A stretch of DNA of 64,000 nucleotides from assembly GCA_963737655.1 (NCBI GenBank), contig CAVTTN010000002.1:6912001-6976000 (forward strand), read 5' to 3'. Shown here piece after piece: positions 1 through 64,000 of the stretch. Each line of letters starts with the position of its first letter. Position 1 is the stretch's first letter. The translations under genes were made by a program, and so were the position numbers. Under the pieces are notes generated by a model, which was not told the origin of the DNA, ran no database searches, and saw nothing but the letters and a program-made list of their open reading frames with translations. The stretch is from an uncultured Planctomycetota bacterium. GTDB taxonomy: Bacteria; Planctomycetota; Planctomycetia; Isosphaerales; Isosphaeraceae.

Positions 1-866
1 GGCTGGGGCAGGGGCCCGCGTTGAACCTGAGGCTGGTCAATCCGAGCCTGCCGGGCGACCCGATCGCGGTCGCCCCCGGCCCCGCGTCGTCGCCGTCCCC
101 GGCGGCGCGAGGCGAGGCCGTCCCGCCATCGACGCCCCCGGGAGCGACCGTCCCGGGACCGACCGGCCCGCTGGCCGGTCCGGTCGCGGCGTCGATGGCG
201 GCGATCTTGACCGGGACGACGGCCGCCGTCCCCGCCCCCTCGGTCGTCCTGATCCCCCACCAACCCGCCCCGACCGCCGAGGCCATGGGCCCGGCCGGGC
301 TGTTCCTGGGGGTCGGCGGCGAGCTGGTCGGACGGGTTGGCGCCGGGGCCGATCACGTCGCCCCCGTCGGACCGACCAACGACGCCGGCGCCCTGGCCCT
401 GGCCGTCGCCAGCACCGGCCAGGGACAGTCGGTCGCCTCCGGGATCATCCTCCGGCCCACCTTCGACCTCGACGGCCCGAAGCCCGCCTCGCCGTCGACC
501 GACGGCGGGATGGTTCCGGCCGAGGCCAACCCGAACCCCGAGGTCTCGGCCGATTCCGGGGTCCTCCCGGCGACGTTCGACAACCCCGCGCACGTCGCCA
601 GCCTGATCGCCTCGCCCGCCCCGGTCGCGAGTGCCGAGGAGGCGGCGATGAATCCGCCGCTCGCCGATCTCGGCGACGAACCCGAGAGCGAAGCCGCCCC
701 GACGCCCTCGCCCTGGCGGATCGCCATGGCCGGGGCGCTGGCCCTCGGGGCCTGGTCGATCGCCCGTCGCCGCCGCGCCCGCCCTCGGCTTGCTCGGCCC
801 CGCCCGCAACGCACTCCGGCCCCTCACCGGCCCCGCCGAAGCCCCGAGATGGCCGAGTCGGTCTAG
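1..866 (+). CDS. C-terminal part of a Pro/Ala-rich surface or exported protein with a C-terminal membrane anchor (runs off the left edge)
   Basis: The frame is open from the window start. A low-complexity Pro/Ala/Ser region ends in PTPSPWRIAMAGALALGAWSIARRRRAR (TM helix plus Arg cluster). Stop TAG at 864-866. Confidence 0.6.
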   Translation, partial: LGQGPALNLRLVNPSLPGDPIAVAPGPASSPSPAARGEAVPPSTPPGATVPGPTGPLAGPVAASMAAILTGTTAAVPAPSVVLIPHQPAPTAEAMGPAGLFLGVGGELVGRVGAGADHVAPVGPTNDAGALALAVASTGQGQSVASGIILRPTFDLDGPKPASPSTDGGMVPAEANPNPEVSADSGVLPATFDNPAHVASLIASPAPVASAEEAAMNPPLADLGDEPESEAAPTPSPWRIAMAGALALGAWSIARRRRARPRLARPRPQRTPAPHRPRRSPEMAESV

Positions 867-943
867 GCAGGGCCTGCGTGGCCTCGCCGCGGATTCGCGA
901 GCATGTCTTCGGGCGAGCGTCCGTCCCCGGACGTCCCGGCGAA

Positions 944-3900
944 TCACCCCGCCGTCCCGGATTCCCCGGGGGGATCAATGGCCGCCGCGCGCGGTCCCCG
1001 ATCGCCGAGGACCAGGAGCGTCCTGCCGCCGACCGGGCCGAGCTGGGCCTCCGCGATGGAGGACGCGAGGGCCAGGTTTCGCCTCGCCCGGGGGACGTCG
1101 GCCTCCGAGACGGCCACCCCGATCAGGTGGTACCGGCCGTCTCGGTCGCGGAACCCGACGTCGATCCGCCCTCGGACGACCGTCCCGTCGGCTCGGGCGA
1201 TCGTCCAGGGCCATTCGCCGATCCGGTGGCGAGTCCGTCGGAGCGTTTTGGCCAGAGGGAGGCCGAGGAAGGCGTCGAGCCGGCGATGCGCCTCGATCTC
1301 GGCCCGACGAGGGACCAGCTCGTCACCCGACAGGGCCGCCCGTTCGATCGCCAGCGGCAGGTTCTCGGGCGAGAGGCCGTCCGGGTCGTTCAGGACCGCC
1401 CGGATCAGCCGTTCCACGGGTCGAAGCTCGGTCGGCAGCGTCCGGCTCGGGTCGAGGTCGAAGAAGCGGGGCCGCGGCGGCTTCGATTCGGCCGGTTCGT
1501 CCGAGGGCGAGGGGGCGGCGAGGATCCGGGCGATCGTGTTCAGCAATTTCGGGCGAAAGTTCGCCGGACGGGGGCGGCGGCTTTCGTCCGGATCGTCCGC
1601 GGCGACGATCCCGATCCTCGGATCGGCCCATCCGGAGGGCAAATCGGCCGAACAAAGGCCGGTCTGCCGATCGAACCGGGAGGCCAGCAGCCTCATCGCG
1701 GGCGAGCGGGGCGAATCGCCGGGCGCCGATCCGGCCGAGAGGATCAGGACGTCCCTCGCCCGGGTGGCCGCGACGTAGAACACGCGGAGGGCCTCGTCTT
1801 CCTCGGCGTTCGCCTCGATCGCCTTGAAGAGCTCCCAGCCCAGGCTCCATCGCTCCTCGCCGGTCTCGTCGTCCTCGGGAGGGCGGACGAGGGGCCCGAG
1901 CTCGGGATGGAGCCCGGCCGAGCCGTCGATCCCGGCCGTCCTCGGGCGGTCGCGATCGAGGTCGGGCAGGGCGACGATCGGGAATTCCAGGCCCTTGGCC
2001 GCGTGGATCGTCATCAGCTTCACCGCCGGGGCGGTCTCGTCGGCGGTGGCGGCCTGTTCCTCGCGAGGGGGGTCGTCCAGGTCGGCCCGGAGCCTCGCCA
2101 CGAAGTCCGCGAGGCTGACCGTCCCCAGCGAGTCGAAGGCGCGCGCCATCCTGACCAGCTTCCGGACGTTCGCCCGCTTCCGGTCGCCGAGGAACTCGCC
2201 CAGGAGGGCCGGCTCGAACCCGGATTCGTCGAGGATCGTCTCCAGGAGGTCGGCGATCGGCACGAGGTCCTTCCTCTCCCGCCATCGGCCGAGCGATTCT
2301 CGGGCGGTCCGCAGGCGGCGGAGGTCCTCGGGCGAGAGGGCCTCGGCCGCTTCCAGCCGATCGAGGCCCGACACGAAATCGCCGGACGACGCCTCGGCCA
2401 GCCAGAACAATCCCGAGTCGCTCACCCCGAAGAACGGCCCGCGAAGCGTCCCGGCCAGGGCGATCGAATCGCACGGGTCCTCGATGCTGGACAGGACGTT
2501 GATCAGGTCGATGACCTCCTGCTGGGCGAAGTAGGACGACCCGCCCAGGACCAGGTAATCGAGCCCTTCGGTCGCCAGGGCCCGCTCATATTCGGGCACG
2601 TCGGCCATCGACCGGAACAGCAGCGCCACGTCGCCGGCCGAGGCCCGGCGGATCGCCCCGGTCGAGCGATCGCGGACGAGCCAGCCGTCGCGGAGCTTGC
2701 CGGCGATCAGGCGGGCGAGGCCGCGGGCCTCTTCCTGGCGCTTCGTCGCGGCGTCGGCCTTCTCGCCGTCGCGACCGGCCCAGAGGAACAGGACGGCGTC
2801 CTGACCGGCGATGTCCTCGGTCCCGCCGCCGGGCTTCAGCGCGTTCGCGACGCCGGGGAACTCGTCGGCGAACAGGGCGTTGACGAAATTCAGGAGGCCC
2901 GGGACGCTGCGGAAGTTCTCGGTGAGGTCCAGCCGGCCGGGGTCGGGGAACTCGGCGCGGAACTCGTCGAAAATCGCCGGGTGCGCCCCCCGGAACCGAT
3001 AGATCGACTGCTTCGAATCGCCCACGAGGAACAATCGGCCGTCGCGGAGGGCGGAGCCCGCCAGGAGCCGGAGGATCTCGGCCTGGACCGCGTCGGTATC
3101 CTGGAATTCGTCCACGAGGAGCAGGCTGATCGAGTTCGCGACCGTTTCGCGGACGTGGGAGGGGCCGTCGCGGAGGAGGTCGCGGACCTTCAGGAGCTGG
3201 TCGTCGAAATCGATCCGGGCCAGCTCGGCCTTGGAGGCGGCGAACGTCTCGACGGCCTCGGTCACGATCCGGGCCAGCTTCAAACCCTCCTCGGCGGCGA
3301 ACCGGGACCGGCCCTCGTCGGGCTCGAGGAGCTCTTTCAGGGGCTTCAAACGCTTGTCGCGGAGCTCGGTCAGGCCGTCCTTGATCGCCAGGTACGCCTC
3401 CTCGGAGGGCCAATCCTTCTTCGACGTCCCGGCGACTCTCGCGTTTTCGAGCAAGACGTCGATCGCTTCGCCCGGTCGTCCGGCGTGCTCCAGCTCGGGG
3501 AGCAAATCCAGGAGGATCTGGACCCGTTCGTTCATCGCGGGCCTGGAGCAGGGGTTCTCGCGAAGGAGCCGGAGCAGGCGCCGGACGACCGCGAGACCCG
3601 TTTGAGCAGCGGGGCGAGCCCGCCTCCGGATCGGAACCGTTCCCAGCGATCGAGCAGGGATTCCGAGGTCTCCTCCAACCACGGGCCGAGCTCTCGGGCC
3701 GAGCGGTCGGCCAACAGGGCGGCGAGCCAGGATCGGACGGCGGTCAGGCCGTGTTCGATCGCCAGGGAGAGGAAATCGGGATGGGCCGTGGCCAGCCATC
3801 GGCGGGCGCAGGAGGCCAGCGCCTCCTCGCGGAGGGTCGGCGCGAGGGTCTCGTCGAGGACCGCCGCGCCGGGGTCGATCCCGGCCTCGACGGGGAATCG

Positions 3901-4236
3901 CTTGAGGACCTCCCCGCAAAACGAATGGAACGTGCCGATCCGGGCCGCTTCCAGGTCGCGGAGGACGCCTCGCCAGTGGCGAGGATCGGCCCCCGAGGCG
4001 AGGCGGTCTCGGCACGCCTGGCGGATGCGGTCGCGAAGCTCCCGGGCGGCCTTGTCGGTGAATGTGAGCGCGACGATCCGATCCAGGGGCATCGGCTCGG
4101 GGCCGTCGATCAAGGAGAGGAACCGCGCGGTGAGGACCGTGGTCTTGCCGCAGCCGGCGCCCGAGGCCAACGCCACGCTCGCCTTCTCGACGACCATCGG
4201 CGCCCGTTGCTCGGCGGTCAGCGGGCGATCGCTCAT
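944..4236 (-). CDS. addA: AddA-like UvrD-family ATP-dependent helicase/nuclease subunit A (apparent -1 frameshift near 3575-3595)
   Basis: The N-terminus lies in ORF 3532..5505 (LTAEQ, ASGAGCGKT Walker A, ALTFTDKAARELRDRI, IGTFHSFC). The rest lies in ORF 944..4015 (LLVDEFQDTD, VGDSKQSIYRFRGA, LTENFRS, MTIHAAKGLEFP, FYVAATRARD). ATGA overlap with the addB stop. Confidence 0.9.
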
Positions 4237-7200
4237 CGAGGCAGCTCCAGCCGGGGGAATTGCGGCCAGGTCTTGCGGGTCTTCCGCAGCGAGTCGATCC
4301 GGCAGACGGTCCTGAAGTCGCAATGGCGGGCGCAGTCCGCCGCCCGGGGGTGGACCGGGAACGACCCGTTCTTCAACGCATCGACCATGTCCAGGACGAA
4401 CGCCTCCAACGCCTCGCGATAGTGCCCCCAGCCTTCCTCGGCGGCCACGCCCCTGGGGGCCTCGCCGGCCATCGCGTGCATTTTCTTGAATCCGTCGTCC
4501 CTCAAGGCCCAGTAGGCGGCATCCAGCGGGTGCGAGTCGCGATCGGCCAGGATCACCCGCTCGGCCGCCAGGGCATACAGGGCGAGTTGGAGGGCCTCGC
4601 CGGTCTCGACCTTCGCCTTGGTCGGGCAATGGCCGGTCTTGTAGTCGATCACGCGGAAGAGGGTGCGGCCCTCGCGGTCGATCAGGTCGATCCGGTCGAT
4701 GAAGCCCTGGAGCTCGATGGCCCGAGGGGGTTCGCCGATCGTCAAGGGAGGGAACGCGGCGTCCTCCCGGCCGAACGAGACCTCGAACATCTGCGCCTCG
4801 GCGTCCCGGCCCTCCTTCCGGGAATAGTCGCGGAACTGGCGGGAATAGCGGTGGCCGACCCTCTTCAAGACCTCTTCCTCGATGGCGCGGAGGCCCAGGG
4901 CCGAACCGCTTGAGGCATTCGGGAGCTGTTCCACCAGGCGGGCGAACTCGACCTCGACGGCCCTGGCCACGCGGTCGGCGATCGGCTCGGATTCGCCCGG
5001 CTCGGGGGGCAGGTCGCGGAGCCTCGCATGGAGCGATTCCAGGGCGTGGTGGACGAGGCTGCCGCGCTCGGTGCGGTCCTCGTCCAGCTCGTCGCGGTCG
5101 TCGGGCGGCTCGAGCTTCAGGACGAATTTCTGGAAGAACTGGAACGGGCAGAGCGCGAACGACTCGAGCTGGCTGGCGCTGAAGGCGATCCGCCCCGGGG
5201 CGAACCGCTCGGCCAGCTTGCGGGCCGCCCGGGGGTCGCCGAGCATGCCGTCGAACGGCCCGAACCGGCCCTTGCGATGCCGCCATCGGGCGAGCCGCAG
5301 CGCCTCGGCCGCCGCGTCCAGGGCCGAACGATGGCGAGATTGCCGGGACAGGCGATCGAGCATCGCGAAATCGCCGTGATGGCACGCCAGGGCCACGGCC
5401 CGGACTCGGGCCTCGGCCGGGGACCTCGCCAACGATTCCGGGAGGACCGGCTCGATCCGGCCGAGGGAGGACCAGGCCGACGCCCACGCCGGGTCGGTCA
5501 GGCATCGGCGGACCTCATCCAGATACCCCGACGGCAGCAGGGCCTGACCCTTCTCGTCGGCCGACGGATAGACCAGCGTCAAGCTCTCGGTCGCCGAGCC
5601 GACCAGGCGGCAAAAGGCGGCGGCTTCCCTCCGCGAATGCTCGGCGAGGGCGTCGGGATCGGCCCCTCCGGGGGATCGAGACGGGAACGTCCCCTCGATC
5701 AAGTTCGCCGCGACGACATGAGGAAAATCGGCCCCTTCGGCCTCGTCGGGCGTCACGATCCGCAACGCCCCCCGGGTCTCCCGGGAGGCCGGGGCGACGA
5801 GGTCCGCCGAGATCGAGGCGATCTCGCGGACGAACTCGCCCCACGACCAGATTTCGTCGCCCCGACCGATCCGATCGAGCGCGTCTCCGTGGTCGTCGAG
5901 CGCGGGAAAGAACGCGTCTTGAAGTTCGAAGCCCTCGATCCCCAGCGATTCGGCGACCCCGGCCAGCCGATCGACCTGCGCCGACCACTTCCCGGGCCGA
6001 TCGGCGGCGGGGATCGTCGCCGAGAGCCATTCGAGAAGGTCGCGGGCCTCGGCGGCCTGCCTCGCCTTCTCCTCGTCGCGAGCCTTCGCCCCGGCACCCG
6101 GCCGACCCAGGACGCTCGAGGCGCGGCCCAGGGCCGAGACGATCGACGGCAAGCCGTGATAGGCGCGGGCCTGGCCGATCGCCCGGGCGGCGGAGGCCAT
6201 CGACCACGCCGAGACGCCCGGCCGTCGCGGCCGGACCCGAGAATTCCTCAACAAACGGACGAGCCGGGTCGCTTCCCACCCTTCCATCGGCAGCTTCGCC
6301 GCCAGCAGGAGAGCCATGACCCCGGGGTCGGCCCCGATCGGCCGTTCCACCGGGTCGATCGCCGGGATTCCCCAGGAATTCAGGGTCCGGGCGATCGTCG
6401 CGGCCTCCTCGTCCTTCCGGGGGACCACCAGGAGGACATCCTCGAACGATCGGCCCGAATCGAGGAGGTCGCCGACCCTCCTGGCGACCATCAACGCCTG
6501 GCCGTCGCCCCGGGGCGCGCCGTTGACGAGGAGGCCGTCGGCCGAATCGATCCGGGCGGCCGAATCGTCGCGGAACAGGAGCCGCGAGAGCCTCGCCGGG
6601 CCGGTTCTTCCCGGGTCTTCGTCGCCGATCGCCTCCTCCTCGAACCCGATCCCCAGCAGCCGCTCGCGGAGCCGTCCGGCGATCGCGTGGACCTCGATCG
6701 AGGCCGGGTCGGGGTCGAACGCGAGCGTGACGACGAGCGATCGCGCCCGATCGTGGAGCGCCTCCAGCCCGAGCCAGACCGGGCGTTCGGATCGAGGATC
6801 GAACACGGTCACGTCGCCGGCCATCTCGGGTCCGGGCAGGCCGTCGCGACGGATCGCGGCCGAGGCCCAGCGGGCGAAGCCGTCGGCGTCCTGGAGGCCG
6901 AGAAGGCCCAAAAGGTGGCGATATCTGGAGAAGATCGCCCATTCCGCCGAGCCGACGGCGTCGAGGGTCTCGGGCGGCTCGGCCGGGTCGAATCCCAGGC
7001 GGGTCCACCGCGAAATCCGGTCGCGGATCGTCCTCCGGAACCCCGGGGCCGTGGCCATCTCGCCCAGGGGCTTCAATCGCCCCTCGCGACCCGCCCCGGC
7101 GATGGCTTCCTGGAGGATCGCCCGGAGCCCGGCCGCCGACGGCTTCCTCGGGCCCTCGCCGCGTCGTCGTCGGAATTCGGCCCAGAGGTCATCCCACGTC

Positions 7201-7379
7201 CAGACCGTCGCCCGGCTCGGCCCGCCGGCCCTCCGGGCGAGGACCGCCGCCAGGCGATCGCGGGCCGGAGGTCCGGGGACCAGCCACAGTCCCGGGCCGT
7301 CGGTCGGGCCTCGCTCGATCGCCCGGAGACGGAGCCAGGGTCCGAGAGGGCCGGTCAGGAGCCGCCGAATCCGTCCCAT
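4233..7379 (-). CDS. addB: AddB-like PD-(D/E)xK nuclease subunit with Fe-S cysteines
   Basis: FSASQLESFALCPFQFF, GFIDRID, RVIDYKTG, LQLALYA and C-terminal CARHCDFRTVC. Adjacent to addA. Start placed at MGRIRRLLTGP. Confidence 0.88.
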   Translation of the reverse strand: MGRIRRLLTGPLGPWLRLRAIERGPTDGPGLWLVPGPPARDRLAAVLARRAGGPSRATVWTWDDLWAEFRRRRGEGPRKPSAAGLRAILQEAIAGAGREGRLKPLGEMATAPGFRRTIRDRISRWTRLGFDPAEPPETLDAVGSAEWAIFSRYRHLLGLLGLQDADGFARWASAAIRRDGLPGPEMAGDVTVFDPRSERPVWLGLEALHDRARSLVVTLAFDPDPASIEVHAIAGRLRERLLGIGFEEEAIGDEDPGRTGPARLSRLLFRDDSAARIDSADGLLVNGAPRGDGQALMVARRVGDLLDSGRSFEDVLLVVPRKDEEAATIARTLNSWGIPAIDPVERPIGADPGVMALLLAAKLPMEGWEATRLVRLLRNSRVRPRRPGVSAWSMASAARAIGQARAYHGLPSIVSALGRASSVLGRPGAGAKARDEEKARQAAEARDLLEWLSATIPAADRPGKWSAQVDRLAGVAESLGIEGFELQDAFFPALDDHGDALDRIGRGDEIWSWGEFVREIASISADLVAPASRETRGALRIVTPDEAEGADFPHVVAANLIEGTFPSRSPGGADPDALAEHSRREAAAFCRLVGSATESLTLVYPSADEKGQALLPSGYLDEVRRCLTDPAWASAWSSLGRIEPVLPESLARSPAEARVRAVALACHHGDFAMLDRLSRQSRHRSALDAAAEALRLARWRHRKGRFGPFDGMLGDPRAARKLAERFAPGRIAFSASQLESFALCPFQFFQKFVLKLEPPDDRDELDEDRTERGSLVHHALESLHARLRDLPPEPGESEPIADRVARAVEVEFARLVEQLPNASSGSALGLRAIEEEVLKRVGHRYSRQFRDYSRKEGRDAEAQMFEVSFGREDAAFPPLTIGEPPRAIELQGFIDRIDLIDREGRTLFRVIDYKTGHCPTKAKVETGEALQLALYALAAERVILADRDSHPLDAAYWALRDDGFKKMHAMAGEAPRGVAAEEGWGHYREALEAFVLDMVDALKNGSFPVHPRAADCARHCDFRTVCRIDSLRKTRKTWPQFPRLELPR

Positions 7380-8232
7380 TTCCGGCCCCCCCTCCGCCGA
7401 AGACCGCCAGCCCCAGCAGCACCACGCCCAGCGCGACGAGGTATACAGAAAAATACCACAATCGCCCCGCCCGGACAATCCGGACCAGCCAGACGATGGC
7501 GAGATAGCCCACCAGGCCGGAGACCACGGTGGCGGCGAGGGTCGGGGCGATCGGGACGGCCGAGAGCGTCGAGCGGTCGAGGTCCTTGAACTCCTTCGCG
7601 GCCGCGCCGAGGATCGCCGGCACGGCCAGCATCAGGCTGAAGTTCACGGCCCACGTCCTCTTGAGCCCGAGGGCCAGCGCCGTGGCGATCGTCAGGCCGC
7701 TGCGGCTCACGCCGGGCAGGGGGGCGAACGCCTGGGCCACGCCGATCAACAGGGCATCGAGCCAGGTCGTCTCCGAAGGCCCCTTCTCGCCGCCTTTCAA
7801 CCACCCCGAGATCGCCAGGACGGCCGCCGTGACCAGGAACCCGAGGCCGGTCGCGTAGGGGCTCTCGATGGCCTTCTCGATGACCTTCTTCAGGCCGAAG
7901 AGGTAAGGGATCAGCGGGAGGGTCGCCACCGCCGCGAGACAACCGACGCGGAAGACGGCCGACCTGCGGAAATCCTCGGCCACGTCGGTCGAGTTGAGCA
8001 GGAACCCGCGGGCGCCGGCGATCGCCTGTTTCCGATAGTGGACGACGATCGCGGCGAGCGTACCGAGGTGGAGGACGACGTCGAGGAAGAGGTTCTCCTT
8101 GCCGGTCCGGGCGCGGCCGGTCCCCCAGGCGAACAGCTTCTGGACGACGGTCAGATGGCCGTCGCTCGATACCGGGAGGAATTCGGTCAGCCCCTGGACG
8201 AGGCCGAGGATCAACGATTCGACCCAATCCAT
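7189..8232 (-). CDS. uppP: Undecaprenyl-diphosphate phosphatase (BacA/UppP)
   Basis: LGLVQGLTEFLPVSSDGHL, LHLGTLAA, QAFAPLPGVSRSGLTI and multiple TM helices. The C-terminal tail overlaps the addB start. Confidence 0.95.
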   Translation of the reverse strand: MDWVESLILGLVQGLTEFLPVSSDGHLTVVQKLFAWGTGRARTGKENLFLDVVLHLGTLAAIVVHYRKQAIAGARGFLLNSTDVAEDFRRSAVFRVGCLAAVATLPLIPYLFGLKKVIEKAIESPYATGLGFLVTAAVLAISGWLKGGEKGPSETTWLDALLIGVAQAFAPLPGVSRSGLTIATALALGLKRTWAVNFSLMLAVPAILGAAAKEFKDLDRSTLSAVPIAPTLAATVVSGLVGYLAIVWLVRIVRAGRLWYFSVYLVALGVVLLGLAVFGGGGAGNGTDSAAPDRPSRTLAPSPGDRARPDRRPGTVAGPRTSGPRSPGGGPRPEGRRAEPGDGLDVG

Positions 8233-8269
8233 GAAGGCATCCCCGAAGGCTACGGTCGTCGTCCCGCGG

Positions 8270-8865
8270 TCAGCCCGGCCTCTCGGCCTTGAGCAGGGGC
8301 CAGGCGACCACGAGATACCACACGCCACTATAGATCGTCAGGCCCACGGCGCCCCAGAGGAAGCCGTCTCGGAGGAGCGTCCATGGCCTGGCCGGGTCGG
8401 TCATCAGCGACACGAGCAGGATCGCCACCACGGCCAGGCACTGGAAGAGCGTCTTGAGCTTGCCCGTGAGCCGGGCGCCGAACGCCTCGCCTCGGCCCTC
8501 GATCAGGCTGCGGACGGCCTGGACGATCAGCTCCCGGACGACGATCGCCGTGACCATCCACGGCGCCAGGCCGGTCCCCTCGCGAGGCAGGAGGTGGATC
8601 AAGGCCCCGCAGACGATCACCTTATCGACCAGGGGGTCGAGCTGCCGGCCGATCGCCGTGACCTGATTGAGCCGTCGGGCGAGGTAGCCGTCGAGGGCAT
8701 CGGTCAACGAGGCGACGGCGAACGTGACCACGGCCGCGAGGTCGTGCCCCCGGGCGATGAAGGCGCAGGCCACCAGTCCCAGAGCCAGGCGGCCTACGGT
8801 CAGGCTGTTCGGGACGTTCCAGAACCGCGGGGCGCGGGGCGGAGCGTCGGGGAAGGAGCCGGCAT
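8270..8865 (-). CDS. pgsA: CDP-alcohol phosphatidyltransferase, PgsA-like (apparent -1 frameshift near 8850)
   Basis: WNVPNSLTVGR, TDALDGYLARRLNQVTAIGRQLDPLVDK, IVVRELIV and GKLKT. The ATG at 8865 becomes in-frame if one C is restored in a C run. Confidence 0.85.
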
Positions 8866-8879
8866 GAGCATCGGCTCGA

Positions 8880-10319
8880 CTAGTTCAGGATGGTGAAGGG
8901 GGACGCCGGCTTCTTCCTCGGCTTCGGGCGAGGCCGCCGAGGGCGAGGAGGCCGGGAGCCGGCCGTCGCCACGAGGTCATAGCCTTCCGAACCGACGATC
9001 CGGGCCGTCACGAGGTCGCCCGGCTGGAGCCCCGGACCCTGGACGAAGGCCACGCCATCGACGTCCGGGGCGTCGGCATACGTCCGGCCGATCCAGACGC
9101 CCTCGCCGCGATCCGAGGGGCCGTCCAGCAAGACGTCCAGCTCCCGGCCGACGAGCGAGGCGTTGAAGGCGAAGGCGATCGGCTGCTGGGCGGCCATGAT
9201 CCGGTCTCGCCTCTCGGCCTTCACCTCGTCGGCCAGGTGCCCCGGCAGCTTCGCCGCGGGAGTGTCGGCCTCGAACGAGTAGGGGAAGACGCCGAGCCTC
9301 TCGAACTTCGTCGCCTTCACGTACTCTTCGAGCTCGGCGAATTGCTCGTCGGTCTCGCCGGGGAAGCCGACGATGAACGTGGTCCGCAGGACCAGGCCGG
9401 GCAAGGTCTCGCGAAGCCGGCCGATGATCGCCTCGGTCTCGGCTCGCGAGTGCTTTCGATTCATCCTCTTCAGCATCACGTCATTGATGTGCTGAAGCGG
9501 CATGTCCAGGTAGGGGATGACCTTGGAGCATCCGGCCAGGGCGTCGTAGAGCTCGTCGGAGAAGTACATCGGATAATTGTACAGGACGCGGACCCAGTCG
9601 ATCCCCTCGATGTCTTCCAGGGCCCGGAGCAGGTCGGCCAGGCGGGGCTTGCCGTAGAGGTCGATCCCGTAATAGGTCATGTCCTGGGCCACGAGGTTCA
9701 GCTCGCGGACGCCGTCGGCGGCCAGCTCCCGGGCCTCCTTCACCACGGCCTCGATCGGCTTGGTGACGTGCTTGCCCCTCATGTACGGGATCGCGCAGAA
9801 CGTGCAGAGCCGGTCGCAGCCCTCCGAGACCTTCAGATAGGCGAGGTGCCGAGGAGTGACCCGCAACCGGGCGGTGTCGTCCTGGGCGCGGACCGGCGCC
9901 GGCCGGAAAATCGACCTCTGATCGTGCAAGCCGCCCATGATGCGGTCGGCCACCCGGGCGATTTCCTCCCGGCCGAACACGCCGACGATGCCATCGACCT
10001 CGGGCACCTGCTCCAAAAGCGCCTCTTTCTCGCGCTCGGCCAGGCACCCGGCCACGACCACGCCCTTGAGCCGGCCGTCCTTCTTCCGGTCGATCATCTC
10101 GCGGATCACGCCGAGCGATTCCTGGCGGGCGGCGTCGATGAAGCCGCACGTGTTGATAATCACCAGGTCGGCCCGATCGGCGTCGGGGACCAGCGTGTAG
10201 CCGTCCTGGGCGAGCAGGCCGAGCATCCTCTCGGAATCGACGAGGTTCTTCGGGCAGCCGAGGCTGACGAAGGAAAACGTGGCCTTCACGTCTTGATTCG
10301 TACCGACCGAGTCCGCCAT
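8880..10319 (-). CDS. rimO: Ribosomal protein S12 methylthiotransferase RimO
   Basis: SLGCPKNLVDSERMLG, INTCGFID, radical SAM motif EGCDRLCTFCAIP and a C-terminal TRAM domain (GRTYADAPDVDG). Confidence 0.95.
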   Translation of the reverse strand: MADSVGTNQDVKATFSFVSLGCPKNLVDSERMLGLLAQDGYTLVPDADRADLVIINTCGFIDAARQESLGVIREMIDRKKDGRLKGVVVAGCLAEREKEALLEQVPEVDGIVGVFGREEIARVADRIMGGLHDQRSIFRPAPVRAQDDTARLRVTPRHLAYLKVSEGCDRLCTFCAIPYMRGKHVTKPIEAVVKEARELAADGVRELNLVAQDMTYYGIDLYGKPRLADLLRALEDIEGIDWVRVLYNYPMYFSDELYDALAGCSKVIPYLDMPLQHINDVMLKRMNRKHSRAETEAIIGRLRETLPGLVLRTTFIVGFPGETDEQFAELEEYVKATKFERLGVFPYSFEADTPAAKLPGHLADEVKAERRDRIMAAQQPIAFAFNASLVGRELDVLLDGPSDRGEGVWIGRTYADAPDVDGVAFVQGPGLQPGDLVTARIVGSEGYDLVATAGSRPPRPRRPRPKPRKKPASPFTILN

Positions 10320-10642
10320 GCCGTCACTCACTCTTCTGCCGGGTGGGTGTTTCGAGGGGTTCGAGCGATTCGAGTAACATCAGCGACACGTCTTGCCAGC
10401 GTTCGGCCGAGTTGGATTCGCCTTCGGGCTTCATGTGAACGGTAACGGACGATCTGCCGACCCGAACCATCTCCGGGTGCCCGACCTCGAATGTTCGTCC
10501 GGTCGCCACGTGCATGCGAAAAGGGCGAAACGGCTCGGCGGTCACGAAATCCAGGACGATGCGAGGTGCGAGCATCATCGACTCCGTCGGAGAGAGATCC
10601 ATGGCCGCAGATGCCTACGCCGTGACGAAGGAAAACGTGGCC
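10265..10642. repeat. 20-bp direct repeat TGACGAAGGAAAACGTGGCC at 10265-10284 and 10623-10642
   Basis: Exact match read from the sequence. The first copy is inside the rimO 5' end; the second is in an orphan 19-codon rimO-like start fragment. Confidence 0.85.
10324..10578 (-). CDS. Small conserved planctomycete-type hypothetical protein (PFRPFRxHxxxGRxFEVxHPE family)
   Basis: AEPFRPFRMHVATGRTFEVGHPEMV resembles a small protein family common in planctomycetes. It abuts the rimO start. Confidence 0.75.
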   Translation of the reverse strand: MMLAPRIVLDFVTAEPFRPFRMHVATGRTFEVGHPEMVRVGRSSVTVHMKPEGESNSAERWQDVSLMLLESLEPLETPTRQKSE

Positions 10643-10674
10643 CTGGCGGTCGGGTCTCGGCTCCTGATTTCCAT
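10615..10674 (-). pseudogene. Orphan 5' fragment of rimO (MEIRSRDPTARATFSFVTA*)
   Basis: Encodes ATFSFV, identical to the RimO N-terminal motif, and shares the 20-bp repeat. Confidence 0.6.
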
Positions 10675-10727
10675 GGATCGACGTTTCGAGGTGCGAGACG
10701 GACTCGGTGAGCAACAGGGAGGCACTT

Positions 10728-11111
10728 TCAATGCGTCAGCCCCGCATCGAGTCCGTCGTGACGCCGATCTCCAGGATCGCACAAAACGCCGCTTCGGTGC
10801 ACCAGATAGTCTCCAAAAGTCAGCTCCCGGGGACTCGGCAACAGGAGGACCGTCGTGGCGTCCTCTCCTTCGGTCAGTTCGATCCCCGGCGCCGCGGCTC
10901 GACCCCAGGTGATGATCTCGACCGATTCGCCGGGGAGGAGCGTGTATTCATCTCCCCAAACGCTCCACCAGGACGATCCGAGGACGACTCGTCCCGTTGC
11001 GAATCCCAATCGAGGCGGATGGACCGTCGATCGCGGATCGATCGAGGAATCGCGTCGTCGGGGGCCACGAGCGGTCGGCGAACGATCGGCCGGAGGCGGC
11101 GTTGGGATCAT
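10728..11111 (-). CDS. Hypothetical protein
   Basis: The C-terminal half (EYTLLPGESVEIITWGRAAAPGIELTEG) looks protein-like. The start is uncertain and no family was recognised. Confidence 0.3.
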   Translation of the reverse strand: MIPTPPPADRSPTARGPRRRDSSIDPRSTVHPPRLGFATGRVVLGSSWWSVWGDEYTLLPGESVEIITWGRAAAPGIELTEGEDATTVLLLPSPRELTFGDYLVHRSGVLCDPGDRRHDGLDAGLTH

Positions 11112-11249
11112 CCATTCGGAGGGTCGGGGGAGGGGGATCGGACCGTCGTCGGGGCCTCATCGGGAGCAGGGCGAGGACAGCCAAGGATAAGGGCCGCTCT
11201 AGCCTCTCGTCAAGGGAGGGTCTCGCCCCCGAACCGACGACCACGCCGC

Positions 11250-11278
11250 TTGCCGAGCGAGGCCGGACTCGTCATAAT
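11250..11278 (+). promoter_or_regulatory. Sigma70-like promoter of tRNA-Arg
   Basis: TTGCCG-17 bp-CATAAT, ending 10 bp upstream of the tRNA. Confidence 0.6.
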
Positions 11279-11288
11279 GAAGCCCGAG

Positions 11289-11362
11289 GCACCCGTAGCT
11301 CAATTGGATAGAGCATCAGTCTTCGGAACTGAGGGTTGGGGGTTCAAGTCCCTCCGGGTGTA
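11289..11362 (+). tRNA. tRNA-Arg (anticodon TCG)
   Basis: Acceptor GCACCCG/CGGGTGT+A, D arm GCTCAATTGGATAGAGC, anticodon arm TCAGT-CTTCGGA-ACTGA, T loop GGTTCAAGTCC. No encoded CCA. Confidence 0.96.
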
Positions 11363-11533
11363 GTGACCTTAAACCCTGCCGATCGCACGACTTGGCGAGC
11401 CAGACGAAGCGGCCCAGACGACTCCAGCCTCGCCGGTGGACCACCGGCTGCGAGGGCGGCCCGATCGGCTCGGGCGAGGAATCCCGTCCCTCCGTGAGCC
11501 GGAACTGTGCTTTCTTGCCGGTTCGATCGGGCG

Positions 11534-12265
11534 TCACGAAGTGCCGACTCCGTACTTCCTGGCCAGTTCCTCGACTTGCTGGTAATCGGTCTCTACGCGC
11601 TCGGCGGCTTTCCGGATCGACGCGTTCATCCGGCTCAAACCGCCGTCGAGCTCCTGGAAGCGGAAGCCGTTTCGGAAGCCTTCGATGAATTCTTCGAGCG
11701 ATCCCTCGGGCAAGGCGCGGAGGCCCTCGCCGAGCCTCTCGCAGGAGTCGAGGTAGCGCGAGAAGGCGTCGCGAAAGTCGGACGGGCAGTCGGAGAGTTC
11801 CAGGGATCGCATTCGGGCGACGTACAGATCGATGGCCCGGGCCTTCACCGCGTATTTCTGCTGATCGACGAGGACCTCCTTCATGCTCCTGGCGGCCTCG
11901 TCGCTCTGCTCGATCACCCGGGCGATGGCGTCCTGGGCGGCCTGGGCGGCCTTCCCCTCTTCGTCGAGGGCGGCCCAGCCGACCCAGGCGATCCCCACCG
12001 CCGCCAGCCCGATCAGGCCGACGGCCATGACTTTTCGCCTCGGGCCCGCCGGCCCGCTCGCCCCCTTTTCCGATCCGGGCTCGGCATCGCCGACCCCGGG
12101 ATTGGTGATGGTTAAGGCGCTGACCCAGATCACCCTGTCGCGCGAGACTTCATGGAACCAGTCGAGTTCGCCTCGGAGGCAGCGGTTTTCCAGATCGACG
12201 CGTTTAAACGGGCCGGTGATCCGGCCGGCGTCGCGGACATACCAGCGATCGGATTTCACTCTCAT
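11534..12265 (-). CDS. GYF_2/DUF4339-like domain single-pass membrane protein
   Basis: N-terminal WYVRDAGRITGPF...GELDWFHEVSRD..W, a TM segment (VMAVGLIGLAAVGIAWVGWAAL) and a helical C-terminal domain. Confidence 0.7.
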   Translation of the reverse strand: MRVKSDRWYVRDAGRITGPFKRVDLENRCLRGELDWFHEVSRDRVIWVSALTITNPGVGDAEPGSEKGASGPAGPRRKVMAVGLIGLAAVGIAWVGWAALDEEGKAAQAAQDAIARVIEQSDEAARSMKEVLVDQQKYAVKARAIDLYVARMRSLELSDCPSDFRDAFSRYLDSCERLGEGLRALPEGSLEEFIEGFRNGFRFQELDGGLSRMNASIRKAAERVETDYQQVEELARKYGVGTS

Positions 12266-12470
12266 AAGAGTCCCTCGATTCGCGGTCGGGGCCCGGTGCG
12301 AACCGCGCCCCGGGCCGACGTCGGGAGGCCCAGGCTCGGCCTCGCAAAGTCGAGTCCTCGCCGAATCCGTGGGTCGGGGTCTCATCGCCGGGGGCCGGAG
12401 ATAGTTTACCGGCCGATCCGAGACGTGGGCAAGGAGCGAAACGGCTGGTCATCCAGTTCGTCGTCCACGT

Positions 12471-12500
12471 TTGCCAATCCGTGGGACTCTCGATTATAGT
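12471..12500 (+). promoter_or_regulatory. Sigma70-like promoter upstream of the TIR-kinase/tubulin operon
   Basis: TTGCCA-18 bp-TATAGT in the divergent intergenic region, about 115 bp before the ATG at 12616. Confidence 0.45.
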
Positions 12501-12615
12501 CGGTCGCGAAGCCCTGATCCGGGGCGTCTCGACGCCGGTCGTCGCGGCCCTCGAACGATCGACGACGAGACGCGACGAGACGGCCCTGCCGACCGGGGCC
12601 GACGGAGGACGGACG

Positions 12616-13847
12616 ATGATCCGCGTGTTCGTCTCGTATCGACGCGAGGACAGCCTCCACCCGACCGGGCGGCTCTACGACCGCCTCTGCGCCCGATTCG
12701 GCACGGCGAACATCTTCAAGGACGTCAATTCGATCCCCCTGGGCCTGGACTTTCGCGAGGTGCTCAGGGCGGGGATCGCCGAGAGCGATCTCCTGCTGGC
12801 GATGATCGGCGATCATTGGCTCGAAGCCGGCAAGGCGCCGGGAACCCGCCGGCTCGACGACCCGAACGACTTCGTCCGCTTCGAGATCGAATCGGCCCTG
12901 GAGCGGGGCGTCCCGGTCGTCCCGGTGCTCGTCGGCTCGGCGCCCATGCCCCAGGAGCACGAACTGCCGGCGGGACTGAAGCCCCTGGCCTTCCGGATGG
13001 GGATCGTGGTCCGCCCCGATCCCGACTTCCACGCCGGGGTGGACCTCTTGATTGCCCGGATCGAGACGGTCGCCTCGGAGCAAGCCGCTCGCCGGTCCCG
13101 GGAGTTCCTCGGCGGGTTCGGTTCGTATCAGGTGCTCAGTCCCCTGGCGGGGGCCTCGATGGGCTCGGCGTTCCTGGCCGAGGATTCGCGGACCGGCCGC
13201 CGGGTCGTCCTGAAGGCCCCCGACCTGGCGGCGAAGGATCGGGCCCGGTTCCTGGAGCGGGCCCGGGCCGCGAAGGGCCTGCGCCATCCCTCGCTCTGCC
13301 CGGTCCTGGACGTGGGGGAGATCGACGGCCACCCCTATCTCGTCATGGAATTGATCCAGGGCAAGAGCCTGGCCCAGACGATCCCGGCCGAGGGGACGCC
13401 GGTCCGCCCCGCCGCGGCCCTGGTCGGTCGGCTGGCCCTGGCGATGAAGGAGGCCCACGAGCGAGGGGTCCTCCACGGCGAGCTGACCGCCGCGAACATC
13501 CGGTTTCGGCCGGTCGGCCAGGGGCGAGACCCCGTGATCGTCGGCCTCGGCCGGGGCGACGACGAGTCCGGGCCGATCGCCGACGTCGTCGGCCTGGGGA
13601 CGGTCCTCCGGCAACTCCTGGAGGGCCGGCCGGCCGGCTCTGAGCCGAGGAACGAGCCGGGCCCCGGGCGGTCGAGCCGGCCCTGGCGGCGATCTGCCGG
13701 AGGGCCACCGACCGGGCCTCGGCGGACCGCTACCTGACCATGAGCGAGTTCGCCTCGGCCCTGGCGGATTACCTGCATTCCCCTCCGGCCCGGCGGATCT
13801 CGGCGGGCGTCTGGGGCCGGGCCTCCGGGATCGAGTTCGAGTCGTAG
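12616..13847 (+). CDS. TIR domain-Ser/Thr pseudokinase fusion (apparent -1 frameshift near 13665)
   Basis: TIR_2 motifs VFVSYRRED, IFKDVNSIPLGLDF, DFVRFEIESAL. Kinase fold VVLKAP, LRHPSLCPVLDVGEIDGHPYLVMELIQG. The kinase C-lobe (LAAICRRATDRASADRYLTMSEFASALADYL) continues in the next frame to TAG at 13845-13847. Confidence 0.85.
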
Positions 13848-13889
13848 CCGCCCGGGTCGTGTGGTCGCGAGAGACCGAGGATCGAGCCG

Positions 13890-15524
13890 ATGCCCAGCCT
13901 CCCCCCGCTCGGATGCCCCTACCCGCGATGCCCCTCGCATCACGGAGTCGTGCCCGAGGCCACCGAGGCTCCCCAGGGGATCCGGCTGTGCTCGGCCTGC
14001 GGGCGGTTGATGGTCGTCTGCCATAACCGGAGCTGCCAGGCCTCCGGCACCTTCAATCGCCCGTTCGTGAAGTTCTGCCGACGATGCGGCGAGCCGGTGA
14101 AGCAAGGCCGGGCCTGGGAGGCCCTGCGGCGGGACGGCTGGGACCTCGTCCCCCAGGGGATCGCCGAGCCGGAGATCGTGGCCGACCTCTCCCGGCTGAT
14201 CCAGACCCATTCGCCGCGATACCTCGTGGCCCAGGAGATGATCCGAGGGATGCTGGCGATCCACCACGCCGGCCAGTCCCTGGCCCTGACCAAGGCGGTC
14301 CCGGGCGACCTGGACGAGGCGATCCTCTGGAGCTGGGCGGAAGACCCGTTCCCCGAATCCCCCTTCGGCGGGCCGTCGCCGCCGAACACGCCGACGCTCT
14401 TGCCCGACGAGCGCCGGCTGATGTTCTCGTGCCCCCAGGGCGTCCTGCTGCTGGACCTGTGGAGCTGCCACGGGATCTCGGCCAAGGACAACGCGGCGAG
14501 AGTCCGCGTCCTCAGGCTCTCGCGACGGTCGCTGGTCGTCCCGCCGATCCCGCTGGACCCGAGCCGGATCGGCCTCCTCAGCCGGGGGCCGGGCGAGTCG
14601 TCCCCCTATCGCTGGACGATCTGGGACATCGCCCGGCCCGAGTCGGAGGATGCCTCGGTCGCCTCCGAGCTGAACTCGGAGGCCGGCGCCTTGCTGCCGA
14701 TCGGCCTGGGCACGCCCTGCCGTCGCGAGGTCGTCGCCGATCGCGCCATCACCCTGACGACCCCGAAGGCGCAATTCGTCTGGAAGATGGCCGACGCGAT
14801 CGAGATGAACGTCGCGGAGGACAAGCTAGTCCGGACCTGGCCCGGCCCCGAGGCCGACCCCGAGGACACCATCGTCCTGGACGACCGGGGGGAGTTCCAG
14901 ACCGCCGCCATCGCCTCGACCGAGGCCATGCTCCTCCACGAGCCGACGGCCGAGATGAAGAGGCGAGGGCTGGACGGGCAATTCTCGTGGTTCTACTGCG
15001 TCCGCAGCGATCGCGCCGCCAGCCTCGAATCGGCCGAGCGCTACGAGTGCTACCAGGTCCCCCTGGACAGCCTCAGATTCAACATCCCCCAGCCGGTCCA
15101 GCTCCCGTCCGGCGCCCGGCCCGTCGGCGCGGCGCCGGACCGCAACGACATCCCGAGGATGATCTTCCACTTCGGCCCGGAGATCTGGTCGGTGGACGAG
15201 GCCAACATGGGGCGGATGTACCAGGGCGGCCTGCCCTCGACCCCGGTCAGCCACCAGTCCGCCGGCCCCCTGATCCTCAGCGTCGGCGAGCAGGACCACC
15301 GGACGCGATTCGTCCAGATCGACTCGTTGCATCACCCGGCCCGACGGACCGAGGCGGTCCTGGGCGGGCGGCTGGTGTCGGACCCCTTGCTTTGGCATCG
15401 ATGGCTCTTTACGATCGAGATCGATGGGAGCGACCGCCTGCTCGCCCGACGACGCATCGTCCAGTTCGGCGCCCCGAACCGCCGGGCCGCCTCACCCGGC
15501 GCTGGAGACCTTGAATCGCCATGA
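13890..15524 (+). CDS. Double-zinc-ribbon protein with a probable C-terminal beta-propeller-like region
   Basis: CPYPRC, CSACG, CHNRSC, FCRRCG at the N-terminus. The remainder is beta-rich with blade-like segments (TPTLLPDERRLMF, LVSDPLLWHRWLFTIE). Confidence 0.7.
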   Translation: MPSLPPLGCPYPRCPSHHGVVPEATEAPQGIRLCSACGRLMVVCHNRSCQASGTFNRPFVKFCRRCGEPVKQGRAWEALRRDGWDLVPQGIAEPEIVADLSRLIQTHSPRYLVAQEMIRGMLAIHHAGQSLALTKAVPGDLDEAILWSWAEDPFPESPFGGPSPPNTPTLLPDERRLMFSCPQGVLLLDLWSCHGISAKDNAARVRVLRLSRRSLVVPPIPLDPSRIGLLSRGPGESSPYRWTIWDIARPESEDASVASELNSEAGALLPIGLGTPCRREVVADRAITLTTPKAQFVWKMADAIEMNVAEDKLVRTWPGPEADPEDTIVLDDRGEFQTAAIASTEAMLLHEPTAEMKRRGLDGQFSWFYCVRSDRAASLESAERYECYQVPLDSLRFNIPQPVQLPSGARPVGAAPDRNDIPRMIFHFGPEIWSVDEANMGRMYQGGLPSTPVSHQSAGPLILSVGEQDHRTRFVQIDSLHHPARRTEAVLGGRLVSDPLLWHRWLFTIEIDGSDRLLARRRIVQFGAPNRRAASPGAGDLESP

Positions 15525-16027
15525 TGCCCGCGCCCCAAGCTGCCGCGTCGCGCCGGTCCGCCGCGCTGGCGCTCGCCCTGGCCCTGGCCATCGCCCTGAT
15601 CGTCCTGGCGGCCTTCCCCGAGACCTCGCTGGCCCAGAACGCGGCGCGTCCCGGCCGCGCCGCGGCCACGGCCAAGGCGGTGGGCTGGGGGCGAGGCGTG
15701 CTGATGTTCCTCGTCTCGGCCCTGGCCTGCGCGTATATCTGGTATCAGGGCGTGTTCCCCTGGTTGCTTCGCAAGGGCGAGCCGAGCTGGCCCCTGGACG
15801 CCTGGAGATGGGCCACGGCCGGCGCGTGGACGACCACCTGCCTCTCGGCGATCCTGCTGGATCGGCCCACTCCGCTGATGACGCGCCACGTCTTCGGCCC
15901 CCTCCTCAATCAGAGCAGCCTGTCGACCCTGTTCTTCATCCCGATCGTCCTGCCGGTGATCCTCTGCCTCGGCCTCCTGGTGATCTGGAACTTCCGTCGC
16001 GACGAGGCGGCGTCCCGGCCCGTCTGA
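15521..16027 (+). CDS. Small multi-pass membrane protein
   Basis: Signal-like N-terminus plus about three hydrophobic segments. ATGA coupling with the upstream gene. Confidence 0.75.
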   Translation: MMPAPQAAASRRSAALALALALAIALIVLAAFPETSLAQNAARPGRAAATAKAVGWGRGVLMFLVSALACAYIWYQGVFPWLLRKGEPSWPLDAWRWATAGAWTTTCLSAILLDRPTPLMTRHVFGPLLNQSSLSTLFFIPIVLPVILCLGLLVIWNFRRDEAASRPV

Positions 16028-16101
16028 GCGGCAGGTCGGGCGACGAGCGGAGCGCCCCTCGCACTCGACCGGCCCCGCAACCCGCATCTTCGGAGCCCCC
16101 C

Positions 16102-19100
16102 ATGACGACGAGCGCGGTCGAATCGCGAATCCACTCCCTCGGCGGGAGCGCCTTCCGGGAAGAGACCCTCACCCGCCGAGTGCCGACGGTCTTCGTCGCG
16201 CTAGGAGGGAGCGGAAAAGACGTGGTAATGCGACTGCGTAAGCGGTTCTTCGATCGATTCCAGACCAAGGACCCCGGGTTCGCCCGCTTCGTCTTCATCG
16301 ATACCGACACCCAGAGCACCACGCCCCTCGAAGAGAAGGATGACTCCTACGCCGAGCTGGCGCCCAACCAGGACGAGCTGGTGGACGTGCCGATCAACCC
16401 GGCGCAGTTCGAGAAGACGTTCCACGACCTCAACGCGAAGGTCAATTGCGAGCATCTCTCCTGGCTGAAGCTGGAGATGGAGAGGATCACGCCCCAGGCC
16501 GTGGCCCACGGGGCCGGGACGTATCGGCCGATGGGCCGCCTGGCCTTCTACCTGAACTACACGGCGATCCGCGCCACGCTCGAATACCAGATCGAGGCGG
16601 CGCTGAGGTTCGCCGCCGAGGACGCGGCGAACGTCGATGACAGCCGGGTCGAGGTGGTGATCCTGATGTCCCTGGCCGGGGGCACCGGCGCCGGGATGTT
16701 CATCGACGTGGCCTACCTCGTCAAGGACATCCTCAACCAGCCCCGGTATCAGACCCTCAGCGGCAAGAACATCACGCTGATCGGCTTCCTCCCGGGCGTC
16801 TTCGAGGACCAGAAGCCGCTGTACGAGAGGCTCCAGCAGAACGCCTTCGCCGCGTTCCTGGAGCTGGAACACTACGGCACCCCTCGGACCGGCGACGAGC
16901 TGTTCCTGGGGGACCTCCGCGACCCCGCCGGCCAGTCCAACCAGAACTGGACCGGCTTCCGCAAGAACTGGGGCGACGGCCAGGTCGAATTCATCCGAGG
17001 GCCCGGGTGGGACACCTGCTTCCTGATCGACAACCGCAACGACCTCGACCCCAACGCCCCCCTGACGCGCCGCGAAGTCTTCCAGATGGCCGCGGATTAC
17101 CTGTTCCTCGACTTCGAGAACCACGCCTTCGCGGTGGCCAAGCGATCGGCCCGGTGCAACCTCGTCCAGTTCAAGGACAAGGTCAAGGAGACCTGGGTCC
17201 GCCGTGGGGACAACGGCCGGCCGGCGGCGCCGTCGCTGATCGAGGGGGACTCGGTCTACGCCACCCAGAACGGCTGCCGGTTCAGCACGTTCGGCGTGGC
17301 CGAGATCTTCTTCGACGTGGAGCGGCTGTACTACGTCGCCTCGTATCGCCTGGCCGCCCGCCTGCTCCGCCAGCGATGGCTGGGCTCCGCCGAGCGTTTC
17401 ACCCAGGGCGTCTACACCAACTGGGTGAAGGAAGACCTGCTCCAGCCCCGCGCCCGGCCCGACGAGGAGACCCCGCCGTCGTTCCTGCCCGAGAGCATGA
17501 TCCGGAGGATGCTCACCGGCGCCAACGGCTGCCACCTCGACGAGCTGACGCGGGACTTCGCCTCGCTGGCCGAGGTCCGCCCGTCCGAGGGCCGGCAGCG
17601 GCTGACCCAGGCCCTCCGCAACCACGCCGTGCAGCTCCAGGAAGGCCAGGGCCGGCGGGGCGACCGCGGCCCGGCCCTCCAGACCCTCCAGGAAAGCCTG
17701 ACGAAGCTCGGGGGCGACCCCGGCACCCTGGGCCCCCTCCGCAAGAGGCTTCGAGAGCTCGCCGCCTCCCGCTGCGCCGGCGTCGGCGTGAACGCCACGC
17801 TCCAGCTCCTGGACAAGTACCGCGACGCCATCGGCAAGGTCCGCGACCGCGCCCGCGAGCAGACCAGGCCCGCCTCGCCCGACGACGGCCGGTTGCTCGC
17901 CCGCCTGATCGAGGCCGAATCGGTCCCCTGGCCGGTCCGCGACAAGGCGATCGCCATCGAGTTCGCCCGGGCCCGCGACCAGGCCGCCGAGGCGGTGAAG
18001 CTCCGCTACGAGAAGCACGCCGCGGCCCGGCTCGACGAGCTGCTCCAGGGCATCAGCCTCTACATCGGCACGGCCGCGCAAACGCCCGACCCGGGCCTGG
18101 CCCGCCACGGGACGCTCTACGGCCACTACACCCGGGGCCGGACCCTGTTCCTCGCCCTGGCCACCCGGCTGGAGGACCGCTTCGAGGTGTCCTTCCTGGA
18201 CGGCCAGCCCCAGCCCGACGGCCGGGGCGATCGCGGCCAGCCGTCCCGGGCCTCGCGACGGCACTCCCTGTCCCCCAACTGGGACCGCGCGACCTACGAC
18301 ATGAGGATCGTCGAGGCCCTGGTCGGCCACCCGGAGCTTCACCTCGCCGAGAGGACCGCCGAGGACGAGGAGAACTTCGACTGGGACAAGCTCACCGAGC
18401 TGGTCCTCCAGAAGCTCCGGGCCCTGGGCCGGGGCCAGATGGACGGCGTCCGCAACATCGACGACCTGATCAAGTACTACATCACCAACGGCCTGGACGA
18501 CGCCTCCGGCATCGTCCAGGCGGCCGAGAAGCTCGCCGAGGCGTGCCGGATCGTCCTCCACGGCGCCAAGGACGCCACCGGGCAGCACGCCGGGGGCTTC
18601 CAGCTCCGCGACGAGGGCGGCGGCAACGCGATCGACCTGCTCGTCCGCCAGGACAACTGGGAGGAGCTCCTGGACAAGATGGTCAAGGCCAGCATGCCGT
18701 ACATCCAGACCACCGATCCGACCCGGATCTCCAGCGACTTCTCCCCGGCCTACAGCAACCTGTACAGCCAGAAGCAGGGGGACGCCGCCCCCAGCGCCAA
18801 CAACGCCAACCGCGTCTACCAGAAGGTCCGCAACCTCGTCGCCCAGCGGGCGACGAACATCCCCAACCCGTCGGCCCGGCTGCTCAACCCGCCCCTGGCC
18901 TCGGAGAACTCGACGATCATCCTCGTCCGCGAGATGACCGGCTTCCCCCTCCAGTTCTACGCCCACCTCGGCCAGATGAAGGCGGCCTACGACAAGACGA
19001 TCTCGCGGATCGGCAACCTCGGCAACGACGTGGCCCACATCAACTTCAACGAAGCGGGCGAGACGCTGCCGGACATCACCCTGCTGGACGCGAACACCTA

Positions 19101-19680
19101 CGCCCAGATCCGCGACCACGTCTCGTTCGTGATCCGGGCCATCATCATCGGCGTGATCAACTGGCGGGATCACGTCCTGAGGGTCGGCGTGCCCGACATC
19201 CACGGCGGCAAGCCCTCGGAGATGCGGCTGGGGACCCGGCTCCATCGCGCCATCAAGTACGCCTGCGACACCGACCGCGTCCGCCGCTACCTCGTCCAGG
19301 CCGGCAACGATTGGGTCACCAACGCCTCGACCGGCGACTGGGCGTGCCTGTATGCCTCGGCCCGGATGACCTGGGAGCAGCTCAAGCCGGAGAGGGACGT
19401 GACCAAGGGCGAGGTCTCCTCGCCCCTGAGGAACTGCTACGAGAGCATCCTCTCGCTGGCGACCAACCGCCTGAATGCCACCGAGGAAGGCAAGCGCTGG
19501 TTCTCCGCGCTCCGCCCCGATCCGTTCGACCCGCCCCGGCCCGACGACCCGCCCGACCTGGACGTCCACGGCACCCTGGCGCAGAAGCTGATCCGCCGAT
19601 GCCTCCGCCGGCTCAACCCCGAGGTGCCGATCTACCAGATCTTCCCGGAGAAGCTCGGCGACCTCGCGCCGCCCGCCTGA
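16102..19680 (+). CDS. Tubulin/FtsZ-superfamily GTPase (Tubulin_2/FtsZl1-like) with a long helical C-terminal region, ~1192 aa
   Basis: VFVALGGSGKDV, FVFIDTD, HGAGTYRPMGRLAF, signature SLAGGTGAGMFIDVAY, NAFAAFLELEHY, WDTCFLID. Strong GC3 codon bias. Confidence 0.92.
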   Translation: MTTSAVESRIHSLGGSAFREETLTRRVPTVFVALGGSGKDVVMRLRKRFFDRFQTKDPGFARFVFIDTDTQSTTPLEEKDDSYAELAPNQDELVDVPINPAQFEKTFHDLNAKVNCEHLSWLKLEMERITPQAVAHGAGTYRPMGRLAFYLNYTAIRATLEYQIEAALRFAAEDAANVDDSRVEVVILMSLAGGTGAGMFIDVAYLVKDILNQPRYQTLSGKNITLIGFLPGVFEDQKPLYERLQQNAFAAFLELEHYGTPRTGDELFLGDLRDPAGQSNQNWTGFRKNWGDGQVEFIRGPGWDTCFLIDNRNDLDPNAPLTRREVFQMAADYLFLDFENHAFAVAKRSARCNLVQFKDKVKETWVRRGDNGRPAAPSLIEGDSVYATQNGCRFSTFGVAEIFFDVERLYYVASYRLAARLLRQRWLGSAERFTQGVYTNWVKEDLLQPRARPDEETPPSFLPESMIRRMLTGANGCHLDELTRDFASLAEVRPSEGRQRLTQALRNHAVQLQEGQGRRGDRGPALQTLQESLTKLGGDPGTLGPLRKRLRELAASRCAGVGVNATLQLLDKYRDAIGKVRDRAREQTRPASPDDGRLLARLIEAESVPWPVRDKAIAIEFARARDQAAEAVKLRYEKHAAARLDELLQGISLYIGTAAQTPDPGLARHGTLYGHYTRGRTLFLALATRLEDRFEVSFLDGQPQPDGRGDRGQPSRASRRHSLSPNWDRATYDMRIVEALVGHPELHLAERTAEDEENFDWDKLTELVLQKLRALGRGQMDGVRNIDDLIKYYITNGLDDASGIVQAAEKLAEACRIVLHGAKDATGQHAGGFQLRDEGGGNAIDLLVRQDNWEELLDKMVKASMPYIQTTDPTRISSDFSPAYSNLYSQKQGDAAPSANNANRVYQKVRNLVAQRATNIPNPSARLLNPPLASENSTIILVREMTGFPLQFYAHLGQMKAAYDKTISRIGNLGNDVAHINFNEAGETLPDITLLDANTYAQIRDHVSFVIRAIIIGVINWRDHVLRVGVPDIHGGKPSEMRLGTRLHRAIKYACDTDRVRRYLVQAGNDWVTNASTGDWACLYASARMTWEQLKPERDVTKGEVSSPLRNCYESILSLATNRLNATEEGKRWFSALRPDPFDPPRPDDPPDLDVHGTLAQKLIRRCLRRLNPEVPIYQIFPEKLGDLAPPA

Positions 19681-19731
19681 TCGGACCCGGCCCGTCGCGA
19701 CGCCCCCCCTCCGACCGCGAGGATCGAGCCC

Positions 19732-22700
19732 ATGTGCGTGTGCCTGCCGCGCGTCCCGGCGGCCAGCTTCTGCAAGGACGACCTGTACTGCCCCCAGTGC
19801 GGCCGGGACGTGGCCTGGCTCGCCTCGACCCGGCACGAACTGCCCGACCCGGACGACCCCTCGGGCCGGAAGCTCCTGTGGGTCTACGCGCAAACCCGGC
19901 CCGACCTCGGCACCTACTTCGAGCTGCCGCTGGCCTACGAATCGCTCAACGAGAGCCACCGCAAGACCCAGCGCGACCTGATCCTCTCCGAGGAAGACTG
20001 CTCGGTCCGCGCCCGGAGGGACGTCCATGAGTTCACGCTCGAATTCCTCCCCGGGTCCGGCGGGCGAGACGTTCGATCGTCGTGCGACGGCCTGCGGTTC
20101 CGGCTCGACCCGACGCTCGTCCGCACCTACACCGACGACTGGACCACCGACGTCGAGCAGATGCCCGACTCGGGAATCCGCTGCGAGCTGACGCTCGTCG
20201 GCAACTGCGGCAAGAGGACGTTCGAGGTCCTCGCCCTGCCCGAGCCGGTGTGGGAAGCCCGGGTCCGCGATCCCGAGGGCCAGTATCTCCAGGACTACGT
20301 CCCCTCCTGGGAGGAAGACCCCGAGATCCAGCACGCCTGGGCCATCTCCCGGAGGGGTTGGCACGACCTGACCGTCGAAATCCACGTGACCCGATCGTTC
20401 CTCCGCCTCAGCGACGATGGTCCCCAGGCCGCCGGCTCCAACCCCTCGCTCACCGGGCTGGGGGAGGGCTTCGTCCCCACGGTCCATCCGCCGACGGGCC
20501 GCATCCTCGGCCCCGGTCGGGAGCCGTGCGTCCTGGGCCTCGGGTTCGACGCCCGGGACTGGAGCCACGGCGAGATGCGGGCCCTCCGCGCCAGCTTCTC
20601 GGCCGAGGTCTGGGGCTTCCTCGAAGTCGCCATCCACCTCTACATCCGGCCCCGGGGCGAGATCGGACTCCGCCCGGCCGACGAGTACCGCATCCCGCCG
20701 ATGCACTACGGCGAGGTCGCCCTGAGCAAGCCCGAGGGGGCCGCGGACCGCTCCGAGCCCCACTTCAACCACCTGAAGGTCTTCAACAGCGGCGACGAGG
20801 TGCTCCGGCTGCGCCGCCCCCAGATCATCGACAAGGACCCCGCATTCCCGGACTGGGTCCGCATCGACTGGGCCGAGAAGCAAGGCGACCTCGTCGAGAT
20901 CGCCCCCGGGGGGGAGCAGGGCCTGTTCCTCGCCGTCAAGATCGACCTCTCGGCGATCGACGCGGAGGCCGTCCCCGTCAGCAAGATGATGAATGCCCTG
21001 ATCCTCCTGGAGAACGTGGGCGAGGACCTGATCGTGGAGCGAAAGCTCTCCCTGGTCGTCACCGCAGTCTCGCGACGCAAGGCCCTCGGCGACGCCCTGG
21101 CCATCGACTTCGGCAACTCCAACAGCTACGCGGCGTTCATGGACGAGGATCGGCCGGTCCCGGTCCTGGGAGGGAGCAACCCGGAGGACTTCCCGACCGT
21201 CCTGCACTTCCCCGAGGCGCCTCGGCCCTCGTTGAGCAACGTCGAGATCGGCCGCGAGGCGATGGCCGAAGGCGAGAGGGCGCCCAGCAGCACCGTCCGC
21301 TGGCTCCTGAAGCGCTGGCTGATCGAGGACGACTGGAATGCCCCCTGTTCGATCAAGCCGCTGCGAGGCCCGCGGTTCGTCCGGTCCCGGCGCCAGCTGA
21401 TCGCCATGTTCCTGGAGAAGCTGATCCTGAAGTGTGAGGCGGCCCGCCGCAGCTACGTGACGAGGCTGGGCCTCTCCTACCCGGCCAACTTCGGCCCCCG
21501 GGCGCGGCGGAGGCTCGACCAGGTCATCGCCGAACTCCTGAAATGCCGGGAGGCCACCCACCCCGGCCTCGAGGGCCAGTTTCGCATCGAGAAAGTCTCG
21601 ACCCGGGACTCCACGCCCGACGAGGCCAGCGCCGTGGCGATCGAGTTCGTCCACAACGCCGACCGCTTCCGCTCCACGATCAAGGAGAGGCTCGGGCAGG
21701 ACGGCAAGTTCCTCGTCGCCTCGTTCGACTTCGGCGGAGGCTCCATCGACACGGCCCTCCTGCTGTTCACCCGGCTGCCGACGACCCTCCCGAAATTCCT
21801 CAGCCGACATCTCAGCCTCGGGGGCGATGAGCTGTTCGGCGGCGACAACGTGACGATCGCCGCCTTCCACCTGCTGCTCAAAGGGGTCCGCCAGGCGACG
21901 GCCGAGATCCTCCCGGCCGCGGAGTTCCCCGTCGAGGAGGCCCCCAACCACCTGGCCAGCGACACCGAGCCCTCGAACAACCACCAGAGGCTCCGCGTCC
22001 TGGCCGAGACCTTCAAGCGGTTCCTCTGCGAGTCCCACCGCACCGAGGCGCCGAAGGCGGCCCGCGGCGCCGCCCTGGAACGCCTGGACGTCGCCCTCCT
22101 GGATTTCTTCGAGAGGATCACGCTCCGCCCGAGGGCCGAGCCCGAGATCCTGCGGGCCCTCCGCGACCGGCTCCGGGAGACGGCCCTGAAGCTGACCCTG
22201 GACGACGTCTACGACCAGGAAGTCTTCCAGGACGCCGAGCGGCGGTATCCCTACACCGTTCGGGAGCGGGTGGAACGGTGCGTCCAGGAGCTGCGCAGGT
22301 TCGTCGAGGTCCAAAACCCCGACGTCCCGCCGACCTGCCCCCTGTTCCTCGTCCTGGCCGGGGCGGCGTGCCGTCTCCCCCTGGTCGGCCAGCTCCTGGC
22401 CCACGAGTTCCGCGACTGGCTGGAGCCTCGGGACGCCCCCCCCGAGGGCCAGGCCCCGGCCGAGCCGCGACGCCAGGCCTGGATCATCGACGACCCGACC
22501 CGCGACGGCTCCGCCCGGCCCAAGAGCAAGGTCGCCTTCGGCCTGAGCCGCTACCTCGACTACCGGGCCAAGACCCCGAGGCGGATCGAGGGCCTCAGCC
22601 GGGCCGGAGACTTCACCCACGGGCCGATCGTCTGGGACGGCGGTGGCGGCGACCGGGTCGAATGGGTCCCCACCTGCTCCCCCCTGATCGACGGCCCGTG

Positions 22701-23031
22701 GCACCCGCTCCCGGGGATTTCGCTCCTCGAATGCATGAACCTCAACGGCGAGATCGAAGTCTATCACCGGGCGTTCCGCCTCGAACGGATCGGCGTGTTC
22801 CGGCTCTCCAGGCCCGCCCCGGACCTGGGGGAAAGCCGGGCCCGGGCCCTTCCCGATCCGATCGACGAGACCGAGCCGAGCGAGGTGCTGCTGAAGGTCA
22901 ACGGCTCCGAGGACGTCCTCCTGCTCCGGGTCCACCTGGGTCGGGACGACTCCGGCCGGTGGAAGGAATTCGGCGACTGGGTCCTCGAACCCGACGACAA
23001 GGAAGCCCGGGCGCGCCCGGACCTCGGCTGA
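19732..23031 (+). CDS. Divergent Hsp70/actin-like ATPase with an N-terminal Zn ribbon and beta-sandwich region
   Basis: LAIDFGNSNS, FPTVLHF, LLKRWL, LSYPANF, DEASAVA, SFDFGGGSID, FGGDNVT, LVLAGAACRLPLV, KSKVAFG. N-terminal YCPQCG. Confidence 0.88.
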   Translation: MCVCLPRVPAASFCKDDLYCPQCGRDVAWLASTRHELPDPDDPSGRKLLWVYAQTRPDLGTYFELPLAYESLNESHRKTQRDLILSEEDCSVRARRDVHEFTLEFLPGSGGRDVRSSCDGLRFRLDPTLVRTYTDDWTTDVEQMPDSGIRCELTLVGNCGKRTFEVLALPEPVWEARVRDPEGQYLQDYVPSWEEDPEIQHAWAISRRGWHDLTVEIHVTRSFLRLSDDGPQAAGSNPSLTGLGEGFVPTVHPPTGRILGPGREPCVLGLGFDARDWSHGEMRALRASFSAEVWGFLEVAIHLYIRPRGEIGLRPADEYRIPPMHYGEVALSKPEGAADRSEPHFNHLKVFNSGDEVLRLRRPQIIDKDPAFPDWVRIDWAEKQGDLVEIAPGGEQGLFLAVKIDLSAIDAEAVPVSKMMNALILLENVGEDLIVERKLSLVVTAVSRRKALGDALAIDFGNSNSYAAFMDEDRPVPVLGGSNPEDFPTVLHFPEAPRPSLSNVEIGREAMAEGERAPSSTVRWLLKRWLIEDDWNAPCSIKPLRGPRFVRSRRQLIAMFLEKLILKCEAARRSYVTRLGLSYPANFGPRARRRLDQVIAELLKCREATHPGLEGQFRIEKVSTRDSTPDEASAVAIEFVHNADRFRSTIKERLGQDGKFLVASFDFGGGSIDTALLLFTRLPTTLPKFLSRHLSLGGDELFGGDNVTIAAFHLLLKGVRQATAEILPAAEFPVEEAPNHLASDTEPSNNHQRLRVLAETFKRFLCESHRTEAPKAARGAALERLDVALLDFFERITLRPRAEPEILRALRDRLRETALKLTLDDVYDQEVFQDAERRYPYTVRERVERCVQELRRFVEVQNPDVPPTCPLFLVLAGAACRLPLVGQLLAHEFRDWLEPRDAPPEGQAPAEPRRQAWIIDDPTRDGSARPKSKVAFGLSRYLDYRAKTPRRIEGLSRAGDFTHGPIVWDGGGGDRVEWVPTCSPLIDGPWHPLPGISLLECMNLNGEIEVYHRAFRLERIGVFRLSRPAPDLGESRARALPDPIDETEPSEVLLKVNGSEDVLLLRVHLGRDDSGRWKEFGDWVLEPDDKEARARPDLG

Positions 23032-23067
23032 GGCCGGAGGCCCGTCGCCTCGATGCGGAGGAGAGCC

Positions 23068-24273
23068 ATGCGCGATGGAGCCGAGCTGTGCCTCTTCCTC
23101 GATCGGTGGCTGGCGACCCGGAGGCGGGACGCCTCGGTGGCCACGATCGCGGCCCGGATCGTCCCGTCGGCCCTGGCCCGGGGCGACGTGCCGGAACGGT
23201 TCGTCGCCGAGCTCCGCTCGCGCCTCGACGGGCTCAAGGGCCTGTTAACGGGCCTGGAGACCGACCGTTCCGCCCCCCTCGCCTCGGCCGGGGCCCGGCT
23301 CGCCCTGTGGGCCCGAGGCGCCCGCCAGCTCGTCGATCGGTGGGACGTCTCGGCCTGGTCCTCGTCGGCCCTGGACCTCTCCTCGGAGAAGAATCCCCTG
23401 ATGATCGCGGCCGTCTCGCAGAGCCTCCACGTCTCGGCCGAGACGCTCGGCGACGCCGCCCTGAAGGCCGGCCTCCGCCGTCTCCGCGAGGCCGATGAAC
23501 GCCCCTTCCGCTCCTTGCCCGTCCCTCCGGGGCCCGAGGCATCCTGGGATGCCGGCGACTATGTCTTCCCCGCGCTCGGTTCGAAGATCGCCGAGAAGGC
23601 CAGGGCCTTGCTCGGGAACGAGGCCGAACCGCCCGGGCTGGCCGAGCTCCTCGCCCTGATCGCCGAGGGCTGGCCGGTCCCTCGGACCCGGCTCCTGGCC
23701 GCCCTCCCGGGTCAGCCCGGCCGCGAGGCCGGTGACCAAGCCGATCGCCCCTCCGAGCCCGACCACCCCGGGACGCGAGTCAAGGCCCAGGGCGACGGAC
23801 CGGGGCCCGCCGGCGCCTTGCTCCGCGAGGCCCGGGACCGGATCGCCGAGCTGGCCCGATCTCTCGGGGCCTCGACCTCGGCGGCGGCCCGGGAGTTCAG
23901 CGTCCGAATGGCCGAGGCCCTGGCCCGGAACTCGGCCTCCACGACCGAGGGGCTGGGCCGGGAGTTGACCGCGATGCTGGCCGCCCTGGACGACCCGGCC
24001 GACGCCGCCCGCCCGCCTCGGTGGAGGCCCGAGACGCTCGCCGCCCTCGCCCGGATCGGCCAGGGGATCAAGCTCGGCGAGGTCCTCGACGACTCGCTCC
24101 TCGGCCAGCCCCTCCAGGCCTGGGCCCCGTTCGTCGCGGTCGTCGGGAACGACGAAAACCCCCTGGGCGGCGACGAGCGACGGATCAGCCACGTCGAGCG
24201 ACCGGGCTTCGCCGTGAAATTCTCCGACGGCCATCGTCAGCCCCTGGTCCGCGCCCACGTGCGGACCTCATGA
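23068..24273 (+). CDS. Helical protein with a GrpE-like C-terminal beta domain
   Basis: The C-terminus RISHVERPGFAVKFSDGHRQPLVRAHVRTS resembles the GrpE head (IxEVxQKGYxLxxRLLRPAxVxV). RBS GGAGGAG upstream. Directly follows the Hsp70-like gene. Confidence 0.65.
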   Translation: MRDGAELCLFLDRWLATRRRDASVATIAARIVPSALARGDVPERFVAELRSRLDGLKGLLTGLETDRSAPLASAGARLALWARGARQLVDRWDVSAWSSSALDLSSEKNPLMIAAVSQSLHVSAETLGDAALKAGLRRLREADERPFRSLPVPPGPEASWDAGDYVFPALGSKIAEKARALLGNEAEPPGLAELLALIAEGWPVPRTRLLAALPGQPGREAGDQADRPSEPDHPGTRVKAQGDGPGPAGALLREARDRIAELARSLGASTSAAAREFSVRMAEALARNSASTTEGLGRELTAMLAALDDPADAARPPRWRPETLAALARIGQGIKLGEVLDDSLLGQPLQAWAPFVAVVGNDENPLGGDERRISHVERPGFAVKFSDGHRQPLVRAHVRTS

Positions 24274-24296
24274 ACCGACCCGGGCCGGCCGAATCG

Positions 24297-27200
24297 CTAC
24301 TTCTTCGCCTTGAGGATCTCCACCGTCTGCACCGTCACATTATAGGTCTTCGAGAGGTCCAGAGCGTTAGAGGTCTTCGAGGGGTTCGGAAGGGGATAGA
24401 AGATCTCGATCTCTCCCAGGGACGGGGCGAAGCTCTCCCCGGGTGCGTCGAATTCGAGATCGAACGCAACGCCGGGCCCGCCGTTGGGCTTCGTCTGTTT
24501 GAGGGTCAACTTCGGGCCGAGCTTCGGATTCGGCGTCCCGGTCTTCGTGTCGTGGAACTTTTGCCCCTTCTTCATCCGGACCTGGACTTTCTCGGGGAGC
24601 AGGGTGCCCCGGGCCGTGGCGATGCGAATCTCCAGCTTCAAGGGATGCCCCTTGATCGGGAAGTATACGATGTCCCGGGGCAGGGGCTTGCCTCGGGCGT
24701 CGAGAACCTCCAGGTCATTGACCTCGACGACGGCCTTCCACGGCACGGACCTGGTCTCCTCGGCCATGAGGACGCCGTTTTCCAGCGTGTAGGTGCCGCA
24801 TTCGGCCTGGGTGGCATCGATGTCGATCGGCAGGAACCCGGGATTCGGTTGCGCCGTGGCTTCCAGGTGGAGTGAACGCTTCCGGGGCTCGAACCCGAGG
24901 GTCGAGACCGGGACGGCCGGGGCGCCCTCCTTCTCCCGGAACAGGAAACTCGGGTACGAAGGCAGCCCGGAGCGGTCATCCAGGAACCGGAGGCTGACGT
25001 CGCGGACGATCGCCGATTGGTCGGCCCTGGCGTATCGCTCGTCGCGCTTGAGATTGACCTGGATCTGCGCCGGTTGATGATCGAGGCCTTTCTGGACGCG
25101 GATCGTCCGGTCTTCGGGCTCGATGGGCTCAATGGTCGGGCCGCCGAGGTCCACCTCCACCTTCGCCGTCTTCGGGTCGAACTCGTAGTGGTCGGGGAAC
25201 CCGCTGATCTGGAGCTGAAATGAGTAGTAGCCCGGCTTGTACTTCGTGCTGGGCCGGAAGGCGACCTGAAAGGTTTCGGAAGAGGACTTCAGGTCGAGTT
25301 CCTTCGGCTTGCCCTTGGAGTCGTTCGGGTCGCCCTGGCGCCTCAGCCAGAGTTCCTCGGAGGGGGTGAAGCCGGCGGCCTCCTTGGGGATCACCACCTT
25401 CAGAGGGCCTGGATAGCCTTCGAGCTTGACCTGGAGGTCCTGGCTGTGGGCCGCCCGCCCGTCGGGCTCGGGGACGAGCGCGATCGGCGGCTCCCGGTTC
25501 AGGCTGACCTTCGGGGCGGTGGCCACGGACTTGAAATACACATAAAGCGGCGGAATCCGCGGCCCAGCCTGGGTGGGCGTGAACAGGAGCCACCCGCCGG
25601 AATACACGCCCTTCGGAACGGTCTTCGGCAGTCCCAGGCCGAAGCTCGACTCCAGATCGCGACCAACGATCGGTTTGAGCCGGAGGGCGGCGGGGAGTTT
25701 GTCCTGATTCTCGCCGCCTCCTCGGAGGGTCAGGTTCGCGGTCGTGGACACGATGCCGATGTCCTTGAGCTCCACGTTCCCCTGCTTCGGGGCGACCAAA
25801 AGGCTCGCCTGGAACTCCATCGGCGGCATGCCCTCGCGACCGAGCAACGGCTTCCGGCTGCTCCGAAGGACGGGCTTGAGCTTCACCGTCTCGCCGTCTC
25901 CGCCTCCCAATGAGCGCTCTCCCTTGGCCACGGCGATGGTCTGGCCATCCTTGACCTGCACCTCGGCGCCGTCCCAGTCCAGGACGTTATCAACCTCCAC
26001 GTCGACCGCCGGCAGTCGCAGCGAGTAGCCCCTCAGAGCCGACTTCTCGTACTTCGCGTCCGGCTTCCCCTTGGCCGTGACTCGGAATGAATAATGGTCG
26101 GTGTCGCCTCCCCGGCCCTTGAGCGTCGAGGGGTCGATCGTGCGGGTGAAGCTGTTCGTGGTGGCGTCGAAGGCCAACTCGACTCCCCCGACCAGGGTGG
26201 TGGGAGGCTTGTCCGGCTCCTCGGCCGTCTCGACGTTCAGCTTGAGCTCGAACATGTCGTCCGAGAATCCTGTGCCTTTCTGGTTCATGACGACCCTGAC
26301 CGTCAGGGGGACGTACCGGCTGATCGGCCCGTCGAATTTCAGGGGATCGAACAGCGGCCAGAGCGTCCGTTTCGAGAAATCCAGCCGGCGATCCCTGTCC
26401 GAGACCTGCCAGGACGTCTCGAGCCGATCGGGTAGGACCGCGCCCGGGGCCGGCGTGGGATCGGAGTATCGCATGAAGGAATAACTTAACTCGTCTTTCC
26501 GCGTGAATCGGTCCTTGATTTCGAGGCGGTCGCCCACCGCCCCGAACCACGTGATGACGAAGTCCCCGGGCGATCCTTCATAAGTTCTCGGCGGCTTTTC
26601 GGGGACGATCTTGTGGGCGATGACCCCCACGTCACGAATCCCTTTCATCCGGTCGGGTAGGGACTTCGCCGGGGTCCGGGCCGGGATCTCTTCCGTCCTG
26701 GTCCAGTAGCCCTTGAGTCCCCAGATCATGTCGCGGAACTTGTCGAAGAGGACCTGGTTGGTGGCGGCGGTCTCGAAGTGGCCGCCGGTCCATTCCGCGA
26801 TCCTCTTTAACAGATCATCGTCGAGATCGGTCCCCAGACCGAACGTGAAGACCTTGGTGTGGCGCTCGGAGAATTCCCGGCACTCGTCGATGAGCCACTT
26901 CTTGATTTTCGATTCTTTGAGGATCTCCGGGTACACGCCGTCCTTCGCCGCCATCGTGTCCCACGGGGCATCGAGTCCCACCGGCTTATTGGCGATGTCA
27001 TTCGGATAGCTTACTCGCGGCTGTCTTAGGGCGGATTCCTGACCGTCGGTCAGGAGGATGACGAAGCGGCTGCGATTCTCGCCGATGTCGAGACCCTCAA
27101 TTTTTTTCCTGGCGGTTTCCAGAGCCTTCAGGAGGGATGTTGCTCCGCTATCGGAGTTGCCGCCCTGGATGAACCCCTGCACCTTGTTGCGGACATCGTC

Positions 27201-27578
27201 GCCGGCCGCCGTGAGGCCCTTTGCGTCCCGGACCGGGACGAATTCGGCCGGGAGGTTCCCGAGGACGGCCTGGTTCGCCGTCCTCGCCGGGACCTGGTCG
27301 TTGAACGGGACGATCAGCAACCGATCATTCTCGCTCAGCAGGTCGATGGCCAGCAGGACGGCGTCCCAGCGGATGCGCTGGGGATCGTTCCCGTTCGGCG
27401 GCCCGTTGAGGTCGCCGTTGCTGTTGAACATGCTGGCGGAGACATCGACGAGGATCATGAGGTCGATCGGCTTGCCGCCCTCCTGGGCCTCGGCGGGCCG
27501 GGGCGGCGGGAAGGCCAGGAGACCGGCGGCGATCAGGGCCGTCGCCAGGCTCCGGGGGATCGGGGCGGTGCGGGGCAT
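24297..27578 (-). CDS. Exported von Willebrand factor A (MIDAS) domain protein with beta-sandwich repeats
   Basis: Signal peptide ending in AEA-QE. MIDAS motifs ILVDVSASM, GATSLLKAL, VILLTDGQE, FTFGLGTDLDDDLLKRIAEWTGGHF. Confidence 0.9.
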   Translation of the reverse strand: MPRTAPIPRSLATALIAAGLLAFPPPRPAEAQEGGKPIDLMILVDVSASMFNSNGDLNGPPNGNDPQRIRWDAVLLAIDLLSENDRLLIVPFNDQVPARTANQAVLGNLPAEFVPVRDAKGLTAAGDDVRNKVQGFIQGGNSDSGATSLLKALETARKKIEGLDIGENRSRFVILLTDGQESALRQPRVSYPNDIANKPVGLDAPWDTMAAKDGVYPEILKESKIKKWLIDECREFSERHTKVFTFGLGTDLDDDLLKRIAEWTGGHFETAATNQVLFDKFRDMIWGLKGYWTRTEEIPARTPAKSLPDRMKGIRDVGVIAHKIVPEKPPRTYEGSPGDFVITWFGAVGDRLEIKDRFTRKDELSYSFMRYSDPTPAPGAVLPDRLETSWQVSDRDRRLDFSKRTLWPLFDPLKFDGPISRYVPLTVRVVMNQKGTGFSDDMFELKLNVETAEEPDKPPTTLVGGVELAFDATTNSFTRTIDPSTLKGRGGDTDHYSFRVTAKGKPDAKYEKSALRGYSLRLPAVDVEVDNVLDWDGAEVQVKDGQTIAVAKGERSLGGGDGETVKLKPVLRSSRKPLLGREGMPPMEFQASLLVAPKQGNVELKDIGIVSTTANLTLRGGGENQDKLPAALRLKPIVGRDLESSFGLGLPKTVPKGVYSGGWLLFTPTQAGPRIPPLYVYFKSVATAPKVSLNREPPIALVPEPDGRAAHSQDLQVKLEGYPGPLKVVIPKEAAGFTPSEELWLRRQGDPNDSKGKPKELDLKSSSETFQVAFRPSTKYKPGYYSFQLQISGFPDHYEFDPKTAKVEVDLGGPTIEPIEPEDRTIRVQKGLDHQPAQIQVNLKRDERYARADQSAIVRDVSLRFLDDRSGLPSYPSFLFREKEGAPAVPVSTLGFEPRKRSLHLEATAQPNPGFLPIDIDATQAECGTYTLENGVLMAEETRSVPWKAVVEVNDLEVLDARGKPLPRDIVYFPIKGHPLKLEIRIATARGTLLPEKVQVRMKKGQKFHDTKTGTPNPKLGPKLTLKQTKPNGGPGVAFDLEFDAPGESFAPSLGEIEIFYPLPNPSKTSNALDLSKTYNVTVQTVEILKAKK

Positions 27579-27674
27579 GGCGTTCGCCTCGTCGGTTCGG
27601 GGCTGGCATGAACATTCTTCGCAGGGCCGGCCCGGGCTAGCCCTGCGAGGTACGAAGAAACCCAGCCCGGATGC

Positions 27675-30284
27675 CTAGTCGAAGTAGTTCGCGCCCCCGG
27701 ACGACGCTCCGCCCGGGTCTTGGTCGTCGAAATAGGAGGCATCGGGTCTCGGCTCCGGCGGCCGGGGCTCCGGGCGGGGCGGGGGAGCCGGCCTCGGGGC
27801 CTCGGGTTCGGGGTCGAGCGCGCCGAAGTAATCGCTGTCCGCCGGGTGCCGGCTCCTCGGGGCCTCGTTGGTTTCGGTCTGGGCCGAGGACGCCGGCCTC
27901 GCTCGTTCCCCGCGACGGCCTCTCAACCACTTGCGGATGGCCCGGATCACCAGCGCCGCGACGATCAGGACTACCGCCAGGCCGGCCAGGAAGTCGCCGC
28001 TGACGAGGAGGCTGCCGATCTCATCCTTCCAGAAGCTCCGAGGCCAGACGACGACCCGCCGGCTATAGGCGCGGCCGATCAAACGATCGTTGGCGTCGGT
28101 CCCGACCAGGGCCAGCCGGGCCACCCGGAGCCGGGGCCTCCGGTCCTCGATCTCCGAGGAGTTCGCGGGGAGGTCCGTGATGTCGATATCGAAGTCGAGG
28201 AACAGGCGGTCCTCGCCCTTCGGCAGATCGAACCCGGAGGACTCTGACTCTTTCGGGGCCCCGCCCTTTTTCGGCTCGGACTTTCCCGCGGTCAACAGGA
28301 CGGTCTGACTCGGATCGTCGGGACTGGCCTGGGCGCGGTTCTGGGAGATCACGTCATTGGAGGAGTCGTGCGTGGCCCCCGACTTCCCCTGCCATTTCAG
28401 GACGTGAATCTTCGGGCTGTCCTTGTCGTTGGGATAGGCGACTTCCCTGGCGGTCAGGGCTTCGTCCGAGTCGGAAGCGAAGAAGAGACCGGTGAAGCTC
28501 AGGCGAAGGTCTTCCCGGGCGGCCAGGCCCAGCCCGAAGCTGTTGGCCTGGTTCGTGCAGACCTCGCTGCCGGCGCCTCCGGGATGCCGAAACTCATGGG
28601 GAGGTTTCGGGCGGGGATCGAAGACGAGCCACCAGGGGGGCACCATGTCGGTGAAGACCTGGATCGTGAGGTCGTCGGAGTCGGTCGCCAGGCTCTCCCC
28701 CTCGATCACCGAGCGGATCACGCACCTCTGGTCCTTGAGGCTCTCGAACCAGTCGGGCGGGGCGCCCGCCTCCGGCTTTTCGACGTCGTTGAGGTCGGGG
28801 TCATCGGCGTGATAGATTCGCACCGAGTAGGTCCCGGTCGCCGTCGCGGACGGCTCGGAGGCGGGCAGGCGGGTCCATCCCCGATATCGCAACGCGCCGG
28901 GGGGGCCTTCGCGGTTCAGGTCGATGAACCCGAGGAATTCTCCGGGGTCGCCGTCCTGGGGCGGGACCTTCATCCTCCGAAGCTCGGCGGCGAGGATCTC
29001 GGGCGGCTCGGCGGCCTTCGCCCCGGCCCGCGGCCGGAACGCGGCGACGACCGAGATGGTTTCGCCCGGGAGGGGCAGGGTCGGCGTGACCGCCAGGCCC
29101 GAGGCGACGGCGCTCTTTGCCGAGGACCGGCTCCTCGGGCCCTCGGCCGGCCTCGCCCGATCGTTGGGCCTCCAGGAGGCGTACGCCTGGATGGTCCCGA
29201 CCCGCAGCAAGGGCGGCAAATAGGTCGTGATGGTGTGGCGGCGGACCCGGACGCGGCCCATCTCCTGGGGGGGCGCTTCCTGGGTCCTCTGGAGGATCAG
29301 GGCGTCGAGCCCGGGGTCGGCCCAGTCTTCGCCCAGCTCGAATTTCGGCTCGCGAGGGACCTGGATCGGGTCCCAGGCCCAGTCCTGAGGCCCGGCGTCC
29401 CCCGGCTTGTTCCGGGAGATCGGGAAGACGACGTCGCTGGGGGCGGTTCGCAGGGGCAAGGGCAGCTTCACGAGCGGGGAGCCGTCCTGGTCGAGTTCGA
29501 GCCACCATCCCGGGTCCAGCTCCGCCTCGGCCGAATCGAGCCCGACTTCCTCGATCACGACGGAGACCTCGGGACTCTGGCCGACTCGCTCCGCCGAACC
29601 CGGCTTCACCTGGACGGTGGACGGCAAGACCCTTCCCCCCGCGATCGTCAGGGTCACCGGCTGTTTGAGGTGGATCTGCTGGCCGTCGTGGAGCCGGTCG
29701 TTGCGGATCTCGAAGATCAGCTCGCCCTCGAAGATCCCGGCGCCGACCGTGGCCAGGAGCTTGTCCGCTCCCCGGAGCGTGAGGCTGAGCTCGCCGCGAT
29801 CGTCGCGACCGAGGCGAGACAGCTCACCGACCACGATCCAACCCTCGCCGGGTCGTCCGGAAGTCTCCAGGACGATGGTGTCGCCCGGGTCGGCGGGGTT
29901 GCCACCCTTGCGGGTCAGCCGGAGAGGGCGGCCGGACGTCTCGAGCCGGAATTCCAGGGACGGTTCCGATTCGCCCGCCGATCGCCCGAGGACCGTGGGC
30001 TCGAACAGGTTCTCGTGGAGGGCCGCGCCGATCGCGATCGGGGGGAAGACCAGTCCGCCTTGATGATCTTTCTTGAAGGTGCCCGATATCTCGCCCGAGC
30101 CGCCGAGAAAATATTTGGCCAGGCCCGAATCAAGGGGCTTGGCGATATCGATCCGATATTCGGGCAATGGAATCGCGGGAATGGAGTCGTCGGCGGCCCC
30201 CGGGGCGACACACATCAGGACGAGGCCGGCCGTCGCGATCGCCCGGAGGGGGAGGGGGCGGGGCTGTCGGCCTGCGGATTTCAT
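27675..30284 (-). CDS. Type I single-pass membrane protein: large extracytoplasmic beta-rich region and a Pro-rich cytoplasmic tail
   Basis: Signal peptide (AIATAGLVLMCVAPGAA), C-terminal TM FLAGLAVVLIVAALVI followed by RAIRKWLR, and a tail with three YF(G/D) motifs. Confidence 0.8.
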   Translation of the reverse strand: MKSAGRQPRPLPLRAIATAGLVLMCVAPGAADDSIPAIPLPEYRIDIAKPLDSGLAKYFLGGSGEISGTFKKDHQGGLVFPPIAIGAALHENLFEPTVLGRSAGESEPSLEFRLETSGRPLRLTRKGGNPADPGDTIVLETSGRPGEGWIVVGELSRLGRDDRGELSLTLRGADKLLATVGAGIFEGELIFEIRNDRLHDGQQIHLKQPVTLTIAGGRVLPSTVQVKPGSAERVGQSPEVSVVIEEVGLDSAEAELDPGWWLELDQDGSPLVKLPLPLRTAPSDVVFPISRNKPGDAGPQDWAWDPIQVPREPKFELGEDWADPGLDALILQRTQEAPPQEMGRVRVRRHTITTYLPPLLRVGTIQAYASWRPNDRARPAEGPRSRSSAKSAVASGLAVTPTLPLPGETISVVAAFRPRAGAKAAEPPEILAAELRRMKVPPQDGDPGEFLGFIDLNREGPPGALRYRGWTRLPASEPSATATGTYSVRIYHADDPDLNDVEKPEAGAPPDWFESLKDQRCVIRSVIEGESLATDSDDLTIQVFTDMVPPWWLVFDPRPKPPHEFRHPGGAGSEVCTNQANSFGLGLAAREDLRLSFTGLFFASDSDEALTAREVAYPNDKDSPKIHVLKWQGKSGATHDSSNDVISQNRAQASPDDPSQTVLLTAGKSEPKKGGAPKESESSGFDLPKGEDRLFLDFDIDITDLPANSSEIEDRRPRLRVARLALVGTDANDRLIGRAYSRRVVVWPRSFWKDEIGSLLVSGDFLAGLAVVLIVAALVIRAIRKWLRGRRGERARPASSAQTETNEAPRSRHPADSDYFGALDPEPEAPRPAPPPRPEPRPPEPRPDASYFDDQDPGGASSGGANYFD

Positions 30285-30583
30285 GGGTGCCGGACCTCCT
30301 ACCCCGCCCGTCAACAACGGCGGCGGGGCGCATCGTCCCGGATCGCCCGGACCCTCCCGAGCGGGGGCCCGTGGCTCGGCCGAGACATCTCGATCCGATC
30401 TTAGAGGCTCTCCGACCCCGAAGCAAGTGTGCACGGGGCGATCGACGGAGGCCCCGAGGCCGGGGCCTCCTGTCCGGGCGGGGTCGTTGCCGGTAGGATG
30501 ATCCGGCCGTCGGCGAACGGCCCCGCCCCGGCCCGAGGCGTCGGGGGCGAGGCCGCTGGCCGCGAGGCGGAAGGAGCGTTCCG

Positions 30584-31843
30584 GTGGCCGCGGCGTACAA
30601 GGGGGTCGACCTGACCCATCCGCTCTGGCTCCTGGCCGAGCCCGCGCGATCGAAGGGAGACCTCGTGCCCTCGACCGGCTCGTCGCCGGGCAAGTGGCCC
30701 ACGACCCCGATTTTCAAGGCCGACCGCGACTTCTGGACCCGGGCCCTGGACGCCCTGACCATCCCCGAGCCGCCCGCCGAGCCGTTCCCCTCGACGCCGA
30801 TCGGCGAGACCATCAAGGAGCTGGTGGCCGGCGGCGGCGGCAGGTTCGCCGAGGCCGTTTTCAACAATCAGGACTTCCCCAATCTCTGGGTCGCGCTGGC
30901 CGTCCCCTATCGGACCCCCCGGCTGATCCTCAAGGACCTGCACCATCTCTTCGGCTCCCGGATTTTGAACCTGGGGATCAAGAAGGAGAAGCTCTCCGTC
31001 GTCGAGGCGCCGGTGGCCCTGGCGACCGAGTTCGCCGCCCAGGAGCAGGAGCAGGGATGGCTCGACGAGCCGACGCCCCTGGTCCTCCTGACCGGCGAGC
31101 CGCCGATGCGCGAGCTGACCGCCGCGACGGTTCGGAGGGCCGAGAAGGCCCTGAGGATCGAGGTGACGGCGCACGCCGTGATCGATCCGGCCGACCCGTC
31201 CGGTTCGCTCTCCCGGTTCGCCGAGGCCCTCCCGGCCGATCGCGCCTCGCGATTGGTCCACCCGGGGATGACCGAGGCAGCCGGCCAGGTGGCCGCCCTC
31301 CTGGGCGATCGGGTCGGGCCGGAGCTCGACCTCCAGGCCCATGCCGTGGCCGTTGGCGCCGTCCGCTACGGGCTGCTTTTGGAGAAGCAACCCTCGTTGA
31401 ACAAGCCGATCAGCCAGGTCGAAGTGAAGCGGATCGCACCGTGGGCGATCGGCGTCCTCGGGACCAATCGCTCCGGGGACTTCTGGTGCTGGAGGCGGCT
31501 GATCGAGCGGGGGGCGGCCATCTCCGCCGAGCCGGCGTTGCTCCCGATCCTGGCCCGGCGATCGACCATCGAACCGCTGGTCCTGGCCGAATGCGACCGG
31601 CCCGATCACGCCGAACGCCTCTGGATCGCCCGGAAGGACACGCTTTCCCCGCCGGATGAGGCCCGGCGCCGGGACTGGGCCTCCGCCGGCCTGCGATGGC
31701 ACGACGTGGACGCCCGGGTCGAGATCCCCTCGTCGCCCGCCTTCCAGTGGAGGCATTCGTTCCTCGACCGAAGTCGATGGAATCCCCGATGCGAATGCGT
31801 CTCGTGGAAGGTCGTGGCGGCCGACTCGGACGCCGATCCGTGA
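30584..31843 (+). CDS. Degenerate Hsp70-like protein (probably inactive)
   Basis: Collinear Hsp70-like segments VALAVPY, VVEAPVALA, VLLTG, AVAVGAVRYG, VKRIAPWAIGV, RLIERGAAI. The phosphate-1 and phosphate-2 loops are absent. AAGGAG lies upstream of the GTG. Confidence 0.6.
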   Translation: MAAAYKGVDLTHPLWLLAEPARSKGDLVPSTGSSPGKWPTTPIFKADRDFWTRALDALTIPEPPAEPFPSTPIGETIKELVAGGGGRFAEAVFNNQDFPNLWVALAVPYRTPRLILKDLHHLFGSRILNLGIKKEKLSVVEAPVALATEFAAQEQEQGWLDEPTPLVLLTGEPPMRELTAATVRRAEKALRIEVTAHAVIDPADPSGSLSRFAEALPADRASRLVHPGMTEAAGQVAALLGDRVGPELDLQAHAVAVGAVRYGLLLEKQPSLNKPISQVEVKRIAPWAIGVLGTNRSGDFWCWRRLIERGAAISAEPALLPILARRSTIEPLVLAECDRPDHAERLWIARKDTLSPPDEARRRDWASAGLRWHDVDARVEIPSSPAFQWRHSFLDRSRWNPRCECVSWKVVAADSDADP

Positions 31844-31945
31844 TCGAATTCGCTGGATTCGTCGCCCGGGGCGCGTTAGAAGGGGATCCTCTCGCCGGCC
31901 CGGTCCTCGGCCGGGCGGTGACGTGACCCGGAACGAGGCAGTGCG

Positions 31946-32590
31946 ATGGCCGCGAGCGGGCGTCCGCCGGTTTCGGGGTTCGCCGCCCCTCCCCGGGCCT
32001 TCACGATCTGGCCGGGCCTCGCCGCCTCGGCGGTCGTCGCGGCGGGCCTGATCGCCCTGGAGTTCCTCCCCTCCGCGCCTCGCCTGCTGATCCACATGGG
32101 CTCCGGAGCGATGGCGCTGGCCCATGCGATGGCGGCCTTCGCCCTGGTCACCCTGATCGGGGAGGCGATGGTCCTCTCGCTCTGGGAGAATTCGCTCGCC
32201 GAACTCCGCGAACAACTGGAGGAGAGGCGGGGGCGGACCCGGCTCTTCTTCGAGACCGAGGACCCCGCCGAGCCGTCCCCGGACGAGATCGCCGGGGCCG
32301 GCCGGGTGTTCGATCGAGGCCGCCGTTCCCTGCTCCGGCTCTGCACGGTGCCGGCCTACCTCGGCCCGATGATCGGGTTCGTCCGGTCGGTCCGGGCCGC
32401 CGGATTCTCCACCCTGGAGCAGGGGCTTCCCCTCTTCGTCTCGCTGGTCGAGGCGGGGTTGGTGGTGATGCTGGGCCTGGGGGTCTCCCATTCGGGACGG
32501 GCCGTCCGCCTCGGCTGGCAAGCCCTGATGACCGGGCAGGACCAGGCCGCCGCCTTCGCCGGGCCCCGAGGACCGGAGCGACCCCGATGA
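31946..32590 (+). CDS. Multi-pass membrane protein with a weak MotA/TolQ/ExbB-like C-terminal helical hairpin
   Basis: Two N-terminal TMs, a cytoplasmic linker, then CTVPAYLGPMIGFV...GLPLFVSLVEAGLVVMLGL. Confidence 0.55.
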   Translation: MAASGRPPVSGFAAPPRAFTIWPGLAASAVVAAGLIALEFLPSAPRLLIHMGSGAMALAHAMAAFALVTLIGEAMVLSLWENSLAELREQLEERRGRTRLFFETEDPAEPSPDEIAGAGRVFDRGRRSLLRLCTVPAYLGPMIGFVRSVRAAGFSTLEQGLPLFVSLVEAGLVVMLGLGVSHSGRAVRLGWQALMTGQDQAAAFAGPRGPERPR

Positions 32591-34470
32591 TCGCCGAGAG
32601 CCGAGGGCTGGTCCTCTGGGCGGGGTACGCCCTCGCCCTCCTCGCCGCCTTCTTCGCCACGGCCGCGTCACGATCTCGCCCCAACACGCCGACGACCACG
32701 CCCCCGCCCCCCGCGCCCTCCACCGAGACGACGGCCCCGACGCCCGAGCCGGCCCCGGTCGTCCCCTCGCCCGAGTCTCCCCGGGTCCCGTCCCTGACCG
32801 CGACCTCGGAGACGACCGCCGATGGCCGGGGCCTGCTCGTCCGCTTCGCCCTCGACGCCCCGGCGCCTCGCGACCTGGAGATCCCCTTCACCCTGGAGAC
32901 CGGCCCGGCCCGGCCCGACCGGGAGTTCCGGGCCTCCTCGAAGTCCCCGGTGAGGATCGCCCGGGGGGATCGCGAAGCCGTCCTCTCGCTGACGGCGATC
33001 CCCCCCGATCGGCCGGCTCCCGGGGCCTCGAGGCGCCGGACGACCGAGGTCCGGCTGGACCTTGCCGCACCGACTTCGGGCGGCTACTCGCTGGCCGAGG
33101 ACTCGGCCCGATCCTGGCGGCTGCCGATCTCCATCGACGAGCCCATCCCGACCTACTCGCTCCGCAAGATCATGCCGACCAGCTCGGCCTTCCTCCAGGC
33201 CGACGCCCGGAAGGGCGAGACGATCGACATCGCCTTCGAGATCGACCGGCCCCCGGTCGATCAGGCGGTCTCGATCCCGTTCCAACTGCTCGGGACGGCG
33301 ATCGGGGCGAACGGCCCGGGCCGGGCGGACTTCGAGATCGTCGATCCGCCTCGCGGCGGGCGTCTGGAATTCGATCCCGGGGGCGGCGGGACGGCCCATC
33401 TGAAGCTCCGCCGCCTGCCCGGAGACCGAGGGCTGGGAGACCGGACGATCCGGGTCGAGGTCTTGCCCGAACCGAGCGGCCGGGTGGTCCTGGGTCCGGG
33501 CGTGGATCGCTCGATCCCGATCCTCGTGCCCGATCCCCGTCCCACGTTCGTTCGATGGCAGGTGACGACGGCCGAGGCCCCGGGTGCGGAGGGCCCGTTG
33601 TCCCTCCTGGTGACCGTGACGATGGCCCCGCCGAGCAGCCAGCAGGTGGATTTTCGGTTCGAGGTCGGCGCCGGCCCGGCGTCTCCGAGGAAACCGTGGG
33701 TGATCCCGGTCCCGCCGTCGCCCGACCCCTGGTCCGAACGCGAGCGAACGGCGGTCGGGCGGATCCAGGCCGACCCGCTTCGCCGGGTGACGATCCGGGC
33801 CGGGAAGCCGCCGGAATTCGAGAAGACGGTCCGGCTCTCTGCCGACGCGGCCAACCCCGTCGCCTCGGGGCCGATCGAGACGACGTTCCCGCTGCCTTGC
33901 GCAAGCCTCGCGACACTCGGGGGGCGGGCCCTGATGGTCCTGGTCCTCACCCACGGCGTCGGCGAGGCCGAATTCGACGCGATCGCCGCCCTCCAGGAGG
34001 GCCCGGAGGGGCGCGAATCGCTCGTCAACGGCACCGTCTTCGTGCTCGACGCCACCGACTCGCTCGTCTCGTTCGACCGCGAGACGGTCGGTTCGCTCAA
34101 GAAGTTCAAACCGGCCAAGCTCAAGTTTGTCCTCACCGGCGACTCCCGGACCGTGCTCGGAGCGCTCTCCGGCCACCTCGCGCCGGGGGCCTCCGGGAAG
34201 TCGGTCAAGGCGATCCTCCTCCGGGACCTCGGTTCGGCGGATGCTTCGGAGATCCAGGAGGGGTTTCGAAACGGCCTGTCCGGGCCGGACTGGACGATCT
34301 TCTGGATCGACCGGGCCGCCGATCCGGCCCTGGAGACGACGCTCGGGAAGGCCCTCGCGGGCCGCCGACCGCCCAATCCCGCGACCGGGGATTCTCCCCC
34401 GGGCGGCCCGACCCTGAAGGTCCTCCGGGGAGAGATCCGCGGTCCATTGTCCGAGTTCCTGAGAAAATGA
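32587..34470 (+). CDS. N-terminally anchored extracytoplasmic protein with Calx-beta-like beta-sandwich repeats
   Basis: N-terminal TM, Pro/Thr linker, then repeats VRFALDAPAPRDLEIPFTLETGPA..DREF..VRIARGDREAVLSL and IAFEIDRPPVDQAVSIPFQLLGTA..ADF..RLEFDPG. ATGA coupling with the upstream gene. Confidence 0.7.
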   Translation: MIAESRGLVLWAGYALALLAAFFATAASRSRPNTPTTTPPPPAPSTETTAPTPEPAPVVPSPESPRVPSLTATSETTADGRGLLVRFALDAPAPRDLEIPFTLETGPARPDREFRASSKSPVRIARGDREAVLSLTAIPPDRPAPGASRRRTTEVRLDLAAPTSGGYSLAEDSARSWRLPISIDEPIPTYSLRKIMPTSSAFLQADARKGETIDIAFEIDRPPVDQAVSIPFQLLGTAIGANGPGRADFEIVDPPRGGRLEFDPGGGGTAHLKLRRLPGDRGLGDRTIRVEVLPEPSGRVVLGPGVDRSIPILVPDPRPTFVRWQVTTAEAPGAEGPLSLLVTVTMAPPSSQQVDFRFEVGAGPASPRKPWVIPVPPSPDPWSERERTAVGRIQADPLRRVTIRAGKPPEFEKTVRLSADAANPVASGPIETTFPLPCASLATLGGRALMVLVLTHGVGEAEFDAIAALQEGPEGRESLVNGTVFVLDATDSLVSFDRETVGSLKKFKPAKLKFVLTGDSRTVLGALSGHLAPGASGKSVKAILLRDLGSADASEIQEGFRNGLSGPDWTIFWIDRAADPALETTLGKALAGRRPPNPATGDSPPGGPTLKVLRGEIRGPLSEFLRK

Positions 34471-34564
34471 TCCGACGAGGGCCTCGATCGGGCGCGATCG
34501 GGCACCATAGGATATGTTTGCGAGGATTCCCATGACCGCCGATTCGCTCCCCCGAGGGGGACTC

Positions 34565-35742
34565 ATGCTCCCGTCCCGTCGCCTTCTCCTGGTGGCCCTG
34601 GCGGCCACGATCGTCGGCTCGGCGGCGGCCCGGGGCGCGGACCCCACCTGGTATGGCGGGATCGAGCTCGGGTCCAAGGGCATCAAGCTCGTGGCCCTGC
34701 CGATCGACGACCAGGGCCGCCCCGGCCTCGGCCGATCGACCACCCTGGTGGACAACGTGACGCTCGGGGGCCCGTTGAAGGACGGGGGGTTCTCGGAAGA
34801 CGTCCTGGAGGACGCCCACGACTCCGTGAAGAAGTTCTACGACCAGCTCACCAGGACGGGCGAGGGGGACCGGCCGGCGATCCCCCCCGAGCGCATCTGG
34901 ATCGTGGCCAGCAGCGGACTGGTGGCCAGCAAGGCCAACAACATGGACGCCCTGAAGGACGCCGTCCGCCGCGCCTCCGGCGGCCACAAGGAGCTCCAGA
35001 GCATCTCGACCCGTCGCGAGGTCGAGCTGGAGATCCGGGCGCGGTCCCCCGAGACCAGTGGGGCAACGCGATCCTGGTGGACATCGGCAACGGCAACACC
35101 AAGTTCGGGGTGATCGAGCCGGCCAGCCCGCCCCTGGTCGAGTCGGTGTTCGTCCCCCGCCTGGACCTGATGGGGACCGGACGGGTCCGCGACGAGGTCG
35201 AGGGGATCCTGAACGCCCGGGGCAAGGGGAACGACTTCCCGTTCTTCTGCCGGCTCCTCAAGGAGCGGGGCGAAGACCTCCGGACCCGGATCGCCGAGCC
35301 GACCCTCCGCCATCCCAGCCTGGCCAACCCGGCGAGGAAGCGGGTCTATCTTTGCGGAGGGGCGCCGTACCTGATCGCCTGCCACCTGGCGCCGGCGCAA
35401 ATGATCGATCGCTCGACGGTGGAGGTCTCGTTCAGCTCCCAGCAGTTGAAGCAGATGGTCAAGGCGATCCTGGAGACCGAGAGGGTCGATTCGCCCGCGC
35501 TGGCGGCGGCCTCCGGTCCGGATCGCCTTCGTCTGGAGGCCTTCCTCCGCCGCGTCAAGGACATCCACGGCGATCGGAATATCTTGATCGGCCTGGAGAT
35601 CCTCCTGGCGTTCGACGACGCCCTGGAGTGGGACAAGAATGACAAGGAGCTCATCTTCACCAACGCCGGGCTCGTCGCCTGGCTGATCGGCTTCGTCGCC
35701 GAAGAGCGGGCCAGGACGGCCCCCGGGTCCACCCGGCCCTGA
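34565..35742 (+). CDS. Exported Ppx/GppA-like ASKHA-fold protein, paralogue 1 (apparent -1 frameshift near 35040)
   Basis: Signal MLPSRRLLLVALAATIVGSAAARG-AD, then YGGIELGSKGIK, WIVASSGL, and ILVDIGNGNTKFG and YLCGGAPY in the next frame. Confidence 0.8.
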
Positions 35743-35767
35743 TTCCTATCGTCGAAAGAGGCCTCTC

Positions 35768-36970
35768 ATGATCCGCTTCGGTATGCTCCGTCCGGCCGCT
35801 CGGGGCCTGGGCCTCGCCATAGCCCTCGTGATCTCCGGCGCCTCCCCGTCCGGGGCGGCCGACCCGGCCCGCTACGGCGGGATCGAGGTCGGGTCCAAGG
35901 GGATCAAGGCGGTGGTCGTCGAGGTCGATCCCGCCTCCGGGGCCGTCAAGACCCTGATGGAAGGGAACACCAACACGTCCCTGGCCCAGGACGTGAACAA
36001 GTCCGGGGTCTTCGCCGCCGACGCGATCGAGGAGACCGCCGAGGCCGTCGGCAAGTTCGCCTCGCGAATCAAGGACGAATTCCACGTCCCGACCGACCGG
36101 ATCGCCCTGATCGGCAGCAGCGGATTGCCCAAAGCGACCAACCGCGACGCGATGGCCCAGGCCGTGGCATCGGCCGCGGGGCTGCCCGCGATGACGATCC
36201 TCTCGCCCGATCAGGAGGTCCTCTACTCGATCAAGGGACTCTTCGAGGCCCAGGCGGACCGCGACAAGGCGCTCCTGGTCGATATCGGCAGCGGCAACAC
36301 CAAGGGCGGCTTCCTCCAGGGGCCGGGCGTCGTGAGGTTCGAGGTCCCCCTGGGCAGCGTCACGTTCGAGAATCGCGCCTCGGCCGAGGCCGCCAAGGAC
36401 ATGAAGGAGTTCGCCGAGACCGCCGCGAAGCTCCGGGACGCGGAGCTCGTCCCGACGCTCCGCAAGCAGGTCGCCGACCATCCCGAGCTGGCCCGGAGGA
36501 GCGAGGTCGTCCTCACCGGGGGCGCGGCCTACGCGATGGCCACGCTGCTGAAGCCCGAGCAGATCCAGGCGGAGACCGTCCTGCTGACCGCCCAGGACAT
36601 CGCCCGGTACGCCGAGCTCGTCCACAAGCCCAAGATCGAGGCCGCCGGCCCCCCGCCCGGGCCGGGCACCCCGGCCGAGAAGGAGGTCCGCAAGGTCCTG
36701 GACACCTTCTCTTCCAAGAACCTGATCGCCGGGTCGGAGATCCTCTCCGCCCAGGTCACGGCGCTCCAGCTCGAAGGCAAGACCCTCCGGTTCGACCGCC
36801 GGGGGCTGATGGCCCTGATCCGAGGCAAGGTCCTGGAGCAGGTCGAGGCGGACCGCAAGTCCTCGGTCAAGGGAGAGGATCCCAGGCCGCCGACCCCGAC
36901 CAATGACCCCGGAACCCTGCCGACCCTGCCCGCCCCCTCGAAGTCGCTGCCCGGGACCTCCGTGAAGTGA
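35768..36970 (+). CDS. Exported Ppx/GppA-like ASKHA-fold protein, paralogue 2
   Basis: Signal peptide, then YGGIEVGSKGIK, LIGSSGL, DQEVLY, LLVDIGSGNTKGG, PLGSV and VVLTGGAAY. Confidence 0.85.
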   Translation: MIRFGMLRPAARGLGLAIALVISGASPSGAADPARYGGIEVGSKGIKAVVVEVDPASGAVKTLMEGNTNTSLAQDVNKSGVFAADAIEETAEAVGKFASRIKDEFHVPTDRIALIGSSGLPKATNRDAMAQAVASAAGLPAMTILSPDQEVLYSIKGLFEAQADRDKALLVDIGSGNTKGGFLQGPGVVRFEVPLGSVTFENRASAEAAKDMKEFAETAAKLRDAELVPTLRKQVADHPELARRSEVVLTGGAAYAMATLLKPEQIQAETVLLTAQDIARYAELVHKPKIEAAGPPPGPGTPAEKEVRKVLDTFSSKNLIAGSEILSAQVTALQLEGKTLRFDRRGLMALIRGKVLEQVEADRKSSVKGEDPRPPTPTNDPGTLPTLPAPSKSLPGTSVK

Positions 36971-36996
36971 CCCGGCCCGTGGGCGAGGTCCGGGCC

Positions 36997-38322
36997 TCAG
37001 GCGCGGGCCTCGCCCTTGGTGGTCGTCGCCTCGATCACCTCGTCCATCGCCACCTCGTCCTCCGGGACTTCGAGCACGGGAGGCTTGAACCGGCGGAACC
37101 CGACCCTGGCCAGCGATTCGATGATCGTCGTGTGGATCAGGTAGGGCACCGAGCGATAGATCAGGGGGGACCAGAGGATCGAGAGGACCAGGAACCCCCA
37201 CCAGATCCCCGTGGCCAGCAGCAGGACCATCGACAGCCAGTCCTCGGTGCGGATCGACGAGGAGATCCTCTCCAGCTCCGGGCCGATCGCCGGTCCGCCG
37301 GTCGCCGCCGACGCGATGAGCCCGGGCAGGGTCGCCACGGTCCTCCGGGCGGCCCCGGTGGGCAGGTCGGCCGTGGCCGTCGCGATCAAGGGCCCGTAGT
37401 GGAGCAGGCCGCAGAAGCACCGGGAGAGGAGGCCGGCTCGGCGCGTCTTCCTCGGGTCGGCATCGACGTGGACGACCGACAGGCCCACCGCGAGGTTCCC
37501 CGGCGAGACGAAGGCCCGGAGCGAGAAGACCACGCACCACGCCAGGAGCATCCGTCCCGGGTTGGAGAGCTCGGGGAACCGGCTCACCAGGAGGCTCGCG
37601 ACGATCGCCGAGACGATCAGATCCAGGACCATCGCCAGCACCCGGAGGCTCAGGGGCGCCGCCGCCGCCCGCATCACCCGGCGGTTCAGGTCGCGGACCC
37701 ACGACGATCGACCGTCCAGGGTCCTCCTCGTTTTCTCGAGCAACTCTCCGTAAGATTGCTTGGATAAAGCCATCTGGTCTTCGTGATTCCGCTTCTCGGT
37801 CTCGAGCCGCTTCTCCGCGGCCCGCTTCACGTTCTGCAATTCGGATTCCAGCTTCTTGAGCTTCCTCACCAGGGCCTCGGAATCCGGCGCCGGCTCGGTC
37901 GGTCGCGCCTTGAGCCTCGCGATCTCCAGCTCCAGCTCCTGGATGCGGGTCATCGTGCCGTTGTAGAGATCCAGGTGTTTCTTGCTCGCGTCCTGGGCCG
38001 TCTTCAAGCTTGCCTGGAGCGTCTGGTTCGTCTCCCCGAGTTGCGAGAGCGCCTTGCGATCGGTGGCGAGGTCCTCTTCGAGGCCCCGGACCCCGTCCTT
38101 CAGGGCGGCCTCGCTCTTTCGGAGGTCTTCGAGCCGGAGGGTCAGTTCGGCGCGGGTCTTCTCGAGCGCCGCGACGTCCCGACGGAGGGCCTCGACGACC
38201 TTCGAGTCCACCTGCCCGCGATAGGTCTCGAAATCGAGGATGAATTGCTCGGTCAGGTCGAGCGCCTTGCTCTCCTCGACCCTGCCGTTGGTCTCGGTGG
38301 AGCGGGATTCATCGGTGATCAT
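36997..38322 (-). CDS. Coiled-coil plus RDD-domain membrane protein
   Basis: Long heptad-rich N-terminus, then AAPLSLRVLAMVLDLIV and SPGNLAVGLSVV...LLSR (RDD pattern) with TM helices. Confidence 0.75.
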   Translation of the reverse strand: MITDESRSTETNGRVEESKALDLTEQFILDFETYRGQVDSKVVEALRRDVAALEKTRAELTLRLEDLRKSEAALKDGVRGLEEDLATDRKALSQLGETNQTLQASLKTAQDASKKHLDLYNGTMTRIQELELEIARLKARPTEPAPDSEALVRKLKKLESELQNVKRAAEKRLETEKRNHEDQMALSKQSYGELLEKTRRTLDGRSSWVRDLNRRVMRAAAAPLSLRVLAMVLDLIVSAIVASLLVSRFPELSNPGRMLLAWCVVFSLRAFVSPGNLAVGLSVVHVDADPRKTRRAGLLSRCFCGLLHYGPLIATATADLPTGAARRTVATLPGLIASAATGGPAIGPELERISSSIRTEDWLSMVLLLATGIWWGFLVLSILWSPLIYRSVPYLIHTTIIESLARVGFRRFKPPVLEVPEDEVAMDEVIEATTTKGEARA

Positions 38323-38589
38323 CGACAAGGTCTCCGGGACCGGCCCCCGGCCCCGGGTCAGCGAGGATGCCGGGTCGGGCTCGGCACGGACTCGACGCGA
38401 AGGAGCCGGGCGGCCAGGGGCCGGCGGCCGCTCGACCGGGCCTCGATCCCCGAGGCGCCGAGAGGCCGCCGGTGGTTGGCGATCGGCCGAGGGACGGCGA
38501 TCGGCGATCCCCCCAGGGTACTCAGGAGGCGAGCCGATCGCGACGAAAAAACGAGGCGCGGTCCGCGATCGCCCGATCGGATCGGGCCG

Positions 38590-40661
38590 CTAATCCCTCG
38601 GGTCGGCGGCGGCGAGGAGTCGCAGGAGGGTCTCGTAATCGACGGGCTTGACCAGGTGGTGGTCGAAGCCGGCCTCCCGGCCCCGTTTGCGGGCGTCTTC
38701 CTCTCCGTAACCCGAGATCGCAATGATGATCGCGTGTTTGACCCCGGCTTCGGAGCGGAGCCGGAGGGCGATCTCGTAGCCGTCCATCCCGGGCAGGCCG
38801 ATATCCAGGAGGATGTGGCTGGGGCGGAACCGGCGGGCCTCCTCCAGGGCGGAGGGGCCGTCGTGGGCCATCCGGACCTCGTGGCCCAGGAGCCTCAGGA
38901 GGCGGACCATCCCCTCGGCCGTGTCGAGGTTGTCATCGACGACCAGGACCCGGGCGCAGTGGGCCTGCGGGGGATCGACCGAGGGATGCACCGGAGGGGC
39001 CGGGCGGGTCGTCGAGGCCGCCGGGAGCCGGACCTCGAACTGGCTGCCGTGCCCCGGGCCGTCGCTGAACGCGGCGATCGAGCCGCCGTGCATCTCGGCC
39101 AGGGCCCGGACCAGGGTCAGGCCGATCCCCAGGCCGCCCTCGGACCTGGCCAACGAGCGGTCGCCCTGGGCGAACAGGACGAACATCCCGGGGAGCTGCT
39201 CCGGGGCGATCCCGACGCCGTTGTCCTCGACCCGGAAGACGATCTCGGCCCGTTCTCGGCGGACCTCCAGGCGGATCGTCCCTCCGCTCGGGGTGTACTT
39301 GGCGGCGTTGGTCAGCAGGTTGACGAGGATCTGCTCCAGGCGGGTCGGATCGGCCTCGGCCAGGACCGGGCCCGGCGGGACCGTGAGGATCAGCTCGTGC
39401 TTGCGATCCTCGACCAGCGGGCGGACGACCTCCGAGGCCCCCCGGACGACCCCGAGCACGTCGATCGGCCCTTTTCTCAGGCGGATCTTGCCCCGGGTGA
39501 TCCGCGAGACATCCAGCAAGTCGTCGATCAGCCGGGCGAGGTGGCGGACCTGGCGATCGACGACGTCCAGCCCCCAGTCCAGGGCGTCCTCGGAGCCCTG
39601 GCCTCGGCGGGCCACGGCCACGGCGTTGGAGACCGCCGCCAGGGGGTTGCGGAGCTCGTGGGCGAGCATGGCGAGGAACTCATCCTTGCGGCGGTCGTTC
39701 TCGCGGAGCTCCTGGTACAGCCGCGCGTTTTCCAGGGCCACCGACGCCATCTGGGCGAGCTGGACGACGATGGCCTCGTCGTCCTCGGTGAAATCGCCGT
39801 CGATCTTGTCCGAGAGCTGGACGACGCCGAGGTTGCGGCCGTCCCGGCCGATCAACGGGGCGCCGAGGAGGCCGCGCATCGGCGGTCGGCCGTCGCCGTC
39901 GAGGGCGGCGCGACCGGCCCAGGAGGGATGCGCCTCCAGCTCGGCCTGGGTGAGCCGGACGGGCCGGAGCCCCCGGGCGATCTGCGCTTCCAGGCCGGAG
40001 GTGAACGCCTCGGGCGGGCGGTCCCTCCACGGTTCGAGGTGGTCGGAGAGCTCCACGGCGACCGGAGTCACGGGCAGTCCCGGCGTCGGCGCCATGGTGG
40101 TCACGGCGAGGTGGGCGCCGATCACGGTCCGGGCCTCCTCGGTGATCAGCCCGGTGGCCGAATCGACGTCCAGGGCCGCGTTGAGCAAGGTCGCGGCGGC
40201 GGCCAGCCTCTGGAGCTGGTCCGAGCGGACCTTCTCCCGGGAGGCGATCTCCAGCCGCTCGGCCTCCGCCCTCAGGCGCTCGGCCCGGGCCGCGCCTCCT
40301 CGATCGCGCGGACGACGGCCGGGCCGAGGCGGTCGAGCCTTTGCTTGAGGATGTAGTCGGTCGCCCCCAGCTTCAGCATCGAGACGGCCAGCTCCTCGCC
40401 CAGCGTCCCGGAGACGAAGATGAAGGGGACGTCCGGGCAGACGCCCCGGGCGAACTCCAGGGCCGCGCCGCCGTCGTAGTCGGGCAAGGTGTGGTCGGCG
40501 AGGATCAGGTCGAACCGCTCGGCGGTCACGGCCGATTCGAACTCGGACCGGGTCGAGACGACCCGGAGGTCGAAATCGGTCGGCTCCCGGGCCAGGCGGG
40601 CCCGGAGCAGGTCCACGTCCAGCGGGCTGTCTTCCAGGTAAAGCAACCGGACTCGGCTCAC
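38590..40661 (-). CDS. Hybrid sensor histidine kinase REC-GAF-HisKA-HATPase-REC (apparent -1 frameshift near 40290)
   Basis: N-terminal receiver (LLYLEDS, ILADHTLP), GAF, FLAMLAHELRNPL, NLLTNAAKYT, DNGVGI, GGLGIGL and a C-terminal receiver (VLVVDDN, LLDIGLP). Confidence 0.9.
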
Positions 40662-40721
40662 GGAAGCTTCCCCCTCGCGCCCGGCAACCCGATCGCCCCC
40701 CCTCGGGCGGCGCACCCCGGG

Positions 40722-41183
40722 TCAGCCGTTGAATCGCAAATTTGCCTTGAGGCTCCCCGGGGGCGGCTCGTTGATCACCCCCCAGAAGACGCCCAGGTCC
40801 TGGATCGCCTTCAGGAATTCCGGGAACCCCACGGGCTTCACCACGTAGGCGTTCACGCCCAGCTTGTAGCCCTGTATCAAATCCCGTTCCTCTCGCGAGG
40901 AAGTCAGGATGACGACCGGGAGACTCCGGGTCTCCGGGTGCTCGCGGATCTGCTCCAGGACCTGGAGGCCGTCGATCCTCGGCAACTTCAGGTCGAGCAG
41001 GACCACGGCGGGATTGCCCCGCTCGCGATCGGCGTGAGGCCCTCGATAGTGGAGGTATTCCAGGGCCTCGACGCCGTCCCGGGTGGTCACGACCTCGTTG
41101 GCCAGGTTGCTCTTGGCCAGGGCCAGGAGCGTCAGCTCCAGGTCCTTCGGGTTGTCCTCGACGAGCAGGATCGGCTTGAGCAT
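40722..41183 (-). CDS. Phytochrome-associated single-domain response regulator (Rcp1/BphR-like)
   Basis: ILLVEDNPKD, VLLDLKLP, ILTSSREERD, YVVKPV and the C-terminal FW motif typical of phytochrome regulators. Confidence 0.92.
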   Translation of the reverse strand: MLKPILLVEDNPKDLELTLLALAKSNLANEVVTTRDGVEALEYLHYRGPHADRERGNPAVVLLDLKLPRIDGLQVLEQIREHPETRSLPVVILTSSREERDLIQGYKLGVNAYVVKPVGFPEFLKAIQDLGVFWGVINEPPPGSLKANLRFNG

Positions 41184-41196
41184 GAACGCGGGGCTC

Positions 41197-43464
41197 CTAG
41201 GACTCGCGGGCCATCGGCAGACTGAAGGAGAAGGTGGCGCCTCCGAGGATCTTCCCATCGGCCCAGGTCCGCCCTCCGTGTCGCGAGACGATCCGGCGGA
41301 CGTTGGCCAGGCCGATCCCGGACCCCTCGAAATCCTCCATCCGATGGAGCCTCTGGAAGACGCCGAACAGCTTGTCCGCATAGGCCATGTCGAACCCGAC
41401 TCCGTTGTCGATCACGTGGTAGGCCGCCTCGGCCCCCTGGGCCTCGCCGACGACCCGGATCGTCGGCTCGGCGGCCCGCCTCGTATATTTTATCGCGTTG
41501 GAAAGGAGGTTGCGGACCACCAGGCGGACCATCATCAGGTCGGCCCAGGCCCGGGGCAGGGGGTCGAACCTCCAGGCGATCTCCCGTCCCCCGCGTTCCC
41601 CCTCCAGCTCCTCCCAGACCTCGGCGAACAGCCGGTTCATGTCGATCGAGCCGAAGTTCAGGGCCGTCCGGCCCATCCGGGAGAACATCAGCAGGTGATC
41701 GACGAGGGAGCCGGCGTGCTGGGCCGATTCCAGGATCATGTCCAGGTAGCGTCGACCCTCCTCCGAGACCCCCTCCAGGCCCGTCTCTCGGAGGAGCTCG
41801 GCATAGCCCAGGATGTGGCGGAACGGGGCCCGCAGGTCGTGCGAGACGGAGTAGGAGAACCCTTCCAGCTCCTTGTTGGTCCGTTCCAGCTCGGCGGCCA
41901 GCGCGGCCATCTCCTCGGCTCGCCTCAAGACGATGCCCACGATGGCGTTGCGCAGTTCGATGGCCGCCTCCAGCTCGCTCGACCGCCAGGGCTCGGATTT
42001 CAGCCGGACGGTCTCCTTCCACGCCTCGAACGACTTCCTGGGGTGGATTCGCATCGAGCCGGATTCGGGCTCGGCCGGCTTCCTCGGGTCGCCCCCCCAG
42101 GTCACCGTCTTGACCACCTCGGGCCGGAACCAGAGCAGGTAGCTGCGGTGCAGCTTCGAGATCGAGATCGCCAGCAATCCCGAGGCGATGGCGGAGATCT
42201 CCCGGGCCCGGGGCCACAGCGTCGAGAGGCCGTCGGTGGCGAAGACCTCCTCGCTGCCCTGGGCCGCCAGGACGTCGCAAAGCTCCCGGATCTCCGGCTC
42301 GCTCGGCGTCTGGCCGAAGCGGTGGCATCGGCCCTCATGCACCAACGCCGCCCCCGAGGCCGAGGCATACGCCAGCAATTCCTCCTGCTTCTCGGAGAGC
42401 GACGCCTCGAAATTCGCCCGACCGGTCATCGCCGCCAGCAAGGTCGTGTGGGCGGACCTCAGCCAGAGCCTCCGCTCGTACTCCGCCAGGTGCTCCTTGG
42501 CGCCGAGCTGGAACGCCAGCCCCTGGCCCACCAGGTCGCACGCCGTCCGGACCTCCAGGGGCACGAACCTCGGCTCGGAATGGTGGCACGAGATCAGACC
42601 CCAGAGCTTCCCCTCCCGGATGATCGAGATCGACAGCGACGCCGGCGTTCCCATATTTCTCATGTATTCGAGATGGACGGGCGAGACACTTCTCAGGATC
42701 GCGAACGTCAGATCCAGGGGGCGGCCGGTCCTCGGGTCGGCCTGGGGGACGATCGGGATCGGCTCGTAATCGTCCCGGACGATCAGGCGGACCCGATTGA
42801 GCAGGTAAAGCCGGCGGGCCTGGCTGGGGATGTCGGACGCGGGAAAGCGGAGGCCCAGGTAGGAAGGGAGACGCTCGTTGCGGTCCTCGGCGACCACCGT
42901 CCCGGCCAGGTCCTCGTCGAATCGGTAGACGAGGGTCCGGTCGAACCCGGTCAGGCTCCGGACCTCCTCGGCGGCCACCCGGGTCAGGGCGGCCACCGTG
43001 GAAAGGCCCTCCATCCGGGCGAGGAAGCTGCGGACCATCTGGTACAGGTTGCGGAAGTTCGGATCGCCTGGGGTCGTCGCCCGTTCCAGCTCCAGGATCA
43101 GGGTCCCTCCGTGGCGATGGGCGACGACGTGGTGGGGTTCGTCCGGCCGGGGGCCGTCGGGGAAGGTCGTGGTCAGGATCTGGAGCGGGTTGCCCTCCAG
43201 GGACCGGTCCGCGAGCCTCTCGCGGAGGAGGTCCACCTGATCGTCGTCGAACACGGCGTCCAGCCCGCCGCCGAGGAGCGACTCGGTCGGCCTCCCGAGC
43301 AGCGATTCCACGTTCGCGCTGGCCCGGGTGATCGTCGGTCCGGCCCCCTCGAAGGCGATCAGGACCCCGTGGGGCTGGATCCGCCCGGGAACATGGATCG
43401 GCTCCCGGCCGCAGGCGGAGAGGTCCGGTTCGACGAGGTGCGACGGCGATGCGGACACGTTCAT
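41197..43464 (-). CDS. bphP: Bacteriophytochrome (PAS-GAF-PHY-histidine kinase)
   Basis: N-terminal biliverdin-binding Cys in CGREPIHVPGRIQPHG, FPASDIP, SPVHLEY, tongue PRKSF, SVSHDLRAP, NLLSNAIKY and GSGIGLA. Confidence 0.96.
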   Translation of the reverse strand: MNVSASPSHLVEPDLSACGREPIHVPGRIQPHGVLIAFEGAGPTITRASANVESLLGRPTESLLGGGLDAVFDDDQVDLLRERLADRSLEGNPLQILTTTFPDGPRPDEPHHVVAHRHGGTLILELERATTPGDPNFRNLYQMVRSFLARMEGLSTVAALTRVAAEEVRSLTGFDRTLVYRFDEDLAGTVVAEDRNERLPSYLGLRFPASDIPSQARRLYLLNRVRLIVRDDYEPIPIVPQADPRTGRPLDLTFAILRSVSPVHLEYMRNMGTPASLSISIIREGKLWGLISCHHSEPRFVPLEVRTACDLVGQGLAFQLGAKEHLAEYERRLWLRSAHTTLLAAMTGRANFEASLSEKQEELLAYASASGAALVHEGRCHRFGQTPSEPEIRELCDVLAAQGSEEVFATDGLSTLWPRAREISAIASGLLAISISKLHRSYLLWFRPEVVKTVTWGGDPRKPAEPESGSMRIHPRKSFEAWKETVRLKSEPWRSSELEAAIELRNAIVGIVLRRAEEMAALAAELERTNKELEGFSYSVSHDLRAPFRHILGYAELLRETGLEGVSEEGRRYLDMILESAQHAGSLVDHLLMFSRMGRTALNFGSIDMNRLFAEVWEELEGERGGREIAWRFDPLPRAWADLMMVRLVVRNLLSNAIKYTRRAAEPTIRVVGEAQGAEAAYHVIDNGVGFDMAYADKLFGVFQRLHRMEDFEGSGIGLANVRRIVSRHGGRTWADGKILGGATFSFSLPMARES

Positions 43465-44091
43465 GAAAACGGCGCCTCCCGGGCGTCTTCGGGGCGATCG
43501 ACGACGGGGCTCGGGAATGGCCCGCTCTCGGCGGACTCCCCTTGCCCCCTGGCTTGTGCGAGGCGGACCTCAATCGTCCAACCTCGTCCAGTTCTCTTCT
43601 TCCGGCGAGCGATCCATCCCGGGCGGAGAGGGCGGGCGGGCTCCCCTTCGACCCGGTCGCTGTCGGGACCGTCGGCTCCGGAACCCCCGGGCCGCGCACC
43701 GGGTCGAGCTTAACAGGGCGACCCCGAGACCGTCAATTTCCTCCCCGGCCCCGGGGATGGTCGCGAGGCCCGGCCGATGAATTCTCGCCACGGACACCCC
43801 GATCATCGCAATCCCCGGACCAGCCCCGCCTCGAAATCGCCATCGCCCCCCCAATCTTGCCCGCCAGCCCCGGACCCTCGTTCGGATCGCGAAGACCCGA
43901 GGCCCGCGAAGTCGATCGGCAAGGGTTCTTCGTGCCGAAAAGACGCCGCGAACACGCCCCGCGCATCGCCGGGAAGCCTTCGACGGGAACCGGGCCGAAG
44001 GGATCGCCAGACCGGGCGTTTCGGCTTAAGAAAGCCGCGCATGCCCGAATGCCTTCGTGAACCTAAGTCCTCATGTCGGGACGATTTTGGC

Positions 44092-45357
44092 TCACGGGGC
44101 GTCCGTCTCGGGTCGGCCGGCTCCGCCGGTTCTGGCGTCGCGATCGTGGAATCCGAGGGCGCGGCGGACTTCTTCGGGGCTGGTCCAGCCTTCTTCGACG
44201 GCGGCTCGGGCCCGGTCCCATCGGGTGACCATCCCGGCGAGGACCGCCTCCTCCTCGATCCGGGACACGTCGGTCCGTTGCAGGATCGCCCGCCCGGTCT
44301 CGCCCCGATCGGGCACGAGGATCTCGGCCAGGACCCGGCGCCCTCGATAGCCCGTCCCCCCGCATTCGTCGCAGCCGACGGCGACCCTCGCCGATCGGAC
44401 GGCCAGGCCGAGGAAGGCCCGGGGGTCGTCGGCGGGTCGGGAGCAGGTCTCGCAGAGGCTCCGGACCAGCCGTTGCGCCACCACGGCGAGCAATCCGCTG
44501 CGGAGCATGTACGGCTCGATCCCCATATCCGAGAGCCGCCCCACGGCCCCGGCCGCGCTCCCGGCGTGGAACGTGGTCAGGACGAGATGGCCGGTCAGGG
44601 ACGCGCCGAACGCCCCTTCGGCCGTCAGCCGATCGCGGATTTCCCCGACCGCGATGACCTCCGGGTCCTGCCTCATCAACGAGCGGAGCCCGGAGGCGAG
44701 GTCGAAGCCCGAGCCGGGGTTCACCTGGGACTGCGCCACGCCGTCCACGGCCGTCTCGATCGGGTCTTCCAGGCTGGCCAGGCTCCGCCTCCCTCGGGTC
44801 GAGGCGACGAGCTCGCGGAGGCACGCGTAAATCGTCGTCGTCTTGCCCGCCCCGGCCGGGCCGGTCAGCAGGATCAGCCCCGAGGTCTCGACCAGGAGCC
44901 TCCTGAGGGCCGATTCCACCTCCGAGGGCAGGCCCAGCTCGCCGAGGATCGCCGCCCGGCCCGACCCGGAGAACAGCCGGATCACCGCCCTCTCGCCGTG
45001 GAGGGTGGGAAACGTGCTCACGCGAACTTCCATCTCGCCGGCCGGGGCCCGCAGCCGCCCTTCCTGGGGCGAGTCGGTCCGATAGGTGAGCAGCTCGGCC
45101 AGCACCTTCAGGCGGGACACCACGTTGGCCGAGACCGGGGGCGGAAGCGTCGCCTCGGCTCGAAGCACGCCATCGACCCGGAACCTCACCAGCAAGCCCG
45201 AGGGATCCGGATGGAGGTGGACGTCGCTCGCGCCCGATCGCCTCGCCTCGGCCAGGATGAGGTCCACGGCGTCGGTGGCGAACCGGGCATTCCTCGGGTC
45301 CATCGACCCGAGCGCCGAGGCGAGCGAGGACCGCGGATCACCTGTCGGGGCGGGCAT
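44092..45357 (-). CDS. GspE/PulE/PilB-family secretion ATPase (short form)
   Basis: ASDVHLHP, RFRVDGVL, TGPAGAGKTTT, LEDPIE, RQDPEVIAVGEIRD, TGHLVLTTFH and a tetracysteine motif. Confidence 0.93.
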   Translation of the reverse strand: MPAPTGDPRSSLASALGSMDPRNARFATDAVDLILAEARRSGASDVHLHPDPSGLLVRFRVDGVLRAEATLPPPVSANVVSRLKVLAELLTYRTDSPQEGRLRAPAGEMEVRVSTFPTLHGERAVIRLFSGSGRAAILGELGLPSEVESALRRLLVETSGLILLTGPAGAGKTTTIYACLRELVASTRGRRSLASLEDPIETAVDGVAQSQVNPGSGFDLASGLRSLMRQDPEVIAVGEIRDRLTAEGAFGASLTGHLVLTTFHAGSAAGAVGRLSDMGIEPYMLRSGLLAVVAQRLVRSLCETCSRPADDPRAFLGLAVRSARVAVGCDECGGTGYRGRRVLAEILVPDRGETGRAILQRTDVSRIEEEAVLAGMVTRWDRARAAVEEGWTSPEEVRRALGFHDRDARTGGAGRPETDAP

Positions 45358-46372
45358 CGTTCGCCTCGTTCGTCGGGGTTCGAAACAGGTCCTCGGCCGA
45401 GCGGATCGCCCCGGCCCTCGCCTCGTCCAGAAACGGCCCGAGAGGCCGGATCACGGTCGTCGATTGCTCCCCGGCGGCCCGTTCCGGGCTGGTCAGCGGA
45501 CGGGTGCTCGTCCGAACGATCCGGGCGCCCTCGACCCGGGGGAGCCGGGCGAGGTTCTCGACGAACGGGCCGAACGTCCCGGCGCGGATCAGGAAGAATT
45601 CCACGTCCGAAACATAGACCATCGCCACGGAAAGCCCCCGGTCGCGGAGCCAGCCGGCGAGTCTTCCCATCGCGCCGGCCCCGGCGAGGTCGCCCACGAG
45701 AGGGACGATTCGATCGTCCCGTTGCATCGCCCGGACGAACCGATACGCCGCCTCCGAGCCGAGGAAATGCCCCGGCCGGGCGATCATCGCGCCGAGGGTG
45801 GGATAGCCCGGCAGCCCCAGGAATCGCGCCGAGAGCCCCGGACCGGCCAGTTTCGCCTGAATCGTGGCGATCTCGGCAAGGTCCGCGTCCTCGGCGACTC
45901 CCAGGGCCCGGACGTAGCGAGCCACTTCCTCCGAGGTCGAATCGAGGATCGCTCGCGAGAACGCCGACCCCGAAAACGCCGACGAGACCGCCCCTCCGCC
46001 TTGCGAAGCGTCCATCGCCCCCGACGGCTCCCGGGCCAGGAGCCTTCGGAGATAGGACGGACGATCGGGGCTCAGCGCCATCAAAGCCTTGTGCATCCAA
46101 TGAACGCAGGCATTGCGTCGCCGATAATCCACCACGAACGCCAGGTCCGCCGCCCCCGCCGCCACCATCGAGAAATTCTGATCGGGCCCGACCCCGAGGA
46201 ACACCCCGCCGCGAGGCCCCTGGCTCGCCAGGCGAACGCACGAACCCGGATACGAATCCTCATTGGAGACCAGGTTCTCCGCCGGAGGCCCGATCTCCGG
46301 GTCCGAAAGGCTTCGGAACAGCGTCCCGAAGGAGACGTCCCGAGACGGAAATATCAGGCCCGAAAGGTCCAT
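45338..46372 (-). CDS. Conserved hypothetical protein (NLVSNE / GVGPDQNF motif family)
   Basis: ENLVSNEDSY, GGVFLGVGPDQNFSMVA, FVVDYRRRN and YVSDVEFFL. The upstream part of ORF 45338..47050 overlaps the tRNA and was excluded. Confidence 0.7.
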   Translation of the reverse strand: MDLSGLIFPSRDVSFGTLFRSLSDPEIGPPAENLVSNEDSYPGSCVRLASQGPRGGVFLGVGPDQNFSMVAAGAADLAFVVDYRRRNACVHWMHKALMALSPDRPSYLRRLLAREPSGAMDASQGGGAVSSAFSGSAFSRAILDSTSEEVARYVRALGVAEDADLAEIATIQAKLAGPGLSARFLGLPGYPTLGAMIARPGHFLGSEAAYRFVRAMQRDDRIVPLVGDLAGAGAMGRLAGWLRDRGLSVAMVYVSDVEFFLIRAGTFGPFVENLARLPRVEGARIVRTSTRPLTSPERAAGEQSTTVIRPLGPFLDEARAGAIRSAEDLFRTPTNEANDARPDR

Positions 46373-46530
46373 CCCGATCCTCCGGAGACGATCATCGACG
46401 ACCGCCCCGCCCCAGGGCAAGGCCCGAACCGGAGCCGGCTCGAAGAACGCGACTCCGTCCAGACCGACCTTGCCCCGGGACGGCCTTTCCGGTCCAATGG
46501 AAACGCCCGGCCCTCTCACCGGGGCTCGCG

Positions 46531-46615
<85 letters not shown>

Positions 46616-46822
46616 GAGGATTCGAGGCGGATCGGCGGAGGAGACCGCGGAGCGTCGATCATGCTCCTCGCCGCCCCACGATGTGGACCGTCCAGGGATC
46701 GGACCGACCCGAGGTTGAGCGAGGCCGGTCGCGAGCCGGACTGACTCCGACGGCTTCATCCGGCGTGTCGTGTCCGTTCGACGAGGGCCCCGCCCGGCGG
46801 GTCCCGGAGAGGGCGCACCCCG

Positions 46823-47065
46823 ATGGAGACGTATTCCTTCATGAACACCATCGAAGTGACCATCGACGAACCGAGGCCGGGTTGGGCGGTCTTCCGGGTC
46901 CCCCTGTCGGGGTTCCGCAAGAACATGGAGCTCGAACGGCTGCCGGGCCTGCTCGACCGGAGCCTCTCGTTCTGGTTGCAACATCGGCCGACGGCCAGGA
47001 TCCGGGCCGCCCTGCCGATCGTCGAGGACGGCTTCACCACCGCGTTGCACGTCTGGTGGGAGTGA
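46823..47065 (+). CDS. Small hypothetical protein
   Basis: 80-aa ORF with protein-like composition and GGAGAGG upstream. It fits the intergenic space. Confidence 0.6.
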   Translation: METYSFMNTIEVTIDEPRPGWAVFRVPLSGFRKNMELERLPGLLDRSLSFWLQHRPTARIRAALPIVEDGFTTALHVWWE

Positions 47066-47101
47066 GCCGAGCCGGCCTCGGCGACCGTGGCCGACGCTCC
47101 C

Positions 47102-47844
47102 TCACCGGGTCGAGACGAGCCTTCGGGCCGCCCGGGCGATCCGACGGAACCGCAGGGCCCTGGACCACGAGCCGTCCAGGAGCTGCGCGAGCTGACGATC
47201 GCCCCTGAGGTAATACGCATCCACCCGCGAAAGCGCGAGCGGATCTTCCCGGTCGTGGGCGAGGGCCAGCCGGGTCGTCAGGCCGGCGGAGAAGGCGTGC
47301 GAGGCGATCGCGCGGACCCTGGCGCCGGATTCTCCGTAGGGATACGCCACCAATCGGCACGGGCGGCCGGCGATGGCCTCCACGGCGTCTCGAGAGCCGA
47401 TCAGTTCGTCGCGGACCCGCGGATCGTCGAGCGTCGCCAGCCGGGGATGGGTCCGCGAGTGGGCCCCGAGCGTGATCCCCAGGGGGAGCAGGTCGCGAAG
47501 CTCCCGTTTCGAGAGCGTCCGCTCGAACGGCACTCCCGAGGGCTGGCCGGGCCACTGGTTGGTCTTCCCGAGGAAGTCCGTGACCGGGAACGCCGTCGCC
47601 TCGAAGCCGAACCTCGCGAGCGTCTCCGCGGCGGTCTTCAGCGATTCCAGGCCGTCGTCGAAGGTGATCGCGAACCCGCGATCGACCCTCGGCGCCCTCC
47701 CTCGATCCATTCCTGGAGATTGACCGATCGGAAGCCGCGCTCTCGCAAGGCCGCCAGACACTCGGCGAACCAGATCGGGTCGGTGGCCGTGGGAGAGCGC
47801 GCCCAGGAGAGCGAATGATAGGTGAGGATCGGCAGGCCGCTCAT
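47102..47844 (-). CDS. Polysaccharide deacetylase (NodB/CE4) (apparent -1 frameshift near 47695)
   Basis: LPILTYHSL in one frame; AITFDDG, GAHSRTHPRL and VAYPYG in the next. Confidence 0.88.
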
Positions 47845-48947
47845 CGCGACGTCGCCGCCCTTGTCGCGGCTCTTCGGGCGTTCGGCGTGCGGACGATCGG
47901 CGGCGAGAGCGGGACCTCCGAGCCGGAGGCGGCCGAGCGGTACACGGCGTCGATCATCTCCGTGGCCCGGCAGCCGTCCCAGCCCGTGCCGGCCGGCGAG
48001 GGGCCGTCGGCGTCGGAGTGCGCGAACCATTCGAGCTCGGACACCAGCGACGTCTCGCAGCCGAACCGGCGTTGATGGACCTTCTCGAACACCCTCTCGG
48101 CGAGATACCGGCGATCGACCCGGGTCCCATCGACCAGGCGGCCGGAGAGCCGCCACGGCGCCGTCTCGACCTTCAGGTGGCCGCCGCTGCCGCGGATCTC
48201 CAGGGTCAGGTAGCCCGATTCCAGGGTCCAGCTCGAACGGACCTCGGCCACGGCGCGATCGTGGTTGCGGAACAGGGCGAACGCCTCGGACTCGACGCCC
48301 CAGGGCAGGCCCAGGGTGTCGCGGACGTACCCCTCGGCCGCCACCACCTCGCCCAGGAACCGGCGGACGAGGTCGCAGGCATGGGGGCCGTTGTCCATCA
48401 GCGTCCCTCCGCCCGAGACCGCCCGATCGGCGTGCCAGCCGGCCAAAAACGCCGCGGTCGCCCTGTGGCCGATCGTCGCCCGGACGCTCTCCACCCGGCC
48501 GATCGACCACTCCGAGACCAGCTTCAGGGCGTCGTAAACCGGCGGATAGAACCGATGGTTGAACCCCACGGCCAGCCTCACTCCGGCGCGGTCGGCGCGT
48601 TGGGCGAGGTCCCGGGCGTCGTCGGGGTCGATCGACAGCGGCTTCTCGCAGAGCACGGACTTCCCGGCGTCGATCGCCTGGCGGATCGCGTCGTCATGGT
48701 CGGCGTGAGGGGTGGCGACCGCGACGGCGTCGACGCCCGGCATCTCCAGCCCTTCGGCCAGCGAGCCGAACGTCGGGACGCCCAGCCGATCGGCCCGGCG
48801 ATGGGCGGTCGCGTCGTCCGCGTCGCCCACGGCGATCAGGCGGATTCCCCGGGCCCGTTTCGCGGCCGAGGCACGCCTCGAGCCGAATTCCCCGAGGCCG
48901 AGGACCAGGAGGCCGAGGTCGGCCCCGTCGTTCCGAGTCGCGTCCAT
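47841..48947 (-). CDS. Gfo/Idh/MocA family oxidoreductase
   Basis: GLGEFG, VAVATPHADH, VLCEKP, GFNHRFYP and GGGTLMDNGPHACD. Confidence 0.92.
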   Translation of the reverse strand: MDATRNDGADLGLLVLGLGEFGSRRASAAKRARGIRLIAVGDADDATAHRRADRLGVPTFGSLAEGLEMPGVDAVAVATPHADHDDAIRQAIDAGKSVLCEKPLSIDPDDARDLAQRADRAGVRLAVGFNHRFYPPVYDALKLVSEWSIGRVESVRATIGHRATAAFLAGWHADRAVSGGGTLMDNGPHACDLVRRFLGEVVAAEGYVRDTLGLPWGVESEAFALFRNHDRAVAEVRSSWTLESGYLTLEIRGSGGHLKVETAPWRLSGRLVDGTRVDRRYLAERVFEKVHQRRFGCETSLVSELEWFAHSDADGPSPAGTGWDGCRATEMIDAVYRSAASGSEVPLSPPIVRTPNARRAATRAATSR

Positions 48948-49016
48948 GCCGGGAGACTCCTTTCGAGCGGTGGGAGGCCGCGAACGAAGAGGGGCGGACG
49001 GGCGATCGGTCGTCGG

Positions 49017-49901
49017 TCAGGCGACTCCTCGCGAGAACGTCCGCGCCCCGGGGCCGAGGAGGCGTCCGGCCGCCTCGCCCATCGACCAGGCGGTCAGGAA
49101 CAGGCTCAAATCGGGGAGCGCGCCGAGCCACGGCCCGATCGGCTCCTCGCGAAGCGACAACGAGCGGGCGATCCTCGCCAGCAAGACCGCCGGGACGGCC
49201 GGGGCCGTCGCCGTCCTCGCCAGGTTCGCCACGAGCGAATCCCCCCGGCCTCGCCACGCGCCGAAGCGGCGGGCATGGGCCACGCGATGGGCGATCGCCC
49301 GGGATCGCGACGCCCCTCCGAGGAACTCCACCAACGCCCCGGGGGCCGAGCCCAGCCGGACTCCCAGGGACCGGAGCGACCGATGCACCTCGATCTCCCA
49401 GAACCCCTCGCGCCACGAGTCGCGGACGGCCTCCAGCGCCGATCGGCGATACAGCGCGTTGTCCCCGGGCGGGTCGAACGTCGAGGAATCGGGCACCGGC
49501 GGGGCGTAGCTCGCGAACCTCATCAAGTACAAGGCCCGATCGACCCGGGACAGGCCCGGGCCGGCCGCGATCGGCCCGCCAACGCCGGCGAGACCTCGCG
49601 ATTGGACCTCCTCGACCAGGCCCGCCAGCCATCCTCGGCGAGGGACCATCTGAGTGGTCGAAAACGCCACGAACTCGGCGACAGACGATTCCAGGCCGAT
49701 CCCCCAGAGCTCGGGCGCCAGCCGATCCGGGCGGCGGATCAAGCGGATTCGCGAATCGTCCGGGACCGAGATCCCGTCGCGAGAGCCGTCGACGACGATC
49801 AAATCGCCGGCGCCCGCCACCTCGGCGGCGAACGCGGAGAGGCTCGCCTCCAGGATCGGGCCGCCCTCCATCGCGGCGAGCACCACGTCGGCCCGGCTCA
49901 T
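49017..49901 (-). CDS. Glycosyltransferase family 2-like protein
   Basis: LIVVDGSRD, EFVAFS, VGGPI, PPGDNALYRR, and its position within a GT cluster. Confidence 0.7.
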   Translation of the reverse strand: MSRADVVLAAMEGGPILEASLSAFAAEVAGAGDLIVVDGSRDGISVPDDSRIRLIRRPDRLAPELWGIGLESSVAEFVAFSTTQMVPRRGWLAGLVEEVQSRGLAGVGGPIAAGPGLSRVDRALYLMRFASYAPPVPDSSTFDPPGDNALYRRSALEAVRDSWREGFWEIEVHRSLRSLGVRLGSAPGALVEFLGGASRSRAIAHRVAHARRFGAWRGRGDSLVANLARTATAPAVPAVLLARIARSLSLREEPIGPWLGALPDLSLFLTAWSMGEAAGRLLGPGARTFSRGVA

Positions 49902-51019
49902 GGGGAGGCCTCCGCCGGTCGCGAGGAACGGATCGGCGCGTGAGGCCCTTTCAGGAGCCGCGGCCAGTGCCTGGCGATCGCGTGGTTCGAATGGGGGACG
50001 AACCGCTTGCGGACCGTCGCGATCGGGTCGCCGAGGATCTCGATCGCCGAGAGGTCGGCCGTGCCGATCCCGGCGGCCTCCGCGTAGGCGATGTGGCCGA
50101 TCGCCAGCGGGTCGAACCCCATGACCGCCGCCATCACCGCGTCGGTCGCCACGGGATCGGTCCCGGCGACGACCACGCCGAGGCGGATCGGCGTCCCGTG
50201 ACGCGGCCCCTCGCGATGCATCCCGACGAATCCGTCAAGGATGCTCACATGAGGCCGGACCCGTCGCGAGAGCGTCGCGAGGTTGCGTTGCAGGGCCTCG
50301 ACCGACCGCAGATAGCCCGCCTCCGCCTTCGTCAGCGAGCCGAACGCCGAGGGCCTCGCCTTCCCCGCCACCGCGTTCCGGAGATTGCGGGCCCGGCCCA
50401 TCGCTCGGGTCAAGACGTTCACGAGCGTCGAATCCCCCTTGAGGAACTCGACGGCATGCCGTTTCCAGCCCGAGTAGCCGTTGCCCCCCCGGCTGCCGTG
50501 CATCATCACGCGGTCCGACGGATGGAGGCTGGAGAGCATGTTTTTCAGGCTGAGCGTCACGATCGACGACACGTGAGTCTTCGCCAGGGCGAGCGACACG
50601 CGGCATCCGGCGTCGGCGATCGTCCGCGAGAGCCTGGCGGTCAGCGGGGAGCCGTCGGAGGCGGCCAGGCCGATCTCGTCCCAGCTCGACTCATCCTTGT
50701 TGAGGTCGAAGAACGAGACGGGGCGGCCGATCGCCTCGCGGACATGGCCGAACCGCTCGAACCCGGCCCTCGCGTCGCTCGCGCCCTCGGCCACGGTCAC
50801 GTGATCGGCGCCGGAGGCGAACAGGGCGTCGAGCGTCGCCGAGAGGGCGTCGGCGTGGGTCGAGGGGAGCTGCCTCTTGTGGCTGACGAGGTTCGGCTTG
50901 AGGACCGTCCTGGTCGTCACCACGGGTTTCAATTCGTCGGCGATCAGGGCGAGCGCCTGGGCGACGGCCCCTCGGCGGTTGTCCGACCGGACGACGGCGA
51001 CTCTCACGGTCCTGTCCAT
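49898..51019 (-). CDS. DUF362 domain protein
   Basis: VLKPNLVS, VTVAEGA, KTH..VTLSLKNM, ILDGFVGMHREGP and DPVATD. Confidence 0.85.
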   Translation of the reverse strand: MDRTVRVAVVRSDNRRGAVAQALALIADELKPVVTTRTVLKPNLVSHKRQLPSTHADALSATLDALFASGADHVTVAEGASDARAGFERFGHVREAIGRPVSFFDLNKDESSWDEIGLAASDGSPLTARLSRTIADAGCRVSLALAKTHVSSIVTLSLKNMLSSLHPSDRVMMHGSRGGNGYSGWKRHAVEFLKGDSTLVNVLTRAMGRARNLRNAVAGKARPSAFGSLTKAEAGYLRSVEALQRNLATLSRRVRPHVSILDGFVGMHREGPRHGTPIRLGVVVAGTDPVATDAVMAAVMGFDPLAIGHIAYAEAAGIGTADLSAIEILGDPIATVRKRFVPHSNHAIARHWPRLLKGPHAPIRSSRPAEASP

Positions 51020-52159
51020 CGCGACGGCTTCCCTGCCCGGGAGGATGGGGGGTTCGGCCCGCGGATCTTGGCCCCGTCGCCCGGTTCGGTCCTGACCGAG
51101 GCGTCCGGCGCCCGGCCCGTCGTGCGTCTCGGCCCGAGGCGGATCGCCAGGGCCAGCACCACGGACACGCCGCAGCAGCAGAAGTAGAGGTAATGTAGCG
51201 GGAACGCCCCGAGGGCGAAACCCCAACCGCCCCGCCTCGCCAGGAAGCGGTAGAACGCCCGGTTCAGGACGGCCTGGACGAGCAATCCGAGGACGAAGAT
51301 CCCCGAGGCGGCCGGCACGATCGGAGACGCCGCCAGGGCCAGCCAGCCCAGGCCGGTCGAGGCCACGCAGGCCCTCTGCGACCGGCTCACGTTCAGGTCG
51401 CTCTCGGCCGATTTCGACCGGAGCATCAGCAGCATCCACGGGACTCCGCGATGGAAGACGTCCGTCACCAGCACCGATCGAAGCGTCCATCGCTTCAGAT
51501 GAGTGGCCTGAACGTCGCGGGCCAGGACCGTCTTGAGCCCGGCCCGGCCGAGCCGATAGCCGAGCTCGATGTCCTCGATGGCCGGCCGGCGATAGAGCGA
51601 CGGGTCGAACCCGCCGATGTCGAAGAACGCCGAGCGGCGGATCGCGCCGCAGCCGGTCCAGAACGTCTGGGCGGGGCGGGCGTCGTCCCGGAAATCGCCG
51701 TCCTGGTGGACGTAATGATGGAGCAAGTTGCGATAGCGGCTGACCAGCCCCGGCGCGGCCGGCGAATCGTCGTAGGACCCGAACAGGGCGGCAAGTCCGG
51801 GGTCGGCGTCGAAGCGGTCCAGGGCCCGCCTCAGGGCGTCGGGATGGAGGACCACGTCGGCGTCGAGGAAGAAGACGATCGGGGCGCTCGCGGCCTCGGC
51901 CCCGGCATTGCGCGGCGGCGGGGCCCCGCGGCGAATCGTGCCTCAGGACCTTCGCGCCGAACGATTCGGCGATCGCGCCGGAGTCGTCGATCGAGCCGTC
52001 GTCCACGACGACGACCTCCGGGTCGTCAACGCCGGAGGAACACCGCACGCCCCGGAGGCAGGGCCCCAGGACGGCGGCCCCGTCGCGGACGGGGACCACC
52101 ACCGAGAGCCTCGGCCTCCGGAGCGGCGGGCTCGCCGGACCGGCGGGGAAATCGTCCAT
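51004..52159 (-). CDS. Glycosyltransferase family 2 (apparent -2 frameshift near 51910)
   Basis: LSVVVPVRD, VVVVDDGSID, GPAAA(R)NAG, FFLDADVV, GGFD, IEDIELGYRL and C-terminal TMs. Confidence 0.9.
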
Positions 52160-52367
52160 GACCCACCCTCGCCCGTCGTCTCGTCGCGGGCCGGAATGCG
52201 TCCCCGTCCCTGGGGTCGCCCGAACCCGCGAAGCCCGCCCCTCGCCGCCGTTCGTCGATGCGAGACCGAGTCGTCGAATCGCCCAGACGGCGGGGGTCGC
52301 GACGTGCGGACGGCTTGTACCCGGAAGCCGAAACGCTGTCAACGCAGGTGTTCGCGCTTCGCGGACC

Positions 52368-53770
52368 CTACAGGATCGCCCCGATCACCTCGCCGTGGAC
52401 GTCCGTCAAACGCCTTCGGATGCCGTTGTGATAGAAGGTCAGCTTCTTGTGGTCGATCCCCAGCAGGTGCAACACGGTCGCGTGGAGGTCGTAGACCGTG
52501 GTCGCCCCCTCGGCGGCGGCGTAGCCCACCTCGTCCGACTCGCCGTGGGCGAAGCCCGCCTTGAGGCCCGCGCCGGCCATCCAGCAGGTGAAGGCCAGCT
52601 GGTGATGGTCGCGCCCCTTGCCGCCGAGGCCCTGGGTGAACGGGGTCCGGCCGAACTCGGTCGTCCAGAGCACCAGGGTGTCGTCCAGGAGCCCCGCGCC
52701 TTCAGGTCCCGGAGCATCCCCGAGAGCGGCCCGTCCATCGAGGCGGCCTGGTTCCGGTGGTTCTCGACGATGTCTTCGTGACCGTCCCAGTTGATCCGGG
52801 GCGAGCCGAACGCCCCTCCGTGATAGAGCTGGACGAACCGAACGCCCCGCTCGATCAGCCGGCGGGCCATCAGGCAATTGCGGCCGAACCCCTCGGTCGC
52901 CGGCGAATCCAGCCCGTACAACCGCCGGGTCGCGGCCGATTCGCCGCGGAAGTCGATCGCCTCGGGGACGCTCGCCTGCATCTTCCCGGCGAGCTCGTAG
53001 GCGCGGATCCTCGCCTCCAGGGCCGAGTCTCCCGGGCGTTCCTCGGCATGCTCGCGGTTCATCGCCTGGAGCCGCCGGACGGCCGCGCCTCGACGACCCG
53101 CCGGCACGTCCTTCGGCGGGAACAGGTCGGCGATCGGCTCGTCGGACGATCGGAACATCACGCCTTGATGGTTCGCCGGCAGGAAGCCCGACGTCCAGTT
53201 GATCGCCCCTCCGGCGGGCTGGCCCCGGGGATCGGGCAGGACGACGAACGTGGGCAGGTCCTCGTTCTCGGTGCCGAGCCCGTAGGAGAGCCACGCGCCG
53301 AGGCACGGGAACCCGTTCATCGTGAACCCGCTGTTCATCTGGAACGTCGCCGGGGTGTGGTTCGACGACTTCGCCACCATCGCGCGGAGGAACGTCATGT
53401 CGTCGACGCACGAGGCCAGGCCCGGCAGCACCTCGCTGACCCACCGGCCGCTCTCGCCGTGCTGGCGGAACGCGAACGGGCTCTTCATCAGCCGGCCGAC
53501 CTGGCCGAAGAACGGCTCGATCTTCCCCTTGCCCTTCAATTCCTGGCCGTCTCGCTTCACCAGCTCGGGCTTATAATCGAACGTATCCAGGTGACTGACG
53601 CCTCCGCACGCGAAGACCTGAATCACCCGTTTGGCCCGAGCGGCAAAATGAGGAGGCATGCCCGCGTCGGCCGCCCTCGCCTCGTTCGCCAGGAGCCAGG
53701 ACAGCGCCACCGAGCCCAGGCCGGCGCCGGAGTCGAGCAGAAATCGTCGGCGATGAATCGGCCCGGGCAT
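52368..53770 (-). CDS. DUF1501 domain protein, Tat-exported, planctomycete type (apparent -1 frameshift near 52695)
   Basis: [60 protein letters not shown] and RLTDVHG. Confidence 0.92.
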
Positions 53771-53780
53771 CGAATCCTCC

Positions 53781-53892
53781 GGAGGGTGCATGCAATGCAC
53801 CGTCATGTCGGGTGCATGAAATGCACCAACCAGCGGCGGGCGAAGCCCGCAACCGCTCTCTCCCCGCATCCGGTGCATTTCCCGCACCCTAC
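53781..53892. repeat. GTAG-family REP cluster: two direct copies and one inverted copy
   Basis: GGAGGGTGCATGCAATGCACC (53781-53801), GTCGGGTGCATGAAATGCACC (53807-53827) and inverted GGTGCATTTCCCGCACCCTAC (53872-53892). Confidence 0.8.
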
Positions 53893-56858
53893 TCGATCCA
53901 GAGGAACTCCGACGCATTGAGGAGCATCCACGCCACGTCGTCCAGGCCGTTGGTTTCGGCGAGTTCGGCGGCCCTCGCCCGCTCGGCCTCCGTGGGCGAC
54001 CGCCCCAGGACGATCCGATAGGCCCGGCCGATCGCGTCGCCACCCTCGCCGGCCTCGCGAGTCGCCCGGGCCGCCAGGGACCGGGCCTGCCTCGCCACGA
54101 ACGAGTCGTTCATCATCGCCAGGGCCTGCAGCGGCGTGGTCGTGGCGCCCCGCCTCGGCGCCTTCAGCGACGGGTCGGGGCAGTCCAGGGCGTCGAGCAA
54201 CGGGTTCCGGGCCGAGATCACGTGCATCCGGTAGATCGTCCTCCGCTCGAAGGCCGGGCCGTCGGGATCGGCGGGCGTGTACATGTTGGTATTGAAAAAT
54301 TTGATCGTGAACGGCCGGAAGCCCGGCCCTCCCATCGCGAGGTTCAGCCGCCCGCCGGCCGAGAGCATCGCGTCCCGGACCTCCTCCGCCTCCAGGCGTC
54401 GCGGGGGGAACCGCCAGAGGAGCCGAGAGTCCGCGTCCTTGCTCGCCGGCAACGGTTGAAAACGCGACGACTGCCGATAGGCGTTCGATGTGACGATCAG
54501 GCGATGAAACGCCTTGAATCGGCCCTCGCCGTCGCGGAATTCGCAGGCGAGCCAGTCGAGCAGCTCCGGGTGGGACGGCCTCTCGCCGGCCGCGCCCAGG
54601 TCGTTCGGCGTCCCGACGAGGCCGACGCCGAAGTGATAGTGCCAGGCGCGGTTGGCGACGGCCCTCCAGGTCAGCGGGTTGTCGCGATCGGCGATCCACT
54701 CGGCCAGTTTGCGGCGGCGATCGGCCTCCGGGGCCCGGGCCGAGAGGCCGAAATCGGGCGACGGCCTGGCGATCGCGGCGATCCCTCCGGCGGCGACCTC
54801 CTCGGCCGGCGCCTCCACGTCCCCCCGGACCAATCGGCGAATCACGCCCGGCTCGGCCGGATTGGCGGCGTAGACCTTCGCGCCAGGAGGCGCCGATGCG
54901 ATCTGGCGGCGGACCTCGTCGCGCTCGCGGACCCTCGCCTCCCGCTCGATCCGTTCGGCGGGGGTCAAGGCCGCCAGGACCCGTTCGATCGGGACGCCTC
55001 CCGGCCCCGCGCGGAACGACTCGGCCAGCTCCTCGGGCGTCAACGCACGATCATAGATCCGCGCTTCCAGGACCTCGCCCGCGAGGAACCCGTTGCCCGC
55101 GCCCGAGTGGCGGAGGCCGATCAGGACCTCCGAATTCCCGGCCGAAAACGCCCGCAAGCCCTCGCCGTCGGGCCGATACGGAGGCGCATAGGCGGCCCCG
55201 TCGCGATAGACCGCGATCGTGCCGTCGGTCGCGTAGGCGATGGCCACGTGGACGGCCCGGTTCGGCGCGATCGGCTCGTCGGGGGCGTCCAGGTCGCGCG
55301 ATCGCCGGAAGAATTCGCTCCCGGCCATCCAGCGGGCGGGGACCCGCTCGCCGAAGACGATGCCATCGAAGCTCGTGCCGTCTCGCGATTGGATCGTCAA
55401 CGCCGAGCCGCCCCGAGATCCCGGGGCCGGGCGGACCCAGGCTTCCAGCGTCTTCTCGCGGAGGTCGCGGGGCAGGGGGGCGGACCGCAGGTAGGCCGCC
55501 TTGCCCGGGAGCCTCAGGGCGCCGTCCTCGATCGTCGCCCCGCCGACGAGCGTCCCCCCGAGCCGGCCCTCGGAGTCGCTCGGGTCGCCGTCGAACGACC
55601 ACCGGGCCCACGGCTGAGGCCCCGTCGGACCGTCGGTCCGGATCCTCCTGCGGCCCTGGGCCTCGATGGCGGCGACCTCGGAATTCAGGCGATCGACGCG
55701 GCTCGCGAGCCGGTTCGCGGCCTCGATCCGCTCCGCGGCCTTCGCCTTCGGGAGGGCGTCGCGGTCGCCGTGGCGGACCCCGGCCACGGCCGCCGCGAAC
55801 CGGGTGTAGTCGGCCTGCTTCACCGGGTCGAACTTGTGATCGTGACACCGGGCACAATTGATGGTCACGCCCAGGAAGGTCTGGCCGACCGCCGCGACGA
55901 TGTCCTCGATCTCCTCCTCGCGGGTCCGGGCCCTCATCACCGCGCTGGCCTGGATGTTGTTCGCCTCGTCGTACGGCCCCGAGACGAGGAACCCGGTGGC
56001 GGCGACGGTCTCGGCCGAGGCGTCCGGCAAGACGTCCCCGGCGACCTGTTCGCGGACGAAGTCGCGATACGGCCGGTCGTCGTTCAGGAATCGGATCACG
56101 TAATCGCGATAGGGCCAGGCATTCTCCCGCAACTTGTCATATTCGAACCCGTCGGACTCGCCGAACCGGGCCACGTCCAGCCAGTGGCGGGCCCATTTCT
56201 CGCCGTATCGAGGCGAGGCGAGCAGGCGATCGACGGCCTTCTCGTACGATTCGGGCGAATCGTCCTCCAGGAACGCCGCGATCTCCTCGGGGCCCGGCGG
56301 GAGGCCGGTCAGGTCGAACGTGAGCCGGCGGAGGAGCGTCCGGCGGTCGGCCGGGGGCGACGGCTTCAGCCCCTGCGCCTCCAATCGGGCCATCACGAAG
56401 GCGTCGACCGGGTTCTTGACCCACTCGCGGGCCGTCACGGCCGGCAGGTCGGGCCGTTCCAGGGGGCGGAAGGCCCAGCGGCCCTCCTCGGGGTCGGTCG
56501 GCTCCGACGGGACCTCCAGGACGCCCGGCCACTTCGCCCCGCCATCGACCCACGCCCTCAGGGCCGCGATCTCGGGGTCGCTCAGGGGCGATTTCGGCGG
56601 CATCTTGCGGGCCGTCGCCAGCTTGACCATCCGGCTCCGGGCCGATTCGCCCGGCACCAGCGCCGGCCCCGCCTCCCCGCCTCGCAATGCGGCCTCGCGA
56701 GAGGTCAAATCCAGCCCGCCCGACGCCTCCTCGCCATGATGGCACCGGACGCACCGGCGGACGACCGCCAGGCCGGGATCGTCGTCGGCCGTCGTCGCCG
56801 CCGCGCTCGCGGCCAGGACCAGCAAGACGCCGACGCAACCCCGTGGATCGAGCCTCAT
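53889..56858 (-). CDS. Planctomycete cytochrome c / DUF1549 / DUF1553 (PSD1) protein with an inserted LamG-like domain
   Basis: Signal peptide, CVRCH, WAFRP, NPVDAFV, YGEKWARHWLDVARF, CARCHDHKFDP, a LamG-like segment, PSHPELLDWLA and TTTPLQALAMMN. Confidence 0.94.
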   Translation of the reverse strand: MRLDPRGCVGVLLVLAASAAATTADDDPGLAVVRRCVRCHHGEEASGGLDLTSREAALRGGEAGPALVPGESARSRMVKLATARKMPPKSPLSDPEIAALRAWVDGGAKWPGVLEVPSEPTDPEEGRWAFRPLERPDLPAVTAREWVKNPVDAFVMARLEAQGLKPSPPADRRTLLRRLTFDLTGLPPGPEEIAAFLEDDSPESYEKAVDRLLASPRYGEKWARHWLDVARFGESDGFEYDKLRENAWPYRDYVIRFLNDDRPYRDFVREQVAGDVLPDASAETVAATGFLVSGPYDEANNIQASAVMRARTREEEIEDIVAAVGQTFLGVTINCARCHDHKFDPVKQADYTRFAAAVAGVRHGDRDALPKAKAAERIEAANRLASRVDRLNSEVAAIEAQGRRRIRTDGPTGPQPWARWSFDGDPSDSEGRLGGTLVGGATIEDGALRLPGKAAYLRSAPLPRDLREKTLEAWVRPAPGSRGGSALTIQSRDGTSFDGIVFGERVPARWMAGSEFFRRSRDLDAPDEPIAPNRAVHVAIAYATDGTIAVYRDGAAYAPPYRPDGEGLRAFSAGNSEVLIGLRHSGAGNGFLAGEVLEARIYDRALTPEELAESFRAGPGGVPIERVLAALTPAERIEREARVRERDEVRRQIASAPPGAKVYAANPAEPGVIRRLVRGDVEAPAEEVAAGGIAAIARPSPDFGLSARAPEADRRRKLAEWIADRDNPLTWRAVANRAWHYHFGVGLVGTPNDLGAAGERPSHPELLDWLACEFRDGEGRFKAFHRLIVTSNAYRQSSRFQPLPASKDADSRLLWRFPPRRLEAEEVRDAMLSAGGRLNLAMGGPGFRPFTIKFFNTNMYTPADPDGPAFERRTIYRMHVISARNPLLDALDCPDPSLKAPRRGATTTPLQALAMMNDSFVARQARSLAARATREAGEGGDAIGRAYRIVLGRSPTEAERARAAELAETNGLDDVAWMLLNASEFLWIE

Positions 56859-57049
56859 GGCCTGCCCTCCGCGCCCGGCGCGTCTCGAATCTCGTCTGGG
56901 TCGAGCATAGCCGGGCCGGGGTCGGAATGGAAATGGGACGATCCCCCCGCTTTCGCCGGGCCTCCGAATTTGATAAGTCTGGGAGGGACCATCCGCCGAC
57001 CCGCACGATCGGCCCGCCCCCCGATTCATCGATCCGAGGACCCGAGAAG

Positions 57050-58546
57050 ATGACCCGCGTCCGAAGCCTCGTCGTCGGAGCCTCCGTCGCGGCCGTCCTG
57101 ATGACGGCCGGGGCCTTGCCCCCCTCCTCGGCCCAGGATCAGCCCGCCGCCGCCGCCGCCAAGCCCGCCGAGGCCCCGAAGCCGGCCACCGTCAAGGTCA
57201 CGAAGGAGACCCTCAAGGTCGAGACCGCCCTCAAGGGCACCGTCGAGGCCGACAACGCCGCCGAGGTCTCGATCCGCCCCGAGGCCTGGGCCGGCGCCCT
57301 GACCGTCGTCAAGGCCGTCGAGCACGGCGCCTCGGTCAAGAAGGGCGACGTCCTGGTCGAGCTCGAGATGGAGAAGATCGACCAGGCCATCAAGGACCTC
57401 CGCATCGACCGCGAGCTCGGCGAGCTCTCGCTCCGACAGACCGAGGAGGAACTCCCCGTCCTCGAAAAGCTCCTCCCGCTGGACCTCGCCGACGCCGAGC
57501 GCGAGAAGAAGCAGGCCGACGAGGACCTCGTCCGCTACCTCGAAGTCGACAAGCCCCAGTCCGAAAAACTCGCCGAATTCCTGCTGAAGAACTCGGCCCA
57601 CAACCTCGAATATGTCCAGGAGGAGCTCAAGCAGCTCCAGAAGATGTACCGGACCAAGGACCTGACCGAGGAAACCGAGGAGATGATCCTCAAGAGGCAG
57701 AGGCACCAGGTCGAGGCCAGCGAATTCCAGCTCAAGAACGCCCAGATCCGCCACGACCAGACGCTCAAGATCGACCTCCCCCGCCAGGAGCAGAAGGCCC
57801 GGGACGGCGTGATCCGCCAGGCCCTGGCCCTGCAACGGACGAGGATCACCCTCCCCTCCGCCCTGAACACCAAGCGCCTGGCCCTGGCCAAGCAGCGCAT
57901 CGAGCGCGAGAGGACCGCCGAGAAGCTCGCCGAGCTGGAGAAGGACCGCGAGGCCATGATCGTCCGCGCCCCCAGCGACGGCGTGGTCTACTACGGCAAG
58001 GCCGCCCGCGGCACCTGGGGCGGGGCGACCGCCTACCTCGCCAAGCTCCAGAAGGGCGGCACGCTGACGCCCTCCGACGTCTTCATGACCGTCGTCGCCC
58101 CCCGCCCCGTGTTCGTCCGCGCCGGCGTCGAGGAGAAGGAAGTCGGCCTCCTCAAGGCCGGGATGAAGGGCAAGGCCGTCCCGGTGGCCTATCCCGACAT
58201 GATCATCCCCGCAACCCTCGCCAAGGTCTCCGCGATCCCCCAGTCCCCCGGCAATTTCGAGGCCCGGATCGACCTGGCGACCGACAAGGTCGCGGACGCC
58301 GACGCCCTCGCCCCCGGCATGGCCGTCTCCGTCACGATCGTCTCCCTGAAGAAGGAGAACGTGCTGACCGTCCCCGCCTCGGCCGTGTTCACGAATGAGG
58401 ACGACGACTCCAAATTCGTGTACGTCTTCGGGAAGGACGACAAGCCGGAGAAGAAGGCCGTGAAGGTCGGCAAGGCCGTCGGCGGCAAGGCCGAAATCCT
58501 TGAGGGACTCAAGGACGGCGACGAAATCCTCGCGAACAAGCCCTGA
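57050..58546 (+). CDS. HlyD/RND membrane-fusion (periplasmic adaptor)-like protein
   Basis: Signal peptide, lipoyl half-motifs VEHGASVKKGDVLVEL and IVRAPSDGVVYY around a long coiled coil, then VLTVPASAV and EILEGLKDGDEI. Confidence 0.88.
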   Translation: MTRVRSLVVGASVAAVLMTAGALPPSSAQDQPAAAAAKPAEAPKPATVKVTKETLKVETALKGTVEADNAAEVSIRPEAWAGALTVVKAVEHGASVKKGDVLVELEMEKIDQAIKDLRIDRELGELSLRQTEEELPVLEKLLPLDLADAEREKKQADEDLVRYLEVDKPQSEKLAEFLLKNSAHNLEYVQEELKQLQKMYRTKDLTEETEEMILKRQRHQVEASEFQLKNAQIRHDQTLKIDLPRQEQKARDGVIRQALALQRTRITLPSALNTKRLALAKQRIERERTAEKLAELEKDREAMIVRAPSDGVVYYGKAARGTWGGATAYLAKLQKGGTLTPSDVFMTVVAPRPVFVRAGVEEKEVGLLKAGMKGKAVPVAYPDMIIPATLAKVSAIPQSPGNFEARIDLATDKVADADALAPGMAVSVTIVSLKKENVLTVPASAVFTNEDDDSKFVYVFGKDDKPEKKAVKVGKAVGGKAEILEGLKDGDEILANKP

Positions 58547-58593
58547 GCCGGGCCCGCGTCCATCCCCGTCCTCACGGCCCTCGGGAGGTCTCC

Positions 58594-59808
58594 ATGCTTC
58601 GCAAGCTGCTCTTCGTGTTGGGATGTTCCCTCGCCCTGGCCTCGGGACCGGCCCTCCGGTCTCGGGGCCAGGAACCCGCCCCGGCGAAGCCGGAGGCCGG
58701 GCCCGAGGCCGACCGCGAGGTGAATCTCCACCCCGGCCCCCCCGAGCCCATCGACCCCCAGCAGATCGATTCGGCGATCCGCGAGGGCCGCAACTTCCTG
58801 CTGAAGGACCAGAACGAGGACGGCTCCTGGGGCTCGCCCGAGAAGACCAAGAACCTCAACATCATGGCCGGAATCGGCTCGCACCACGCCTTCCGCGTCG
58901 CCGTGACCTCGCTCTGCGTGGCCGCCCTGATCGAGACCGACGACGGCTCCGACGGCGTCCGCAAGGCCATCGAGCGGGGCGAAGCCTTCCTGATGAAGGA
59001 GCTGCCCAACGTCCGTCGCGACGACCCCATGCTCATCTACAACGTCTGGGCCCACGCCTACGGCATCGACGTCCTCACCTTGATGCACCGGCGCAAGCCC
59101 GACGACGCCGACCGCAAGGCGAAGATCGAGGCCGAGATCCGCCAGCAGTACGACCGGCTCACCCGGTACGAGTCGGTCGAGGGGGGCTGGGGCTACTACG
59201 ACTTCAAGGCCGGCACCCAGAGGCCCGCCACCGACTCCACCAGCTTCGTCAACGCCGCCGTCCTCGTCGCCTTCCACCAGGCCAAGGGGATCGGCGTCCC
59301 GCCTCCCGAAAAGATCACCAGGCGCGCCATCGAGATCACCCAGGAGCAGAGGCTCCCGGATTTCAGCTATCTTTATGGCACTTACCTCAAATTCAGGCCG
59401 AGGATGGGCATCAATCGCCCCGGAGGCAGCCTCGGCCGGTCCCAGGCGTGCAACCTCGCGCTCCGGCTCTGGGGCGACGAGAAGGTCACGCTCGACGTCA
59501 TGAAGGAGTGGCTCGACCGCCTGATCTCCCGCAACGGCTGGCTGGACATCGGCCGGAAGAGGCCGATCCCCCACGAGTCCTACTTCCAGGTCGCCGGCTA
59601 TTTCTACTACTTCGGCCACTACTACGCGGCCCTGTGCATCGAGCAGCTCGACGCCCAGGACCGGCCCTTCTACAAGGACCACCTCGCCAAGATCCTCCTC
59701 AAGGTGCAGGAGCGAGACGGCTCGTGGTGGGACTACCCGCTCTACAACTATCACCAGCAATACGGGACCGCCTTCGCAATCCGGTCGCTGAAGCACTGCA
59801 AGAAGTAG
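58594..59808 (+). CDS. Exported prenyltransferase/squalene-oxidase repeat (alpha-alpha toroid) protein
   Basis: Signal peptide and QW-like repeats FLLKDQNEDGSW, GGWGY, LLKVQERDGSW. Confidence 0.8.
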   Translation: MLRKLLFVLGCSLALASGPALRSRGQEPAPAKPEAGPEADREVNLHPGPPEPIDPQQIDSAIREGRNFLLKDQNEDGSWGSPEKTKNLNIMAGIGSHHAFRVAVTSLCVAALIETDDGSDGVRKAIERGEAFLMKELPNVRRDDPMLIYNVWAHAYGIDVLTLMHRRKPDDADRKAKIEAEIRQQYDRLTRYESVEGGWGYYDFKAGTQRPATDSTSFVNAAVLVAFHQAKGIGVPPPEKITRRAIEITQEQRLPDFSYLYGTYLKFRPRMGINRPGGSLGRSQACNLALRLWGDEKVTLDVMKEWLDRLISRNGWLDIGRKRPIPHESYFQVAGYFYYFGHYYAALCIEQLDAQDRPFYKDHLAKILLKVQERDGSWWDYPLYNYHQQYGTAFAIRSLKHCKK

Positions 59809-59955
59809 GGTGCATGAAATGCACCAACACCGCGGCCGGAGGCCGCCATCCTTTGGCCGCCATCCTCGACGATCGAGAATCGCGGACAGGACGGGGACAG
59901 GCTCCCCGTCCTGTCCGCGATCCTGGGTGGGCCTGGTGCATTTCGTGCACCCTAC
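59805..59955. repeat. GTAG-family REP doublet (REPIN-like) with an internal 19-bp-stem hairpin
   Basis: GTAGGGTGCATGAAATGCACC (59805-59825) and inverted GGTGCATTTCGTGCACCCTAC (59935-59955). Hairpin ATCGCGGACAGGACGGGGA-caggc-TCCCCGTCCTGTCCGCGAT at 59879-59921. Confidence 0.85.
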
Positions 59956-59965
59956 ATTTGTGGAT

Positions 59966-60322
59966 TCAACGGTCGGACCTCGCGAGGCGGAGCCCTTCGA
60001 CCTCGCGGAGTTCCTCCAGATAGCGGTGTGCCCGCCGCCTCAGGCGGAAGTAGCCGGTCCACGCGGCGATCAGGATCGGGCCGGGCAGGACGGCCGCGAC
60101 CACCAGGCCGTACAGCGGCTTGCCGAACGCCGAGAACAGGGCGACGAACAGCAGGGCGATCCCCCCGCCCACGGCCGTCATCACCCACGTCATGGCCCGG
60201 AACCGCGAGAGTTGCTCCTCGACCGGGCCGTCTCCCGGCCTGATCCGCCCGAGCTTCCGCCGCCATCTCCGCTCGCGGTCGGGCCAGGAAGCGAGGCGAT
60301 CGATCCCGTTGATTTCGGTCAT
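59966..60322 (-). CDS. Small two-TM membrane protein
   Basis: 118 aa with two hydrophobic helices flanked by basic segments. Confidence 0.7.
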   Translation of the reverse strand: MTEINGIDRLASWPDRERRWRRKLGRIRPGDGPVEEQLSRFRAMTWVMTAVGGGIALLFVALFSAFGKPLYGLVVAAVLPGPILIAAWTGYFRLRRRAHRYLEELREVEGLRLARSDR

Positions 60323-60339
60323 GGAACGATGTGCTCGAA

Positions 60340-61188
60340 TCAGAATAAAGTGGTCCGACGTTCCGGCGGGGGCGTCGGCTCGGGCAGGCCGAGCCGCCCT
60401 CGCAGCCCCTTCAGCGTGTCGGGCGAATATCCCGCGAAATGATTGGCCGCGAAGACGGCCACCGGCACCCTCTCGGCCATCGACCGCACCACGACGGCCG
60501 CCTCATCCAGCTCGGCCGAGCGGTCGACCACCGTGCGATCCCACGTCTGCGTGAGCTTCTCGATCCCCTCGCGGTCGCCGATCAGCCGGACCATCGCCAG
60601 GGGCCCGGTCACCGGGTCGAGCGTCCCGGCGATCGTCGAGGGGGACGGCATCCACTTCTGTTCGGTCAACACGAACGCCGAGTCGTGGGCCTTCAGGACC
60701 GCCAGCAACGCCTCGCCCACCCATCGCGGGTTGCGGATTTCCACGGCCAGGCGGACCCGCTCATGAGGCCACTCGGCGAGGAACGCCCCGAGCGTCTCCA
60801 GGAACGCCCCGAGCGAGCCGAACGCCTTCTGGTTGAAATAGCCCATCTGCAACAAGGCGCAAAACACCTTGTTTCCCAAAGGTTCGATCGACGAGACGAA
60901 CCCCGCGACCTCCTCCGAACACTGCTTCAACGCTTTCTCATGAGTGATGACCTTCGGGACCTTCAGCACGAACCGGAACCCCTCGGGCGTGCGGTCGCGC
61001 CAGCCCCGGACCATCCTCGGCGTCGGCGGCCGATAGAAGGTGCTGTCCACCTCCACGATCGAGAACCTGCCCGAGTAGTACTCCAGGAAGTCGCCCGCGT
61101 CCATGCCGTCGGGATAGAACGGGCCGACCCAGTCCGGATAGCTCCACCCGCTGGAGCCGAGCAAGATGGGGTGCGTCGAGCGAGCCAT
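60340..61188 (-). CDS. DUF72 (YecE-like) domain protein
   Basis: LGSSGWSYPDWVGPFYP, VEVDSTFYRPP, FVLKVPKVITH, AVEIRN and FAANHFAG. Confidence 0.92.
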   Translation of the reverse strand: MARSTHPILLGSSGWSYPDWVGPFYPDGMDAGDFLEYYSGRFSIVEVDSTFYRPPTPRMVRGWRDRTPEGFRFVLKVPKVITHEKALKQCSEEVAGFVSSIEPLGNKVFCALLQMGYFNQKAFGSLGAFLETLGAFLAEWPHERVRLAVEIRNPRWVGEALLAVLKAHDSAFVLTEQKWMPSPSTIAGTLDPVTGPLAMVRLIGDREGIEKLTQTWDRTVVDRSAELDEAAVVVRSMAERVPVAVFAANHFAGYSPDTLKGLRGRLGLPEPTPPPERRTTLF

Positions 61189-61932
61189 GAAGGTATTCTA
61201 GGCGGAGAGGGAAGCCCGGGGAATGACCGGACCGGTTCCGAAGATGGATTGCATGTGCAATTTTCTTGAAGACTTGATAAATATCTGTATTTCGTAATGA
61301 ATCTACAGGCATTCGTTGGTTGAACCGGAAAACCGACCGGCGGCTCACGCCCCCGACCGTCCCCGAAGGGCCCCCGCACCCCGGGCGGCGTCTCGCCCCG
61401 GGAGTTTGGGGCGGCGATGACGATTGCAGGACCGGGTTGGTCCGCGACGAGTTTGCGGATGATTCGAGAGGCATACTGATCCGTAGGAACCTGCACATGG
61501 ACCAGAGAAAGACACCCCGATCGATCGATGGGACGAAACACGACAACACTTTTCCGTCAAAAACGCCGAAACTGGCGGAAAACCCAGGGTTTGGTGCGCG
61601 CAACGACTCGTGCGCACCGAGCATTGCCCATAAATGCAGATTTTGACGAACGTGACGCAAATCCTGGATCGATCAGGGAGTTGGAGCGATCGGTCTCCGC
61701 GAGGTTCGGACCCGAAATCGCCCAATACGGCCCACATTTCGGCCCGTCGCCTCGGCCCGGAATTGACGGCCCGTTGTCACGGCTTTCGCCCAGGCTTCCC
61801 GGCGTCCGCCAATTTCTTGCGATCGCGCGACGACCCGCTCGCGATCCTAGCGTCGTGACCAGTCGGGGAACGGTTCCCCATCGGCCCAAATAAGCTTAAT
61901 CGATCGGATGTCCCGGCATGGGTCCGCGTGCC

Positions 61933-64000
61933 CTACTCCACCAGCCCCTTGAGTCGGCGGATGAGGTCCAGGGCGGCCTCGGGCGAAAGCGCGTTCGCAT
62001 CGACCCGGCCGAGCTCCTCGACCAGGGGCTCGGGCATCGCGGCGAAGAGGGAATGCTGCAAGGCCCGGCCGGTCTTGACCTTACGGATCGGCCCGGCGGC
62101 CGTCGCCCCCGGCACGTGCTGGGCCTCCAGGAACGCGAGGATCTCCCGGGCGCGGGCGAGGACCGGGTCGGGCACCCCCGCGAGCCTCGCCACGTGGATC
62201 CCGTAGCTCTGGTCGGCGCCCCCGGGGACGATCCGGTGGAGGAACACGATCTCGCCGCCGCTCTCGCGGACCGCCACGTTGGCGTTGCGAATCCTCGGCC
62301 TCGTTTTCTCCAGATCTACAAGCTCATGATAATGCGTGGCGAACAGGGTCCGGCAGCCGACGACGTCGTGGAGGTGCTCCGTGATCGCCCAGGCCAGGCT
62401 CACCCCGTCGAACGTGCTGGTCCCTCGTCCCACCTCGTCCAAAATGACGAGGCTGCTTGGAGTTGCGTTGTGGAGGATGTTGGCGGTCTCGGTCATCTCG
62501 ACCATGAACGTGCTCATGCCTCGACCGATCTCGTCGGTCGCGCCGACCCGGGCGAAGAGGCGATCGACGACCCCGATCCTCGCCCTCTTCGCCGGGACGA
62601 ACGAGCCGATTTGCCCGAGGATCGCCGTGAGCGCCACCTGGCGGATATACGTGCTCTTGCCGGCCATGTTCGGGCCGGTGAGGATCAGGACCGTTCCCGA
62701 ATCCGGGCCCAGACTTAAGTCATTCGGGACGAATTGCCCCTGCGGCAGGGAGGCGTCCAGGACCGGGTGCCGGCCCTGGACGATCTCGAACACGGGCTCG
62801 GCCGCCATCTCCGGCCGGCAGTATCCGGGCGAGATCGCCAGCTCGGCCAGCCCCGCGAGCACGTCCAGGGTCGCCAGGACGCCGCCGGCCTGGACCAGCC
62901 TCGGCGACTCGGCCGAGACTCGGTCGCGAAGGGTCGAAAACAGCTCGAATTCCAGCTCGCAGGCACGGTCCTCGGCGCGTAAGACCTTGTCCTCATACTC
63001 CTTGAGTTCCGGAGTGATGTACCGTTCGGCGTTCTTGACCGTCTGCTTGCGGATGTAGTCGCCCGGGACCTTCGCGCCGTGGACGTTGGTGATCTCGATG
63101 TAATAGCCGAAGACCTTATTAAAACCCACTTTAAGGCTGTGGATGCCGGTCCGGCGGACCTGCTCGGCCTGGAACCGGGCGATCCAGGTCTTGCCTCCCT
63201 TGGCGATTTCGCGGAGCTCGTCCAGCCCGGGGTGGTAGCCGTCGCGGATCAGCCCGCCCTCCTTCAGGGCGAGCGGCGGGTCGTCCACCAGCGCCGACCC
63301 GATCGCCGAGCGGACCTCGGGCAGGAGTTCCAGGCGGTTTTCCAGATCGTTCAGGAGGGTCGACGACCGGGCCGTGATCCGGGCCTTGATCCTCGGCAAG
63401 ATGGCGAGGGTTCGGCCCAGGGCGACGAGGTCCCGGGGCGAGGCGCGGCCCGTGCCGATCCGGGAGGCGAGCCTCTCCAGGTCCGACGCACCCTCCAGAG
63501 CGTGCCGAAGATCGGACCGAAGCCCTGAATCGGAAACCATTTCCGACACGGCCGCCTGGCGGTCGCGGATCGCGTCGAGGGCCGTCAGCGGGGAGGTCAG
63601 CCAGCGGGCCAGGAGCCGGGCGCCCATCGCGGTGCGCGTGCGGTCGATGGCGTGGAGCAAGCTCCCTTCGCGGTGGGAGTCGCGGAGGGTCCGGGTGAGT
63701 TCCAGGCTCCTCCGGGTCATCTCGTCGAGGGCCATCGATTGGCCGCGACGGTGGGGGACGAGCCGGGTGATGTGGCCGAGGGCCGACTTCTGGGTCTCGC
63801 GAAGATAGGCAATCAGGGCGCCGGCGGCGGCGACCTCCACCGCGTCATCCTGGATCCCGAACCCGCCGAGCGTGGTTGTGCCAAACTGGGCAAACAGGGC
63901 GGATCGGGCCTGATCGGGCTGAAAATCCCAGGACGGACGGCTCGTGATGGCCGCCCGGGTCTGCCCTCGGAGGCTACGGACCCACGGGGAATCGAGCGAT
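61933..64000 (-). CDS. mutS: DNA mismatch repair protein MutS (5' part outside the window)
   Basis: TRTAMGARLL, FNKVFGYYIE, RKQTVKNAERY, TGPNMAGKSTY, STFMVEM, LDEVGRGTST, FATHYHEL and SYGIHVA. The frame is open to the window end. Confidence 0.97.
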   Translation of the reverse strand, partial: SLDSPWVRSLRGQTRAAITSRPSWDFQPDQARSALFAQFGTTTLGGFGIQDDAVEVAAAGALIAYLRETQKSALGHITRLVPHRRGQSMALDEMTRRSLELTRTLRDSHREGSLLHAIDRTRTAMGARLLARWLTSPLTALDAIRDRQAAVSEMVSDSGLRSDLRHALEGASDLERLASRIGTGRASPRDLVALGRTLAILPRIKARITARSSTLLNDLENRLELLPEVRSAIGSALVDDPPLALKEGGLIRDGYHPGLDELREIAKGGKTWIARFQAEQVRRTGIHSLKVGFNKVFGYYIEITNVHGAKVPGDYIRKQTVKNAERYITPELKEYEDKVLRAEDRACELEFELFSTLRDRVSAESPRLVQAGGVLATLDVLAGLAELAISPGYCRPEMAAEPVFEIVQGRHPVLDASLPQGQFVPNDLSLGPDSGTVLILTGPNMAGKSTYIRQVALTAILGQIGSFVPAKRARIGVVDRLFARVGATDEIGRGMSTFMVEMTETANILHNATPSSLVILDEVGRGTSTFDGVSLAWAITEHLHDVVGCRTLFATHYHELVDLEKTRPRIRNANVAVRESGGEIVFLHRIVPGGADQSYGIHVARLAGVPDPVLARAREILAFLEAQHVPGATAAGPIRKVKTGRALQHSLFAAMPEPLVEELGRVDANALSPEAALDLIRRLKGLVE

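What the first reader, a model, noticed from the sequence alone, without database searches (positions are those of the whole stretch)
11534..38322. Candidate uncharacterised multi-component system: tubulin-like GTPase, Hsp70/GrpE pair, TIR-pseudokinase, vWA and membrane modules, exported ASKHA enzymes
Seen: about 15 tightly packed genes directly after tRNA-Arg, in three blocks (12616-24273 +, 24297-30284 -, 30584-36970 +), with ATGA couplings and none of them housekeeping. Established: FtsZl1/Tubulin_2 GTPases occur in operons with vWA proteins and Ser/Thr kinases and were proposed to act in membrane remodelling (Makarova and Koonin 2010); TIR domains act as NADases or signal generators in bacterial immunity. 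Inference: this variant adds a Zn-ribbon-Hsp70 with its own GrpE-like factor, a second dead Hsp70, a MotA/ExbB-like pair and two exported actin-fold phosphohydrolases. That suggests a transmembrane sensing and cytoskeletal machine, either a conflict/defence system or a membrane-remodelling/uptake apparatus. I do not recognise this combination from any named system.
Basis: partly seen in the sequence, partly recalled or inferred. Interest (0 to 1): 0.85.

Follow-up and report, generated by a model that had tools for sequence, protein, structure and literature searches.

The report
Tubulin-like GTPase with private Hsp70 machinery
A rare, mobile planctomycete gene cluster joins a bacterial tubulin relative to its own set of Hsp70-type ATPases, exported surface proteins and swappable accessory genes; the parts were predicted separately before, and its function, probably defence at the cell envelope, is untested.

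Summary
The tubulin-like FtsZl1 gene and an Hsp70-like gene lie together in 11 planctomycete loci, directly adjacent in 10. A Zn-ribbon protein, a small membrane protein and an exported vWA protein usually travel with them. An extended set adds a dead Hsp70, a third Hsp70 with a true GrpE, and a membrane TPR protein; here the last three lie about 150 kb away. The modelled main Hsp70 has an intact ATP site, no lid, and N-terminal beta-sandwiches, one matching an ASH/PapD-like domain. The TIR-pseudokinase, GYF, MotA-like and Ppx-like genes are swappable accessories; the Ppx-like, GYF and TIR parts also sit beside DO-GTPase/GAP1-N2 genes, and the MotA-like/Ppx-like block beside a dynamin. Not supported: frequent ATGA couplings (2 of 14 junctions) and a working MotA/ExbB motor; the in-window GrpE is unproven. 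The locus belongs to the FtsZl1-vWA operons and resembles GAP1-N2 conflict systems but lacks their defining GTPase and GAP1. Best reading (0.5): an envelope-spanning, nucleotide-gated conflict system. This scan noted similar operons in other genomes before. New variant of a known kind; interest 0.6.

The parts
11289..11362 (+). tRNA-Arg(TCG); flank, an insertion hotspot
   Evidence: rimO-tRNA-Arg is kept in 3 of 4 relatives fetched and followed by different DNA in each, integrase- or IS-like in two; no repeated tRNA 3' end in the genome
11534..12265 (-). GYF-like domain + one TM helix + helical domain; accessory
   Evidence: GYF_2 weak, E 0.043; 38% orthologue in G034 beside a GYF-trypsin gene; TM at 119-137 of the long ORF
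12616..13847 (+). TIR domain (putative catalytic Glu kept) fused to a pseudokinase; accessory; frameshift near 13660 is probably an assembly error
   Evidence: TIR_2 38 bits, kinase hit; catalytic-loop and DFG positions degenerate (motifs recalled); database copy P0181 reads through; TIR 45% identical to a TIR-GYF fusion beside a DO-GTPase in G036
13890..15524 (+). N-terminal zinc ribbons + beta-rich domain, probably a propeller; core
   Evidence: alignment A2; 70 clusters at E<=1e-30 among 1.84 billion representatives; propeller is a lead only: Atlas PQQ_2 rows at 0.77, PQQ_2 E 8e-6 in 1 of 55 homologues scanned
15521..16027 (+). small membrane protein (signal-like helix + 2-3 TM); core, sits between the Zn-ribbon gene and the tubulin gene
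   Evidence: ATGA overlap; hydrophobic segments; leave-one-out profile E 4.7e-5
16102..19680 (+). FtsZl1 / Tubulin_2 GTPase, 1192 aa; core
   Evidence: Pfam 177 bits; only copy in the genome; GGxG, DTD, GAG and SLAGGTG motifs conserved in 6 of 6 aligned
19732..23031 (+). HspA: Cys-rich N-terminus, three beta-sandwiches (third ASH/PapD-like), Hsp70 ATPase domain, SBD-beta remnant, no lid; core
   Evidence: AF2 pLDDT 77.5; BiP Z 19.0, rmsd 6.1, 473 aligned; CEP192 ASH/PapD-like domain Z 10.2, rmsd 2.5, 109 aligned; phosphate-2 loop in 9 of 9 orthologues
23053..24273 (+). helical protein with a GrpE-like C-terminal tip; identity unproven
   Evidence: follows HspA in G000, G034, G322, L040; profile match to GrpE-like family only 2.6%; no Pfam hit
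24297..27578 (-). exported vWA protein, MIDAS intact, long C-terminal region; core
   Evidence: VWA hits; DxSxS, T and DG aligned across 5 orthologues, leave-one-out E 3e-48; signal peptide by inspection
27675..30284 (-). exported protein with a C-terminal TM anchor and a short acidic, proline-rich cytoplasmic tail; extended set
   Evidence: TM segments; 31% orthologue in G034; positional, weakly similar genes in G171, G201, L040 (leave-one-out E 7e-6)
30584..31843 (+). HspC: compact Hsp70-fold protein without phosphate loops (predicted dead ATPase); extended set
   Evidence: AF2 pLDDT 55.8; Foldseek DnaK E 1.3e-6; BiP Z 12.3, rmsd 4.5, 292 aligned; alignment lacks DxGGG
31946..32590 (+). 3-4 TM protein with faint MotA/ExbB likeness; accessory
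   Evidence: no MotA_ExbB hit among the genome's 6 matches
32587..34470 (+). N-terminal TM anchor + exported repeats (Calx-beta-like by eye, unconfirmed); accessory
   Evidence: ATGA overlap; family A12; no Pfam or significant PDB hit; no Asp in the TM helix
34514..35742 (+). exported Ppx/GppA-like (ASKHA) protein A, split by a frameshift in this assembly; accessory
   Evidence: two frames match one 370-aa G034 protein; whole in G051 and G032; whether the break is real is open
35768..36970 (+). exported Ppx/GppA-like protein B, catalytic Glu and DxGxGN kept; accessory
   Evidence: Pfam 55.5 bits; PDB exopolyphosphatase E 5.7e-10; E150, D172, G174, G176, N177 invariant in 8 of 8
36997..38322 (-). 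coiled coil + multi-TM domain (RDD-like by recalled motif, no Pfam hit); accessory
   Evidence: 40% orthologue in the same context in G034

Best explanation
An envelope-spanning, nucleotide-gated conflict (surveillance) system built on FtsZl1. Shown here by sequence or model: exported vWA and TM-anchored proteins, a small membrane protein, a tubulin-family GTPase with an intact GTP loop, two lidless Hsp70 ATPases with intact motifs (HspA in the window, HspB 150 kb away), one dead Hsp70 (HspC), one true and one doubtful GrpE, and a membrane TPR/coiled-coil protein; they are inherited together. Inferred: the vWA/TM pair binds a foreign or damage signal outside the inner membrane; the membrane proteins pass it in; FtsZl1 then assembles into a GTP-dependent scaffold at the membrane. 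The private Hsp70 set holds that assembly shut or takes it apart: HspA is aimed by its Zn-ribbon and ASH/PapD-like domains in place of a J protein, GrpE-like factors exchange nucleotide, and HspC acts as a non-catalytic partner. This sets a threshold. Output comes from swappable cassettes: here a TIR-pseudokinase (NAD-cleaving or signalling), a GYF-TM adaptor and two exported phosphohydrolases that could remove or make a nucleotide or polyphosphate signal outside the cell.
For: Co-inheritance: tubulin and HspA together in 11 loci, adjacent in 10, overlapping by 4 nt in G171 and G322; their trees share all three splits that both resolve (9 rows, HspA tree mostly open). Block shuffling between G000 and G034 with all genes but the TIR-kinase kept. 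Patchy spread: close tubulin in 3 of 121 family genomes and 0 of 3 of the same genus; HspA in 5 of 401 class genomes. Sits at a hypervariable tRNA site; cut off after 24 residues of HspA in G030; second part lies near an integrase and IS copies. Accessories shared with predicted conflict systems: Ppx-like + TIR-GYF beside a DO-GTPase in G036; Ppx-like + trypsin/GYF beside GAP1-N2 in G026. KAP NTPase beside the G171 locus and NACHT-FGE beside the G318 locus. Kaur et al. 2020 read the same themes as conflict components.
Against: No experiment on any FtsZl1 system was found, and the conflict reading of GAP1-N2 systems is itself computational. The defining DO-GTPase and GAP1 are missing from the locus. 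No PADLOC system matches. The only classic effector, TIR, is in 1 of 11 loci. Base composition is ordinary (GC 0.694 against 0.687; 32% of 127 genome windows deviate more) and no integrase or att repeat is in the window, so recent transfer is not shown. Makarova and Koonin could not find the T6-H7 filament elements in FtsZl1, so polymer formation is an assumption.
Confidence: 0.5

Rival explanations
1. A membrane-remodelling or surface-assembly machine with no role in conflict: FtsZl1 shapes or organises membrane, the vWA protein is an adhesin, and the Hsp70 set folds, assembles and recycles the structure (the Makarova and Koonin reading).
For: At least 8 of the 15 window genes encode exported or membrane proteins. 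MIDAS intact. ASH/PapD-like domain in HspA; ASH domains are tied to microtubule and trafficking processes in eukaryotes (PMC4094338, passages). In G032 a dynamin-family GTPase, not tubulin, stands before an Hsp70-like gene and the same MotA-like/Ppx-like block.
Against: Very patchy, mobile and sometimes truncated; accessory exchange with DO-GTPase/GAP1-N2 loci and a TIR domain.
Confidence: 0.27
2. A contact-dependent export or attack apparatus: the GTPase and Hsp70 set drive delivery or display of cargo to neighbouring cells, and the exported enzymes are cargo or helpers.
For: In G032 the related Hsp70-like/MotA-like/Ppx-like block lies between WXG100 and FtsK-type ATPase genes; GYF-trypsin genes in G034 and G026.
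Against: No WXG100, FtsK, toxin or immunity gene in the window; none seen in the other tubulin loci scanned.
Confidence: 0.1
3. A patchwork: unrelated cassettes gathered at a tRNA hotspot, with only the tubulin-HspA block forming a unit.
For: True in part: the Ppx-like pair stands without the other genes in G070 and at one G032 site; the TIR-kinase is unique to this locus; the blocks face different ways.
Against: G034 has the same genes, reshuffled, at a site away from rimO; G020 has the Zn-ribbon gene beside the MotA-like pair; vWA, HspC and the TM-anchored gene recur with tubulin in other families.
Confidence: 0.1

Closest known systems
FtsZl1 (Pfam Tubulin_2)-vWA operons; Makarova and Koonin 2010, PMC2875224 (text parts 1-2 of 5, supplement 5 parts 1-2 of 4 and supplement 6 read)
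   Same: About 1200-aa FtsZl1 with the GTP loop; vWA protein with intact MIDAS, exported; a kinase-fold gene; many membrane proteins. The supplement lists single cases of a neighbouring Hsp70, GrpE or MotA/TolQ/ExbB gene.
   Different: No P-loop GTPase and no OmpA-family gene in the locus. Three Hsp70-fold proteins and two GrpE-like ones form a conserved set that the parts read do not describe. The planctomycete FtsZl1 of that paper are kinase fusions or have few neighbours; such kinase fusions are only 28% identical to this one.
GAP1-N2 DO-GTPase conflict systems; Kaur, Burroughs, Iyer, Aravind 2020, PMC7159879 (passages and sections 26, 27, 29 read; figures and source data not seen)
   Same: Tubulin + vWA theme; Hsp70 + GrpE + second Hsp70 theme; planctomycete GYF-TM and GYF-trypsin genes; membrane-proximal layout; patchy and mobile.
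   Different: No DO-GTPase, GAP1 or recognised FNIII protein in the locus. The paper calls the tubulin and Hsp70 themes non-overlapping and places them in (or mainly in) firmicutes and actinobacteria; here both are in one planctomycete system, and no DnaJ domain was hit.
Atypical Hsp70s of eukaryotes (Ssz1, Hsp110/Sse1) and BiP/DnaK
   Same: HspA and HspC models match these folds best; use of a non-catalytic Hsp70 as a partner is known for Ssz1 and Hsp110 (recalled).
   Different: HspA has no lid and carries about 440 N-terminal residues of Zn-ribbon and beta-sandwich domains; HspC is much reduced.
MotA/MotB, ExbB/ExbD and ZorA/ZorB ion-driven stators
   Same: A 3-4 TM gene coupled by ATGA to a single-TM gene; a short P-x-I-G stretch aligns with ExbB/MotA TM2.
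   Different: No Pfam hit, weak profile support, no Asp in the partner helix, no OmpA-like wall-binding domain.
Ppx/GppA exopolyphosphatases
   Same: ASKHA domain, catalytic Glu and phosphate-2 motif.
   Different: N-terminal signal-like peptides, tandem paralogues, no C-terminal HD domain; substrate unknown.

Membership tests
FtsZl1-vWA operons | N-terminal FtsZ-like domain with GGGTG(S/T)G-type loop | tested here: met
   Tubulin_2 177 bits against cut-off 27; SLAGGTG(A/S)G in the alignment
FtsZl1-vWA operons | central coiled coil and helical C-terminal domain | not tested
   length fits (1192 aa); no coiled-coil prediction or model was made; no PDB sequence match
FtsZl1-vWA operons | linked vWA protein with intact MIDAS | tested here: met
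FtsZl1-vWA operons | frequent partners: protein kinase, diverged P-loop GTPase, OmpA-like protein | tested here: inconclusive
   only a pseudokinase; no GTPase or OmpA hit in the window; the paper gives these as frequent, not obligatory
GAP1-N2 DO-GTPase systems | DO-GTPase gene in the neighbourhood | tested here: not met
   none in the window; the genome's one DO-GTPase2 match is 1.35 Mb away; none over cut-off in G171, G201, G318, G322
GAP1-N2 DO-GTPase systems | GAP1 protein | tested here: not met
   GAP1-N2: 0 of 1 own genome (88% complete), 0 of 4 among G171, G201, G318, G322 (92-100% complete); in G034 present but 160 kb away; GAP1-M likewise
GAP1-N2 DO-GTPase systems | FNIII-repeat protein | tested here: inconclusive
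   no FNIII Pfam hit, but unassigned exported regions remain unmodelled
GAP1-N2 DO-GTPase systems | accessory themes: tubulin+vWA; Hsp70+GrpE+second Hsp70; GYF-TM/trypsin | tested here: met
   these are variable, not defining, components
Hsp70 (HspA, 19732-23031) | Hsp70 nucleotide-binding fold with phosphate-1, catalytic Lys/Glu and phosphate-2 residues | tested here: met
   ATPase activity itself not testable
Hsp70 (HspA, 19732-23031) | helical lid after SBD-beta | tested here: not met
   model ends in beta strands at about residue 1085
GrpE | GrpE domain in 23053-24273 | tested here: inconclusive
   no Pfam hit; 2.6% profile match covering the C-terminal tip
GrpE | GrpE domain in the second-site gene (G000:C2:6768763-6769941) | tested here: met
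   45.4 bits against cut-off 25.8; L037 orthologue 47.5 bits
MotA/ExbB-MotB/ExbD stators | MotA_ExbB domain in 31946-32590 | tested here: inconclusive
   no Pfam hit; hhalign 81.5% over 25 columns, then 13.6%
MotA/ExbB-MotB/ExbD stators | conserved Asp in the partner TM helix and a wall-binding or ExbD domain (recalled) | tested here: not met
   no Asp in the helix in G000, G034, G051; no OmpA or ExbD hit
Ppx/GppA | ASKHA domain with catalytic Glu | tested here: met
Known anti-phage systems (PADLOC 2.0) | full gene set of any listed system | tested here: not met
   13 of 16 ORFs have no hit; the rest are kinase, TIR or coiled-coil domain hits

The most novel reading that the evidence does not exclude
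A bacterial tubulin-family polymer with its own dedicated Hsp70 assembly and disassembly machine. HspA would dock on FtsZl1 through ASH/PapD-like domains, the fold that eukaryotic centrosome and cilium proteins (CEP192, Hydin, ASPM) use around microtubules; it would need no J protein and would be gated across the membrane by a vWA receptor. The same Hsp70/membrane chassis would accept either a tubulin or a dynamin as its GTPase.
Probability: 0.2. Interest if true: 0.88.

Novelty: new variant of a known kind. Interest (0 to 1): 0.6.

Why it matters
No experimental study of FtsZl1, predicted in 2010, turned up in the searches made here. This variant gives a defined, co-inherited parts list without the usual DO-GTPase, so it tests directly whether FtsZl1 itself is the switch, whether it polymerises, and whether Hsp70 ATPases control it. 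If the ASH-like domains bind the tubulin relative, the pairing of that fold with tubulin would have a bacterial counterpart. The exchange of accessory cassettes among tubulin, dynamin and DO-GTPase loci in one family points to a wider modular network at the planctomycete envelope.

Tried and rejected
Complex prediction of the HspA ATPase domain with two copies of the C-terminal part of 23053-24273: no verdict (score 0.25, mark 0.32), not used as evidence either way. Sequencing runs: none was listed, so no read or expression test. Plasmid collection: no match to HspA. PDB sequence searches with the tubulin and p627 profiles: nothing significant; Calx-beta repeats in 32587-34470 remain a by-eye guess. 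ESM Atlas for 31946-32590 and 13890-15524: best scores under 0.9, unnamed clusters. Homologue search for 31946-32590 returned only a copy of itself; that for the GrpE-like family only G322-type proteins with no Pfam domain. Cluster look-up for taxon names gave none. The 1418-aa ORF from 15424 was rejected in favour of a start at 16102, because its first part overlaps the real 168-aa gene and relatives align from residue 4 of the shorter form. Three of the 7 metagenome loci (L039, L041, L043) were dropped as weak generic Hsp70 matches and 2 (L038, L042) as fragments at contig ends (L039 and L041 inspected). G497 was dropped from the 11 loci: its tubulin ends the contig and no HspA is held. Five family genomes with 28% matches were set aside as the kinase-fused FtsZl1 type. 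An integrative element with att repeats was looked for and not found. The two N-terminal beta-sandwiches of HspA were not searched alone, so their fold is barely tested. The presence table uses profiles that contain many of the scored sequences; independent support comes and the leave-one-out tests.

Full report
Observation. A codon model trained on this genome picks 16 ORFs (15 genes) between tRNA-Arg(TCG) and a histidine kinase gene. Gaps inside blocks are -4 to 102 nt, but only 2 of 14 junctions are ATGA overlaps. Pfam gives Tubulin_2 (177 bits), TIR_2, a kinase fold, vWA and Ppx-GppA, and nothing above cut-off for the other 12 of 16 ORFs. NCBIfam and PADLOC add only domain-level hits below any system match. 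The host is a planctomycete by its named relatives.

Assembly errors. The TIR-kinase frame breaks near 13660; a separately assembled database copy reads through and maps to 12760-13665 and 13659-13844 in two frames, so this break is probably an error. The first Ppx-like gene is split near 35040-35130 and is whole in G034, G051 and G032. The other assembly also lists the 221-aa second half, and it shares the HspB break, so those two breaks stay open.

Co-occurrence. The tubulin has close relatives in 2 of 120 other family genomes (G030, G034) and none in 3 of the same genus. The HspA profile hits 4 of 400 other class genomes, the tubulin profile 4 of 400 other phylum genomes, and 2 of 7 metagenome loci are near full length. 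That gives 11 loci with both genes: G000, G030, G034, G171, G201, G318, G322, L037, L040, G487, G511. In 10 HspA directly follows the tubulin, with a 4-nt overlap in G171 and G322; L040 has HspA upstream. In G030 only the first 24 residues of HspA remain. The Zn-ribbon and small TM genes are in 8 of 11, the vWA family in 6, HspC in 7 (profiles include many scored rows; several loci are cut by contig ends). G487 has a weak Zn-ribbon match, a small TM gene and another vWA-motif protein in the same order. G034 holds every window gene except the TIR-kinase, with blocks reshuffled. Trees of tubulin and HspA (9 rows; G030 and G318 left out) agree on the three splits both resolve; the HspA tree is mostly open and has long branches.

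The system is larger than the window. In G034, G171 and G201 the locus also has a membrane TPR/coiled-coil gene, a GrpE gene and a more canonical lidless Hsp70 (HspB); L037 has the GrpE and HspB at its cut end. In this genome those genes lie at C2:6768330-6774747, about 150 kb away, near an integrase and IS copies. That GrpE passes Pfam's cut-off (45.4 bits). The in-window GrpE candidate does not; it matches the true family at 2.6% only, over its C-terminal tip.

Structures. The HspA model (pLDDT 77.5) shows three beta-sandwiches, an Hsp70 ATPase domain, an SBD-beta remnant and no lid. It matches BiP at Z 19.0 (rmsd 6.1, 473 aligned); residues 307-449 match the ASH/PapD-like domain 7 of CEP192 at Z 10.2 (rmsd 2.5, 109 aligned), and 171-448 a chain of the sperm central apparatus at Z 10.3 with a poor rmsd of 15.3. 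The tool notes that Z of 7-8 is common for unrelated models, and Ig-like sandwiches are widespread, so this is a fold match and not proof of descent or of tubulin binding. Phosphate-1, Lys527 and phosphate-2 residues are invariant in 8 of 8 aligned, and the Glu after D630 in 7 of 8. No DnaJ domain was hit in the proteins scanned.

Accessories. The Ppx-like gene occurs in 7 of 120 other family genomes, keeping the catalytic Glu. In G036 it follows a DO-GTPase and a TIR-GYF fusion whose TIR is 45% identical to the one here. In G026 it follows GAP1-N2 and flanks GYF/trypsin pieces. In G032 the MotA-like, p627-like and Ppx-like genes follow a dynamin-family GTPase and an Hsp70-like gene, between WXG100 and FtsK genes. 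In G020 the MotA-like pair faces away from the Zn-ribbon gene as in G034. So block 3 is a cassette linked to, but not confined to, the tubulin system. A working stator is not supported (no Asp in the partner helix, motif recalled).

Mobility. rimO-tRNA-Arg is kept in G081, G082 and G030 and is followed by different DNA in each; no tRNA was found after rimO in G034, whose copy of the system is on another contig. No att repeat or integrase is in the window and composition is ordinary. The site is a hotspot; the time of arrival is unknown.

Comparison with print. Makarova and Koonin 2010 (PMC2875224; text parts 1-2, supplement 5 parts 1-2, supplement 6) define FtsZl1-vWA operons, predict membrane remodelling, and list isolated Hsp70, GrpE and MotA-type neighbours. 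Kaur et al. 2020 (PMC7159879; passages, sections 26, 27, 29) describe GAP1-N2 systems with separate tubulin and Hsp70/GrpE themes and planctomycete GYF genes. The defining DO-GTPase and GAP1 are absent from this locus, and GAP1-N2 was not found in G000, G171, G201, G318 or G322. Schou et al. 2014 (PMC4094338; passages) link ASH domains to centrosomes, microtubule organisation and bacterial PapD. Six searches found no paper on this combination; other listed papers were seen as listings only, and subscription journals are not covered. Eight earlier notes of this scan describe related tubulin-Hsp70-GrpE-vWA operons in other genomes; none matched this tubulin by sequence. They are unchecked and were used as leads.

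Verdict. A real, co-inherited FtsZl1-vWA system with a private three-Hsp70 module and exchangeable cassettes. It is a member of the FtsZl1 operons, works like the accessory arms of GAP1-N2 systems, and is not a member of them. Conflict role 0.5, membrane remodelling 0.27, export or attack 0.1, patchwork 0.1. New variant of a known kind; interest 0.6.

Noticed in passing
G000:C2:6768330-6774747 (L032:13330-19747), outside the window: Second half of the system: coiled-coil gene, Zn-ribbon GrpE, lidless Hsp70 (frameshifted near its end) and TM-TPR gene, near an integron-type integrase, a recombinase and two IS copies.
   Followed up: yes
L099:9589-20000 and L089:1-18818 (G032:C33): WXG100 and FtsK-type genes enclose a dynamin-family GTPase, an Hsp70-like gene, GrpE-like repeats, the MotA-like pair, a vWA gene and the Ppx-like pair: a sister system with dynamin in place of tubulin.
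   Followed up: partly
L094:3941-12898 (G036) and L095/L100 (G026), L096 (G025): Exported Ppx-like enzymes, TIR-GYF and GYF-trypsin genes beside DO-GTPase or GAP1-N2 genes; in G026 one Ppx-like domain is fused to a long helical protein.
   Followed up: partly
L034:9987-12308 (G000:C2:5571987-5574308): A 773-aa DO-GTPase2 protein with no GAP1 found in the genome.
   Followed up: no
L026:4472-8029, L029:12866-16423: Kinase-fused FtsZl1 beside an FHA gene in one genus of the family (5 of 14 genomes matched), the type noted in 2010.
   Followed up: partly
window 38590-43464: Bacteriophytochrome histidine kinase (PAS-GAF-PHY), response regulator and hybrid GAF kinase directly after the cluster.
   Followed up: no
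window 944-7478: UvrD-helicase and PD-(D/E)XK nuclease pair (AddAB-like) upstream of bacA, pgsA and rimO; the nuclease-bacA-pgsA-rimO order is kept in relatives.
   Followed up: no
window 56687-59808 and 53889-57029: A long minus-strand ORF overlaps a better-scoring plus-strand ORF; 44092-45357 encodes a type II/IV secretion ATPase.
   Followed up: no
L054:9395-11443 and L052:9987-12593: A KAP-family NTPase flanks the G171 locus and a NACHT-FGE protein lies near the G318 locus.
   Followed up: no
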